A stretch of 63,312 bases of DNA, taken from contig JANQGT010000032.1 of the NCBI GenBank assembly GCA_028277205.1, positions 1 to 63,312 of the forward strand. The letters run 5' to 3'. The DNA is from Candidatus Altimarinota bacterium. Lineage in GTDB: Bacteria > Patescibacteriota > Gracilibacteria > BD1-5 > UBA2023. A program made the position numbers and the translations under genes. The first letter of the stretch is position 1. Each line of letters starts with the position of its first letter. Under the pieces are notes generated by a model that saw nothing but the letters and a program-made list of their open reading frames with translations, was not told the DNA's origin and searched no databases. Of the stretch, positions 1 to 63,312 are shown in pieces.

Positions 1-104
1 GGTCTCCGCATACCGAGGCATCCGATGAGACTCATGATGTCATATGACACATCGCATCAAAAGGCGATACTGCCATAAACCAAAAACCAAGCACAAAAAC
101 ACCG

Positions 105-2237
105 ATGAGACCGGCGGATTTTTTGAAATTTGTCGGTAGTATTTTCGTGGTCGCGCTCATATTTTTCGGTTCTTTTCTCGCCTACATCGTCTTCAATCCC
201 GGGCAAGCGCAATTTTTCGTCTCCTTTGGTATCAATCCCGGTGATATTGCGACGCTTCTTTCGCGGCTCGTCAATGCGATTTTTGGTATCGTCGCGTTCT
301 TGCTTTCCGTCGTGTGGCTTATTTTTCTCTTTCGTGCTATCCGCACAAAGAAAGAGTACAAGAAGCGCAAAGCGATATCGACGGTGCTCGCGGTGTTTTT
401 CGGGGTGGTGTTGTTTTCCGGTATCTCGCTCTGGGCGTATCTCATCCAGATCATCGGGGCGTCGGACTACGAAAATCCCGACGGCGGAGTCGTCGTCTAT
501 GACAATGCCATGCTCCTCTCCGAGGATCTTTCTGATTCCGCACGCGTTACGAGCTTTGCAAATCTCATCGGACCGATCACACTGAAATACGATCTCTCGT
601 CAAATGCTCGGGTCGTCTCGCGCAGCATGTCCATCACCGGATATTCGGTCGACTACGACGGCGATGGGATATTTGATCAGGAGGGGACGAATCCCGCCAC
701 GGCGCAAAATATCGTGCACACCTACGCCGAGGTGGGGACATATACTCCGACGATCCGATATACCGGCAATAACACTGTCACACGAGATATCGAGACCGTT
801 GACGTCTCGCTGCCCACTATTGACGTGATCGCACTCGTCGCTGTAGAGACGATACCGGAGCGTATGGGGGGGGTGAAGATCCGAATCGATGCCAGTGCGC
901 TGGAGCAGTACGGCAATGTCGAGTGGTATTTTTCCGATGATTTCATGACTCCGGTCAGCACCAGATACCGCTTTTCTCCCGATCGCATTTTTCGAAGTGA
1001 GGACTTTGTCTGTCTCGCGCTCTCGGATACCCTCGGGTGAAATGGAAGCTGCGATCGTGTCTTTATCATCTCTGCAGACGCGACAGCGCCGATTTCAGGA
1101 GAGATTTTTCTCGTACGAAATGCTCTCGATCCTCTCACGTACGCCTTTCATCTCGGCGAGGATGAGGGGAGGCTGCGAGTGGAAAACGGAGGCATCGAGA
1201 CCTATACCTGGATCATCGACGAGCGCCAGACCATCAGCAACAGCCCTACTGCAGAGCACACATTTCGGCGCTACGGAGACCATAACGTCCAGGTGGAGCT
1301 TGTTGATTTCATCGGAAATTCCATCACGCTCGAAGAGCGCTTTACCATATACGAGCCTGTGGAGCTCGATATCGAGACCGGCTCTGAGGACGGCGTACTC
1401 GAGATCATGATCGGCGATGAGCGGGCTACTCCCGAGACATACGACGTCCGGACCAATACCTATATGTTTACCGATATCGCCGTGCCGATGCGATTTCTCT
1501 TTGATGGTCGGGACGTACGCGTAAAAAATCCGCTCTACACTCTGAATGACGTGCGATGGGATGGTGATGGAGATGGAGAATATGAGATAAATGACGATCT
1601 CTTCGAGTATAATGTCAATACCTCCGATCGCCACACTGTCTCTGTGCAGTACACATTTTACTCTGAAAAGCGAGATGATCGCCAGACTGTCGAGGAGACG
1701 ATCGTCATCGATGCCGAGGAGCGGGAGATTTATCCTCGATTTACCATAGAGAAAACCACCTCCTACGTCCCGGTGCTCGTCACTGTCGATGCGTCGGCGT
1801 CGAGCGTTTCCGACGGTGCTATCGCCAAATACATCGTAGACTTCGGAGAGTCCGGACGCCCACCGCAGGAGGGTGACGCCCGACAAAACTACCGGTATAT
1901 GAATCCGGGGACGTATGATATCACCGTCACGGTCGTACGCGATGACGGAGAGCGGGAGAGCGCGACACAAAAACTAGTCCTGAAAAAACTCGGAAATCGC
2001 ATCGTGATAAATACGAGTGTCTCATCCGGACTCGTTGGTCGCGGTGTTGATTTTGATGCGGCGGGGTCGGTCGGACAGATCGAGTCGTACTACTGGAAAT
2101 TTGGCGATGGCACCGTCTCCGTCGATTCTGCCCCCACTCATTCGTATCAGGAGACGGGGGAGTACACCGTGTCGCTTCGTGCGACATTCGCGGATGGATC
2201 AGTCCAGGAGCAGACCGAGACGTTTCGCGTTGAGTAG
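105..2237 (+). CDS. Membrane-anchored multi-PKD-domain surface protein (about 710 aa)
   Basis: ORF-track pieces 105..1040 and 1179..2237 share a frame and are joined by one in-frame TGA (1038..1040) with no TAA/TAG between them. Hydrophobic N-terminal segments are followed by repeated PKD-like modules (HTYAEVGTYTPTIRY; HTFRRYGDHNVQVELVD; YRYMNPGTYDITVTVV; YYWKFGDGT...HSYQETGEYTVSLRA). Ends in TAG. Confidence 0.7.
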
Positions 2238-2440
2238 CTTTCAAATATCATAGTCACCCTCTTTACTCTGTGGAGATTGGGATGATGCCTCCGTGACACC
2301 GGAAAGCTCTGAAATGATATTCGTGGCAAAGCGGAATTGATAGGGTTTAGGGGGTCTCTTGTTTCATTGCCCCTTTCTGTATCTGTCAATGATTTGTGAA
2401 ACTATAGAAATTCATATACTGTCTTTTGTTTCTTATCCTC

Positions 2441-3769
2441 ATGACTATGCTCATCGAACCCAAAAACATTTCATGATTTCCCGAGCTGCTTCCGGAGGAG
2501 CGCATCATAGAGCTCGAGATTTTTGACACGATCCGCCGATGCTACGAATGTGCAGGATTTGTCTCGGTAGAGACACCAGCCGTCGAGCGACTGGAGGTGC
2601 TGACATCAAAAGGGGGGGATGACAGCGAGATCTACGCACTTCATCGGCTCAATGGCGAGCAGGAGGACGCCAAGCTGGGGCTGCACTTTGATCTCACGGT
2701 ACCGATCGCTCGCTATGTCGCCCAGCACTATTCGCAGCTGTCGTTTCCATTTCGTCGATATCAGATCCAAAAGATCTGGCGCGGAGAGCGTCCGCAGGCG
2801 GGACGCGCGCGAGAATTTACCCAGGCGGATATAGATATCGTCGCGGATGGCGAGCTTCCACTCTTTGCGCATGTCGAGGTCGTGGCGGTGATCCACAGCG
2901 TGTTTCGTGCACTGGGATTCGATACCTACGTGATGAGGATCAATAATCGCAAAATCCTACGGGGATTTTTCGAATCTCTGGAAATCCCCGAGGACACTAT
3001 CCCGCATGTCGTCCGAACTGTAGATAAGGTCGATAAAATCGGGCTGTCAAAGCTCGAACAGGAACTACAGACGCTGCTTGCTTCGCAGATGATCGTCTCC
3101 TCCATCCTCGAATATCTGGGTCTTCGCTCTCTCTCAAACTCTGAAAAGCTCGCCTATCTCGAGGCGATCCGCCATCCACTGCTCGCTCAGGGAGTCATAG
3201 AGCTGCGAGAGGTGTACGAGCGACTCATCCAGATGGGCGTCGAGGAGAGATTTCTGTCGATCGACCCGGCTATCGCGCGCGGACTGGACTACTATACCGG
3301 GACGATTTTCGAGACGTTTGACGTGGACAATGTATCATTTGGCAGTCTCGCATCGGGCGGCGCGTATGCGGATCTCGCGTCGCATTTCATCGATCGATCT
3401 CTGCCCGGTGTCGGCGGCTCTATCGGCGTGACGCGACTGCTGCAGCTTTTCTTGCAGTCGGGCAAGCGGACGCCAGTTGCCGCGACTCCGACCCGCGTAC
3501 TGATCACTCGTGTCCAGGAGGAGTACATCGACCGGTATGTCGCGCTGCTCTCGGGCTTTCGGGATGCCAGCATACCTGCCGAGATCGTCCTCTCCGCATC
3601 GCAAAAAATCGGAAAACAAATCGCCTACGCGGACAAAAAGGGCATTCCCTACGTACTCATTGCAGGTGAGGATGAGTTTGCGAAAAATGTCGTCGCGATC
3701 AAAAAACTCAAGACGGGCGAGACCCGTGAGTTTGCGCTCGGGTCGGATATGAGTGAGTGGCTATTTTAG
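2441..3769 (+). CDS. hisS: Histidine--tRNA ligase
   Basis: Class II HisRS motifs are present (LHFDLTVPIARYV; FRRYQIQKIWRGERPQAGRAREFTQADIDIV) plus a C-terminal anticodon-binding domain. The true N-terminus MTMLIEPKNIS-G-FPELLPEE lies upstream of the track ORF across the TGA at 2474..2476. Ends in TAG. Confidence 0.9.
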
Positions 3770-3787
3770 ATTTTCATCGGGCGCATC

Positions 3788-5596
3788 ATGCTCATCCCTC
3801 CCGGAGAGTCCGTCGTCGATACGAGATCATGTCGTGCCTGTGGGATAGAGTTTTCTATCACGGATGCGGATATGCGATTTTATGAAAAAATCTCTCCGAC
3901 ATTCGCTGGAAAAAAAGAGCTCATCCCTCCTCCGACACTGTGTCCCGACTGTAGACACCGTCGTCGACTCGCATTTCGAAATGAGCGAAAGCTGTATAAA
4001 CGCAAATGCGATCTCTCCGGAAAAGACATTATCTCGATCTATCATCCCGACTCACCCCACACCGTCTACGAACAATCTCTCTGGTGGTGAGACTCATGGA
4101 GTGCCCATGACTATGGCAGAGAGTTTGATTTCTCCCAGACATTCTCAGAGCAGTTTGGGGGGTTGTTGAAATCGGTGCCGAGGATGTCTCGAATTGCGGT
4201 TATGTCGGAAAATGTCGAGTATGCTCACGATGTGGACAGCATGAAAAATGTCTATATGAGTTTCAATTCATTCAATGCGGAAAATGTCTACTATTCCAGT
4301 GCCATATGACTTGGAGGAGACACCGTCTTTGACAGCTATCTCGCTATACAGACGAATATATGCTATGAGTGTGTAAATATCCTCGGATGCTTTGCTTGTT
4401 TTTTCTGCCTTGATTGTCGAGACTTGCGAAACTGTTTTTTCTGTCGAGATTGTCAAAACTGTGAGTTTTGCTTTGGATGTGTAAACCTCATCGGAAAGAA
4501 GTATATGATTTTCAATGAACAATACACACCCGAGAACTATGAGGCGTTTCTCAAAAAAGTACGAGATGGCAAAAAATCTACGCTCGATAAAATCAAAAAT
4601 CAATTTCAGCAACATACACTGAAGCATCCAAGACGATATGCACAGATCACAAAAACCGAGAACGGGATCGGAGATTCTATAGATAGCTCAAAGGATTGTA
4701 TCGCCTGTTTCGATGGATTCTTTTCGGAAAATACGCGGTATTCGCTGATTTTCGTCGGACTGGTTGATAGCATGGATTGCACAAACAATGGGTGAGATCA
4801 GAGTACTCGCTGCCCCGCAAACTATGAAGCAATCGGAAATTATTTTTCAGAGAGGATTGCCTTTCTCAATTGGTGCAATAAGACGCATGATTCGCAATGG
4901 TGTGACACATGCTATTATTCCCATCATCTCTTCGGATGTGTAGGATTACGAAGTGCGGAATATGCCATCCTCAACACCCCCTACTCCACCCACGAATACG
5001 ACACTCTCGTCCCAAAGATCATCGCTCATATGAGAGAAACGTGAGAGTGGGGAGAATTCTTTTCTCCATCACTCTCACCGTTTGGATACAATGAGACAGT
5101 GGCAATGGAGTACTTTCCTCTCTCAAAAGAAGAAGCTATCGCAGCGTGATTCAACTGGAGCGACTATGAGCCTCCACTTCCTCAGGTGGAAAAAATCATT
5201 CCTGCACACAAACTCCCGGATACTATCGATGCTATCCCCGATGATATCCTCAACTGGGCGATAGAATGCGAGATCACCAAAAAGCCATATAAGATCATCA
5301 AACAAGAACTCGATTTCTACAGAAAACACAAACTCCCAATTCCTCGCAGACATCCCGATCAGCGACACCTGGATAGACTCAAACAACGAAACCCGAGAAA
5401 ACTCTACGAGAGACACTGTGATAATCCACACTGCGAACACATTGCCAGACAAAAACACCAACCCCTCGATGATACAAACAGTATCCTCCACGAATCCACT
5501 AACTCCAGACGACGTATCATCATCACTCCCTATGCTCCAGACAGACCGGAGAGGGTGTATTGTGGGGTGTGTTATGATCAGGAGGTATATGGATAA
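3788..5596 (+). CDS. Cys-rich zinc-ribbon repeat protein, function unknown (602 aa)
   Basis: Track pieces 3788..4090, 4424..4795 and 5186..5596 are in one frame, and I walked the gaps codon by codon. The only interruptions are five TGA codons (4088, about 4307, 4793, 5042, 5147). The N- and C-terminal modules share the pattern FY.K...P.P..CP.CR...R...RN.RKLY.R.C. The centre has dense C..C repeats (CYECVNILGCFACFFCLDCRDLRNCFFCRDCQNCEFCFGC). Ends in TAA. Confidence 0.75.
3878..4000 (+). repeat. 123-nt near-identical segment, copy 1 (inside 3788..5596)
   Basis: It aligns without gaps to 5718..5840 at an offset of 1840 nt, with only a handful of mismatches. Confidence 0.8.
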
Positions 5597-5627
5597 GAAC
5601 CGGTTTTTTTAGTCAAGACTACAGCAT

Positions 5628-6065
5628 ATGTACACTCCATCGGGAGAGACCGTCGCAGAAACCCGGGTCTGTCCGGTATCCGGAGAGGTGTTTCCGGTAT
5701 TTAGCGGTGATATTGATTTTTATGAAAAAATCTCTCCGATATTCGCCGGAAAAAAAGAGCTCATCCCTCCGCCGACACTGTGTCCCGACTGTAGACACCG
5801 TCGTCGACTCGCATTTCGAAATGAGCGGAAACTCTATAAAGAAAATGTGATTTTTCCGGGAAGGATATTGTTTCGATGTATTGCTTACATTTTTGCTGTT
5901 TTTAATTTGACACAAAATCAAATTCAGATACAATACATTTGTTCCATGTATTTCTTTTACTCTTTCTTTATATGAACACATGAATACAGTCTCGGTTATA
6001 TAGGGGTTCTTCCAATGATAGAATTGAAGAACTTCGGGTGTATAGGACTCTACGCGATTGATTAG
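5628..6065 (+). pseudogene. Truncated, frameshifted paralog of the 3788..5596 gene (N-terminal zinc-ribbon module only)
   Basis: The first ~70 codons parallel the N-terminus of the upstream gene (FYEKISP.FAGKKELIPPPTLCPDCRHRRRLAFRNERKLYK). After KLYK the homologous continuation (RKCDFSGKDIVSMY versus RKCDLSGKDIISIY) lies in another frame because of a 1-nt indel near 5841, and it stops soon after. The annotated frame runs on into AT-rich sequence to a TAG at 6063. Confidence 0.5.
5718..5840 (+). repeat. 123-nt near-identical segment, copy 2 (inside the truncated paralog)
   Basis: See copy 1. The flanking codons of the two genes are far more diverged than this core. Confidence 0.8.
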
Positions 6066-6133
6066 ACCTGGATTACCGTTTGCTGGCGGAAATTTTTCAG
6101 GGCGAGGAGCATGCTTTGTTCTTATTGAAAACG

Positions 6134-6904
6134 ATGCAGCAAGCAAGCTGTCAACTTCAAATGCTTTTGGATAAGAAGATCTGGACAATCGAACGGAATG
6201 AACAACCAAATAAGACAGTTGAGATGCTTTGACATGATACAAAGTTCACTACAAAGGCTGTGATGAGCATGGGTGCACCTACCTCAGACGGATCCATTCC
6301 ATCGAATACACCTCCTTCTATACCTCCCCCTGCACCTCGTGTATCTAGTCCCGCACACATGAGAAACTCCGAGAAATCCTCCTGAGGATTCCGCAAGGTA
6401 GATATAATTGATGGTTGCGATAGCATTGACGAGCGTAAGAAAGCTCTTGAAGTACTCCTACAAAGACGCCTTTGGATAAAAGATGAAAAAATACAGGTGC
6501 AGTGGAAAAACGTGAAGTCCTCTCATTTACTGCAAGATTGCGATCTTCGTGATACGCGTTTTTTCGGTATAGAAAAGAATGGAGAGGCTCTTGCTTTCCA
6601 TGGTGCTGATCTGCGTGACGCGGTATTTGAGGGAAAATGTTATGATGCGGACTTTAGAAACGCTAATCTTTGTAATGCGAATCTCACAGCTTTGTGACAT
6701 TGAGATATTAGATTATCAACAAGGACGCTTTCCGGGGCCTCCGCTTTAGTGCGTACACGCCTGTCGCGACAATTCCTTGAAAATGGTTTTACCTTGGATG
6801 GGCAATGGTATCGTCCGGGTCCTGTCTATCCTGGACAGAATGGTCGCAGTATAGACGAAGGCATAAGGGCATTACGGGCTGCGGGGGCGGAGATTGTTTG
6901 ATAG
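6134..6904 (+). CDS. Pentapeptide-repeat protein with Pro-rich linker (start uncertain)
   Basis: Clear pentapeptide repeats occur at 6497..6697 (ADLRDAVFEGKCYDADFRNANLCNANL). With TGA=Gly the frame is open from 5906 to the TAG at 6902..6904, with in-frame TGA at 6230, 6383, 6695, 6701 and 6899. Candidate starts are ATG 5972, 6134, 6161, 6224 and 6263. Confidence 0.45.
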
Positions 6905-6927
6905 CAATTTGATAGCAAATTGATCAG
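6898..6927 (+). repeat. Three TTGAT(A/C) motifs at exact 11-bp spacing (TTGATAGCAA-T-TTGATAGCAA-A-TTGATCAG)
   Basis: It is read directly in the sequence. Copies start at 6898, 6909 and 6920, overlapping the stop of the pentapeptide ORF. Confidence 0.5.
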
Positions 6928-7298
6928 TTTGCTTCAGCCTCAGATCATATAGTGATTTCTGACCAAGAAAATCCGAGAAGGTCTCGACTCACAGAAGGTA
7001 TCATATATACTCTCCGCTGTGCTTTCGTATAACGAGAAGCTTCAGAAAAACGAGCATGTTTTTACGATGATTTCGCAATAGCGTAAGCATGAATACGGAG
7101 GTGTGGGGTTAGAGGAGGAGGGCAAATGCGTCGAGCTCCTCGCGCGTGAAGTGGGGGACGAGGTGGAGCATCGTGCGCTTTTCGGAAAAAGACAGCTCTG
7201 ACGAGGTGAGGAGGATGTGGTAAAACCGTTCGTTTGCGGGCATAGTTTGGTGCGATGAAGGGCGAAGGGATGTGTAAATATTACAATACTAAAATAAT

Positions 7299-7793
7299 AT
7301 GTCAATTATCCTCGGTCTCGATCCCGGCACGACGACACTCTGATACGCATTTCTACAGTCTCGTGGACGGGGAGAGGCGCATATCCTCGATGTCGGTGTG
7401 ATCGACACCAGCGGACAATCCTCACAAGCGCAAAAATTTCTAGCGCTCGCCGAGGATATGGAGACGCTGCTGGACCGGTATCGTCCTGGATGTGCCGGCG
7501 TGGAGAGACTCTTTTTTTCAAAAAATCAAACAACCGGTATCGCCGTCGCCGAAGCGCGAGGAGTCGTCTGCTATCTGCTTGCGAGGCGGGGTATCCCTAC
7601 CATCGAGTATACCCCGAGCGAGCTAAAACGCGCACTCTGCGGAAACGGTCGTGCGCCGAAAATTCAGATGCAGCGAGCACTCATGAAAATCCTGCATCTG
7701 CCCGAGCTGCCGACGCCGGATGATGCGGCGGATGCGCTCGCACTCGCGTATGTGGCGGGACTCTCAAATCGCACTGGCGAAGGTATCGCGTAA
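7299..7793 (+). CDS. ruvC: Crossover junction endodeoxyribonuclease RuvC
   Basis: The N-terminus reads MSIILGLDPGTTTL-G-YAF (TGA at 7341..7343). Downstream are ...ERLFFSKNQTTGIAVAEARGV... and PTPDDAADALALA, a typical RuvC catalytic layout. Ends in TAA. Confidence 0.9.
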
Positions 7794-7815
7794 TAGCCTT
7801 CTCCTCCAGTACTGC

Positions 7816-9030
7816 CTACTTTTCTGCTGTCACCAGGATGAGCAGATCAAATGCGAGCGCCCGACGTGTCGCCTCGTCGATGATACCGGCGTTTTCATCA
7901 CCGGTATCCGCTATGAGCAGCCGATCGCGCTGATATGCTATGAGTGCCTCGCGAGTGATATCGCCGTAGATCGCCGTATCCTCATGATCGAAATATCCAA
8001 GCAGCGCCAGCGTTTTTTGCAGCTCTCGTACTCGTTTGCTGACTTCGCCGTACTCTGGTGAGCCGATTTTTTCTAGGTAGGTGTTCACTTGCCGTTTTTT
8101 CATCTCGATGAATGCGAGTCGTTTTTTCCCCTCTTCACGAGCCTCCCACTCTCGTGCCAGATAGTCGGCGTAGATTTCTCGCAGTGCCGCGCGCGTCCGG
8201 GGTCAGTAGTGCCCGGCGCCATAGTCGGACGCACTCGCCACGATGCCGCGCTCTATCTGAAATGCCAGAATAGTCTCATAAAAACGCGCACTGTACACGC
8301 CGTCTATCGGTCAGTCATAGCGACCGATCTCGGCAAATACTGCTTGGACACGGCGGATATGCTCACTGTCGCTGGTACGACTGACCGCCACACGAAAAGC
8401 CAACTCCTCTCCAATGGCGCTTTGGATGTATTTTTCTCGGGGATGCGATTCGGTTGGCTTAGCGGATTCGTGCACGACGATATCACGCGCTCATCCGAGA
8501 CGCGCCACGACCTCATCGTAGGCGAGGGGAAATCGGGTGATGTCGATGCTCGCGGGGGATTCATTGATTCACAGTACTCGTCAGCGCACCTCTCGCTTTC
8601 AGAATGTCAGTGCCCGTACGAGTCCCGCCTCGCCGTATCCCATCCAGATATCGATTCGATCGCTTGCGTATCCGCGCTCTCCGGCATGTACGATCGCTCC
8701 CCCGCGATCCTCCACGATGCCGATACCGACGCCTTCCAGCTCGATGCGCGTACCAAATGCATAGCGCTTTGGAGCGGCGAGCATCCCCGGAAATACCCCT
8801 GCTCCGCTGGCTCACTGGACGCCTCGACCATTCAGGATGATATCGGCTTCATAGCTTCATCGCAGGTACATGGACTGATCCGGCAGCGGGCTGTAGTACG
8901 CTGTCACGACGAATGTTTGATATACTTCTTCTGATGCCTGTATCTCGGATATATCTACGAGAGATCAGGCGCTGATCATGAAAAGCAGGAGTACACTGAT
9001 CACACTATCAGCACGAGTACGAAATCACAT
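7816..9030 (-). CDS. Secreted 3D-domain (MltA/RlpA-like fold) protein with two peptidoglycan-binding repeats
   Basis: The minus-strand frame is continuous from ATG 9030 to the TAG at 7816 once about ten TGA codons are read as Gly (walked by hand). It has an N-terminal hydrophobic leader (VISVLLLFMISA). The 3D-domain signature is VTAYYSP...GIGIVEDRGGAI...RIDIWMGY. Two PG_binding_1-like repeats follow (DGVYSARFYETILAFQIERGI; VRELQKTLALLGYF...GDITREALIAYQRD). Confidence 0.8.
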
Positions 9031-9272
9031 GAGATGGATATTTATTTTCAAAAATGAACCGAAGATCATACTACCAAATCTCGAGAGTATTTCGCAACTG
9101 TGAGAGTATTGACGTATGGTATGCAGACATATAAAGCTCATTTTCCGATGAAAATTATTTGCAAAACTCTCAAAATCGATACAATTACTTTTCGGCGACG
9201 AAAAGGATTTGCCCCCGGGTGAATCTTTTTTTATCCGAGATTCATAGTCATGTATTTTCATCTCTAAACACC

Positions 9273-10367
9273 ATGATAGATCTACAGCGCATCGAAGCCG
9301 CCATCAATCAAATCGCCTCCGAGAAAAAACTCGATCGCGAAAAAATCGTCGAGGTCATCGAGGCGGCGATCAAAACGGCGTATCGAAAAGATTTTGGCAG
9401 TAAAGACAGTATCGTCAATGTCCAGCTCGATTTCGAAAGTAATGAGATCGGCATCTCGGTAGAAAAAACCATCGTCTCCGAAGTGGAAGATCCCGCTATG
9501 GAAATTTCCTTTACCGAGCTCGGGGAGGATGCCGAGGGATTCGACGAGGGAGATGTCATAGAGCTCGATGTCACGGACGAGGTGTTGGAGTCCGAGGGAT
9601 TCGGGCGTATCGCGTCGCAGGCGGCGCGCCAGGTCATCATCCAAAAAATTCAGGAGTCCGAGCGGGAGAAGCTCTATGAGCTCTTCAAATGAAAGCAGGG
9701 TACGCTCGTCAATGTCCGTGTGGAAATCGTGGAGCGTAGTCGGGTGATATTCGACTACAACGGGACGCAGGTCGTCCTCCCCCGATCCGAGCAATCAAGC
9801 AAAGACCGGTATATTCCGGGACAGCGCATGTTTTTGTATGTAAAGACGGTGGATCTGGATGAGATGGGGGCGCCGCGCGTCGTACTGTCACGAAAGGATT
9901 CGGATCTGGTCGCCTCGCTTTTCGCGATGAATGTGCCGGAGATGGAGGACGGTATCGTAGAGATCGTCAGCATCGCGCGAAATCCGGGATTCAAAACAAA
10001 AGTCATCGTCGCAAGTCCGAACGACGAAGTCGACGCCGCCGGATGTCTGATCGGTCCGAAAGGTATCAGAGTGCGAAGCGTCGTGGACGAGCTCTTCGGA
10101 GAAAAGGTCGATATCATCAACTATACCGACAATAAAGCGGAAGTAATCCGTGAAGCTCTCGCTCCCGGAAAGATCGAAAATGTCAAAATCCTCGAAGACG
10201 ACGAGACTGCGGTCTGCACTGTCTATGAGGGTGAAAAAGCCAAGACGCTCGGGAAAGGCGGTGTCAATATCAATCTCGCCTCTGATCTCACGGGATACCG
10301 TATCATTTTGGAGACTCTGCCAGATCCGGAGTCAAATGAAGACGATACAAAAATTCAGAATGCATAA
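9273..10367 (+). CDS. nusA: Transcription termination/antitermination factor NusA
   Basis: Contains the NusA N-terminal domain (IDLQRIEAAINQIASEKKLDREKIVEVIEAAIKTAYRK), an S1-like segment spanning the TGA at 9690 (LFK-G-KQGTLVNVRVEIVE...VVLPRSEQ) and KH repeats (GPKGIRVRSV; GKGGVNINLA). Ends in TAA. Confidence 0.9.
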
Positions 10368-10378
10368 TTTTCTCATAC

Positions 10379-10903
10379 ATGAGAGAACGCATAGAAATAT
10401 CCGAGTCGCAAATTCCTGGTATCGGGCGCTACTACGAGACCAACGAATGATGGCGACGACGGTCAACTGCGAGAGCGGTGATCATGCAGCGATGAAATTT
10501 CGTGCTGCTGTATGACGGTCGGTATAAACATCATGACTGGATTTGAGGAAGAGTCGAATCTGGAGAGACGATTCGTGCGACAATGGCTCGGGAGCTCTGT
10601 GAAGAAGTGGGAGTATCAAACTTTCAAATGGATGATAATTCATTGCCAACGATAGTGGAGCGACATGCGCGCGACAGATGCATTCACATAAGTCACTTTT
10701 TTCTGATTTGCGTATGCACTTCGACGGACATCGTACTCAGGGAAAATTTTTCACCCGGTACTCGCATTGACAGCCTTGCTCCGGATACACTCCTTGGGAC
10801 ATTGGATTCTCATGCTCCGACATGATATCGCAGTAAATTTATTCAGATGCGTACTCGTATTATTGCGCAAAGAGCACTTCTGATTTCTCATTCAATTTTC
10901 TAA
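10379..10903 (+). CDS. NUDIX hydrolase
   Basis: The Nudix box is rebuilt across TGA codons: W-I-G-G-RVESGETIRATMARELCEEVGV. The frame is open from ATG 10379 to the TAA at 10901. The track shows only 10583..10825. Confidence 0.65.
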
Positions 10904-10913
10904 ATCCCCCGAT

Positions 10914-11381
10914 ATGCCTACACATCGCACCAAAATTCTCCTCCTCCGACATGTCGTGAATGTCGGCAAACAAGGCGACATCGTAGAGGTCAGCTCTGCG
11001 CAGGCTCGAAATTTTCTCATCCCAAAAGGACTCGCGAAAGAAATCGACGAAAAAGCACTCTCTGACATGAAAGCCCGTGAAACAAAAGCGCGCGAAAACA
11101 GCGCCGAGCTCGTGAAAAATAAGCAAGCGATTCGCGAATCGCTGCATTTGCAGACGCTCGATTTTCCGATGCGCGGGCAGGGCGAAAAGGTATTCGGTGG
11201 GATATCGGAGCATGAAATCATCGAAAAGATCAAGCATGAATACGGCTACACACTGGAAAAACGACATATCGTCCTCCCCGAGGGAAAGCACCTGAAAACT
11301 CCGGGCGATCACGATATTCGCGTGAATCTGGGACACGAAGTCTATATCCGCATGACCGTCCGTATCCGTGTTGTCGAGTAG
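10914..11381 (+). CDS. rplI: 50S ribosomal protein L9
   Basis: The N-terminal L9 motif is KILLLRHVVNVGKQGDIVEVSSAQARNFLIPKGLA. Length is 155 aa. Ends in TAG. Confidence 0.9.
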   Translation: MPTHRTKILLLRHVVNVGKQGDIVEVSSAQARNFLIPKGLAKEIDEKALSDMKARETKARENSAELVKNKQAIRESLHLQTLDFPMRGQGEKVFGGISEHEIIEKIKHEYGYTLEKRHIVLPEGKHLKTPGDHDIRVNLGHEVYIRMTVRIRVVE

Positions 11382-11766
11382 TGTCATCCTCGGGGTAGAC
11401 TACGGCGCACGGCGCTCCGGGATCGCCGTCGCGAGGGAAAATATCGCATTTCCCCTGACTGTCGTCCACTCTCCCGCTCTCATCGAAACACTTGAAAAAT
11501 TTGCCATAGAGGAATCCGTGGATACCATCGTCGTCGGTCTGCCGCGGCGACTGGACGGCTCCGAGAGCGATACGACCCATCGGGTTCGCAGCTTCGCGGG
11601 CAGGCTCGGAAGAGCGCTTTCGGATATCGCCATCGAGCTTTGGGATGAGCGGCTCTCATCCGTCGAGGCGTCCCACGTCCTCGCGCAGATGGATGCACGC
11701 GGTCCTGACGACGCTATCGCTGCGAGCATCATGCTCCAAAATTTTCTGGATACCAATCATTTATAA
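11368..11766 (+). CDS. ruvX: YqgF/RuvX-type putative pre-16S rRNA nuclease
   Basis: Motifs are ILGVDYGARRSGIAVA and VVGLPRRLDGSESD. A GTG start overlaps the end of rplI by 14 nt. Confidence 0.85.
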   Translation: MLSSSVILGVDYGARRSGIAVARENIAFPLTVVHSPALIETLEKFAIEESVDTIVVGLPRRLDGSESDTTHRVRSFAGRLGRALSDIAIELWDERLSSVEASHVLAQMDARGPDDAIAASIMLQNFLDTNHL

Positions 11767-11777
11767 TCCTCTCTCTC

Positions 11778-12488
11778 ATGCACCTCGCACTCATCATGGA
11801 TGGCAATCGCCGCTGGGCGAAACGCCAATGACTCGTCAAAATGCTCGGACACTCTCGGGGTGGTGATGCGATCGAGCGTGTCGTGGAGTGGTGCGTAGAG
11901 CGCGGCGACATAGACATACTGAGTGCGTGGGCGCTCTCAAAGGATAATATCAAAAAACGTGAATCCGCGGAACTGTCGCATATATACGATATTATTCGTG
12001 ATCGGCTCCCGCGTCTCATGCCAAAGCTGCTCGATAACGGCGTGAGCTTTCATACGGTGGGAAATCTCGATCTCCTACCGGACGATATCGCAGCGCTCCT
12101 GCAGGATATCACTCATCAAACGACTCGCGGAAATGTGATGAAATTTATCATTACCATCGGGTACGGATGACAGGATGAAATCGTCCGCGCTGTCCAAAGT
12201 ATGCTCTCGGAAATTGCCCGATCGGACGACCCGAGAGAGACTGCAAACATGATCGCATCGACTCTCGATGAGGCGGTATTTTCGTCGTACCTCGACACCG
12301 CAAAATTTCCGCATCCGGATCTCATCGTGCGTACCGGCGGTCATGAGCGTCACAGTGGATACTGGCTCTATAGCTCCGAGTACTCGGAATACCGGTTTAC
12401 CGAGACGTTTTGGCCGGACTTTTCTCGAAAAGAACTCGATGAAATCATGTCGGAATTTACAGCTCGTACGAGAAATTTTTGAAAATAG
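11778..12488 (+). CDS. uppS: Undecaprenyl-diphosphate synthase (cis-prenyltransferase)
   Basis: Motifs are HLALIMDGNRRWAKRQ-G-L, GY-G-GQDEIV and IRTGGHERHSGYWLY, with TGA at the conserved Gly positions. Three track fragments lie in one frame. Ends in TAG at 12486. Confidence 0.9.
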
Positions 12489-12585
12489 GCGTCGCGCATA
12501 ATTGTGAAGATTGTGTAAAATTAGACAGTTTTTTCGAGATTTCTCTGCTTTGCGAGTATGATAGGATGACTTTCGCACCATTCTC

Positions 12586-13065
12586 ATGAATAATCAGAAA
12601 CGCGCATACCACAGGGAGACTCTCCATACGCACAAAAAAGCCCTTTTCGACTATGAAGTCATCGAAGAGTATGAGGCAGGCGTACAGCTCTCCGGCGCGG
12701 AAGTGAAGAGCTTGCGCGCGAAATCCGCAAACCTGAAAGGAAGCTATGTGAGCATTCGCGGCGGGGAGGCGTGGCTTCTCGGGGCGCATATCGCCACGTA
12801 CAAACACGCGCCGAGCATCCGGCACGATGTCCGACGCGATCGCAAACTCCTCCTAAAAAAACGCGATATTATTGCCCTCGATTCACGAGTACGAGAAAAG
12901 GGTATCGCCCTCATCCCCGTCGAGTGGTATCTGAAGGGCAATCTCATAAAGCTCAAACTCGCGCTCGCTCGCGGACGAAAAAAGCACGACAAGAAACAAC
13001 TCCTCAAAGAACGTGATATCAATCGGGAGATCGAAAAGCGATTTCGAATTCGTGATTTTGATTAG
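12586..13065 (+). CDS. smpB: SsrA-binding protein SmpB
   Basis: Motifs are KKALFDYEVIEEYEAGVQLSGAEVKSLR and KLLLKKRDI...IPVEWYLKGNLIKLKLALARGKK. Confidence 0.9.
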   Translation: MNNQKRAYHRETLHTHKKALFDYEVIEEYEAGVQLSGAEVKSLRAKSANLKGSYVSIRGGEAWLLGAHIATYKHAPSIRHDVRRDRKLLLKKRDIIALDSRVREKGIALIPVEWYLKGNLIKLKLALARGRKKHDKKQLLKERDINREIEKRFRIRDFD

Positions 13066-13118
13066 CCTGAAAATCCGAGTATACTCCGTCTTTTATTTTT
13101 ATTTTTCTCTATATAGCC

Positions 13119-13589
13119 ATGAAATCCGTCACGCATATACTCCTCTTGCTCATTGCGCTTCTCGCGCTTCTCGGCATGCTGAATGCGGGGTACGTCTCCT
13201 ACCTCACCTACTTTGTCCTGCCCGCGAGCGATAGTCCACTCATCTGCGATATCAGTAGCAGCTGGAATTGCTCGAACGCTCTCGAACTCGAGGAGTCCTA
13301 TATTTTCGGCGTACCGTCGTGTACGATCGCCTTTTTCGTCTATCCCGTCCTCATCGCGATCGCGCTGCTGGGGTATTTCGGAGTCATCCGATGGCACTTT
13401 CCGGTGCTCGTCGTCATGGCGCTCGGCGGTATGGGGCTAAATGGCTATGTCTTGTATATTGATCATCTCTATCAGACGTATTGCTTGTTTTGCGTGCTTT
13501 GTGGAGTCGTCATTACGCTCATATTTTTGGAGAGTGCGACGGGATGGATGATCGAGAAAAAGTTTTGACAGCACGACACTTCTCGGTAA
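13119..13589 (+). CDS. Vitamin K epoxide reductase (VKOR) family membrane protein
   Basis: It has four hydrophobic segments, a loop Cys pair (CDISSSWNC) and a CLFC/CVLC active-site-like motif in the last helix. The TGA at 13566 adds 7 codons before a TAA. Confidence 0.75.
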
Positions 13590-13656
13590 TCTGCGTCTGG
13601 ATTCTTCATCTGTTTTCATGTCTGCATACAGCTCTGTACTCTCTGTGCGTCGTCGA

Positions 13657-13683
13657 CCCTCCTCATGGGAAGGGTTGGTTTTT
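13657..13683 (+). terminator. Possible intrinsic terminator after the VKOR gene
   Basis: The stem is CCCTCC-tcatg-GGAAGGG (one bulge), followed by TTGGTTTTT. Confidence 0.35.
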
Positions 13684-13760
13684 GCGTCGTAGCAGTATCC
13701 TCGAAATATACGACATAAAGACGAGTCCTTCTCCCGGGCTCGTTTTTTCACGCCTGATAT

Positions 13761-14336
13761 ATGGAAATACCCTCCTCTCACATAGCTGCGCAATTCGCAT
13801 GTCCCATAGCAGCGCTGATACAGGGCATAGCGACTCGTCAGTCCCGGGTACTCGCTATGGATCCGATCACTCGCGACGAGGCGGAAATGATCGCACGATG
13901 GATCACACAAAATCCATGGATGATCCGGAAAACACCCGATGCGCTTCTTTCTCATGTATGATCGACATTCATCCGTCGGGGTGAGAGTGGAGAGGTCATC
14001 GCGTTTTGTACGGGCACATTTGTGTGAAAATACCAGGGAGCACCCGTCTGGAAAATCGGATCATTCGTGATCAGTCCGGATCACTGTGGAAACGGCATTG
14101 GAAACAACTTTCTATCGGATGTCTCGCAAGCTATGCAATTGACATTTCCCAATGCTATCCTCGTGATCATCACACAGGATCGCGCACCGTGAATGATCCG
14201 TATCGCGCAAGCAAACAAATTTGAACAGCTCTCACGCGATGATCATCCAAAACTCTGGGAAATCCTGGAAACCGGTGGAGCGATCGCTAGATACAAACGC
14301 GTATTTACGACGACCTTGAGCGCTGATGCTTTTTAG
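13761..14336 (+). CDS. GNAT-family N-acetyltransferase
   Basis: Same-frame pieces are joined across TGA at 13959, 14025 and 14190. An acetyl-CoA-binding-like motif is present (ISPDHCGNGIGNNFL). Ends in TAG at 14334, overlapping the convergent rsgA by 32 nt. Confidence 0.6.
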
Positions 14337-15237
14337 TCTCTATCTCTAAACGAAGTCGCATATAGGCATCGTATCGAAATTTTGGAATGTCGCCCGCCTC
14401 CATCGCATCCCGCACTGCGCATCCGGGTTCGTCTCGATGTTGACAGTTGCGATATCGACATCTCCGGATATAGGGACCGAGATCGAGAAAATACTGATCA
14501 AGCTCTGTAGTCGATAGCTCGAAAAAGTCGAGCGCACGAATCCCGGGAGTATCCACGATATACGAATTTTGATCCCATTCGTACATTTTTGCTCGTGTCG
14601 TAGTATGCTGTCCGTCTCATCATTTTTCACTGACGGATTGGGTTTTCGCCAGATTTCCCCCCGCTATTGCGTTTATGAGCGATGATTTGCCGACTCCGCT
14701 TTTTCCTACGAATGCGACGGTTTGTCCCCGAAGATGATTTTTGAGTGCCTCAACACCAAAACCGGTCGCGCAGGATGTGTGAAATATGCTGATTGCGAGC
14801 GCTTTTTGATACCATGCAATCACCTCGTCCCGTATCATTTTCAGATCACTTTTCGTGATACATATGAGAGCGGGAATATTGGCAGACTGTGCGAGTATGA
14901 GATACCGATCGATAAAACCGGGCTGAAATTTTGGAGACTTCGCGGAGGCGACGATGACGATGAAATCCAAATTTGAGGCTATCGACTGCGATGAACGTCC
15001 CGATATGGAGCGTCGGGTACTGTCCCCCCGCTTTCGGGCGAGGAGGTTGTTTCTTTCTCGGAGAGTCCAGTCTTCTCCTGGGAGAAGCGTGAGAAAATCC
15101 CCTACCACAATGGATTCAAATAGATCATCATGCGGATGTAATTCAAGATTCTCGATCTCTCACTGGGGCGACATGAGCGCGATCCACCTTTTGTTTGCCG
15201 AAGATTTCGTCTCTATAACTCGGTAATGACGTTTCAA
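14305..15237 (-). CDS. rsgA: Ribosome small-subunit-dependent GTPase RsgA (YjeQ)
   Basis: It shows a circularly permuted GTPase layout (LICITKSDL ... FVGKSGVGKSSLINAI) and then SEK-G-G-DGQHTTT. The tandem TGA-TGA is at 14617..14622. A C-terminal zinc knuckle follows (CRYRNCQHRDEPGCAV). The start is uncertain: TTG 15237 gives a full OB domain, and ATG 15174 is the alternative. Confidence 0.85.
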
Positions 15238-15266
15238 TGGGGATTTGTTATGCTGTGCTTATGTCA

Positions 15267-16181
15267 TTATTGCGCTCCCAACAGACCATCGATCTGCCTC
15301 GTAAATTCCGAGACGGGATACGCTCCCTCGACGACTACATATTCATTGGTCTCGGTGTCGATGATGACAGTACCGGGCGTCCCTCATACACCGAATTGTC
15401 GTCCTTCCTGGGTTTCGGCGTTGAATTTTGCGATATTTCTATCGCTCGCGCGACACTCGGCAAATGCCTCGACATCGAGTCCGATCTCTCCCGCGAGTGT
15501 ATCGAGATCCGAGACAGAATAGACGCCTCCCTGGGTATCCGAGCCGTCGAGGATGGCGTGAGTGTATTCGTAGTATTTCTCGGTGCCTCCGATCTCTCCC
15601 GCACAGAGCACCGCTTCCGCTTTTGCCTCTGTGCCGCTATGATTGACGCCGCGATGATTTCGAAATGCAAAAGCAATCTGATCGCCGTACTCTGCGCGTA
15701 CCGCGTCGATCGTGCCGTCTCTGTACTGGCGTATACAAAACGGACACTCGAGATCCGAGTACTCTAACATGAGCAGTCGAGCGTCGGCGTCTCCTAGGAT
15801 GTACGCCGATGATTTGATTGCTTCGATGGTTTGCTCGGATGTAGTTCGGGTATTTACAGCTCCGGATTGCCCCCCGGTGTTGCTCGTGTTTTCGGTATCA
15901 TTTTCGACGTTTGCTCATCTTTGTCGCAGATACTGCCGCAGCTGAGGGATTTGCTCCTCTGCGCTCAGACGCGTCGCCTCCAGCATGAGCTCGTAGTTTT
16001 GCTGTCCTCATACACGATCGTACTCGTGCTCGAGGTAGCGCTCCATCACCGACTCGGCGACTTCTTCGGAGCGAACGACACTGAAATAATACCCCGATCC
16101 GACGGAGACCGCCATCGTCACAAAGAGAAGCATGACGACCGTCGCCTGTCCCGCGCGAGAAGCGCACAATATCCGAAGCAT
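15267..16181 (-). CDS. DsbA-family thiol:disulfide oxidoreductase with N-terminal membrane anchor
   Basis: The thioredoxin CPFC motif sits in LMLEYSDLECPFC. The C-terminal FGV-G-GTPGTVII spans the TGA at 15384. The N-terminal extension (MLRILCAS...VVMLLFVTMAVSV) is recovered across two more TGA codons. Ends in TAA at 15267. Confidence 0.8.
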
Positions 16182-16293
16182 AGAAAATATGTGACAAAGC
16201 TATACGAGATGCAATCGTATCCGACTCCTCATAAAAAGCAAATTCCGATTTTTGTCTGCAGATTCGTATACGCACGAAAATGTTTTTTGGAGG

Positions 16294-16320
16294 TTGTTTT
16301 TCATTTCAGGGAAATATAAT
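16294..16320 (+). promoter_or_regulatory. Candidate promoter for the batA-batB fusion gene
   Basis: TATAAT lies at 16315..16320 with a TTG-containing -35 region at 16294..16299. It sits inside the longer TTG-initiated ORF, which favours the GTG 16354 start. Confidence 0.3.
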
Positions 16321-16353
16321 GGTCGTAATCGCATCCTTACCATATCGATTTTC

Positions 16354-18276
16354 GTGTATTTTTCGGAGCCGTTCGCATTTTTTCTGCTGCTTCTCTTGCC
16401 GCTTTTGTGGTGGCGGCTTTTTGCCAGTCGGTCGCATGGGCTCGTCGTACGATCGGGTCAGGACTATGTACGATCGTTTGGTCGGGGACTCGGTGTGAAA
16501 TCCCTCATATTCGGGAGTGTGACGATTGCGCTTGTACTGTTTTCAGTCGTGCTCGCCGAGCCTCGGGTACCTGCAGGAGAGACGACGATCCGGCGTGAGG
16601 GGATCGATATCGTGATTGTTTTCGATATATCGAAATCCATGCTCGCGGAGGATATCGCTCCAAATCGTATCACAGCTGCCAAGCGCGTCGTTTCAGAGTT
16701 TGTCGCGTCTCGCGAGGGTGATCGTATCGGCATGGTACTTTTTGCGGGAAAACCGTTTTTGTCCATACCGCTCACATTTGACTATCCGAGTATCCAGCAG
16801 TCGCTCGCTCGGGTGACGACCGACAGTATAGAGCAGGCGGTGCCGGGACTGTCGGGTACCGCCATGGGAGATGGTATCCTCTCGGCGCTGCGGACACTCT
16901 CGTCTGCCGAGAGCGAGCTGCAGACAGAGACAAACGAACGTGAGCGCATCGTCATACTGCTCACTGACGGTGAGGCGAATATCGGACTCAATCCCACGGT
17001 CGCGGCAAAACTCGCCCGAGAACGCGAAATAAAGATCTATACGGTCGGGATCGGGAGCACCGAGGGCATAGAGCTGTATATCACAAATGCCCAGGGCAGA
17101 CGCGAATACTTCGCGGATGCGACGGGAAATCCCATCATGGCGCGCCTCGATGAGCAGACGCTGCAGACAGTCGCCGATATCACGAATGCCCGGTATTTCA
17201 ATGCTCAGGATTCCGACGCGCTCGAGCGCGTATTCGAGACGCTTTCGGAGCTGGATCGCAGCGAGCTTACCTTTCAGAGCGTGCAGATATTTCGCTCACG
17301 CATCGAGCCGTTTCTTCCGTTTTTGTGAGTTTTTGTCGCGCTATCGCTTCTTGCGTGGATGGTGCTTGCGCGTGGCAGCACCCTCAAAAATCCGAGTCTG
17401 GCGGAGCGCTCCCGACCTCTCATCCGAGCCACACGGACGGGCAGCGGCATTACATCGCTCTTGCTCGTCATGCTTGCGATCATGCCGATTCGTCTGCTCT
17501 GAGCCGATGCGGATATCGGTCGGGATGCGGTTTTTTTTCTCCTCGATACGTCGCAGAGCATGCGCGTCCGGGACATCGAGCATAGCGGAGAGTCTCTATC
17601 TCGGCTCGAGTATGCCAAACGCCTCATCGCGGATACGGTAACGGAAACTCCACAGCGAGCGTACGGACTCGCCGCATTTGCCGGAGAGACGGTGGGAATA
17701 TCGCCGCTCACACGTGATGCGGATACATTTCTCACATTTGCGGATGCGATGGATACCGATACGGTCATACGGGGCGGCAGCGATCTCGCAGGCGCGCTCG
17801 AGTTTGTGAGTCGTTGACGAGAGGAGGATGATTTTCCGCTCTTTGTCGTCTTTACCGATGCGGAAAATCCCGAATGAACCGCGCAGCAGCAGTTGCAGAC
17901 TTTCCTGGATGAAAATGATATGCCCGTCATATTCGTCGGTGTCGGATCCGAGGAGGGTGGACGGATCCCCATTTCAGACAATCCCTTCGGACTGCCGGCG
18001 TACCTCCAGCATGAGGAAAAAGCCGTCATCTCCAGTCTGGACGCCAGCCTGCTGAGTAGCCTAGAAAATGCGACAACGATCCGCACGATCATAAATCCCG
18101 AGACTCTTTCTGAGGCGATCGCGGACTTTCCGCCCCAGACCCGCCGGACAGACGATACGGATACGAGCGCGTCCGATACCGAGACCGATCGATTTCTTGT
18201 TCTTTTGGCATTTGCATTCTGGCTTTGTGCCGGACTTCTTCCCGATACTTCTCGTCGTACTCATCATGCCGCGTAA
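16354..18276 (+). CDS. BatA-BatB fusion: two von Willebrand factor A domains in one membrane protein (about 640 aa)
   Basis: The BatA-like N-terminus is MYFSEPFAFFLLLLLPLLWW. The first VWA/MIDAS motif is IVIVFDISKSM. The TGA at 17326 and further TGA codons keep the frame open into a second TM segment and a second VWA domain (AVFFLLDTSQSM ... VVFTDAENPE-G-T). Track pieces 16252.., 17560.. and 17893.. are all in one frame. Ends in TAA. Confidence 0.75.
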
Positions 18277-19147
18277 AATATCTCTCTCGCTCGCCGCTCT
18301 CGCGCTTCTGTGATTCTTCACACTCATGGTGTTTTTTGTGCATACGCCGATGATACAAAGCACGCTTTTCACTATGAATCTGGCATCAAATATCCGTGAA
18401 TACACCCAAACCGGTGCGACTGACGCCGCGAGAAATCTCCTGTCGGACGCACTAGAAAACTCTGATACCGTACAAAGGGATGCCGACATATACCGGTATG
18501 ATCTGGGAAATCTCGACTACATGGCGCAGGAGTATGTATCGGCATTCGAGTCGTATGTCAGCGCCGAGCCGACGGATATCCAGACGAGCGCTCACCGTCT
18601 GCACAATATCGGTAATACTCTCTATCGCATCGGGGAAAGTATCGAGATACTCCCACGAAGACTGCTGGCGTGGGAGCAGGCTGTCATAGCGTACGAGCGC
18701 GCACTGCTGTGGCATGAGGATCGTGAGACCCGGGAAAATCTCGAATTTGTCCGGGATAAAATCCGAGATCTGCAGGAGCAAATCGCCCAAGCACAATCGA
18801 CCTCGTCGCCTCGTGAAAATACCGGAGATGCGACAGAGCGGGAGCAATCATGAAGCGAGGGTGAGGCGACGCCGTCACCGGAGCGCGGACCGAATCCCGG
18901 ACAAAACTGGACAAATCAATGAACATTTGACGATATCGGTGTCGATGACTCCGGCGGCGGTGCTCCGCTCTCACCCGCCGAGACGGAGGCGCTGAGGCAG
19001 CGACTGGAGGAGCTTGAGCGCTTTGAGTCGGAAAATCAGGGCTCGCTAAACCGGGACGGACGTGCGCGCATGCCGGGTTGATTTGGTGCATTTTCCGAAA
19101 ATACCGGTCTGAACGACGCGCTCGATATAGTCGATCGCGACTGGTAG
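18266..19147 (+). CDS. BatC-like TPR-repeat membrane protein
   Basis: The N-terminal TM is MPRKISLSLAALALL-G-FFTLMVFFV. TPR-like repeats follow (HNIGNTLYRIGE...AVIAYERALLWHEDRETRENLEFV). The start overlaps the batAB stop by 11 nt. Reading extends across TGA at 18851 and two more, to a TAG at 19145. Confidence 0.6.
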
Positions 19148-19177
19148 ATAGCGGTATATATCCAAAGATTTCAGCTC

Positions 19178-20536
19178 ATGAAACCGGAATTTCGAGAGTA
19201 TTTCACACGAGAGTTTTTCGATGAAAAACCGGGTGAGGCAGAGGCGTTTTTCGAGAGTCTGCTCGCTCCGCGCCCAAAAACATTTCGCATCAATCGAAAT
19301 AAGACAAGTCTCGAAACATTCGCGAAGCGATGGAAATCCCGGGGACTCCCGATGGAGCCGACCTCGAATCCGTGGATATTTTCCACCGGGTGAGACCGGA
19401 CTATCAAGCTCGGGAAAACGCCCGAACACCTTGGCGGACACCTCTACGTTCAGGAGCTTTCGGCGGGGATGAGTGCCGAAATTCTCGCCGACTGAATAGT
19501 CGATGAAAACCCGGATCTGCTGGTGCTCGATATGGCGGCGAGCCCGGGCGGCAAGACGACGCAACTCTCGGAGCTGTATCCGCATGCCGGTATCGTCGCA
19601 AATGAACCGGACAAAACCCGGATTCCCCAGCTTTTGGAAAATATCGATCGTATGGGTTCGGGGAATATCGCCGTCACAAATGTGTCGGGTGCTTTTTTTG
19701 CGCGTACGCCCGAGGTATTTGATCGGATCCTCCTGGATGCGCCGTGCTCCTGAGAGGGCATCGCCTACAAAGCTCCGGAATCCCTCGACTACTGGAATAT
19801 CAAAAATATCGAAAAAATCGCGAAGCTCCAAAAGCGCCTCCTGTCTGCAGCACTCTCGGCACTAAAGGTATGAGGGACGATGGTCTACTCCACCTGCACG
19901 ATGAATCGCGTGGAAAATGAGCAGGTGATCGAGTCCTGCCTCCGATCCGCATCGGATGCGTATCGTATTCTTTTCATGAGGCGGTATTTTCCGCATGTCG
20001 ATGAGGGTGGGGGATTTTTCATCGCAAAGATCGAAAAGATCGCTCCCGAGACTCCGCGTATCGCACCGCCCCACATCGCAAAGCCGAACGAAGAGCTCAT
20101 GCCTGCGGATGCTCGGTCGGTCCGACTCCTGCGTGATTTTTGTGATGCGTATGCTATCGAGCTCTCGCCTGCGCGGATATGGCGTCATCGTGATACGCTG
20201 CTTTCCTTTGCGGATGCATCACCCGGCAGCCTGATAGCGCGCACGTGGTATACACTGAAATTTGGCTATCGCCTCGGGCATATGGAGAGCGCGAAATTCA
20301 TTCCGGATTTTCGGCTGCTGCGCGATGCAGGAGCACACAGCGCATATGTGTACGACCTCGATGATGATGAGTTTGCGCGATTTCGTACGGGTGAGCATAT
20401 TCATATACGGGACGCTACACTCCCCGACGGCCATATCGCTGCGCATCATCATGGCATCGCCGTCGGCATGCTCCAGAAAAATCCCGGGACGAATACGCTG
20501 AAAAATCATATCCCCCCGAGATTGCGAAAGCGGTAG
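19178..20536 (+). CDS. NOL1/NOP2/Sun-family rRNA (cytosine-C5) methyltransferase, RsmF-like
   Basis: Motifs are VLDMAASPGGKTTQL, DAPCS-G-EG (TGA at the Gly) and GTMVYSTCTMN. Three track fragments are in one frame. Ends in TAG. Confidence 0.85.
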
Positions 20537-20537
20537 A

Positions 20538-20783
20538 CTATGCGACTTTCTTGCTCTTTTTATCCTTCCGCTGAGCTTTTGCGTACGCTTTTAGAGCTGC
20601 TATGTTAAATGGACATGTTTCGAGACATTCGGATTTACATTGTCCGAGCACGTCTTCTACTAATTGCACAGTATTAGCTCTTTTGTGATTCCTATGCAGT
20701 CCATCCACCAATCCTCCTCCCGGTGCCCTTTTGAAACCCTGCGGACAATTTCTGGTAGGCGGAAACATTGGCGTGTATGTCAT
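20538..20783 (-). CDS. Small basic Cys-containing protein, unknown function (81 aa)
   Basis: It is an intact ORF with no TGA. Four Cys are present (NCPQG ... GQCKSECLETCP) and the tail is Lys-rich. It lies in a locally AT-rich segment behind a near-consensus promoter. No family was recognised. Confidence 0.4.
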   Translation of the reverse strand: MTYTPMFPPTRNCPQGFKRAPGGGLVDGLHRNHKRANTVQLVEDVLGQCKSECLETCPFNIAALKAYAKAQRKDKKSKKVA

Positions 20784-20804
20784 AGTAATAATGTTTATAA
20801 ATAC

Positions 20805-20816
20805 GGGAAATTTCCC
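20805..20816. promoter_or_regulatory. Perfect 12-bp palindrome GGGAAATTTCCC (operator-like)
   Basis: It is read directly in the sequence. It lies immediately downstream of the -10 element of the minus-strand promoter, over the predicted transcription start of the 81-aa ORF. Confidence 0.4.
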
Positions 20817-20844
20817 TTATAATCACTGATATCCATTTTGTCAA
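20816..20844 (-). promoter_or_regulatory. Sigma-70-like promoter for the 81-aa ORF
   Basis: The minus strand reads TTGACA - 17 nt - TATAAG, about 35 nt upstream of ATG 20783. Confidence 0.5.
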
Positions 20845-20898
20845 AACTTTTTTGAAAAAAACGACTCTACGGACTACGGACAAAGAGCGTATCCGCAT

Positions 20899-20926
20899 TT
20901 GAGATTTTAGACGTTTTGGCTATAAT
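20899..20926 (+). promoter_or_regulatory. Sigma-70-like promoter for clpC
   Basis: The sequence is TTGAGA (20899..20904) - 16 nt - TATAAT (20921..20926), 28 nt upstream of ATG 20954. Confidence 0.5.
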
Positions 20927-20953
20927 GCTTCACTTGCTTTCTTTTTCGATCGT

Positions 20954-23548
20954 ATGTTTCACCATTTTTCCGACGAATACAAAGCCCTCATGCTCGAGAC
21001 TGAAAAAGCGGTAAAATTTCGCGGATATAGCGAGATTATCCCGCAGGATGTTTTTTTGCAGGTGTGCAAGCTGCAGTCCGGTGATATTTTCGAGGTACTG
21101 GCAAACTACGGGATAAACGAAAAAATCGCACTCGAGGTTTTCGCGCAGAGTCCGTTTGCCGATGCGTTTGAGGAGCGGGAGGGAGACTACGGAGGCATCA
21201 GCGCTCATCTGAAAGAAATCATCGTCCTCTCTGTAAAGATCGCCGCAGGATACGAAAAGAAACATGCGCAGACGAGCGATTTCTTGCTTGCACTCTTTAA
21301 GAGTGGAAAGGAGTCGTGGTTTTATCAGTTTTTTGATTTTATCAGTGTCAATCCGAAAGACGTAGAGCAAAGTCTCATCGAGCTCTCGCGCGATACCGAG
21401 CCGGACGAGCCCACGCAAAATATGAACTCTCTCAACTCCATCCTCCAGTCGCTCGAGGAGGGCATCCAGGAGCAATTCGGAGGATTTGACGGACCGGGGG
21501 CAAATCCATTTCAGATGAACGGTCCCAGAAATCGCCCCGGAAAAAAAGAGGAGAGCCAGACGCCGGCGCTCGATTTTTTCGGGATCGATCTCACACAGGA
21601 GGCGCGCGACGGAAAAATAGACGTCATCATCGGTCGTGATGAGGAGATAGAGCGACTCGTGAGCGTCATCAATCGAAAGACGAAAAACAATCCCTGCCTC
21701 GTCGGTGAGCCGGGCGTGGGGAAAACGGCGGTGGTGGAGGGGCTCTCTCGCAGGATCGCCGAGGGATCGGTGCCACTCGCCATGCAAAACAAACGCGTGA
21801 TGTCCCTCGATCTCGGGGCGATGGTGGCAGGGACGAAATATCGCGGAGAATTTGAGGCGCGCATCAAGCAAATCATCGACGAGGCATCGAAGCTCGAAAA
21901 TGAGGTAATCCTGTTTATCGACGAGATCCATACCATCATCGGTGCCGGAGCGGGGGAGGGGACGCTCGACGCGGCAAATATCCTGAAGCCCGCCATGGGT
22001 CGCGGGAAAATCTGCGTCATCGGAGCAACGACGCTCAACGAGTATCAAAAGCATATCGAAAAGGATTCCGCGCTCGAGCGCCGATTTCAAAAGGTGGAAG
22101 TGGACGAGCCGGACGAGACGACCGCGACGGCGATCATCTACGGACTGCGTGAGGGATTCGAAGAATTTCACAATCTCATCATCGATGATGCCGCGGTCGA
22201 TGAGAGCGTCAAACTCTCTGTGCGCTACCTCACGGATCGTCGTCTGCCGGATAAAGCCATCGATCTCGTCGACGAGGCGTGCAGCGCAAAAAGCATGACG
22301 TACAATCACGACGAGTCCGAAATCCTGGCGCTCAAGGAAAAAATCGAAAAACTGCAAAAAGACATCGAGGGATTCGTCATCGGGCAAATGTATCACAAAG
22401 CGATAAAAGCAAAGGAAAAGCAAAACGAAATCGAGGAGCAAATCCGCGAAAAACGCGCAAAGAGAAAAATCCCCCGCGAAAATCGTCTGCACATCGGTGC
22501 GGATGACGTCCGTCGCGTCATCGAGCGGATATCCGGTATCCCCGTCGGAGAGCTGCAGCTGGAGGATCGCGAGAAGCTGCAAGATCTGGAGACGCGCCTC
22601 AAGACGCACATCATCGGTCAGGACAGTGCCATCGCCTCCATCGTGAGCGCCATCAAGCGCAGTCGGACGGGCATCGCCGATGAACGGCGTCCCATCGGGA
22701 GTTTTCTCTTTTTCGGACCGACGGGAGTCGGAAAGACCGAGCTCGTGAAAGTACTCGCACGAGAATTTTACGGAGATGAGGATGCCCTCATAAAAATCGA
22801 TATGTCCGAATATACCGAGCGCGCCTCAGCATCAAAGCTCATCGGGACCACAGCGGGATATGTCGGCTACGAGGAGGGGGGTATGCTCACGGAAAAAGTG
22901 CGCCGCAAGCCCTACTCCATCGTTCTCTTTGACGAGGTGGAAAAGGGAAATCCGGAGATATTTCACCTGCTCCTGCAGATCCTGGAGGACGGTATCGTGA
23001 CGGACGGAAAGGGGCGAAAGGTGAATTTTAAAAATACGATCATCGTCATGACCTCCAATATCGGGGGTGAAGAATTTACAAAAAAAGCGGCGCAAATCGG
23101 ATTTAACATCGACGATCGAAAGGAGCGAAAAATATTTGACGATATCGAGAAAATCAAAGATCGCATCGTCAAAAATCTCGACGACTATTTCGCGCCCGAA
23201 TTCATCAATCGTATCGACAAGCTCGTCTTTTTCGCGCCGATAGATCAAAAGGTGCTCAGAAAGATCATCGTCCAGCAGCTCCAGCGTCTCGTTGTGCGGC
23301 TTCAGAGTCTCAATGTCGAGCTCGCATACGATACCCGTACGATCAATTATATTCTCAAAGAGACATTTGATCCACAGTACGGTGCTCGCCCCGTCCGACG
23401 ATACATCCAGGATCATATAGAGGAAAAAATCGCCGATTTTTTGATAGAATGACAAAAATATGATATTATACGGATGACCGCAGGAAAACGCGGACTCATC
23501 TTCAAGTCTGAAATCTCTCTCGAGCATGCGAATCCGGTGATGGCGTAG
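20954..23548 (+). CDS. clpC: Clp/Hsp100 AAA+ chaperone, ClpC-type (two AAA modules, short middle domain)
   Basis: It has Clp_N repeats. Walker A motifs are GEPGVGKTA and GPTGVGKTE. The middle coiled coil is short (about 50 aa), as in ClpC rather than ClpB. The TGA at 23450 extends the protein by 32 codons to a TAG at 23546. Confidence 0.9.
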
Positions 23549-25055
23549 CTTCTGTATCGCGCTTTTCCTGCTTTTTCCGCTGGACGGTGCCCGAGGATAC
23601 GTTGGCGAGGAGCTCGGATTTGATCTGTATCGCACGATCGATATCGGACTGCCCGCCCTCGAAAATCGTCTCATCATCCGACGCCTCGAGTGAAGCGGTG
23701 CAAAAATCAACACGCTGGTCGGACGTGCCTGTCGCGACTATCGGGGAGAGCAGATTTTTTGTCTCATCGAACAAGACTATACCGTGACGGAAATCGAGGC
23801 GATCGCGGACAATCGTCTAAAGCCGATCCTCCTGCGCCTGCGCTCCGAAGCGCTCGATGGATTCAATACGGAGGTGTTTGGCGAAGATATGCTGAATCGC
23901 ATCCGAAAATATATCGACGCTCTCATAGAGGATGCGCGCGCCGAGCGCCGGGGTATCGAAATGTTTGGGACGATCGGACTTTTTACCGATGGAGATATCG
24001 AAAACTCCGGCTATGATCTCATCGACGATCTCGAAAAAATCAATGCCGTTTTGTTTTCCGATGCTCCGGAGTATGACGGCATCTCGAATGCAAATGCCCT
24101 CCATCTCGGCAGCATCCTCGATATCGGAGAGTTTTTTGATGGAGAGGATAATGAGATAGAGGGAATCTTTAGTCGTGACGCGGAGACGCGCTACGAGGGA
24201 GTCTCTCTGTCGGATGCGGTGGTCGATGATACGGTATCCTGCGCGCCCGAGGGAGCATATGATATTGGCGTACTTGACTCCTGAAATATTTTTGATCCGA
24301 CATCCGACTCGGGTGGTTTTGACGGTGTCGCCACGGTAGAGCGCCGATGATCCGAGGGATCGGAGTTTGGGTGATTTCCCACAGGGGGCGACGATTCCTT
24401 TCCCTGCAGTGGCAGTCAGATTTTTTGCATCGAGATCGAGTTTGTCATGTACGATCAGATGCTTTTGGACTATGGGGGTGCAGACGACTCCATCGAGGGC
24501 ATCGTCGATCATACTCTGGAAATCCTCAATGAGTATGCGCCTACGAGCTTTGCGCAAGCACGAATGACAAACAACTTTTTTGAGCTGTCGCTGAAAGATC
24601 TCGATCTACCGTCGATGGTGCATATCGGTGTTGTCGTCAGCCGAAAGACACCGCCGATCCTCAATCTGGAGGCATGACAGGACGAGTCCGAAGAGAATGC
24701 TCGGGAGGCTTCGGACGCATTTGAGGCGACGTTCGAGCGGACATTTCGCATGTATGGACTGGAGTACTCTCGACAAAATATGCTCTCGAATCCGTGCGTC
24801 GACTACGAGCTGACGCTCCTGTATGAGGGGACGACCGAGCGCGAAAACAAGATCCGAAACGAACGCTGCAAGCCCGGATGAACTCAGCATGAGGCATATC
24901 CCGAGATCGAAAGCGAAAAAATGAAAGACGAATACTATCAGCATTTTTCGGGCGATCTCCAGCAGTTTGCTACGAATATGAGCACCCTCGCCGCAAGTAT
25001 CCGGCAGATGATCGGCGTCATAAAATGAGTCAATGAAATCCCAAACACTCGCTAG
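23526..25055 (+). CDS. Secreted hypothetical protein (509 aa), no recognised family
   Basis: The frame is continuous from ATG 23526 to the TAG at 25053 when TGA is read as Gly, and every gap between track pieces 23784.. and 24447.. was walked. A signal-peptide-like N-terminus is present (MRIRGWRSFCIALFLLFPLDGARG). The protein is acidic with scattered Cys. It overlaps the clpC end by 23 nt. Confidence 0.6.
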
Positions 25056-26400
25056 CATTCTCGTGTTTTGTCTCGCATTTTTTGCGGTACCGGTCGGTGC
25101 CTTTGCGCAGTCCGGTATTCCCGCTTCGCCTGCGCCGACTTCTTCGAGCGAAGATTTTGCCGAAACTGCGGATGGAGGGAGTCGCGCCTGTACACAAGCA
25201 AGCGAGCCGCCGGAAATTATTTCAGAGTATATAGACAATCTGCGATCGACGCTCGCAGTCGTGAGAGCCGCTGCGAATAGGGCGGGTGCCGGATGCGAAC
25301 AGGATCTCTGATTTGAAAGTGCGGACAATAGCATCACAAAGCAATATTCAAAATTTCGATCCGAGCTCGTCTCTGGGGTGAATTCCATATTGAGCTTTCT
25401 CAATTTTGATACGAGCGCTCGATTTTACCTCGATCTCATCCTCGACAGCGAGATCCCGAAATTCGTGCGACGGGACAATCGACTGCTCACGAGACAGCAA
25501 GAAGACATTCATGCAACGCTCGGATATATCTACGCGCGATGCCGCGAAGATGCTCCGCTTTGAGACAATGAAATCGAAGGACTTGATCCCGAGACCTCAC
25601 TCTCGGATGTCGTCCAAAAACTCCTGAAAAATCATATTACTATTCACAATTTTTTTCGCGCCGTCGTCATAAATGACCTGCCCGACGAGACTCCCAGCGA
25701 GCTGCTGCTGGTAGGGTCAGATCAGGAGTTTGTATCGGGGATGCTGGCGGGATACTCGATCGACACGCAAAATCTCTGTCGAGCGGAGAGTGATTTTTTC
25801 GAGCGTATCAGTGAGGCGATCGATCGTATCGGCGAGCTCGGCGGTGAGATCGGAAAAGCAATCGACGACTGGGAAGCGGCATGGGCGATGCTCAATAATG
25901 CGGACGAACTCGTAAAGGCAAAGAGCAATCACGAGCTTCGTCTGTCGATCTCTCTGACCGAGGAGGGAGTCAGTATCGGCGGAAGCGCCGAGCTCGCCGT
26001 GCAAAAATCCGCACGAAGCGAGAGCGCTCCCGAAGCACTCGGAATCGGCGCGCAGCTGCGAAATATCGGACGAAAGATCACGAGCACGCTCGACGTGATA
26101 AAAAATCAATATTTCCGGTGGGAGGACGCGCTGGAGGACCCGGAAAACACGGAGCGCTATCTAAAGCTCGCCGAGGCGCTGCGTCGTGAGGAAGAGTATA
26201 ATGTCCGTATCGTCGAGGACTATCATACGCTCGCGACACTCTTATCGCAGTCTGATGCGACTGTTTCTGAAAATATCTCGGAGCTCGCCGAGATCCACGC
26301 GATACTCATCGAGATCGAGCAGGAGATACAGGAGGCTGTCCCGACATCGCGAAAAGCCTGCGACAGCCAAGCGCAAGGGCTGGGACAGTGCGAGTACTAG
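25033..26400 (+). CDS. Secreted hypothetical protein (455 aa), coiled-coil-rich, no recognised family
   Basis: Track pieces 25033.., 25378.. and 25741.. are in one frame, joined by TGA at 25309 and 25561. A classical signal peptide is present (MKSQTLASILVFCLAFFAVPVGAFAQS). The C-terminus has a Cys pair (CDSQAQGLGQCEY). It overlaps the upstream ORF by 23 nt. Ends in TAG. Confidence 0.6.
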
Positions 26401-26474
26401 CCGAGAAATCTTGACGGTCTGCAAATTTCAAAACCGCGGATTTGATTTTTGTATGAAAATTTTCCAAAAAAGAT

Positions 26475-26502
26475 TTGCATTTTCAGAAGAGTTTTTTATA
26501 CT
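26475..26502 (+). promoter_or_regulatory. Candidate promoter for rpoB-rpoC
   Basis: The sequence is TTGCAT (26475..26480) - 16 nt - TATACT (26497..26502), about 110 nt upstream of the rpoB ATG. Confidence 0.35.
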
Positions 26503-26610
26503 TCTGTCATTCGCGCCGGATGCGATTGTGTTTCGATGTGGGTGTTCGGCGTATGGTCATACTCGATTTTCGCGGACTACTCGCGATCGTTGTCATTATC
26601 TTTTCGCTTC

Positions 26611-29600
26611 ATGTCCACCGTACCGGTGCAAAAAGTCCCCGTCCCTGCGGAGATAGGGGCGCTGTATGCCGTTGAATGACGGTATTTTTTCACGGATGAT
26701 ACATCCATCCTCCAGACGCCCGATCTCATCGAGGTGCAGCGCGACTCGTATCGAGACTTTCTGGATCGTCGTCTGCAGCAGGCGTTTGAGGAGACGTTTC
26801 CCATTCACGACTTTTCGGGAGAAAAGATCGATATCGCTTTTCAGTCGCTTTTGATCGAGGAGCCGAAATTTGACATTTTGGACTGCAAACGCAAAAATCT
26901 CAACTACGAAGCTCCTTTCAAAATCCGGCTCGAAATGCTCAATAAAGAGACCGGCGAGATCAAAGAGCAGGATGTCTACATGGGAGGAATTCCGCTCATG
27001 ACCGAACGCGGAACATTTATCGTCAATGGCGTCGAGCGCGTCATAGTCAATCAGATCATCCGATCGACCGGACTGTTTTTCACACCGGATCAAAAGATTC
27101 CGGGATACTTCGCGATGAAGATGATCCCCCAGCGCGGAAGCTGGCTCGAGATCGAGATCGATCGAAAAGGGTCTATCAATGTCAAAATCGATAAAAAGCG
27201 AAAAATTCCCGTGACGACGCTCCTGCGGGCGTACGGCTACGAGACCGATTCGGATATCGTCGCACTCTTCAAGGATAACAAGGATTTCCTGTCGAAGTAT
27301 ATCGCTCCCACGCTCGAAAAGGATCGCGCGAAAACCCGCATCGACGCGCTGTATACTATCTACAAACTCCTGCGTCCCGGCGATCTGGGGACAGAAGAAC
27401 GAGTCGCAGACCTTTTTGAGACGACGTTTTTCGATACCAAAAAATTTGAGCTCGGATCCGTGGCGCGCATGAAAATGGATCGAAAGCTCGAACGCGAGAG
27501 CGACACTGAGACCGCCATGTTTTTTACAAAGGAGGATATAGCCGCCGGACTCCGATACCTGCTCTCGCTCATGGAGGGCTATGAGGGGTACATGTGGGAT
27601 GATATCGATCATCTGGAAAATCGTCGCATCCGCTCGGTCGGCGAGCTCGTATACGACAAAATCAAAGTCGGACTCGCCCGCATGGAAAAAATCGCAAAAG
27701 ACCGTATGACCGTCGTGGAGCTCGCAGACGCCACTCCCGGATCGTTTATAAATTCGCGACCTATCATCGCCGTACTGCGAGAATTTTTCGGGACGAGCCA
27801 GCTGTCGCAATTCATGGATCAGTCGAATCCCGTCTCGGAGATCGCTCACAAGCGACGCCTGACCGCCATGGGGCCGGGAGGACTGACACGAGAGCGCGCG
27901 AGCTTTGAAGTGCGCGATGTACACCCTACGCAGTACGGACGCATCTGTCCCATCGCTACGCCGGAGTGACCGAATATCGGTCTCGTCCTCCATCTGGCGA
28001 CCTATGCGAAAATCGATACATACGGATTTATCAAAACGCCGTATCGAAAGATCGCCCATACGACGCCAAACGACGGAGCGTCCGCAGTCAATCGCATCGC
28101 CCTCGGAAATATCATGGGAGATGATGGAAGCATCCTCGTAGAGGATAAGGCGTACATCACCCAAAAAGACGCGAAAGAAATCCAGAAAAAAAGCAGCACT
28201 CCAGAGATCACGGTGCGCGGATACCTCACGAATGAATATGAGTACTTCGATGCGTTTCGCGAGCGATTCCTCGTCATCGCGGAGGCAAATACCGAGACCG
28301 ACGAACACGATAATTTTACTACGACCCGTATCGGCGTGCGAAAAAACTCTGAGCCGATCATCGCCTACGTCGGAGAGATCACTCACATTGACGTCTCTCC
28401 AAAGCAAATAATGTCCGAAACGACGGCGCTCATTCCATTTCTAGAGCACGATCACGCCACACGCGCCGAGATGGGTACAAACATGATGCGCCAGGCGGTT
28501 CCTCTGCTGCAGGCGGATGCGCCCGTCGTCGGTACGGGGATGGAGCGTATCATCGGCGAGGGATCGGGATACGTGATCAAGGCGGAGGAAAGCGGAGAAA
28601 TCATCGGCGTCGACGCAAAGCATATTTCCATCCTCTATGCCTCCGGAAAAAAGGCGCTGTACGAGCTCAAAACATTTGAGCGATCAAACCATGATATGAT
28701 CATCCATCAAAAGCCGCGTGTTTCCACCGGAGACACAGTAACGGCGGGACAGGTGCTCGCAGACGGTCAATCCATCGAAAACGGCGAGCTCGCCCTCGGA
28801 AAGAATTTGCGTGTGGCATTCATGTCATGGGAAGGGTATAACTACGAGGATGCCATCATCATCAGCTCGCGTCTGGTAGAGCAGGATGTCTATACCTCCG
28901 TACATATAAACGAGTATATCCTCGACGTACGAGAGACCAAGCTCGGACCCGAAGAAACAACCTACGATATCCCGAATGTCAGTGCCGCAAAGCTGAAAGA
29001 TCTCGACGAGGAAGGAATCGTGCGAATCGGCGCCTATGTCGAAGGATGAGATATCCTCGTCGGAAAAGTAACGCCGAAAGGAGAGATCGAGCTGTCTCCG
29101 GAGGAGCGGCTGTTGCGTGCGATATTCGGAGATAAATCGAAAGATGTCAAAGACTCCTCGCTCGTGCTCCCATCGGGATCAGGTGGAAAGGTCATCCAGA
29201 TCCATGTCCTCAAACGTGAAAACGGTGATAATCTCCCGACCGGCGTTTTCAAACAAGTCAAGGTCTACGTCGCACAAACCCGCAAAATCGAAGTCGGAGA
29301 CAAAATGGCGGGGCGCCACGGAAACAAAGGAATCGTCGCGCGTATCGTGGCACCGGAGGATATGCCTTTCATGGCGGACGGTACGCCGGTGGATATTATT
29401 CTCAATCCGCTGGGTGTCATCTCCCGTATGAATATCGGACAGATCCTGGAGACGCATCTCGGAGCGGTCGCCCATGCCCTCGGTATCAAGATCGCAACGC
29501 CCATCCTCAATGGTATTCACACCGACGAAATCACTCGACTCATGGCGCACTGCGGTATGGACGAGGACGGAAAAGTCCAGCTGTACGACGGAAAAACCGG

Positions 29601-30123
29601 TGAAGCATTCAAGGAGCGTACGATGGTCGGCGTGAAATATATGCTGAAACTCCATCACCTCGTCGAGGATAAAATCCACGCTCGCGCGGTCGGTCCCTAC
29701 TCTATGGTGACGCAGCAACCCCTCTGAGGAAAGGCGCAAAACGGAGGACAGCGACTCGGAGAAATGGAAGTCTGGGCGCTGGAGGGATACGGATCCGCGA
29801 ATATCCTCCAAGAGATGCTCACGATCAAATCGGACGATATCAACGGACGTATCCAGTCCTACGAAGCCATCGTCAAACGATCTGCGATCAGGCGTCCGAA
29901 TATTCCCGAATCATTCAATGTCCTCCTGCGGGAGCTGCAGGCGCTCAATCTCAAGGTCGAACTTTTGGATATTCATGAGCTCGAAATCCTCGAACAAGCA
30001 ATGCTGGAGCGCTACGAGATCCTCGAAAAGCTCGAAGGACAATTTGATCTCGAAACGGAAAATCTCTGAAGTGATGCCCGTGTAGATACCTCGCCGGCAG
30101 CGCAGGTGGAAGGTGACGAATAA
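26611..30123 (+). CDS. rpoB: DNA-directed RNA polymerase subunit beta
   Basis: Four track fragments are in one frame. TGA falls at invariant Gly positions: 27967 (ATPE-G-PNIGL), 29047 ([14 protein letters not shown]) and 29725 ([22 protein letters not shown]). The TGA at 30067 adds an 18-codon tail before a TAA. Confidence 0.95.
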
Positions 30124-30162
30124 GAAATAGCACCCCTCTTGTATATTTTCTCATTTTTTCCT

Positions 30163-34242
<4,080 letters not shown>

Positions 34243-34252
34243 ATATCGACGT

Positions 34253-34852
34253 ATGAAGCAGAGAAGTGCGATGACATTTTTTGATCGTGTCTCGGATACC
34301 TGTCGTTTTGCCGTGCGATTTTTCCGGCATCCGCGGCGCGTATCGTCGCTGGTCCCCAGCTCGCGGGCATTCGGAGAAAAAATGTTTGAGGGTATCGATG
34401 TCGACAACGCGACATGTATCGTAGAGCTCTGACCCGGTATCGGAAATTTCTGCGATCAGATGTTGGAGCGATTTTCACAGGATGGGACGTGGCTCATGAT
34501 AGAGCTCGATCCCGAGTATGCAAAGCGCCTGCGAAGTAAGTATGCGCATGATCCGAGGGTTCTCGTCGTCGAGGGATCTGCCTGAGATCTGGAGTTGATT
34601 TTAGAGCAGCATGGATATGCCGAGACACCGATAGACGCGATCATCAGCGGACTGCCGACGCCATCGATTCCCCCAGACGAGATGCGATGCATCGTGAGCG
34701 CTCTTCGAAAATACACCAATCAAGCAACAAAATTTCGCATGCTGACCTACATGCCGAATGTGGTACCGAAATACTATGAGGGTCTTCCGCTTCGACGCCT
34801 CTCGAAGACTTGGCGAAATTTTCCGCCTGCGTACGTTTTGGGCGTTCATTAG
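34253..34852 (+). CDS. Class I SAM-dependent methyltransferase (COG3963/PmtA-like layout)
   Basis: Motif I spans a TGA (CIVEL-G-PGIGNF). Also present are VVEGSA-G-DLE and IISGLPTPSIP. Ends in TAG. Confidence 0.65.
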
Positions 34853-34875
34853 TGTACCTTATAGACTCGCTACGA

Positions 34876-35760
34876 ATGCGACGTATGGCAATAACAGCAG
34901 TGTGCGCAGTGATCGCGATGGGCGGTGTATTGATCGAAATGCGCTCTACACACGCACAAAATACCACCGAAGAATACGAAGAAACATTCGATGTCGAGCT
35001 CTCGTCCAGCGCATCGGAGGTGGTATTGGGAGAAAGATTTTTCGTGCGAGTCACCATCCGGCAGGATAGTAGCAGTGCAGAGCTTGGGCAATTTTGATCG
35101 GTGGACATACCAGGCATTGATGCATTTGAATTTCTTCGGCGTCATCAGGAGTCGACTTTTCAGTTTCTTTCGGGGACGTCGATCCGCCGTACTATCCACG
35201 AATACGTCCTACTCGCCTCAAATCCGGGCGTCTACGAGCTCGGTCCGGCGATGGCAGAGCATGCAGGACGCTTTGGTATCAGTAATGTCATCACGATCAC
35301 AGTCGTAGATCAGTCCGATCTGCTGCAGCGCGAAAGCACTCAATCGATGCATGCAGACCGGATCGCACACACTCCAAATGTTTGAGCGTTTCCCTGGATT
35401 GTCACGATCTCTGCAGTGCTTGGGTGATTGCTTGTTGTTTTGTTTGCTTTGCTTCTTGCGACACTCGGAAAGCGAAATGTGAATCGACCCACTATCGTCT
35501 CTACAGAGCTGATTTTCCCGTCCCGATCTCCTCTGGATCCGATCACCACAAAGGATGAATTTATCCGAGCGCTCTCGACTCGATACGCCCGAGACGTCTC
35601 CATGCTTTCATTTCGTGAGATTCTTGCGCTTGAAACCTCGCCGGAAAGCCGTACAATGCTTGCCGAGATTTTTGCCTCTATCGAGCGCCAGCGATATGCG
35701 GAGGGCGCGCAGGATCTCGATGATGCGACGCGTGAGCGCATTTGAGACTTTATCCGATAA
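34876..35760 (+). CDS. BatD-like (oxygen-tolerance family) membrane protein
   Basis: It has a signal or anchor segment (MRRMAITAVCAVIAMGGVL). A beta-rich ectodomain follows (FDVELSSSASEVVLGERFFVRVTI...), then a TM segment (AFPWIVTISAVL-G-LLVVLFALLLA) and a C-terminal helical tail. Three track pieces are in one frame. Ends in TAA at 35758. Confidence 0.55.
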
Positions 35761-35772
35761 TAGTCGACCACC

Positions 35773-36759
35773 ATGCGAGAAAAAGACCCCGAAATCATCG
35801 AACGCATCGAGGCGTATCGACAGTCCATGGATCATGTACGACGCGAAATCGCGCGCGTCGTCGTGGGACAGCACCTGCTCATCCGCAGTATCCTCATCGC
35901 CATTCTCGCACGCTGACACATCCTCCTAGAGGGGGTGCCCGGTCTCGGAAAGACTCTGGCGCTCTCGACAGTCGCACGCACGATGGATCTCGATTTTTCC
36001 CGCGTGTCGTTTACGCCCGATCTGCTGCCGTCCGATATCATCGGAGGACAGATATACCACCAGGCAAAGAGTGAATTTTTCACGAAAAAGGGACCGATAT
36101 TTACCAATTTTCTTTTGGCGGACGAGATAAATCGCGCACCCGCAAAAGTGCAGTCGGCGCTTTTGGAGGCGATGCAGGAGCGAAGGGTGACGATCGCGGA
36201 CGAGACGTTTTCACTCTCGGATCCGTTTATGGTGCTCGCTACGCAAAATCCCGTCGAGCAGGATGGGACCTACGCCCTCCCGGAGGCGCAGCAGGATCGC
36301 TTTCTTTTCAAAACGCTCGTCGGCTATCCCACTCGCGAAGAAGAAATCGCCATCATGTCGGAGGGGGATTCGGACTTTCCGAGTGTGGAGCGCGTACTCG
36401 ATCGACAGACGCTCTTGGATATGCAGCGATTTTTGCGCGAACATATCTATATTCACGACTCCATCAGAGAGTACGTCGCGGACATTGTCTTTGCCACGCG
36501 AGGACAGGGAGATGCCGGCATGAGAGTGGCATCGCTCATCCGTCTCGGCGCGTCTCCCCGAGCGGGCATCGCATTTCTATCAGGCGCTCGGGCGCTCGCA
36601 TTTCTGGAGGGACGGGACTACGTCATCCCCGAGGATATCAAAGAGCTCGCTCCCGAAATCCTGCGCCATCGTATCCATCGGTCATTTGATGCGATCGCGG
36701 ATGAGATTTCGATCGAGGAGATCATCGTCCGCGTGCTCGACTCGGTCGTGGTACCGTAG
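35773..36759 (+). CDS. MoxR-family AAA+ ATPase
   Basis: The N-terminus reads [32 protein letters not shown] (Walker A). Also present are [23 protein letters not shown] and VLATQNP.E. The N-terminus is recovered across the TGA at 35923. Confidence 0.9.
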
Positions 36760-36779
36760 TGTTTTTGTCATTTCGTGAT

Positions 36780-37859
36780 ATGAAATTCGAACTTGATTCT
36801 CTCATCGAAGAGCTCGCAGAGTGCGAGCACAAACTCAACGACTCGGAAATATACTCCGATCCTCCTCGCCTGCGGGATCTCATGCGTCGAAAAAAACGCC
36901 TCGATGAGATCGTCGGACTGTACGTGGAGTATAGACGTCTGCATGAAACCGTCGACGAAGATAAGGCTCTCATAGAGACCGAGTCGGACACCGAGATCAT
37001 CGCCATGGCTCGCGAAGAGCTGGAGTCAGCGCGTGCTCGCATCACCGAGCTCGAAGAAGCGCTGAAGATCGCTCTGCTCCCAAAAGATGAGAATGACGAT
37101 AAAAACATCATCATGGAAATCCGAGCGGGCGCAGGAGGAGAGGAGGCGTCTCTCTTTGCGGCGGAGCTGTCCCGTGCCTATACGATTTACGCGGAGGAAA
37201 ATGATTTTTCCGTCGAGATGCTCGACTCTCACGAGAGCGAGTCATGAGGGTATAAAGAAGTTATTTTCAAAATATCGGGTATGGGTGCCTACTCGCACCT
37301 AAAGTACGAGGCGGGTACGCATCGCGTCCAGCGCATTCCCGAGACCGAGAGCAAAGGTCGTGTGCACACGAGCACCATCACCGTCGCCGTCCTCCCCGAA
37401 GTCGAGGATGTAGAGGTGGATATCCGTGAGGAAGATCTGGAGATCACCGTCGCGCGCGCGAGCGGAGCGGGCGGTCAGCATGTCAATAAAACCAACTCCG
37501 CCGTGCGAATGGTGCATACGCCGACGGGCGTCGTCGTCGAGTGTCAGGATGGGCGCAGTCAGCTGCAAAACAAGCAAAAGGCGCTTCTCATCCTGAAGTC
37601 GCGCGTATACGCCATGGAGCAGGAAAAGCGCGATCGCGAGCTCGGAGCGTCGCGTCTGGCTCAGGTGGGGACGGGTGATCGCAGCGAGAAAATTCGCACG
37701 TACAATTTTCCGCAGGATCGCGTGACGGATCACCGTATCGGACAAAATTTTTCAAATATTCCGGGTATCATGGCAGGGAGACTCTGACCCATCATCGAAG
37801 CCCTCGCTATCGCCGATCAGACGGAAAAACTGGAACGCGCGGCAAAATGAGCAGAATAA
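36780..37859 (+). CDS. prfA: Peptide chain release factor 1
   Basis: It has an RF1-type PxT tripeptide region ([14 protein letters not shown]) and the GGQ motif ([11 protein letters not shown]). Two track pieces are joined at TGA 37245 (ES-G-GYKE). TGA at 37785 and 37848 extend the C-terminus to a TAA at 37857. Confidence 0.9.
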
Positions 37860-37882
37860 ATGCGCGACGAGAAAGACGAAAA

Positions 37883-37908
37883 CAACCCTCGCAAGAGGGC
37901 TGTTTTTT
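37883..37908. terminator. Bidirectional intrinsic terminator between prfA and the convergent surface-protein gene
   Basis: The hairpin is CA-A-CCCTC gcaa GAGGG-C-TG, flanked by an A-rich 5' side and TTTTTT on the 3' side. Confidence 0.6.
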
Positions 37909-37932
37909 ACAGTGAGAGTTTTCTGACTGTCT

Positions 37933-38850
37933 CTAAAATGATCCTGAAATCGTATAAGTGGTCGTCATATTGTAGGATCCTGCGGGTGTCGTCGCAGAGA
38001 TACCTCCGGAGTATTTCACGTCGACGGTCGCACTGTCTACAGGAGCATTATGCGATGCGATTTCCTGAGCTGATCCGGAGACTGCTGTCGATGCAGTCGT
38101 ACCGTCAAATCCTGCAGCAGCCGAGCCTGTAGATACCGCGCTGACATAGAGTCCGAATCCGGGAGTCCCGGGAGTCCCGAGCGCATTTCGCGATGCGAGC
38201 GGCATGTCTGTGGCATCCGAGCTGGCGGCAGAAGCACTGAGGCTGTACCCGCCGACGGCATTCGTAGTGATCGTGACCGTCGATCCGCCGGTACTGTCGA
38301 CGACTGCCGATGACGAGAGCGTACCGAGGTCGGCGTTTGTCGTCGAGATATTCATAGCGAGGGTCGGTACGACGGTAGCCGTGACGATGACCTGGCTTGC
38401 CGTGCCATAGTTTATCATCGCGGCTCCGGTATTTCCCTGGCTGTCCGAATAGCTGAATACATAGGCGGTATTGTCAGCGAGTGCCGAGTTGAACGTGAGG
38501 CTGATATCATCCCCATCCGCCGGATCTCCCGTGACAGACGAGACGATCATGATACCGTCCGAGGGATTTGAGTCAGAGAGTGTTTGTGTATTTGAGCCGA
38601 TGTCAAATGTATCGACATTGTTTCCCGAGAGATCGACTACAGCACCGGTAGCATCGCGAAGTACGAGCGTGACACTGTCGGATGTCGCGAGATCGACCCC
38701 TGCCGGAAGCTCGACAGTGATGGTGGTACGATCGTCGCCGCTATCCGTGACGGCGATATTCACAGCCATTGCCGTCGGCACGACGAGCGTGGATGCGACG
38801 ATCGCGAGTCCCGACAGCCCCGCGAGAGCCGAGCGAAATGATGCGCGCAT
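37933..38850 (-). CDS. Secreted Thr/Ser/Ala/Gly-rich beta-strand surface protein (pilin or S-layer-like), unknown family
   Basis: A signal peptide is present (MRASFRSALAGLSGLAIVASTLVVPTAMA). There are no Cys and almost no charged residues. The C-terminal half has alternating beta-strand patterning that ends AGSYNMTTTYTISGSF, reminiscent of SCPU/DUF4402-type sandwich domains. There is no in-frame TGA. Ends in TAG. Confidence 0.6.
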   Translation of the reverse strand: MRASFRSALAGLSGLAIVASTLVVPTAMAVNIAVTDSGDDRTTITVELPAGVDLATSDSVTLVLRDATGAVVDLSGNNVDTFDIGSNTQTLSDSNPSDGIMIVSSVTGDPADGDDISLTFNSALADNTAYVFSYSDSQGNTGAAMINYGTASQVIVTATVVPTLAMNISTTNADLGTLSSSAVVDSTGGSTVTITTNAVGGYSLSASAASSDATDMPLASRNALGTPGTPGFGLYVSAVSTGSAAAGFDGTTASTAVSGSAQEIASHNAPVDSATVDVKYSGGISATTPAGSYNMTTTYTISGSF

Positions 38851-38952
38851 AGGAAAAAAGTGAAAAAGTGAGAAAGAACCACATAAAGAACGTGACCTCC
38901 CAAAGAAGAAGCAAGGCGCTTTTCGGAGGATCACTTTCATTATCGGTTTTCT

Positions 38953-40356
38953 CTATAAAAGTCAAAATACAGTGGATTGACGAAATATGTCAGGTATACT
39001 ATGATTATCTTCACGCATACACAGGAGCTCCTTTTGCAGCATGGCTCTTTGGTGGGATGAGAGTGTTGGTAGGACGGTATCTCGAAATGTGAGGAGGATA
39101 TCCGGGAGCTTTGAGAGTTCAGCTTTTTTGATCGCATGTGAATAGTTTTCGAGTGCGAGCATGCATGCGAGCGTTGATTCTTTGATCGTACCGACGCATT
39201 CAAATGGCTTGTGTTCGGCGATTCAGAGGAGTGCGTGATACTGCTCTGTCAGTGATTCATGGGTGAAATAGTCGTCTCCGAAAATCGCCATGAGCTCATC
39301 GTACGACAAAAACGCCGCCATGAGCAGATAGACAAATGCGCACTTCGGACACGCGCCACACCATTTTGGCTCATCGTCGGATCATCGCTGCTTCATCGAA
39401 AAATTGCTGTTGCAGCTCGAAAATGCGCGATGATACTGCGGAAATTTTGAAAATATTTTTGCGATGGCGATCTCATGCAGTCCCGAGAGCATACTGAAAA
39501 TCTCGACTCCGCTCCCTATCGATCGGGCGATATACTCGCGAAAATCAAGCTCGAACTCGCGGGATTTGCTATACTGATGATTGACCGTGATACCGCTCCA
39601 TTGTAGATTTCCCTCGTCGGCGCTTGATTCATTTGAAAATGCGACGAGGCGATATCCGTCCAGTGCCGCCAGCACGAGCGCGACGAAGTGAATCATACCG
39701 GTAATTGGCACGTGTCCGTCGTAATATCCCTCGGCGTTTTTGAGCGTTTTTAGCTGCGGGTCCATGGTGCGCCGAACGAATCGGTGGGATATATTTGCCG
39801 CCTCGACAAATCGTCTGTGTGCCGGATAGTACTCTACTCAAAACGAAAACGCATCAAACGGAATACCGGTATCGCGCACGATCTCCACTGTTACGGCACT
39901 ATCTTTGCCGCCGCCGACGGGTACCAGTACGCGCTCGGAAACCGGGATAGCGACACAGTCATACCGGGTTGCGTCTTTGCTACTTGAAAATTTTGCGATA
40001 TTGTCCGGGTGAATGTCATTTTTGTAGCAAAACTCCGAAAGTCCAAGCCGGTAAAATGTATCCCAAAACCGGGCATCCTCCAGCGTAAGTACTCCTCATT
40101 CGCAGATGATGCGGGGGGTCGGTGATAGCTTGTAGTAGCTGATGCCGAGAGCGATGGACAGGGGAAAGAGCAGCGCGCGTATTTCGGTTGCAGAGAGGTG
40201 ATTTTCGCGAATGTCGATTTGATCACTTCGACAAAACTCTATCGTCTCCGTAAATGAAAGCGCCCCGTCAAATGCATACAAACACCGGGCAGTGCGTGTC
40301 GCGGGGTCGTACTGGATCGGCAGGATCCGAAATGTGTCGTAGCGCGCAGTAAACAT
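38953..40356 (-). CDS. PP-loop ATPase-fold protein, MurL-like (candidate UDP-MurNAc-L-Ala-L-Glu epimerase)
   Basis: Three track pieces (40096.., 39382.. and 38962..) share a frame, and the gaps were walked. A PP-loop-like motif is present (VPVGGGKDSAVT), followed by NHQYSKSREFE and a Cys cluster (KWCGACPKCAF). The start ATG overlaps the NIF3 stop (TAATG). Ends in TAG at 38953. Confidence 0.5.
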
Positions 40357-41126
40357 TACCGGTATTTTTTATCGATGAAAGTGTGCTGGATGCCAAATTT
40401 TCAAGCGAGATGATCGCCGAGTGCGCGCACTCCAAATGTCTCTGTCTCGTAGTGTCCGCCGAGAAACATGGACTGTCCCAGCTCGGCGGCGGCGAGGCGC
40501 TCATGATGTACACCCTCGCCAGTTATGAAAATATCATAGTTTGAATCATATGCTTCAGAAAAAATTCGTGCGGCTCCACCTGTCATACATGCGATACTTG
40601 CTATGTGCGTTTTTCATGAAAAATTATACAACTCATCCGTGAGTCCGATTTTTTGGCACGCCCCCTGAAAATTTGCCATAGAAACAGGAGCGGGAAGTCG
40701 AGCAGCGAATCCGATCATCTGTCCATGATACTCTCAAAATGGCTCCAGTACGACACCCGAAAATCCCAGCACCTCGCAAAGCGTGCGCATAAGCACGACA
40801 TTGTTGCCAATATCGGGATGCGCATCGAGTGGCAGATGGCACGCGTAGAGCGCGAGATCACCATCCAGAAATGCACGAGCCAGAGCGTAGTGCGTGCCTG
40901 TCAGGGGCTGCTCGCGACCCCAGTAGACCCCGTGATGGACTATGAGCATGTGCGCTCCCGCCGCGCGAGCCAGCTCTACCGTAAAAGTAGAGGCGTCCGT
41001 CGCAGTCGCGATATGCGTGATCTCATCGGATATATTTTCGATTTGGATGCCATTTCTCGAGTCGTCATCGAATGCGCGAATATCCAGGTACGTATCGAGA
41101 TAGCTGACAAGCTCGGATTTTTTCAT
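40356..41126 (-). CDS. NIF3-family dinuclear metal-centre protein (GTP cyclohydrolase 1 type 2 homolog)
   Basis: The N-terminal module contains NGIQIEN...AHMLIVHHG and HLPLDAHP. The C-terminal module contains ITGEGVHHE...GHYETE. The pieces are joined across TGA at 40734, 40620 and 40401. Ends in TAA at 40356. Confidence 0.8.
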
Positions 41127-41158
41127 ATACTTTCGATAGCGATATTTCCCTCAGTGTA

Positions 41159-42487
41159 ATGCCTGATACCAAAAAGCAAGAAAAAATCGCCATCCTCGGC
41201 TACGGTCGGGAGGGGCGGGCGGCACTGAAGTATTTGACAGTGCGGGAAAAAATATCATGAAACGATATCACCGTGCTGGATACCGGCATGACAGAGCGTC
41301 CCGACAGTCTTCACAGATCGGTGGATTTTATCGGTGGCATATCGGCATTTGACGATCTTGATGATTTTTCTCTGATCATAAAAAGTCCCGGTATTCCTCC
41401 CCATCGACTCGGCAAATACCGGGATCATCCCGGTCTTACATCACTTGCGAGACTTTTTTTTGAAAAAAAACCGGGTCGCATCATCGCCATTACCGGTACG
41501 AAAGGAAAGTCCACACTCGCGAGTCTCGCCGCGCATATCCTGCGCGAGGCGGGTCGGCGCGTCCTCCTGCTCGGAAATATCGGCACACCTCCGCTGCCAG
41601 CCTACGACCCCGCAGATCCGCCCGATCATATCGTCATAGAGATGTCCAGCTATATGCTGTATGATATCGCCCCAGCTGCGGATCACGCTATCCTGCTAAA
41701 TATCTATCCCGATCATCTGGACTGGCACGGGTCGTTTATAGCGTATCGGGATGCGAAATTGCAGATATTCACACACGCTCGAAAAAAGCTTGCGGGTGCG
41801 CAGATTATTCGCGAGGGGTATATCGAAAGCACTGCCGACATCGAGATATTTGGCGATGCCGGTAAATACCGCTATGAAAACGGCTCTTGGTGGCGAGATG
41901 CCGAGCCGCTTTTTGACCGTGTGGGGATGCGGATTTTCGGGCGACACGTATATGAAAATATCGCCTCGCTACTGTCGGTCATGGAGGATCTGCAGATCTC
42001 TACAGACACCATCGAGACATCTCTCAAATCCTTTCCGGGACTCCCGCATCGGCTGCAGTATATCGGTACTGTCGACGATATTGCCTGCTATGATGATGCC
42101 ATATCGACGACACCAGAGAGCACCATCGCGTCCCTTCGGGCTATCGCAGACTCGGAGGATGGGGCAGGCGTACCCATCGGCTCGGTGTTGCTTGGTGGGC
42201 AGGATCGCGGCTATCAGTATGCTCAGCTATGAGCAGCACTCGCGTCGCTGGACGTGTCGACTGTCATACTATTCGGTGAGGCGGGACGATCGATTCGACA
42301 GCATTTGCCTGCAAATGTCCATCATATCATCGAAACCGACAGTATGCGCACAGCGGTTGATTTTGCGCTCGCGCATACTCCTGCAGGTCGTGCGCTCGTC
42401 CTCTCGACGGCGGCGCCGAGCTATGGGATCTGGAGAAATTTTGAGGAAAAAGGGGAGGAATTCGCAAACTGCATTTTCATGAGATAA
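41159..42487 (+). CDS. murD: UDP-N-acetylmuramoyl-L-alanine--glutamate ligase (MurD family; possibly the L-Glu-adding MurD2 type)
   Basis: A Rossmann-like N-terminus is present (KIAILGYGREGRA), followed by the Mur ligase P-loop (ITGTKGKSTL), HRLQYIG and a C-terminal domain. Pieces are joined at TGA 41258 and 42230. Ends in TAA. Confidence 0.85.
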
Positions 42488-42545
42488 CCTGCTCAAAACA
42501 ACTATCTAAAACAACGCTATTATCGGGGTACGCATACACACCCGG

Positions 42546-42929
42546 GTGGATTTCTCATGTTTTTTTCGTATCATGGATGATATGAGATATTCATTTCAGA
42601 CGTTTTCAGAGTATCAGGAGGCACTGCGTCTGCTGCGTCGGTATCGTCGGATGCGGGGGGCGCTCGGGCGTCGTGCTTTTGCGCATTTTCTCGATGCGTG
42701 CACCCAGACTGTCCCCGCCAAAGCGGAGTATGCCTGCGACGCCGACAGAGCAAAGATCATCGAAAAACTTTGCGAGACGTTTCCGGATCTGCTCACGGAT
42801 GCGGTATGCGCGCGACTGGACGCATGCGAAAATCCCGCACTCACGGGCGGTGCGCGCATTTTCGTCGGAGATGAAATGGTGGATGCGTCGTTTGCGCGTG
42901 CTCGTCGGGATATCCTTTCTTCACTGTAA
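42546..42929 (+). CDS. atpH: Short ATP synthase delta (OSCP)-like subunit
   Basis: The position is immediately 5' of atpA. The C-terminal ~60 aa fit the delta/OSCP C-terminal pattern (ENPALTGGARIFVGDEMVDASFARARRDIL). The ORF cannot extend above 42510 (a TAA), so the protein is at most about 127 aa. An alternative start is ATG 42573. Confidence 0.5.
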   Translation: MDFSCFFRIMDDMRYSFQTFSEYQEALRLLRRYRRMRGALGRRAFAHFLDACTQTVPAKAEYACDADRAKIIEKLCETFPDLLTDAVCARLDACENPALTGGARIFVGDEMVDASFARARRDILSSL

Positions 42930-42934
42930 AATCT

Positions 42935-44449
42935 ATGTCAGTCGTCGATACCGTGTCCGATCTCATCCGCGATATCGAGCGCCGCCTCGACACCGCCGAG
43001 ATCGCCCCCGAGCGAAAAACGAGTGGCACGGTCGTCTCGGTCGCGGACGGCATCGCGCGAGTCTCGGGACTGTCGGGAGTTGCGTTTTCAGAGATTGTCG
43101 AGTTTGAGTGCGGTGCCCGGGGAGTCGCTCTCAATCTCGAGGAGTATACTGTGGGTGTCGTCGTATTGTCCGGTTTTCTGGATATATCGGAGGGGATGAT
43201 CGCCACGGGTACCGGTACGATGCTCGAGATACCGGTCTGAGAATCACTGCTGGGACGCGTCGTCGATCCCATGGGAAATGCGCTGGATGCCGGAGAACCG
43301 CTGACAGTGAAAACAACCGCTCCGGCTGAAAGACCGGCTCCCGGAGTCATGGATCGAAAATCCGTACATGAGCCGCTGCATACCGGTATCAAAGCAATCG
43401 ACGCACTGATACCCATCGGACGCTGACAGCGCGAGCTCATCATCGGTGATCGCGGCACCGGAAAGACGCAAATCGCCATCGACACGATCCTCGCCCAAAA
43501 GCACGAGGGAGTGCGATGCATCTATGTCGCCATCGGACAAAAAGATGCGAAAATCGCCGCCCTGACCGAGACCCTGCGAAAATCGGGCGCGATGGAATAT
43601 ACCACTATCGTGACGGCGGGGGCGAGCGCTCCTGCCAGTATGCGGTGGCTCGCACCGTATGCGGGATGCGCTATGGGCGAGTACTTCATGCGGCGAGGAG
43701 AGCATGCTCTGGTGGTGTACGACGATCTGTCGAAACACGCGAACGCCTACCGTGAAATGTCGCTGCTGCTGCGGCGTCCGCCAGGACGAGAGGCGTACCC
43801 CGGCGATGTGTTTTATCTGCACTCGCGTCTGCTGGAGCGCGCCGCAAAACTCTCGGATGAGATGGGCGGCGGCTCTCTGACGGCACTGCCTATCATCGAG
43901 ACGCAGGCGGGCGACGTCTCGGCGTATGTCCCGACGAATGTCATTTCCATCACCGACGGTCAGATTTTTCTTGAGACTTCACTCTTCAATTCTGGCGTGC
44001 GCCCCGCCGTAAACGTGGGACTCTCCGTCTCTCGCGTGGGCAGCTCGGCGCAAACCAAAGCCATGAAAAAAGTCGCGGGCGGTATAAAGCTGGTACTCGC
44101 CCAGTATCGCGAGCTGCAGTCGTTTTCCCAGTTTTCATCCGATCTGGATCCCGAGACGCGAAAATCGCTCGAACACGGGAGGCGACTCACCGAAATCCTG
44201 AAGCAGGATATTGATTCGCCCGTCCCGTTTGAAAAACAGATCGCACTGTTTTATATGACATGATGCGATATGCTCGACGATATACCGATCGAGCGCATTG
44301 CCGAGTTTGAAAATATGCTCTATCAAAAGCTGAATGCCGATGGAGAAGTGCTTCAAATACTTGGTAGGGAGCGCGCGCTCTCCGACGACACTGCTGCAAA
44401 AATGGACACGATCATCGATGAGACCTGCGCGCTTCTTTTATCATCGTAA
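42935..44449 (+). CDS. atpA: F-type ATP synthase subunit alpha
   Basis: The Walker A region spans the TGA at 43424 ([18 protein letters not shown]). Track pieces are in one frame. TGA at 43238 and 44261 is read through. Ends in TAA at 44447. Confidence 0.95.
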
Positions 44450-44459
44450 ATTTTTTGAA

Positions 44460-45374
44460 ATGTCGAATGCCCGAGCGATCAAATCCCGTATCCGCTCCGC
44501 TAAAAATACGAGCAAAATCACAAAGGCGCTCGAGCTCGTCTCGACTGTAAAGATGAAAAAGACGGCGGATGCAGCACTCGGCGCACGCCCATTTTTACTT
44601 GAGGCGCTTGGATTTTTGGCGTCTTTACCGTCGATGCCGCATACCCGATATTCACCCCGTCCCCAGCAGAGTGATGCGGATACGAGCACGAAAAAACATC
44701 TCATCCTCGTCGTGACAAGCGATCGGGGACTTTGCGGTGCGTATAATGCGGCGATTTTTCGCGCGCTCGGTCACATGATCGAAGGGTGCGGAATTGAAAC
44801 GTACGACTTTGCGGTGATGGGAAAAAAGGGAAGGCGCTTCGTGGAAAAGCATCGTGGAAACATCGTCGCCGATTTTTCCGAGGATATACCGGCGCGTCCG
44901 AGCTTTGACGATATTCGTCCGATTGCTCGATTTTTGCGTGATCGTTTTTCGGACGCTTGTGATTTTCGAGTCGATATTTTGTCTGCCCGCTACGTCTCTA
45001 CGATGGAGTATCGTGTGAAAAAAAGCGAATTTTTGCCCATAGACAGTGTACGATTCGCTGAGTTTTTTTACCAGATTGATACGGGGACGCCCGAAAAAAT
45101 ACAGCCGATCGACGCGACGATCGAGCCAAATCTCTCCTCGATGGTCGAGTCGTTTCTGCCGATAGCACTGGATGCGATGCTCTTTGAGGTAATACTCTCG
45201 GCACGATCCGCGGAGCACGCATCGCGGATGATCGCGATGAAAAGCGCATCGGACAACGCCAAACAAAAAGCCGCCTCTCTGAGCCTCGACTACCACAAAG
45301 CGCGCCAGGCGTCGATCACTCAGGAGGTATCGGAAATTGTTTCGGGGATGGAGAGTCAGCGAGAATCCTTTTAA
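44460..45374 (+). CDS. atpG: F-type ATP synthase subunit gamma
   Basis: The N-terminus reads IKSRIRSAKNTSKITKALELVSTVKMKK. The C-terminus reads ARQASITQEVSEIVSG. Confidence 0.9.
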   Translation: MSNARAIKSRIRSAKNTSKITKALELVSTVKMKKTADAALGARPFLLEALGFLASLPSMPHTRYSPRPQQSDADTSTKKHLILVVTSDRGLCGAYNAAIFRALGHMIEGCGIETYDFAVMGKKGRRFVEKHRGNIVADFSEDIPARPSFDDIRPIARFLRDRFSDACDFRVDILSARYVSTMEYRVKKSEFLPIDSVRFAEFFYQIDTGTPEKIQPIDATIEPNLSSMVESFLPIALDAMLFEVILSARSAEHASRMIAMKSASDNAKQKAASLSLDYHKARQASITQEVSEIVSGMESQRESF

Positions 45375-45384
45375 TTTCTACTCT

Positions 45385-45834
45385 ATGGAAAAACATCTCA
45401 TCGTCTATACGGATGGCGGCGCTCGCGGAAATCCCGGACCGGCGGGACTCGGCGTCTATATCGTCGATACCGCGGGTCGTGAAATCGACCGCGTCTATCA
45501 CTATCTGGGCAAACGGACAAACAATCAGGCAGAGTATCTGGGCGCTCTGGTGGGAGTGCGTCGGGCGATAGAGCTCGGGGCGACCGATATCGATCTGCGG
45601 ATGGACAGCGAGCTCATCATCAAACAGCTGCTTGGAAAATACCGAGTGCGAAATCCGGAGCTCTCCCGCATCAAAACCGAGATACTTTCGACGCTCTCGC
45701 GCTGGTCGGGACATATCCGATTTACGCATATACCCCGCAGCCAAAACTGTCATGCCGACCGCCTCGCCAATCGCGCGATGATTGAGGCGGGCGAGCCGGT
45801 TTCGTTTGAGTTTTCTCAGCAGTCACTTTCTTAG
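45385..45834 (+). CDS. rnhA: Ribonuclease HI
   Basis: Motifs are VYTDGGARGNPGPAGLG, NNQAEYLGAL, DSELIIKQ and NCHADRLAN, giving the DEDD catalytic layout. Confidence 0.85.
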   Translation: MEKHLIVYTDGGARGNPGPAGLGVYIVDTAGREIDRVYHYLGKRTNNQAEYLGALVGVRRAIELGATDIDLRMDSELIIKQLLGKYRVRNPELSRIKTEILSTLSRWSGHIRFTHIPRSQNCHADRLANRAMIEAGEPVSFEFSQQSLS

Positions 45835-45845
45835 ATTTTTTGCCT

Positions 45846-47243
<1,398 letters not shown>

Positions 47244-47281
47244 CTTGATACAATATACTCGATATCAATTACTAAAATAGT

Positions 47282-47734
47282 ATGCATCCCTGACTCGATC
47301 ATATCGGTATCGCCACCGTCTCCTGGATGTATCATGGTGGCGAGATCCTCATGAATCTGGCGTGAGAGGGTGTGCGTGATAATGCCGGACTCTGGCGTCC
47401 TCTCGGCGGAGTGGTGGAGTATGGCGAGACGATCGAGCGCGCGCTTTTTCGGGAGATGGAGGAGGAGTCGGGCATCCCGGAGAGCATGATCGCAGAGACG
47501 ACATTGCTGGGATATCAGGAAAAAATCGGGGACGGCGCGCACTGGATTTTATTTTTCTATGCGATGCGTGTACGAGAGCGATGACACGAGCGTATCACCG
47601 AGCCCGACAAAGTCGTCGATATGCGCTGGATGACGCTCGATGAGATACTCGCCCTGCCAGACCTTCATACGAATCTCCCTGTCGCACTCTCGCTGCATGG
47701 CGCAAAACTGCGCGCATTGGTCGAAAGCTCATAA
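47282..47734 (+). CDS. NUDIX hydrolase
   Basis: The Nudix box is GGVVEYGETIERALFREMEEESGI. The N-terminus is recovered across TGA at 47291 and 47360, and the C-terminus across TGA at 47582. Ends in TAA. Confidence 0.65.
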
Positions 47735-47744
47735 TCCCTACTGC

Positions 47745-48152
47745 ATGTATCTGCGTCTCATCAGTGTCGATCGTATCGTATTTGAGGGAGAGGTCGCCTC
47801 GGTGCGCGCTCCAGTGTCGGATGGACAGATCGCCGTATTGCCGCATCACGAGCCTTTTGCCTCTACTATCGTGCCTGGAGCTCTCGTATTTCAGGATGAT
47901 ACTGAGAGCATGCACGCATACGCCGTCGGATCCGGAGTGCTCCGAGTGGAGGATGACACGGTGAGCGTCCTGGTCGATATGGCGGAGCATGCCGTCAATA
48001 TCAATACCGAGGCGACGCTATCACGCAAAAATGCACTCGAAGACGAGATACAAAAGCTTCGTGCGGGATGAGAGCCTGAAAATTCAGAGATACTCATGGA
48101 GCTCGAGGATCGCCGTCTTCGCGAGACGGCACGCCTTTCGGTCACTGTATAG
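47745..48152 (+). CDS. atpC: F-type ATP synthase subunit epsilon
   Basis: The beta-sandwich N-terminus reads LRLISVDRIVFEGEVASVRAPVSDGQIAVLPHH. The TGA at 48069 adds a helical tail. Ends in TAG at 48150. Confidence 0.8.
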
Positions 48153-48163
48153 TCACTTTTACC

Positions 48164-48580
48164 ATGAAGATCTTTATCCCGATCGTCACTGCTGTGATAG
48201 TCTATCGTGATCGCATCCTCATCCTGCGTCGTGCTCCGGGGGATTCGTATCCTGATGAGTGGGATTTTCCAGGTGGAGGGATGGAGTGGGGCGAGACTCC
48301 GGAGCATGCCACTATCCGAGAAGTTCGTGAAGAAACCGGGCTTGATATTTTGGATCCGGTGCCGTTTCGGACGTGGAGTTTGTTTGCAGGAGAGCGGCAG
48401 TACATCGGCATTTCTCACTATGTTCGGCTCGATGCGTCTGCGACCCCGTCGGTCACTCTCTCCTCAGAGCATACCGAATACCGATGGGAAACCGTCAATG
48501 ATTTGCTCTCGCGTACGGATATTCTCAGCTGGATGCGAGAGGAGATTGATGAGATTTTGAGACGATTTCCAGCTTCCTAG
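48164..48580 (+). CDS. NUDIX hydrolase (MutT-like)
   Basis: The Nudix box is WDFPGGGMEWGETPEHATIREVREETGL. Its stop is TAG, which shares the tetranucleotide CTAG with the stop of the convergent rel gene. Confidence 0.8.
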   Translation: MKIFIPIVTAVIVYRDRILILRRAPGDSYPDEWDFPGGGMEWGETPEHATIREVREETGLDILDPVPFRTWSLFAGERQYIGISHYVRLDASATPSVTLSSEHTEYRWETVNDLLSRTDILSWMREEIDEILRRFPAS

Positions 48581-50862
48581 TGCAGTTTGATCAGTCGCAG
48601 ACTTTCGAGATTTGGGAGAGCGATTTTTAGTCGCTCGTGAAATCGATCGAATATATAGTAGTCTTCCTCTTCGGTGTAGAGCTGGATGATTGCTTTTATA
48701 CGACGATTTGGGAGGCGTTCGGTATGCGCTTCTTCGAGCTGGAGGCGCATCGTATAGATGATCTCGCCGAGCTGTTTCAGCAGATCGATTTCAGCTTCGA
48801 GTATGAGCTCCACGGTGATGGATACTCCGGTCTCGACATGCGTCTCGAAATGCGCTGGCAGGAGGCGTTCGATTCGACATCGTTTGAGCGATGAACAGGT
48901 AGCGTTATGAATTCGGATGCCGTGTCGTCCGACATGGGCGATGATTTTCGAGTACTCGTCGACCTGACAACACTGGGCGAATGTATAGGGAATATTTGCC
49001 TCTCCGCTGATGATGATGCCCGGCAGGGGTGTATTTTCCTTTGCAGTGATGATGATCGGCTGCTCGCCTTTTGATTTTTCACGTGCCTTTTTCAGATGCT
49101 TTCCCCGCAGCTCCTCCAGTCCTCGGATGATAGAGCTCGGGCGACGCGAGAGATTTCCTATCTGGACGAGCACGTCTTCTTTTTCTTTCGGTCCGAGCTC
49201 TTTATTGTCGAGGTGATTGAAGAGTGAGAGATCTTTATCGAGTGCTTTTCCAAAGTGTTTGAGCAGATATGAATTGATGATAAAACGTCCTCTCTCGATT
49301 AGTTCTTCGCGCCGTTCGCGATTTATGGATGCCTTGATGACTTCTTTTGCGCGTACCGTTTTGACAAACGACAGCCAGGTAACGCTCGGACGTTTGTGCT
49401 GATCGACGATGATTTCGACCTGATCTCCATTGCGCAGCTCGTGATCGAGCGAGACGACGCGTCCGTTTACCTTTGCTATGGAAGTGCCATTTCCCACGTC
49501 GGAGTGGATACAGTAGGCAAAATCCACGGGCGTGCTGCCTCTGGGGAGAGTTTTTATATCTCCTTTCGGCGTAAAGACAAAGATGCGATCATCGAAAATC
49601 CCGATCTTTATATGCGAGAGAAACTCCGAATCATGCGTGTTTCTGAGGATTTCCTTGAGCTCATTGACCCATGAGACGTCTTTCGTGGTTTTCGATCGTC
49701 CTACCTCCGAATACGCGAAGTGGGCGGCGATACCGATTTCCGCATGTTCGTGCATTTCGCGTGTGCGAATTTGTATCTCTGTCGGCTGACGACGATTGAC
49801 CGTTTCCTTTGAAAAATCGCGAAAAAGCCCCACAACCGTCGTATGCAGACTCTGATAGTGATTTTCTTTCGGGAGAGCGATATAGTCTTTGAATCGACGG
49901 GGAACCGGTACAAAACTATTGTGAATGGTGCCGAGAATATCGTAGCAGTCGTCGACGCTCTTGGTGATGATGCGTATGGCGAAAATATCATAAATGTCCG
50001 CCACGCGCTCATAGCCCTTTCGCTGCATTTTTTTATGGATGCTGTAGGGAGATTTGACGCGATAGGAAACATCGAGGACATTGATATCTTTATTGCGAAA
50101 AAGCTCGTAAATTTTTTGCTTTGCCAGTGCGATGAAAGCTTCTTGATTTGCCCGCATGGTATCGAGTTCGCTTCGGATCTCGTAGTATCGTTCGGGCAGG
50201 AGGTGCTTGAAACATTCGTTTTCGAGGATTTCTTTGAATTCGAAAATACCGAGCCGGTCGGCGATGGGAGCGTATAGATTGAGCGTTTCCGTCGCGATGC
50301 GGTTTCGTTTCTCTTTGTCCTGATGGTACTGGAGCGTGCGCATATTATGAATGCGATCGGCGAGCTTTACGAATATTACCCGCATGTCCTCGCTCATCGC
50401 GATAAACATTTTTCGCAAACTGCTGATCTCACGCTCCTCGCCACGATAGCGTACGCGCGAGACCTTTTCCACGCCCGCCACGATATAGGCGACGTCTTTT
50501 CAAAAAATTTTTTCGATGTCCTCCACAGTGCAATCGGTGTCCTCGGGAACGTCATGCAGCAGTGTCGCCTCGATCGTGATGAGATCCGGCTGCAGACGCA
50601 AAAGCTCCTGTGTCGCGAGCACCGGATGGATGATGTACGGTTCGCCCGACTTTCGAAAATCACCCTCATGCGCCTCTCGCGCAAAGTGATATGCCCGCGT
50701 TATTCGCTCGCGGATTTTGTCTCTGGGTATCCCGTGCATATATCCGATCACCGTTTTGATGATTTGCGCTACTACCGTATCGAGCTGTTTATAGTCATCC
50801 CGGAGGCGTATCCGGGTTTCGGCAGTGTCGCGTTTTGATGAGGTGGGAGGGGTTTTCGGCAT
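48577..50862 (-). CDS. rel: Bifunctional (p)ppGpp synthetase/hydrolase, RelA/SpoT homolog
   Basis: The HD hydrolase motifs are IHPVLATQELL...LLHDVPEDT. The synthetase region is YRVKSPYSIHKKM...EIQIRTREMH. TGS and C-terminal ACT-like regions follow. Pieces are joined at the TGA at 50497. Confidence 0.9.
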
Positions 50863-50912
50863 GGGGAAAATGATGTCGATATGATACCCGGTCTTCTAAA
50901 ACAATCAATACG

Positions 50913-53345
50913 CTACGTCCGAAGTAAAATGCCGCGTACCGAGAGCATACTCACGATACGATCCTGGATCGCGAGCGCCTGCTCGTCTGTGATGGTGCCA
51001 TCCTCCTCCTGCATCCGGATACGAAATGAGACGGACTTTTTCCCTGTCTCGATGCGATCGCTGTCCTCATACACGTCGATGACCGATACGCTGCGTATGA
51101 GCTCGTGCATATCCAGGATCTCTCTCTCGATGTCTCCTGTCGGTGTACGCGCATCCATGATGAAATCAAGCTCGCGATCAATGGTAGGAAAGCGAATGAT
51201 GGGACTGTAGTGAAATTTGCTCGTCTCGGATATGAACAGCAGGAGGGCGATGTCGATCTGCAGATACAGCGTCTCGGTAGAAATCTCGAAGGCTCTCGCG
51301 CGCTCGGGATGGATCCGTCCGAAGCTCACACTCGCAGTGTCGCCGAGGTGCAGCCGCGCTGATTTATTTGGGTGAAATATCGAATTTTCCGGTATGTCCT
51401 CCCGGATGACCGGAGGGATATTCGGCGCAAACGTATGCGCGAGATCGTCGATGAGTGTTCGCAGTCCTTTCAGACTCCATCCGGAAAATACCGCCGAGAG
51501 AAATATCCGCTCCGAGGGATTGTCGTTTTCGGTATGAAAATAGCTCTTTCCGATGTCGTAAAACGCAAACTCATCATACTCCCGCATATTGTCCGCGACC
51601 GAGCAAAAGAGCATACCGGCAGCAGTGCGACGCATGAGCGACGCTTCTTCAGAGTAGGCGTTCGCGACCGCTATCGCTCGGCTCGGATCGAGTCAGAGTT
51701 TTGCATCCAGAGCCGGATATGAAAATGAACGCGTATATACTTCATAGACTCACTTTCCGCAAAAAAACTCCCGCAGCCGATGCTGAAAATGTACGAGCGG
51801 ATCGACGGGTATCGGCACAAAGTCTCCCGAGAACGCCACCGGCTCTATGTGCTCGTAGCCGTAATGGCGGGCGATCTCCTCCACGATATCCTCGGGAATA
51901 TCGACGTCTTTCGTCGCGCGCCAGGATGGGACGCGTATCTCGTAGTTTCCGGTATTTTCCGTGACACCAAATCATAGCCGGACCAAAATATCATGAATTT
52001 TTTCTGGTGAAATATCCGCACCGATGCGCGATGTCAGAAATGCATGCGAGCAGCTGACAGTGATATCTCGCAGCTTCGTCGTATCCAGAAAATGAAATGT
52101 CTTCGCAGGCGCTCTATCGTATCCGTAAAACTGCATATAGTCTCCAAGTCGTCGAGTCGCACGCTCCGGAAGCAGCGGATCGAGAGATTTTTCGTAGCGG
52201 GTGGATGCGTCCGTGCGAATACCGAGTCGCTGAGCGGTACGCCGCACCGTCGTCGCATCAAAACAAACCGCCTCGTAGACGACCCGCGTAGTCGACTCTG
52301 TCACCGCTGTCGACATGCCGCCCATGATCCCCGCGATGCTGATGGGTCCGGAGTCGTCCGCGATCACGACGTCGTCCGGGGTGAGCGTATAGGTCTTGCC
52401 GTTCAGAGCGTCGATCGTCTCGCCGTCGTGGGCTTTTCGGATGCGTATCATACCGCGGACTTTTTCGTAGTCGAATGCGTGCATGGGCTGACCGAGCTCG
52501 GTCATGATGGCATTGGTGATGTCGACGTGCGTGTATTTCGTCGCTATGCCCGAGGCGTGCAGGAGATGAGTGACACCGTCAAATACGCTCTTTCTCGTCA
52601 GGGCATTTTCATAGAGCATAAAGTGTGCCGACTGTACTGCGTCCGTCTCGATTTTCGCGCTAAACTCGGATATTTCTGCGATTTGTTTCGGATCATCGGC
52701 GATAAAATCCTGTCTGAAAATCGCCGCAAACTCTCGCGCATTTCCCTCTACCGAAAAGAGGTCGGGGCGATTGGTGATAAATTTATTGTCAATTTCGAAC
52801 ACTGTCGTGCGAAGCGGGACAAAAAATATCTCGCCGTCGCGTCCGGGAAATGGGAGCGTGAGATCAAATACCGGTTTTCCGATGCTTTTTTCGAGAGTGG
52901 TCTCATCGATACACTCCTCTAAAATGAGTATGCCCTCTGCCCGCTCGTCGGCGAGAGAGAGCTCATCCAGACTGCAGATCATCCCGTCGCTCGTCTCGCC
53001 CCGGATCTGCGAGCGCTGGATTTCCAGATCTTCGCGCAGCTTCGTGCCGGGCAGAGCGACGGCGACATAGTGCGCATTTCGGACATTCGGTGCGCCACAG
53101 ACGATTTGTCGCGGATCTCATTTGTCGGTATGTAGCGTCACGACATTCAGTCGATCGGAGTCGGAATGCGCTCGCACGCTTTCGATTTTTCCCACGACGA
53201 CCGAGTCCGGCACACCGATATGGATGATATCGTCGATCTCGGCAGTGCGGATAGAGTATGTATGGGCGAGCGACGTATCGTTGATTTCGGAGCGGATCGC
53301 GTCGATATCCGTGTAGCGCCGGATCCACGAGAGCGGGATTTTCAT
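50913..53345 (-). CDS. pheT: Phenylalanine--tRNA ligase beta subunit
   Basis: Three track pieces are in one frame, and the 51636..51971 gap was walked by hand (TGA at 51972, 51750 and 51693). It has a tRNA-binding N-terminal domain (VVVGKIESVRAHSDSDRLNV), B3/4 and B5 regions, and a C-terminal FDX-ACB-like domain. Ends in TAG. Confidence 0.9.
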
Positions 53346-53423
53346 AGAAAAATATGTCAGGAAAGGCGAATTATAGCGAAAAAAGTGGAAATACCAAACG
53401 GATGTGCGTTTTTCGGATTTTTG

Positions 53424-53432
53424 TGCTATACT
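53424..53432 (+). promoter_or_regulatory. Extended -10 element (TGcTATACT) upstream of the pilin-like gene
   Basis: The sequence is TGCTATACT, about 28 nt upstream of ATG 53460. No good -35 element was seen. Confidence 0.3.
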
Positions 53433-53459
53433 GGGGTCAGCTGCTTTTTCGTCGGTAGT

Positions 53460-53834
53460 ATGAGCATGTTTCGCACACTTTTTCTCTTTCTCATCCTTGC
53501 CTGCTGCTGTATCGCTCCGGAGGCTCTGGCGCAGGATGCCGGTGTGTTTGAGGGATCGGGAGTATCGGGGTCGGATCTGCGCGCTGGAAATATCACCTTT
53601 GACGATATTCCCAATATGATCCGGACCGTCACGTCGTTTGTCCTCGGACTCTCGGCGACGATCGCGGTGTTTGCCATCATATTCGGCGCGGTAAAACTCT
53701 CGCTCGGATCCGACGCCATCGGTGGTACCGAGGGAAAAACCGATGCGAAAAATGCTATCATCTACGGTATCGGCGGATTCGTCCTCGCGGTATCATCATG
53801 GGTGATCATCCAGTTTGTCATAAACAATCTGTAA
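53460..53834 (+). CDS. TrbC/VirB2-like small pilin-family membrane protein
   Basis: The 124-aa protein has a signal peptide (MSMFRTLFLFLILACCCIAPEALA). Two hydrophobic helices (VTSFVLGLSATIAVFAIIFGAV and IIYGIGGFVLAVSSWVIIQFVI) flank a short Gly/Lys loop. This architecture is typical of the conjugative-type pilins common in candidate-phyla genomes. Confidence 0.55.
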   Translation: MSMFRTLFLFLILACCCIAPEALAQDAGVFEGSGVSGSDLRAGNITFDDIPNMIRTVTSFVLGLSATIAVFAIIFGAVKLSLGSDAIGGTEGKTDAKNAIIYGIGGFVLAVSSWVIIQFVINNL

Positions 53835-54290
53835 ATGTTTGAGTGGACGTTTCCCGCAAAGCCCGAAAAGAGTCCGACCTGGTATCTGGCGGGGGGTGTC
53901 GTGGCGCTCGCACTCGTCGTATGGGGATTTTTCGTAGAGCTGTATGTGATGAGCGTCGTCGTCATTCTCTTCGTCGGGGTGTACCTGCTGTATGAAAATA
54001 ACGCAAGCGAGACCGTGCGAGTCGTCATGGACGAGGGTGGCGTCAGTGTCGGAGACATGCGCTACGAGTACCAGAGGCTCGCAAAATTTTTGATAGTATT
54101 TCTGGATCGCGAGCCGGTATTTTTACGCCTGGTGGTCCGGGGGACGTTTGGCGGGCAGGTAGATCTGCGTATCGATGCCAATGCTCCGATTTCAGATATT
54201 CGTACCTATCTGGGCGCACAGGGCATAGAGGATGCCGGAGATGAAAATCTGTCCGGTATGGACAAATGGCTCTATATCCTAAAGGTTTAG
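53835..54290 (+). CDS. Two-TM membrane protein with small soluble C-terminal domain, unknown function
   Basis: The ATG directly abuts the pilin-like stop (TAAATG). Two adjacent hydrophobic helices are followed by a beta-rich ~90-aa domain. Ends in TAG. Confidence 0.5.
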   Translation: MFEWTFPAKPEKSPTWYLAGGVVALALVVWGFFVELYVMSVVVILFVGVYLLYENNASETVRVVMDEGGVSVGDMRYEYQRLAKFLIVFLDREPVFLRLVVRGTFGGQVDLRIDANAPISDIRTYLGAQGIEDAGDENLSGMDKWLYILKV

Positions 54291-55279
54291 TCGATCAAAA
54301 CGGAGTGACTGCAGTATTCTGGCACATGTATCGTCTCCGGTATGCACGCCAGTAATTCCGGGTCGAGCGCACAGGAAAACCGGTATCGTTTTCATAAAAA
54401 CTCAAACGAGAGCGCGTACGCATGCAGCCACTGCCGCGAGAGCCGGTATGCTTTCGAAAATTGCCGGTTTGTACTCTCATCGCCATACAGTGCGTCGCCT
54501 GCGACCGGATGCCCGATGGACGCAAAGTGGACGCGAATCTGGTGTGTGCGTCCGGTCAGCAGGGATACGCGTATCAGGGTCGTATCATCGTATCCGCTCC
54601 CGATCACTTCAAAGGCGGTTTTCGCGAGTCTGGGACTGATCGGATCGACTGTCGTCATACATCGTCGGTCGCTCGGATGACGTCCGATGTACGACTCGAT
54701 ATACCCGGTTTTTTCTCTGAAATCTCCGGTCACGAGAGCGAGATAGGTTTTTTCGATTTTTCGATCGTGCATGAGACGCTGGAGCCGATACAGCGCAGAG
54801 TCCGCCTTTGCGATGAGGATGAGCCCGCTCGTATCCCGGTCCAGACGGTGGACGATGCCGGGTCGCCCCGACTGCCCGGTCTCTGCGAGACCGGTTTCGT
54901 ATTTTGATAGCAGTGCATTCACGAGTGTTCACACATTGCCGCCGCGCTGGGGGGTCGGATGCGTATTCATCCGTGCCGGTTTATTGACTACGATAAAGCT
55001 GTCATTTTCATACACGATATCCAGATCCCGGTTTTCCGCCGGGATATCCGACATACTTCGAATGCTCTTTTGCGCTATAAAGATCGTATCGCCGGTATCC
55101 ACGAATACACTTTTTTTTGTCGATTTTCCATTCAGCAGGATGCTGTTTTCTCTGATGAGAGCGTGGATTTGCGAGCGCGATATATCCGGCAATCGCGCCT
55201 GCAGATACCGGTCTATGCGCTCCGGTGCCGGTATTTCCGGGACGATGATTTCCTCTTTATTCGAGGATTTTTCGAGCAT
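54287..55279 (-). CDS. rluD: RluA-family 23S rRNA pseudouridine synthase (RluD-like, with S4 domain)
   Basis: The S4-like N-terminus is RIDRYLQARLPDISRSQIHALI. The catalytic motif is GIVHRLDRDTSGL, followed by GRTHQIRVH. Pieces are joined at TGA 54926 and 54392. Ends in TAA at 54287. ATG 55279 was chosen as the start, and it overlaps ndk by 23 nt. Confidence 0.85.
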
Positions 55280-55706
55280 AGGGATGGATTTCCGTCTCGT
55301 CAAAAAATCGCGGAATTTCGACTGCCGCGGTCTCGGCACTGTCGGAGGCGTGGATGAGATTGTATCGGATGGTCAGACCGTAGTCGCCGCGGATAGTCCC
55401 GATCGCCGCCTCGGCGCAGTCCGTCGCACCGCAGAGCGCGCGCATGAGTGCGATCGCACCGTCTCCCTCTACGACGAGTGCGACGATGGGACCCTCGGTC
55501 ATATACTTTACTATTTCCGGAAAAAATGGCTTTTCCCGATGAAAAAAGTAGTGCTCTTCGATGAGCGAATCCTGGAGAGCCATCATTTTCATGGCGATGA
55601 TTTTGAGACCTTTTCGCTCGATACGGGAGAGGATCTCGCCGATGAGTCCGCGATGGACGGTATCGGGCTTTAGCAGGAGGAGGGTGCGCTCGACAGCTGC
55701 AGGCAT
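55257..55706 (-). CDS. ndk: Nucleoside diphosphate kinase
   Basis: Motifs are ERTLLLLKPD, TIRGDYG and NLIHASDS (active-site His). Confidence 0.9.
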   Translation of the reverse strand: MPAAVERTLLLLKPDTVHRGLIGEILSRIERKGLKIIAMKMMALQDSLIEEHYFFHREKPFFPEIVKYMTEGPIVALVVEGDGAIALMRALCGATDCAEAAIGTIRGDYGLTIRYNLIHASDSAETAAVEIPRFFDETEIHPYARKILE

Positions 55707-55744
55707 ACAGATAGAGAAAAAGAGTAAAAGTGGAACTATTTGCG

Positions 55745-55773
55745 ATTATAGGGAACAAATAGGGAAAACGCAA
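55745..55773 (-). promoter_or_regulatory. Candidate promoter for ndk-rluD
   Basis: The minus strand reads TTGCGT - 17 nt - TATAAT, about 40 nt upstream of the ndk ATG. Confidence 0.4.
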
Positions 55774-55947
55774 GAGGGAGTCCGGTACTCGCGGTATTCT
55801 TTACAAAAAATTCACGTTTCAAAAATGGTTTACGATAGCGCCTCTATAGAGAAAATCCTACGCAGTCCAGCTGTATCGGGTAAAAATATATACAAAGCGT
55901 ATCTCAAAAAACACGTCGAATCGTCGAATATCAATCCTGCATCCTCA

Positions 55948-57837
55948 CTACTTCTTCAAAATATTTACAAATGTCTCCGACGGGATACTGACCCGTCCAA
56001 ACTGACGCATGCGCTTTTTCCCCTCCTTTTGCTTTTCCAGGAGTTTTCGCTTTCGTGTCACGTCCCCGCCGTAGAGTTTCGCCGTGACGTCTTTTCTCAG
56101 AGCGCTCAGATCCTCTCGGGCGATGATATTTGCCCCGATCGCCGCCTGGATCGCGATGGCAAACTGTGCACGCGGAATGGACTCTTTGAGTTTTTGGCAG
56201 ATACGCTGTCCGATCGTCCGAGCCTTATCACGATGCACGATCATGCTAAATGCATCGACGATCTCCCCCGCTACCAAAAAATCAAGCTTTACGAGGTCGT
56301 CCGCACGGTATCGGGAAAACTCGTAATTCATACTCGCGTATCCGCTCGAGAGGCTTTTGAGATCATCGTAAAAATCGCCGACGAGCTCTGCCATGGGAAT
56401 GTCATACATCAGCATCGTGCGGTCTCGATCGAGGTATGATTGGTGCGTTACGTTTGCACGTCGATCCTGCGCGAGTCCCATGCAGGCGCCGACGTACTGG
56501 GCGGGCGTCAGGATTTCGAGCTTTGCGATCGGCTCCTCGATAGAGAGAAAGCTTCCTGCTTTTGGAAAATCATCCGGATTTGAAAATGTGATACGCGTGT
56601 GAGTCGCGTCGTTTTCCTCATACACCTCGGGTGACAGTCGCGAAAACTCCTGCGCTCGATCACCGGGTAAAATCACACGATAGGTGACCTGCGGACTCGT
56701 CATGATGACATCCAGCTCGTGCTCGCGCCAGAGCCGCTCACGGACGATATCCAGATGCAGCAGCCCCAGAAATCCCGCCCGAAATCCGTGTCCGAGTGCC
56801 GGGGAGATCTCGTTTTCCATGGTCAGAGCGTCGTCGTTGAGCGAGAGTTTTCCCAGTGCGTCGCGGAGCTTTACGTATTCATCGGCGTCATTGGGATATA
56901 CTCCCGCAAATATAAAGGGTGTCATCCGACGAAATCCGCGGATCGGATGCTTGCTATCTGCATTTCCAAAAAAGAGCGTATCACCCACCTTGGCATCAGA
57001 GACGGATTTCAGACCCGTGACGACATAGCCGATTTGTCCCGCTTCGAGTGTTTTGGTCGGTGTCGTCTTTGGTGTAAACGTGCCGACCTCGATCACCTCC
57101 ATTTTTACCCCGGTATTCAAAAGCTCGACCCGGGATCCGCGTGCGAGCGTCCCGGAAAAGAGCTTTATGTAAATCACGACGCCTTTGTACGGATCGTACT
57201 GCGAGTCAAATATGAGTCCCTTCACGCTGTCGATATCTGCATCCGCATCATCATGAGAGATGAGCTGACTCGTTTGTGACAGACGCTTTGGTGCTGGGAT
57301 GCGCTTTACGACCGTATCGAGGAGCATCTCGACGTTTTCGCCCGTCTTCGCGGAGACGGGGATGATATCGGCGATATCGCATCAGAGCAGACTCGCCACC
57401 TCCGTACTCACGCCCTCCACGTCGGCGCTCGGTAGATCGATTTTATTGAGCACAGGGATGATGACGAGATCGTTTTCCATTGCCAGATACACATTTGAAA
57501 GTGTCTGCGCCTCTACGCCCTGCGTCGCATCCACGACCAGGATAGCGCCCTCCACACTCGCCAGACTCCGCGACACCTCATACTGAAAATCGACGTGCCC
57601 GGGAGTATCGATGAGATTTAGCTCTTGGTCGCGCCATCGCATCCGCACGGGTGCGAGCTTTATGGTGATGCCGCGCTCCTGCTCCAGCTCCATACTATCC
57701 AGCGTCTGTTCTTTCAGTCCGCGTTTGTCGACCGTACCCGTCAGCTCCAGCATGCGATCGGCGAGCGTCGATTTGCCGTGATCGATATGGGCGATGATGC
57801 AGAAATTTCGGATATGATGATCCATACAGGCGGGCAT
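55948..57837 (-). CDS. lepA: Elongation factor 4 (LepA)
   Basis: Motifs are [25 protein letters not shown] and NKIDL. Pieces are joined at TGA 57379 ([18 protein letters not shown]). The LepA-specific C-terminal domain is present. Ends in TAG. An alternative start is ATG 57825. Confidence 0.95.
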
Positions 57838-57887
57838 TCGAAAATCTAAAGAGTCGACATTATGCGGATTTTCGCGAAAAAATACAG

Positions 57888-57918
57888 AAAAAACACTCTC
57901 GATATGAGAGTGTTTTTT
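57888..57918. terminator. Bidirectional intrinsic terminator downstream of the M23/SLH gene
   Basis: The sequence is AAAAAA-CACTCTC-gatat-GAGAGTG-TTTTTT, a perfect 7-bp stem. Confidence 0.7.
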
Positions 57919-57994
57919 GATAGACGATCATGAGATCGACGAAAAGAGTTGCTACATGATATTCTATCATATGACAGAATGCATCATATCCGGA

Positions 57995-59599
57995 CTACTC
58001 CCCCCGCTCCCTATAGGTATACACGATGGAAAATGCCTCTTTTCTCGGCAGGGTTTTATGTGGGAAAAACGACTCATCGACATCCGTGTCCAAATCGATA
58101 ATGCGCGCAAACGCTGCGATATGCGCCGCAAAGGGATCAGCTCGTCCGACGTCGGCGAAAATATCGCTATCCGGAGCGGGAAGAGGCAGATCTGCAAACT
58201 CCGTGAGCATCTTTATAAACTCTGCGCGGGTGACAGTGTCGTCCGGACGAAATCGAGAATTTTTCGAGAGAATGCCGGCATCCACGGCAGCATCCAGCTG
58301 CAGCGCAAACGGATCGGCAAGCGATATATCGTCAAATGCAAAACGAACCTCCTCGCTGGGTGTCATGTCAAATGCGCGAAACAGCAGGAGAAACGCCTCT
58401 CGTCGGGTGATATCGTTTTCGACATCGATAAATCCCGTCTCATCTCCATGAATGAGTCCCTCCGCTGCGAGTGCTATGACCCTCGACTCCAGTACGGATC
58501 CTGCGCGCGCGTTTGTCCGAAATGATCGGGGAGCTGATTCCTGCTCTCCATCCTCATCCTGTGCCTGCGTATCCGTGTCGAGACTCGCGACGGAGACGGT
58601 GGACGTATCCACGAGATCGAGACTCGTCTCCGGCTCCTGAAAGATTCCATCCTCCATGATTTTCCTTACCTCGACGGCGGCGAGAGTGATATCCGATTCT
58701 GCACTGTCTTTGGATATACGGGTGGTGTCTGCGACGTTTTTCGCTCAGACACTCTCGTCCGCTACGATAGCCCGCTCCGCTCCCTCCTCATGATCATGGA
58801 CAAACTGCATGGGATGGACGGTATACGCGAGTGCGTTTGCTTTGCCGTATCCGACATTCACCGCGCTGAAAAAATCAAGCCCCTCCTCTGCAATCTCACT
58901 CAATGAAAACGGCCAATAGACATGAAATGGTGCCTCGCTGCGATCTATCTGAAAATGCACGTGGGGTGTCGTCGCGATACCGGTCTGCCCGACGAGTCCC
59001 AGCAGCTCTCATTTTTCTATGGGAGTCCCCGCCTCGACGAGTACCTCCGAGAGATGCAGGTATGACGAATAAAGATCAATCGTATCGCCGCGATACGGGA
59101 CGTCCGAGTGTCGTACCACGACATAGAGTCCGATACCGGTATCGACCGAGACACTTTTGACGACGACGCCATTTGCGATGGAGCGCACAGGTGTCCCGAT
59201 CGGAGTGCGAATATCGACGGCGAGATGACTCCCATCGTACTCGATAGAGTTTCCGCGATAGCTCCCCATGTAGACGACGGGGTAGGTGTATCGCTCACGC
59301 ACAATGTCGGAGTCACTGCGATCGCCGTTTTGCAGGCGGTCGATATCATAGCGCGGTATCGGTAGAAAATCCGAAAGGGCGAAGTCCGTGTATTGTTTGG
59401 TCTTGTTGGTATTATCTGCAGAGAGCCAGTCGGGGACGAGCGCGATGGGATGTACCGTCCCGTCAAACGGCTCGTGCGAGACATTCGCATACTCTAGTAC
59501 CGATCCCTGCAGATAGGGGAGTACGAGACTCGATCCCATATACATGAGAAAGAGCGCGAGATTTATAGTCCAGATAGTTTTGATTTGGAGTGTGCTCAT
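57995..59599 (-). CDS. M23-family metallopeptidase fused to C-terminal SLH (S-layer homology) repeats
   Basis: Three track pieces are in one frame, joined at TGA 59009 and 58745. It has an N-terminal TM segment. M23 motifs are HLAVDIRTPIGTPV and GIATTPHVHFQI. SLH-like repeats follow (FDDISLADPFALQLDAAVDAGILS...FRPDDTVTRAEF; FADVGRADPFAAHIAAFARIID). Ends in TAG. Confidence 0.8.
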
Positions 59600-59720
59600 G
59601 GGCTTTCGTATGAGTTTTCTTTATGGTAGCATGTTCTTTTGGTTTGCGCAAAAACTTTCGATCGCATTTGCTTTTTAGATGTATCTCGTATACTTTTTGT
59701 TTGCGTCTCGAAACAAGATC

Positions 59721-60176
59721 ATGCTCACGCTCGTACCGCTCGATATTCCGGAGTCGATCACCCTCGATCCGGCAGTGCTTTCGGATATATCGCGGGGTGT
59801 GGATGCGGCGTGCGATCATATACTGCTCTGACGGATACATATCGCCTTCGTCTCCGACGAGCGCATGCGCACGCTAAATGCAGCGTATCGCCATCGGGAT
59901 GAGAGTACCGACGTCCTGTCGTTTGCGTATGTGCAGGTATTCGATGATGCGGATATTGACGCGGGAGATATCGTCCTCTCGCATTCGCATATTCTGGGGC
60001 AGGCGGAGGAGTACGGACATACGCCGGAGGCAGAGACGTATCGGCTCATCGTCCATGCGCTGTTTCATCTGGCGGGCTATGATCACGAGACCGACGAAGA
60101 GTACGCGCAAATGCACGAGAGAGAAAAGCGCGTACTGGCAGTACTTCAAAAGCATCACATCACTTTACGAGCATAG
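59721..60176 (+). CDS. ybeY: rRNA maturation endoribonuclease YbeY
   Basis: Motifs are TDVLSFA and HALFHLAGYDHE (zinc site). The N-terminus is recovered across the TGA at 59829. Confidence 0.85.
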
Positions 60177-60182
60177 TATCCC

Positions 60183-60974
60183 ATGGGAGACAGAGACGTC
60201 ATCATCAAAACGCCCAAGCAAATAGAGGGCATCCGAAATGCCTGTCGGCTCGTCGCGCGCACGCTCGATATGATCGGCGAATACGTGCGTATCGGAGTCT
60301 CTACGCAGGAGCTGGATCATATCTGCCATACATTCATCCGATCGCACGGAGGGACGAGCGCCTGCATCGACTATCTGGGAAACAATCGATGGTGAGCTGA
60401 CGGCTATCCAAAGTGCACGTGCATCTCCCGAAACGATATCATCTGTCACGGCATTCCCCGTGCGGATGAATATCTGGAGGACGGCGATATTCTCAATATC
60501 GATCTGACAGTCATCGTGGACGGCTATTTCGGTGACAGCTCGCGTATGTATCAGGTCGGCACAGTATCGCACGAGCGAAAAAAACTCGTAGAGGATACGC
60601 GCGAAGCGATGATGATCGGCATCGCCGAGATCGCCCCCGGAAAGCGTATGGGAGATATCGGGTACGCCATCTCGCACTACGCGGAGGAGCGCGGATACTC
60701 TGTCGTGCGAGAGTACACGGGACACGGTGTCGGCGTGCGATTTCACGAGTCGCCGTATGTATATCACCGAGCAAAAAAAGGATCGGGAATCAAGATGGTA
60801 CCCGGTATGATCTTTACAGTCGAGCCGATGATAAATCTGGGTACTCATCACACGAAAACCATGCAGGACAACTGGACGGTGCGCACCGAGGACGGACGTG
60901 CGTCCGCACAGTGGGAGCATACCGTACTCGTCACGAAAAAGGGGTACGAGATACTGACTGTATCCGGTGCGTAG
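60183..60974 (+). CDS. map: Type I methionine aminopeptidase
   Basis: Motifs are ICHGIP, DIVNIDLTV-like (LNIDLTVIVDGYFGD), GHGVG, FTVEP and QWEHTVLVT. Pieces are joined at the TGA at 60393. Confidence 0.9.
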
Positions 60975-61018
60975 ACTCGCGGATTTTCTTTCGTACGATA
61001 GGAGATGAGCTGTCCGCA

Positions 61019-63157
61019 TTAGTGCTCGTGATCGCGTATCTGGGCTAAAAACTCCTCTATTCCCATCGTCGGTATGCCGAGTGATTTCGCTTTTTGCAGT
61101 TTTGATCCTGGCTTTTCACCGACGACGAGCATATCGAGTTTTTTGCTGACACTGTCTACGAAGCGCATTCCGGCGGATTTTGCGATCTCGATAATCTGCT
61201 CTCTGGTCATGCCGTCGAAACTTCCGGTGATGCAAAATGTTTTTTCGGATAGACTATATTCAATAATACCCTCGAAAGATATATCCGGCAGGATGATATG
61301 AAGCTCCGGAAAGAGACGCGAGAGCGTCGACTCTCGCGCGGTAAAATAGGCAAATACCGACTGGCTCGCCACCGGTCCCATGTCGGGTATGGACTCCAGA
61401 TCTTCTGCGGACAGCGAGCTGAAAATTTTCAATAGTCTCTCTCCAGTTGGCTTTTCCGTGTCGTTGCGATTGATGCTTTGCGCGAGAAATATCGCAAGCG
61501 ACTGGGCGGTACGACGACCGATATTTGGAATGCCGAGCGCAGTGAGCAGACGATGCAGCGGGACGTGTCGACTGTTTTCTATCGAGGTCAGGAGATTTTC
61601 GACGGACTTTTCGCCGAGTCACTGCATATTGACCAATGTCTCGCGATGCACATACAGATGGTATATCGATGCCATATCGCTGATGAACCCCTCACGACGA
61701 AATCGCTCGATTTGTTTTTTCCCGAGACCGTCGATATTCATGCCGTGTTTGCCTGCAAATGTCTCGAGTCCGCCCTGCAGCTGCGCAGGACATCCCGTCC
61801 GATTCGGACAAAAATACGCGATCTTTCCCGTCTCTTGCTCCAGAGGAGTCTCGCAGGCGGGACACTTTTCGGGCACTCCGACGCGCTTTTCATTTCCATC
61901 TCGCGCTTCGGTGATGACGCTCACGACCTCGGGGATGACCTCGCCCGCCCGCATGAGAAATATCGTATCCCCTTCGTGTGCGTCTTTTGCGGCGAGCTCG
62001 GAGTAGTTGTGCAGAGTGGCACGGGACACTGTGACGCCCCCTACGAGCACGGGATCCAGGATCGCGACGGGTGTGACGATCCCGCTGCGTCCGACGGAGT
62101 GTATGATATGCTGTATGCGTGTACGCGCCAGCTTGGCGGGAAATTTGAATGCGATGGCATAGCGCGGATGGTGTGCCGTCAGTCCCAGATGTTTCCAGAG
62201 ATTCAGATCGTCCACTTTTATCACCAGCCCGTCGATGTCAAATCCGAGTCTGGGACGCTCGGCGGTGATGGCACCGAGTCGCTCGACGAGTGCTTCGAGA
62301 TTTTTCGCACGCTCGAAAAAAATGCCCGAGGTTTCAAATCAGAGCCTTTCAAGTGCTGCGATATACTGCGAATATGTAGAGACGGAAATACCGGTTTTTG
62401 ACCCAAACAATGCGCGAGTTTCCGGCTCCTCCAGATGCGGAAAGCTATAGGCGAAAAACCGGAGCTTGCGTGATTTTGTTACCTTCGGGTCCAGCTGTCT
62501 CACGCTTCCGGATGCGGCGTTTCGCGGATTTGCAAAGAGCTTTTCGCCCGCCTGTTTTCGCGCCTCATTGATCCGGGTAAACTCATCATGCGGCAGGATG
62601 ATCTCGCCGCGGATTTCCACCGACTCTTTATAGGAAATGGTATGGGGAATATTTTGGTCGGTCATGATATTTTGCGTGATGATCTCACCCTCCATACCGT
62701 TTCCCCGTGTGAGCGCACGCACGAGCTGACCCCGCTCATAGGACAGTGAAATCCCGAGTCCGTCAAATTTTACCTCGATGCAGTAGGCGATCGGCTCGTC
62801 GGTTTTCAGGATGTTTCGGATGCGCGCCTCGAAATTGCGGATTTCCTCGATACTGTAGGTATTATCCAGAGAGAGCATTGGGGTCGCGTGCGGACGCTTT
62901 TGAAACTGCTCGTCGGGTGCGACGGCGATGCGACTCGTGGGGGACTCGGGATCAAAATCCCCATATCGCCGCTCCGCCTCGACCAGCTGGGAAAACAGGC
63001 GATCATACTCCTCATCGGAGATGACGGGCGACTCCTGCTGATAGTACAGACGATTGTGCTCGCGCACGATGTCCCGCAGGAGCGGGATGTCTTTTTGCAG
63101 GATGGCTTTTTGGGAAAACAGTCGCGAGGACTCTGCGAGCAGGATCTGGATATCCAT
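61019..63157 (-). CDS. ligA: NAD-dependent DNA ligase
   Basis: The adenylation motif is CIEVKFDGLGISL. Also present are an OB fold, a Zn finger (CPACETPLEQETGKIAYFCPNRTGCPAQ), HhH repeats and a BRCT domain. Three pieces are in one frame across TGA at 62339 and 61619. Ends in TAA. Confidence 0.95.
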
Positions 63158-63312
63158 AGTATTCGGCGTGTCGATATTGCCGCCATACTATCGGAAAGTC
63201 TTTTTGCTTCAATACCAAAAAACCCCGAACACCTTGGTAGGCTTCGGAGCTGTAGTGGGATGTCCCGAGTGCGTTTTGCGGTGCGTGCGAATGACGCGAG
63301 AGTGAAAAGCAG

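Follow-up and report, generated by a model that had tools for sequence, protein, structure and literature searches.

In-frame TGA codons encode glycine in a high-GC contig of a Gracilibacteria-type bacterium

TGA is a sense codon, with the meaning of glycine, in the 63,312-nucleotide contig JANQGT010000032.1, the whole of which is referred to below as the window. The contig is best understood as belonging to a CPR bacterium of the Gracilibacteria (BD1-5-type) that uses genetic code 25, in which UGA serves as a fairly rare glycine codon and translation stops at UAA and UAG only; we give this reading a probability of about 0.94. The original prediction, made from the sequence alone, had proposed the same meaning for TGA, and it is borne out both by alignments to standard-code orthologues and by comparing the window codon by codon with the DNA of relatives.

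Results

In-frame TGA codons in the gene models

Genes were called with a self-trained codon-usage model recognizing only TAA and TAG as stops. The 47 genes obtained cover 91.7% of the window and contain 115 in-frame TGAs (5.96 per 1000 codons); some of those close to an N-terminus may precede the actual start of translation. At least one TGA is present in 39 of the 47 genes, and the codons are distributed uniformly along the genes (KS p = 0.80), with no excess at the 3' ends. The TGAs singled out previously at 27967, 29047 and 29725 (rpoB), 43424 (atpA) and 7341 (ruvC) each lie in the frame of their gene, and the minus strand does read TGATGA at the proposed tandem site in rsgA. Conserved genes had been described as split at TGA into pieces sharing one frame. 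Among the 24 genes counted as conserved, for which either an E. coli orthologue or an alignment of rpoB/rpoC was available, this is indeed observed in 18, with 42 TGAs inside the orthologue-aligned spans and the frame kept in every case. Under table 11 no full-length rpoB, rpoC, atpD or ligA is recovered, the longest TGA-free piece amounting to 37% of rpoB, 38% of ligA and 51% of both rpoC and atpD. The ndk protein contains no TGA.

Two further statistics were set aside. Dropping TGA from the stops doubles the summed length of the ORFs, and this was discarded as evidence since the same is seen in high-GC standard-code control loci. The TGA share correlates negatively with codon-usage typicality (rho = -0.35, p = 0.017), a relation that is partly circular and was left uninterpreted.

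Gene ends

All 47 models terminate in TAA or TAG, as had been stated for a set of 53. The observation as such holds, but it does not constitute independent evidence, because models built with TGA as sense guarantee such ends. The models reach TAA or TAG near the end of the orthologue alignment, and none of them needs a TGA stop. The C-terminal segments of rpoB (18 codons), clpC, atpD and prfA had been regarded as tails gained by reading through an apparent stop; those of clpC, atpD and prfA are instead conserved ends of the respective proteins. In rpoB, whose product has 1165 residues, the alignment with close relatives continues to residue 1164. The TGA of clpC matches a glycine in PDB alignments, G784 in ClpC of B. 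subtilis, and the aligned stretch extends 18-22 residues beyond it in other proteins of the family, S. aureus ClpC and T. thermophilus ClpB. In atpD, the TGA at 47190 occupies a glycine column within the C-terminus of the E. coli protein, and the one at 37785 in prfA falls within the aligned C-terminus of release factor 1.

These ends also bear on the possibility that UGA has a dual, context-dependent role, meaning glycine at most sites and termination at the ends of some genes. TGA does occur 1-4 codons before TAA or TAG in four genes (uppS, prfA and two others, g23 and g27), which is estimated to be somewhat above chance. However, the TGA at 12480 in uppS would match the glycine of RRFG, a motif conserved at the C-terminus of UppS, no gene in the window depends on a TGA stop, and in all seven relatives both rpoB and rpoC terminate in TAA with no intervening TGA. 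A dual role thus appears very improbable.

Alignment of TGA to glycine columns

To assess which amino acid TGA specifies, the genes were aligned with orthologues of E. coli K-12 and, for rpoB and rpoC, with some 70 standard-code loci. Of the 37 TGA positions aligned, 23 are glycine in the references, as are 494 of 698 positions occupied by GGN codons of the window itself; with a background glycine frequency of 0.078, the binomial probability of such a match for TGA is 6e-17. The reference residue differs from glycine at the remaining 14 positions, a proportion close to that of the GGN codons (29% non-Gly). When only the residue-aligned positions of the E. coli proteins are considered, glycine is found at 17 of 31, and neither tryptophan nor cysteine at any. 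In rpoB and rpoC, six of the nine TGAs occupy columns that are glycine in 38-73 standard-code taxa. The likelihood of glycine exceeds that of asparagine, the next best residue, by a log10 ratio of 15. Other well-sampled codons decode as in the standard code, CGA and CGG as arginine included, and no other reassignment is visible among them, AGG (n = 9) and TTA (n = 4) being too rare in the window to decode.

The same tabulation of alignment columns leaves tryptophan, the meaning of UGA under table 4 in Mycoplasmatales and several insect endosymbionts, hardly credible. Some database entries of related genomes (P0065 and P0101) carry the label "gcode 4", a historical annotation choice, and the ACD BD1-5 genomes among the rpoB matches bear it. 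Yet TGA falls on tryptophan at none of the 37 positions, against 18 of 41 for TGG in the window; glycine is favoured over tryptophan by a log10 likelihood ratio of 41; and the relatives have no TGG at any TGA site of the window, while TGG of the window corresponds to TGG in the relatives in 64 of 70 comparisons. The earlier judgement that tryptophan does not fit these positions is therefore upheld.

Table 1. Genes of the window with in-frame TGA codons considered in the text
Gene	Coordinates	Strand	TGA positions	Remarks
rpoB	26626..30123	+	26677, 27967, 29047, 29725, 30067	
rpoC	30163..34242	+	32236, 33640, 33853, 34114	
atpA	42935..44449	+	43238, 43424, 44261	
atpD	45846..47243	+	45945, 46041, 46482, 47190	
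prfA (release factor 1)	36759..37859	+	37245, 37785, 37848	
rsgA	14305..15174	-	14617-14622 (tandem TGA-TGA)	Pfam RsgA_GTPase match
ruvC	7299..7793	+	7341	Pfam RuvC match; Gly in E. coli RuvC
uppS	11640..12488	+	11829, 12168, 12480	Pfam Prenyltransf match
rsmF-like methyltransferase	19178..20536	+	19391, 19493, 19751, 19871	Pfam Methyltr_RsmB-F match
clpC/clpB-type ATPase	20852..23548	+	23450	TGA within conserved C-terminal D2-small domain
MoxR-type AAA ATPase	35773..36759	+	35914	TGA just before Walker A region; Pfam AAA_3 from residue 49
DsbA-like thioredoxin-fold protein	15267..16169	-	16008, 15915, 15384	Pfam Thioredoxin_4 and DSBA matches
pheT	50913..53345	-	53118, 51972, 51750, 51693	
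lepA	55948..57825	-	57382	Gly in E. coli LepA
ligA	61019..63157	-	62339, 61619	

TGA sites in individual genes

The correspondence with glycine extends over genes of diverse function (Table 1). In rpoB, the columns of the TGAs at 27967, 29047 and 29725 are glycine in 69-73 standard-code taxa, the first two are also G in PDB RpoB chains, and the site at 26677 is GGN in seven of seven close relatives. In rpoC, the sites at 32236, 33640 and 33853 are glycine in 58/58, 52/55 and 38/53 standard-code taxa, respectively, and GGN or TGA in the relatives. Glycine of the E. coli orthologue is matched at 43238 and 43424 in atpA (LEVPVG and IPIGRGQRELI), at 46041 and 47190 in atpD, at 37245 in prfA and at 51972 and 51750 in pheT, and the tandem TGAs of rsgA align with S-G of the E. 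coli protein (SDNSGLGQHTT). As predicted for uppS and the rsmF-like gene, TGAs coincide with glycine of E. coli IspU at 11829 and 12168 (WAKKQG and NYGG) and of E. coli RsmF at 19751 (DAPCS-G-EG) and 19871; two further TGAs of uppS, at 11646 and 11706, are probably located 5' of the true start.

Some sites depart from this pattern. The TGAs of ligA are both covered by the alignment with E. coli LigA (residues 20-704) but stand in variable columns, L and R. The TGA at 46482 in atpD falls on the first proline of GQMNEPPG, which is conserved in E. coli; this anomaly is resolved by the nearest relative (L008), which has alanine (GCT) there, its codons at the other three TGA sites of atpD being GGT, GGA and GGA. 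A conserved glycine had also been proposed for the FGV-G-GTPG site of the DsbA-like protein (15384-15386). The column proves to be variable, and the site is uninformative on residue identity because solved homologues have T or S in it.

The placement of TGAs in these genes makes it scarcely tenable that TGA is still a stop and that the split genes are pseudogenes, or are rescued by selenocysteine or programmed read-through. Nothing specific speaks for such a state, although the ORFs called under table 11 include long ones of up to 849 aa. Essential single-copy genes (rpoB, rpoC, atpA, atpD, prfA, pheT and ligA) would each be broken two to five times, with frame and conservation kept on both sides of the TGAs, and the codons would not be expected to lie uniformly along genes and specifically on glycine columns. 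For selenocysteine, 115 sites are far too many, and none is aligned with cysteine.

Comparison with related genomes

At the TGA sites of the window, the DNA of related genomes has GGN in 39 of 56 comparisons and TGA in 7. Conversely, the 188 in-frame TGAs of the relatives correspond to GGN of the window 145 times and to TGA 7 times. TGA and GGN swap freely among relatives in the manner of synonymous codons, and the relatives share the use of UGA as glycine. Synteny with the GTDB relatives is confined to rpoB-rpoC, with single additional matches of atpD in L008 and of the MoxR-type ATPase in L004. The closest relative, L103, which adds four genes beyond rpoB-rpoC to the codon comparison, has GGN at 10 of 17 TGA sites and shares one TGA with the window in a six-gene syntenic block. 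In the region homologous to the MoxR-type ATPase gene, its JGI gene calls consist of adjacent pieces of 53 and 274 aa, as would be expected of a gene split at TGA under table 11.

The frequency of TGA differs greatly from one sublineage to another. The window has 9 TGAs in rpoB and rpoC combined, against 83-99 on glycine columns in low-GC relatives. The latter counts come from relatives at 65% rpoB identity, and near relatives (72-82% rpoB identity) have 0-4 TGAs in the two genes at any GC (0.38-0.57). A sequencing or assembly artefact, such as systematic G-to-T errors in GGA, the commonest glycine codon and one base away from TGA, is highly improbable, since independently assembled relatives have in-frame TGAs, some of them at shared sites, the low-GC relatives carry them in abundance on glycine columns, and such errors would not leave all other codon classes untouched.

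Decoding machinery

Release factor 1, the factor for UAA and UAG, is encoded in the window: the prfA protein scores 481 bits with the NCBIfam RF1 equivalog model (cut-off 400) and 288 bits with the RF2 model (cut-off 370). No prfB gene for release factor 2 is present within the 63-kb window, no tRNA genes were detected by ARAGORN in the window or in the loci of ten relatives, and an Rfam search of the window gave no match. A pattern scan of metagenomes for a Gly-type tRNA(UCA) yielded 32 loci, nearly all on low-GC contigs and unlinkable to the lineage. The sole match at 53% GC (L158) was rejected as uninformative, its adjoining PEP-CTERM protease ORF being intact under table 11. Reassignment of UGA to glycine, a tRNA-Gly(UCA) and the loss of RF2 are established for the lineage (PMC8629427; PMC4032931; 10.64898/2026.05.24.727570). 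By extension from this published work, UGA in the present organism would be read by a dedicated tRNA-Gly whose anticodon is UCA, probably with the identity elements G1:C72, C2:G71, G3:C70 and U73, and prfB would have been lost, leaving UGA free of competition from release factor 2.

Lineage and GC content

The best 120 matches of rpoB are MAGs with 66-82% identity, the named ones mostly Candidatus Gracilibacteria or Patescibacteria, together with ACD BD1-5. The GTDB representatives (L002-L008) are 65-75% identical in rpoB and are labelled Gracilibacteria, "Peribacteria" or Patescibacteria; the "Peribacteria" label is seen on some near relatives with few TGAs. The GC content of the window, 0.52, lies within the 0.21-0.53 published for Absconditabacteria and Gracilibacteria (PMC8629427). 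Placement in the code-25 clade, a matter of best-match names and not of phylogeny, agrees with the Gracilibacteria-type lineage proposed at the outset.

The loci of the nearest relatives reach a GC of 0.57. It is conceivable, if rather doubtful, that the window represents a distinct high-GC (0.52-0.57) subclade of code-25 bacteria with sparing use of UGA. Were such a subclade to stand outside the GTDB class presumed to use table 25, or to be drifting towards the loss of UGA, it would have a bearing on the retention or abandonment of a reassigned stop codon after the disappearance of AT pressure, the presumed driver of the reassignment.

Discussion

The use of code 25 by this lineage has been described before, and the finding is correct but ordinary: the contig is a high-GC addition with low UGA usage to a group in which UGA-to-glycine reassignment is textbook knowledge, and it raises no new question. 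Its consequences are practical. The default bacterial code truncates or splits 39 of the 47 genes, and re-calling with table 25 is needed before the contig is put to functional or phylogenetic use. The full-length rpoB of the window is not listed in a large protein collection, and a table-11 fragment of ligA is likewise without a record.

Several known systems also translate in-frame UGA. Insertion of selenocysteine depends on SelB and a SECIS element and affects a few sites in a genome, where the aligned residue is Cys or Sec, in contrast to the many genes affected here and the glycine columns occupied. Code 4, with UGA as tryptophan, is used by Mycoplasmatales/Entomoplasmatales, Hodgkinia, Zinderia, Nasuia, Stammera and some Eggerthellaceae; it has in common with the window the change of UGA from stop to sense and the fragmentation of table-11 gene calls, but differs in the amino acid and is found in unrelated lineages. 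The code-25 group of Gracilibacteria/BD1-5 and Absconditabacteria/SR1 corresponds to class JAEDAM01 in current GTDB. With this group the window shares TGA on glycine columns, TAA and TAG as stops, release factor 1 and its rpoB matches. It differs in standing at the very top of the published GC range and in devoting no more than about 8% of its glycine codons to TGA, with few TGAs in rpoB and rpoC compared with the low-GC relatives. Some Gracilibacteria and Absconditabacteria are reported to read CGG as tryptophan (PMC8629427), whereas CGG means arginine in the window.

Gene models and gene content

Genes were modelled in the window (63,312 bp, GC 0.52) with a self-trained codon-usage score that allowed only TAA and TAG as stops. 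The 47 resulting models cover 91.7% of the window and contain 115 in-frame TGAs, with at least one TGA in 39 of them. The in-frame frequency of TGA is 5.96 per 1000 codons, compared with 16-24 per 1000 for the two off-frames. The TGAs singled out in the original prediction all fall in the frame of their genes: 27967, 29047 and 29725 in rpoB, 43424 in atpA, 7341 in ruvC, and the tandem TGATGA at 14617-14622 of the minus-strand rsgA.

Pfam and NCBIfam matches identify hisS, ruvC, nusA, rplI, uppS, smpB, rsgA, an rsmF-like gene, clpC, relA/spoT, RF1, NIF3, a MoxR ATPase and VKOR-family, DsbA-like, VWA and MurL-like proteins. Alignment to E. coli loci identifies murD, atpA, atpG, atpD, pheT, rluD, ndk, lepA, ybeY, map and ligA; atpC was recognised only by eye. 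The ndk protein (149 aa) has an identical copy on a 1.4-kb Logan contig (SRR20820739_2259431, run SRR20820739), and no other trace of the organism was found in the assemblies index.

Selected features of the window
Coordinates	Strand	Feature	Remarks
3-2237	+	PKD-domain protein, cut by window start	Cell envelope
3788-5596	+	602-aa cysteine-rich protein	Many CxxC-like motifs; no Pfam match
5597-7298		1.7-kb stretch	Sole long stretch without a confident gene model
5906-6904	+	ORF, weak Pentapeptide-repeat match (E = 1.4e-4)	7 in-frame TGAs; score below threshold of codon-usage gene model
23526-26400	+	Two proteins, 509 and 455 aa, directly upstream of rpoB	Hydrophobic N-termini, presumably secreted; no Pfam match; 8 TGAs in the first (509 aa)
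36759-37859	+	RF1 (prfA)	NCBIfam equivalog, 481 bits (cut-off 400)
37933-38850	-	Thr/Ser/Ala-rich protein, presumably secreted	Cell envelope; no TGA; no Pfam match
38953-40356	-	MurL-like protein	Full-length, sub-threshold NCBIfam MurL match, 302 bits (cut-off 700)
40356-41126	-	NIF3	Adjoins MurL-like gene
41159-42487	+	Divergent murD	27% identical to E. coli MurD
57995-59599	-	M23 peptidase with S-layer-homology (SLH) domain	Cell envelope

TGA as a sense codon

All window proteins, with TGA written as X, were aligned to the orthologous loci of E. coli K-12; for rpoB-rpoC, the genome collection supplied about 73 loci of standard-code taxa and 7 of close relatives. The aligned spans contain 42 TGAs, in 18 of the 24 genes with an orthologue alignment, and the frame is always kept across them. 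Under the standard bacterial code (table 11), the longest uninterrupted piece amounts to 37% of rpoB, 51% of rpoC, 55% of atpA, 51% of atpD, 49% of prfA and 38% of ligA. The TGAs are positioned uniformly along the genes (KS p = 0.80), a pattern that true stops with random read-on behind them would not be expected to give. Two further arguments were dropped: the ending of all genes in TAA or TAG is not independent evidence, as it holds by construction of the models, and the total ORF length, which doubles when TGA is read through, doubles in high-GC standard-code controls too.

Read-through of the apparent TGA stop extends rpoB by 18, clpC by 32, atpD by 17 and prfA by 24 codons. These counts, given in the original prediction, stand, but what it described as short C-terminal tails are conserved protein ends. 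TGA 47190 of atpD aligns with Gly within the E. coli C-terminus, and TGA 37785 of prfA lies within the aligned RF1 C-terminus. TGA 23450 of clpC is opposite G784 of B. subtilis ClpC; beyond it, ClpC of S. aureus and ClpB of T. thermophilus stay aligned for another 18-22 residues. The end of rpoB aligns with two close relatives up to residue 1164 of 1165. The conservation of these ends strengthens the sense-codon reading.

TGA as a glycine codon

The alignments support TGA as a glycine codon in the window (table 25), as originally predicted, with minor corrections. Six of the nine TGAs in rpoB and rpoC fall on columns with Gly in 69/69, 73/73, 69/69, 58/58, 52/55 and 38/53 standard-code taxa; the seventh is in the N-terminus, a variable region in which 7/7 close relatives have GGN at this position, and the remaining two are in unconserved C-terminal regions. 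Solved RpoB structures have G at 27967 and 29047. Among 33 TGA positions aligned with E. coli, 17 are opposite Gly, none opposite Trp and 2 opposite gaps. In the pooled alignments TGA falls on Gly at 23 of 37 positions (binomial P = 6e-17 against a background Gly frequency of 0.078), a share similar to that of the window's own GGN codons (494 of 698); TGG falls on Trp at 18 of 41 aligned positions. With a likelihood built from the window's own substitution profile, Gly is favoured over the next best residue, Asn, by a log10 ratio of 15, and over Trp, the table 4 reading, by 41. All other adequately sampled codons are standard in the same alignment table, CGA and CGG (Arg) included; AGG (n = 9) and TTA (n = 4) occur too seldom to be decoded from it.

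One of the original examples, TGA 15384 of the DsbA-like gene, is uninformative, since solved homologues have T or S in its column. TGA 46482 of atpD looks anomalous, being opposite the first of the two Pro in the GQMNEPPG motif, but Ala occupies this position in the nearest relative, and the site thus has a small residue in the lineage.

Related genomes provide a comparison at the DNA level. Where rpoB and rpoC of the window have TGA, the codon in seven related genomes is GGN 39 times, TGA 7 times and TGG never. Conversely, 145 of the relatives' 188 in-frame TGAs are on GGN of the window and 7 on its TGA, in columns that standard-code taxa mostly fill with Gly. TGG of the window is opposite TGG of the relatives at 64 of 70 positions. 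The closest relative found, a 394-kb JGI contig (rpoB 82% identity, locus GC 0.57), is syntenic with the window over rpoB, rpoC, a methyltransferase gene, g23 (a gene model of the window), MoxR and prfA, and has GGN at 10 and TGA at 1 of 17 window TGA positions. TGA and GGN thus interchange as synonymous codons do, across independent assemblies, which rules out a sequencing artefact as the source of the TGAs.

The use of UGA varies enormously among code-25 relatives. A modest peculiarity of the window is its sparing use of the codon: its rpoB and rpoC contain nine TGAs, those of the near clade 0-4 (loci L002, L003, L004, L005 and L008; 73-75% identity), and those of the loci L006 and L007 83 and 99 (65% identical, 26-28% GC). 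Judging from these loci, UGA usage is not a simple function of GC, because the near clade holds to 0-4 TGAs across GC 0.38-0.57.

Termination and decoding of UGA

The release factor encoded in the window scores 288 bits against the NCBIfam RF2 model (cut-off 370), below its RF1 score. UAA and UAG, the codons that RF1 recognises, are the only stops in the 47 gene models (TAG 27, TAA 20). A preponderance of TAG over TAA is unusual for bacteria; the excess plausibly fits a 52% GC genome terminating through RF1 only.

No tRNA genes or Rfam families were found in the window, and no tRNA genes in the relatives' loci examined. By analogy with the literature on the lineage, UGA would be read by tRNA-Gly(UCA) and RF2 would be absent (PMC8629427; PMC4032931; preprint 10.64898/2026.05.24.727570). 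A metagenome scan for Gly-type tRNAs with the UCA anticodon returned 32 genes, none of which could be linked to the lineage of the window; most belong to a conserved cluster of tRNA genes and are on contigs with 30-40% GC. The commonest of these tRNAs, with a Gly-type acceptor stem, is followed in the cluster by Ala(UGC) and Tyr(GUA), whose order varies, after which come mostly Arg(UCU) and Glu(CUC), and further along Leu(UAA). Nine genes (on contigs L118, L125, L134, L137, L155, L161, L164, L178 and L165) encode glyT-like tRNAs with a 6-nt anticodon loop, YUUCAR, equal to the UCC loop minus one C; those of L125 and L161 occupy a Thr-Tyr-Gly-Thr cluster position. The short loop is either a homopolymer assembly error or real. 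Another glyT-like tRNA with anticodon UCA (contig L158, 76-146, minus strand; 53% GC) adjoins a PEP-CTERM metalloprotease ORF intact under table 11, and is possibly a Gly tRNA that reads UGA in an organism outside the CPR, on a contig of 1.5 kb that is too short to judge.

A MurL/MurD-like neighbourhood

MurL is a UDP-MurNAc-L-Ala-L-Glu epimerase. The window carries a MurL-like gene, NIF3 and a divergent murD side by side. The MurD2/MurL route to D-Glu in peptidoglycan has been described only in Xanthomonadales, some Alphaproteobacteria and rare actinomycetes (PMC8788868), and a version of it in a CPR bacterium would merit attention.

Relation to known code-25 lineages

The rpoB protein is 66-82% identical to its best 120 matches listed, out of 5.8 billion proteins searched. 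The named proteins among them are mostly from 'Candidatus Gracilibacteria bacterium' and include the ACD 'gcode 4' BD1-5 genomes; the GTDB representatives found (rpoB 65-75% identical) are MAGs labelled Gracilibacteria or Patescibacteria. This agrees with the Gracilibacteria-type lineage originally proposed, the class-level placement being drawn from best matches only.

Glycine as the meaning of UGA is already well known, as the established code 25 of Gracilibacteria/BD1-5 and Absconditabacteria (PMC8629427); GTDB currently assigns table 25 to class JAEDAM01, leaving a few outliers unsettled (preprint 10.64898/2026.05.24.727570). Annotation of the contig requires table 25, and its sequence suggests a new, undescribed member of this known kind. 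Compared with the GC range of 0.21-0.53 reported for Gracilibacteria and Absconditabacteria (PMC8629427), the window, at 0.52, lies at the top, and two of its nearest relatives reach a locus GC of up to 0.57.
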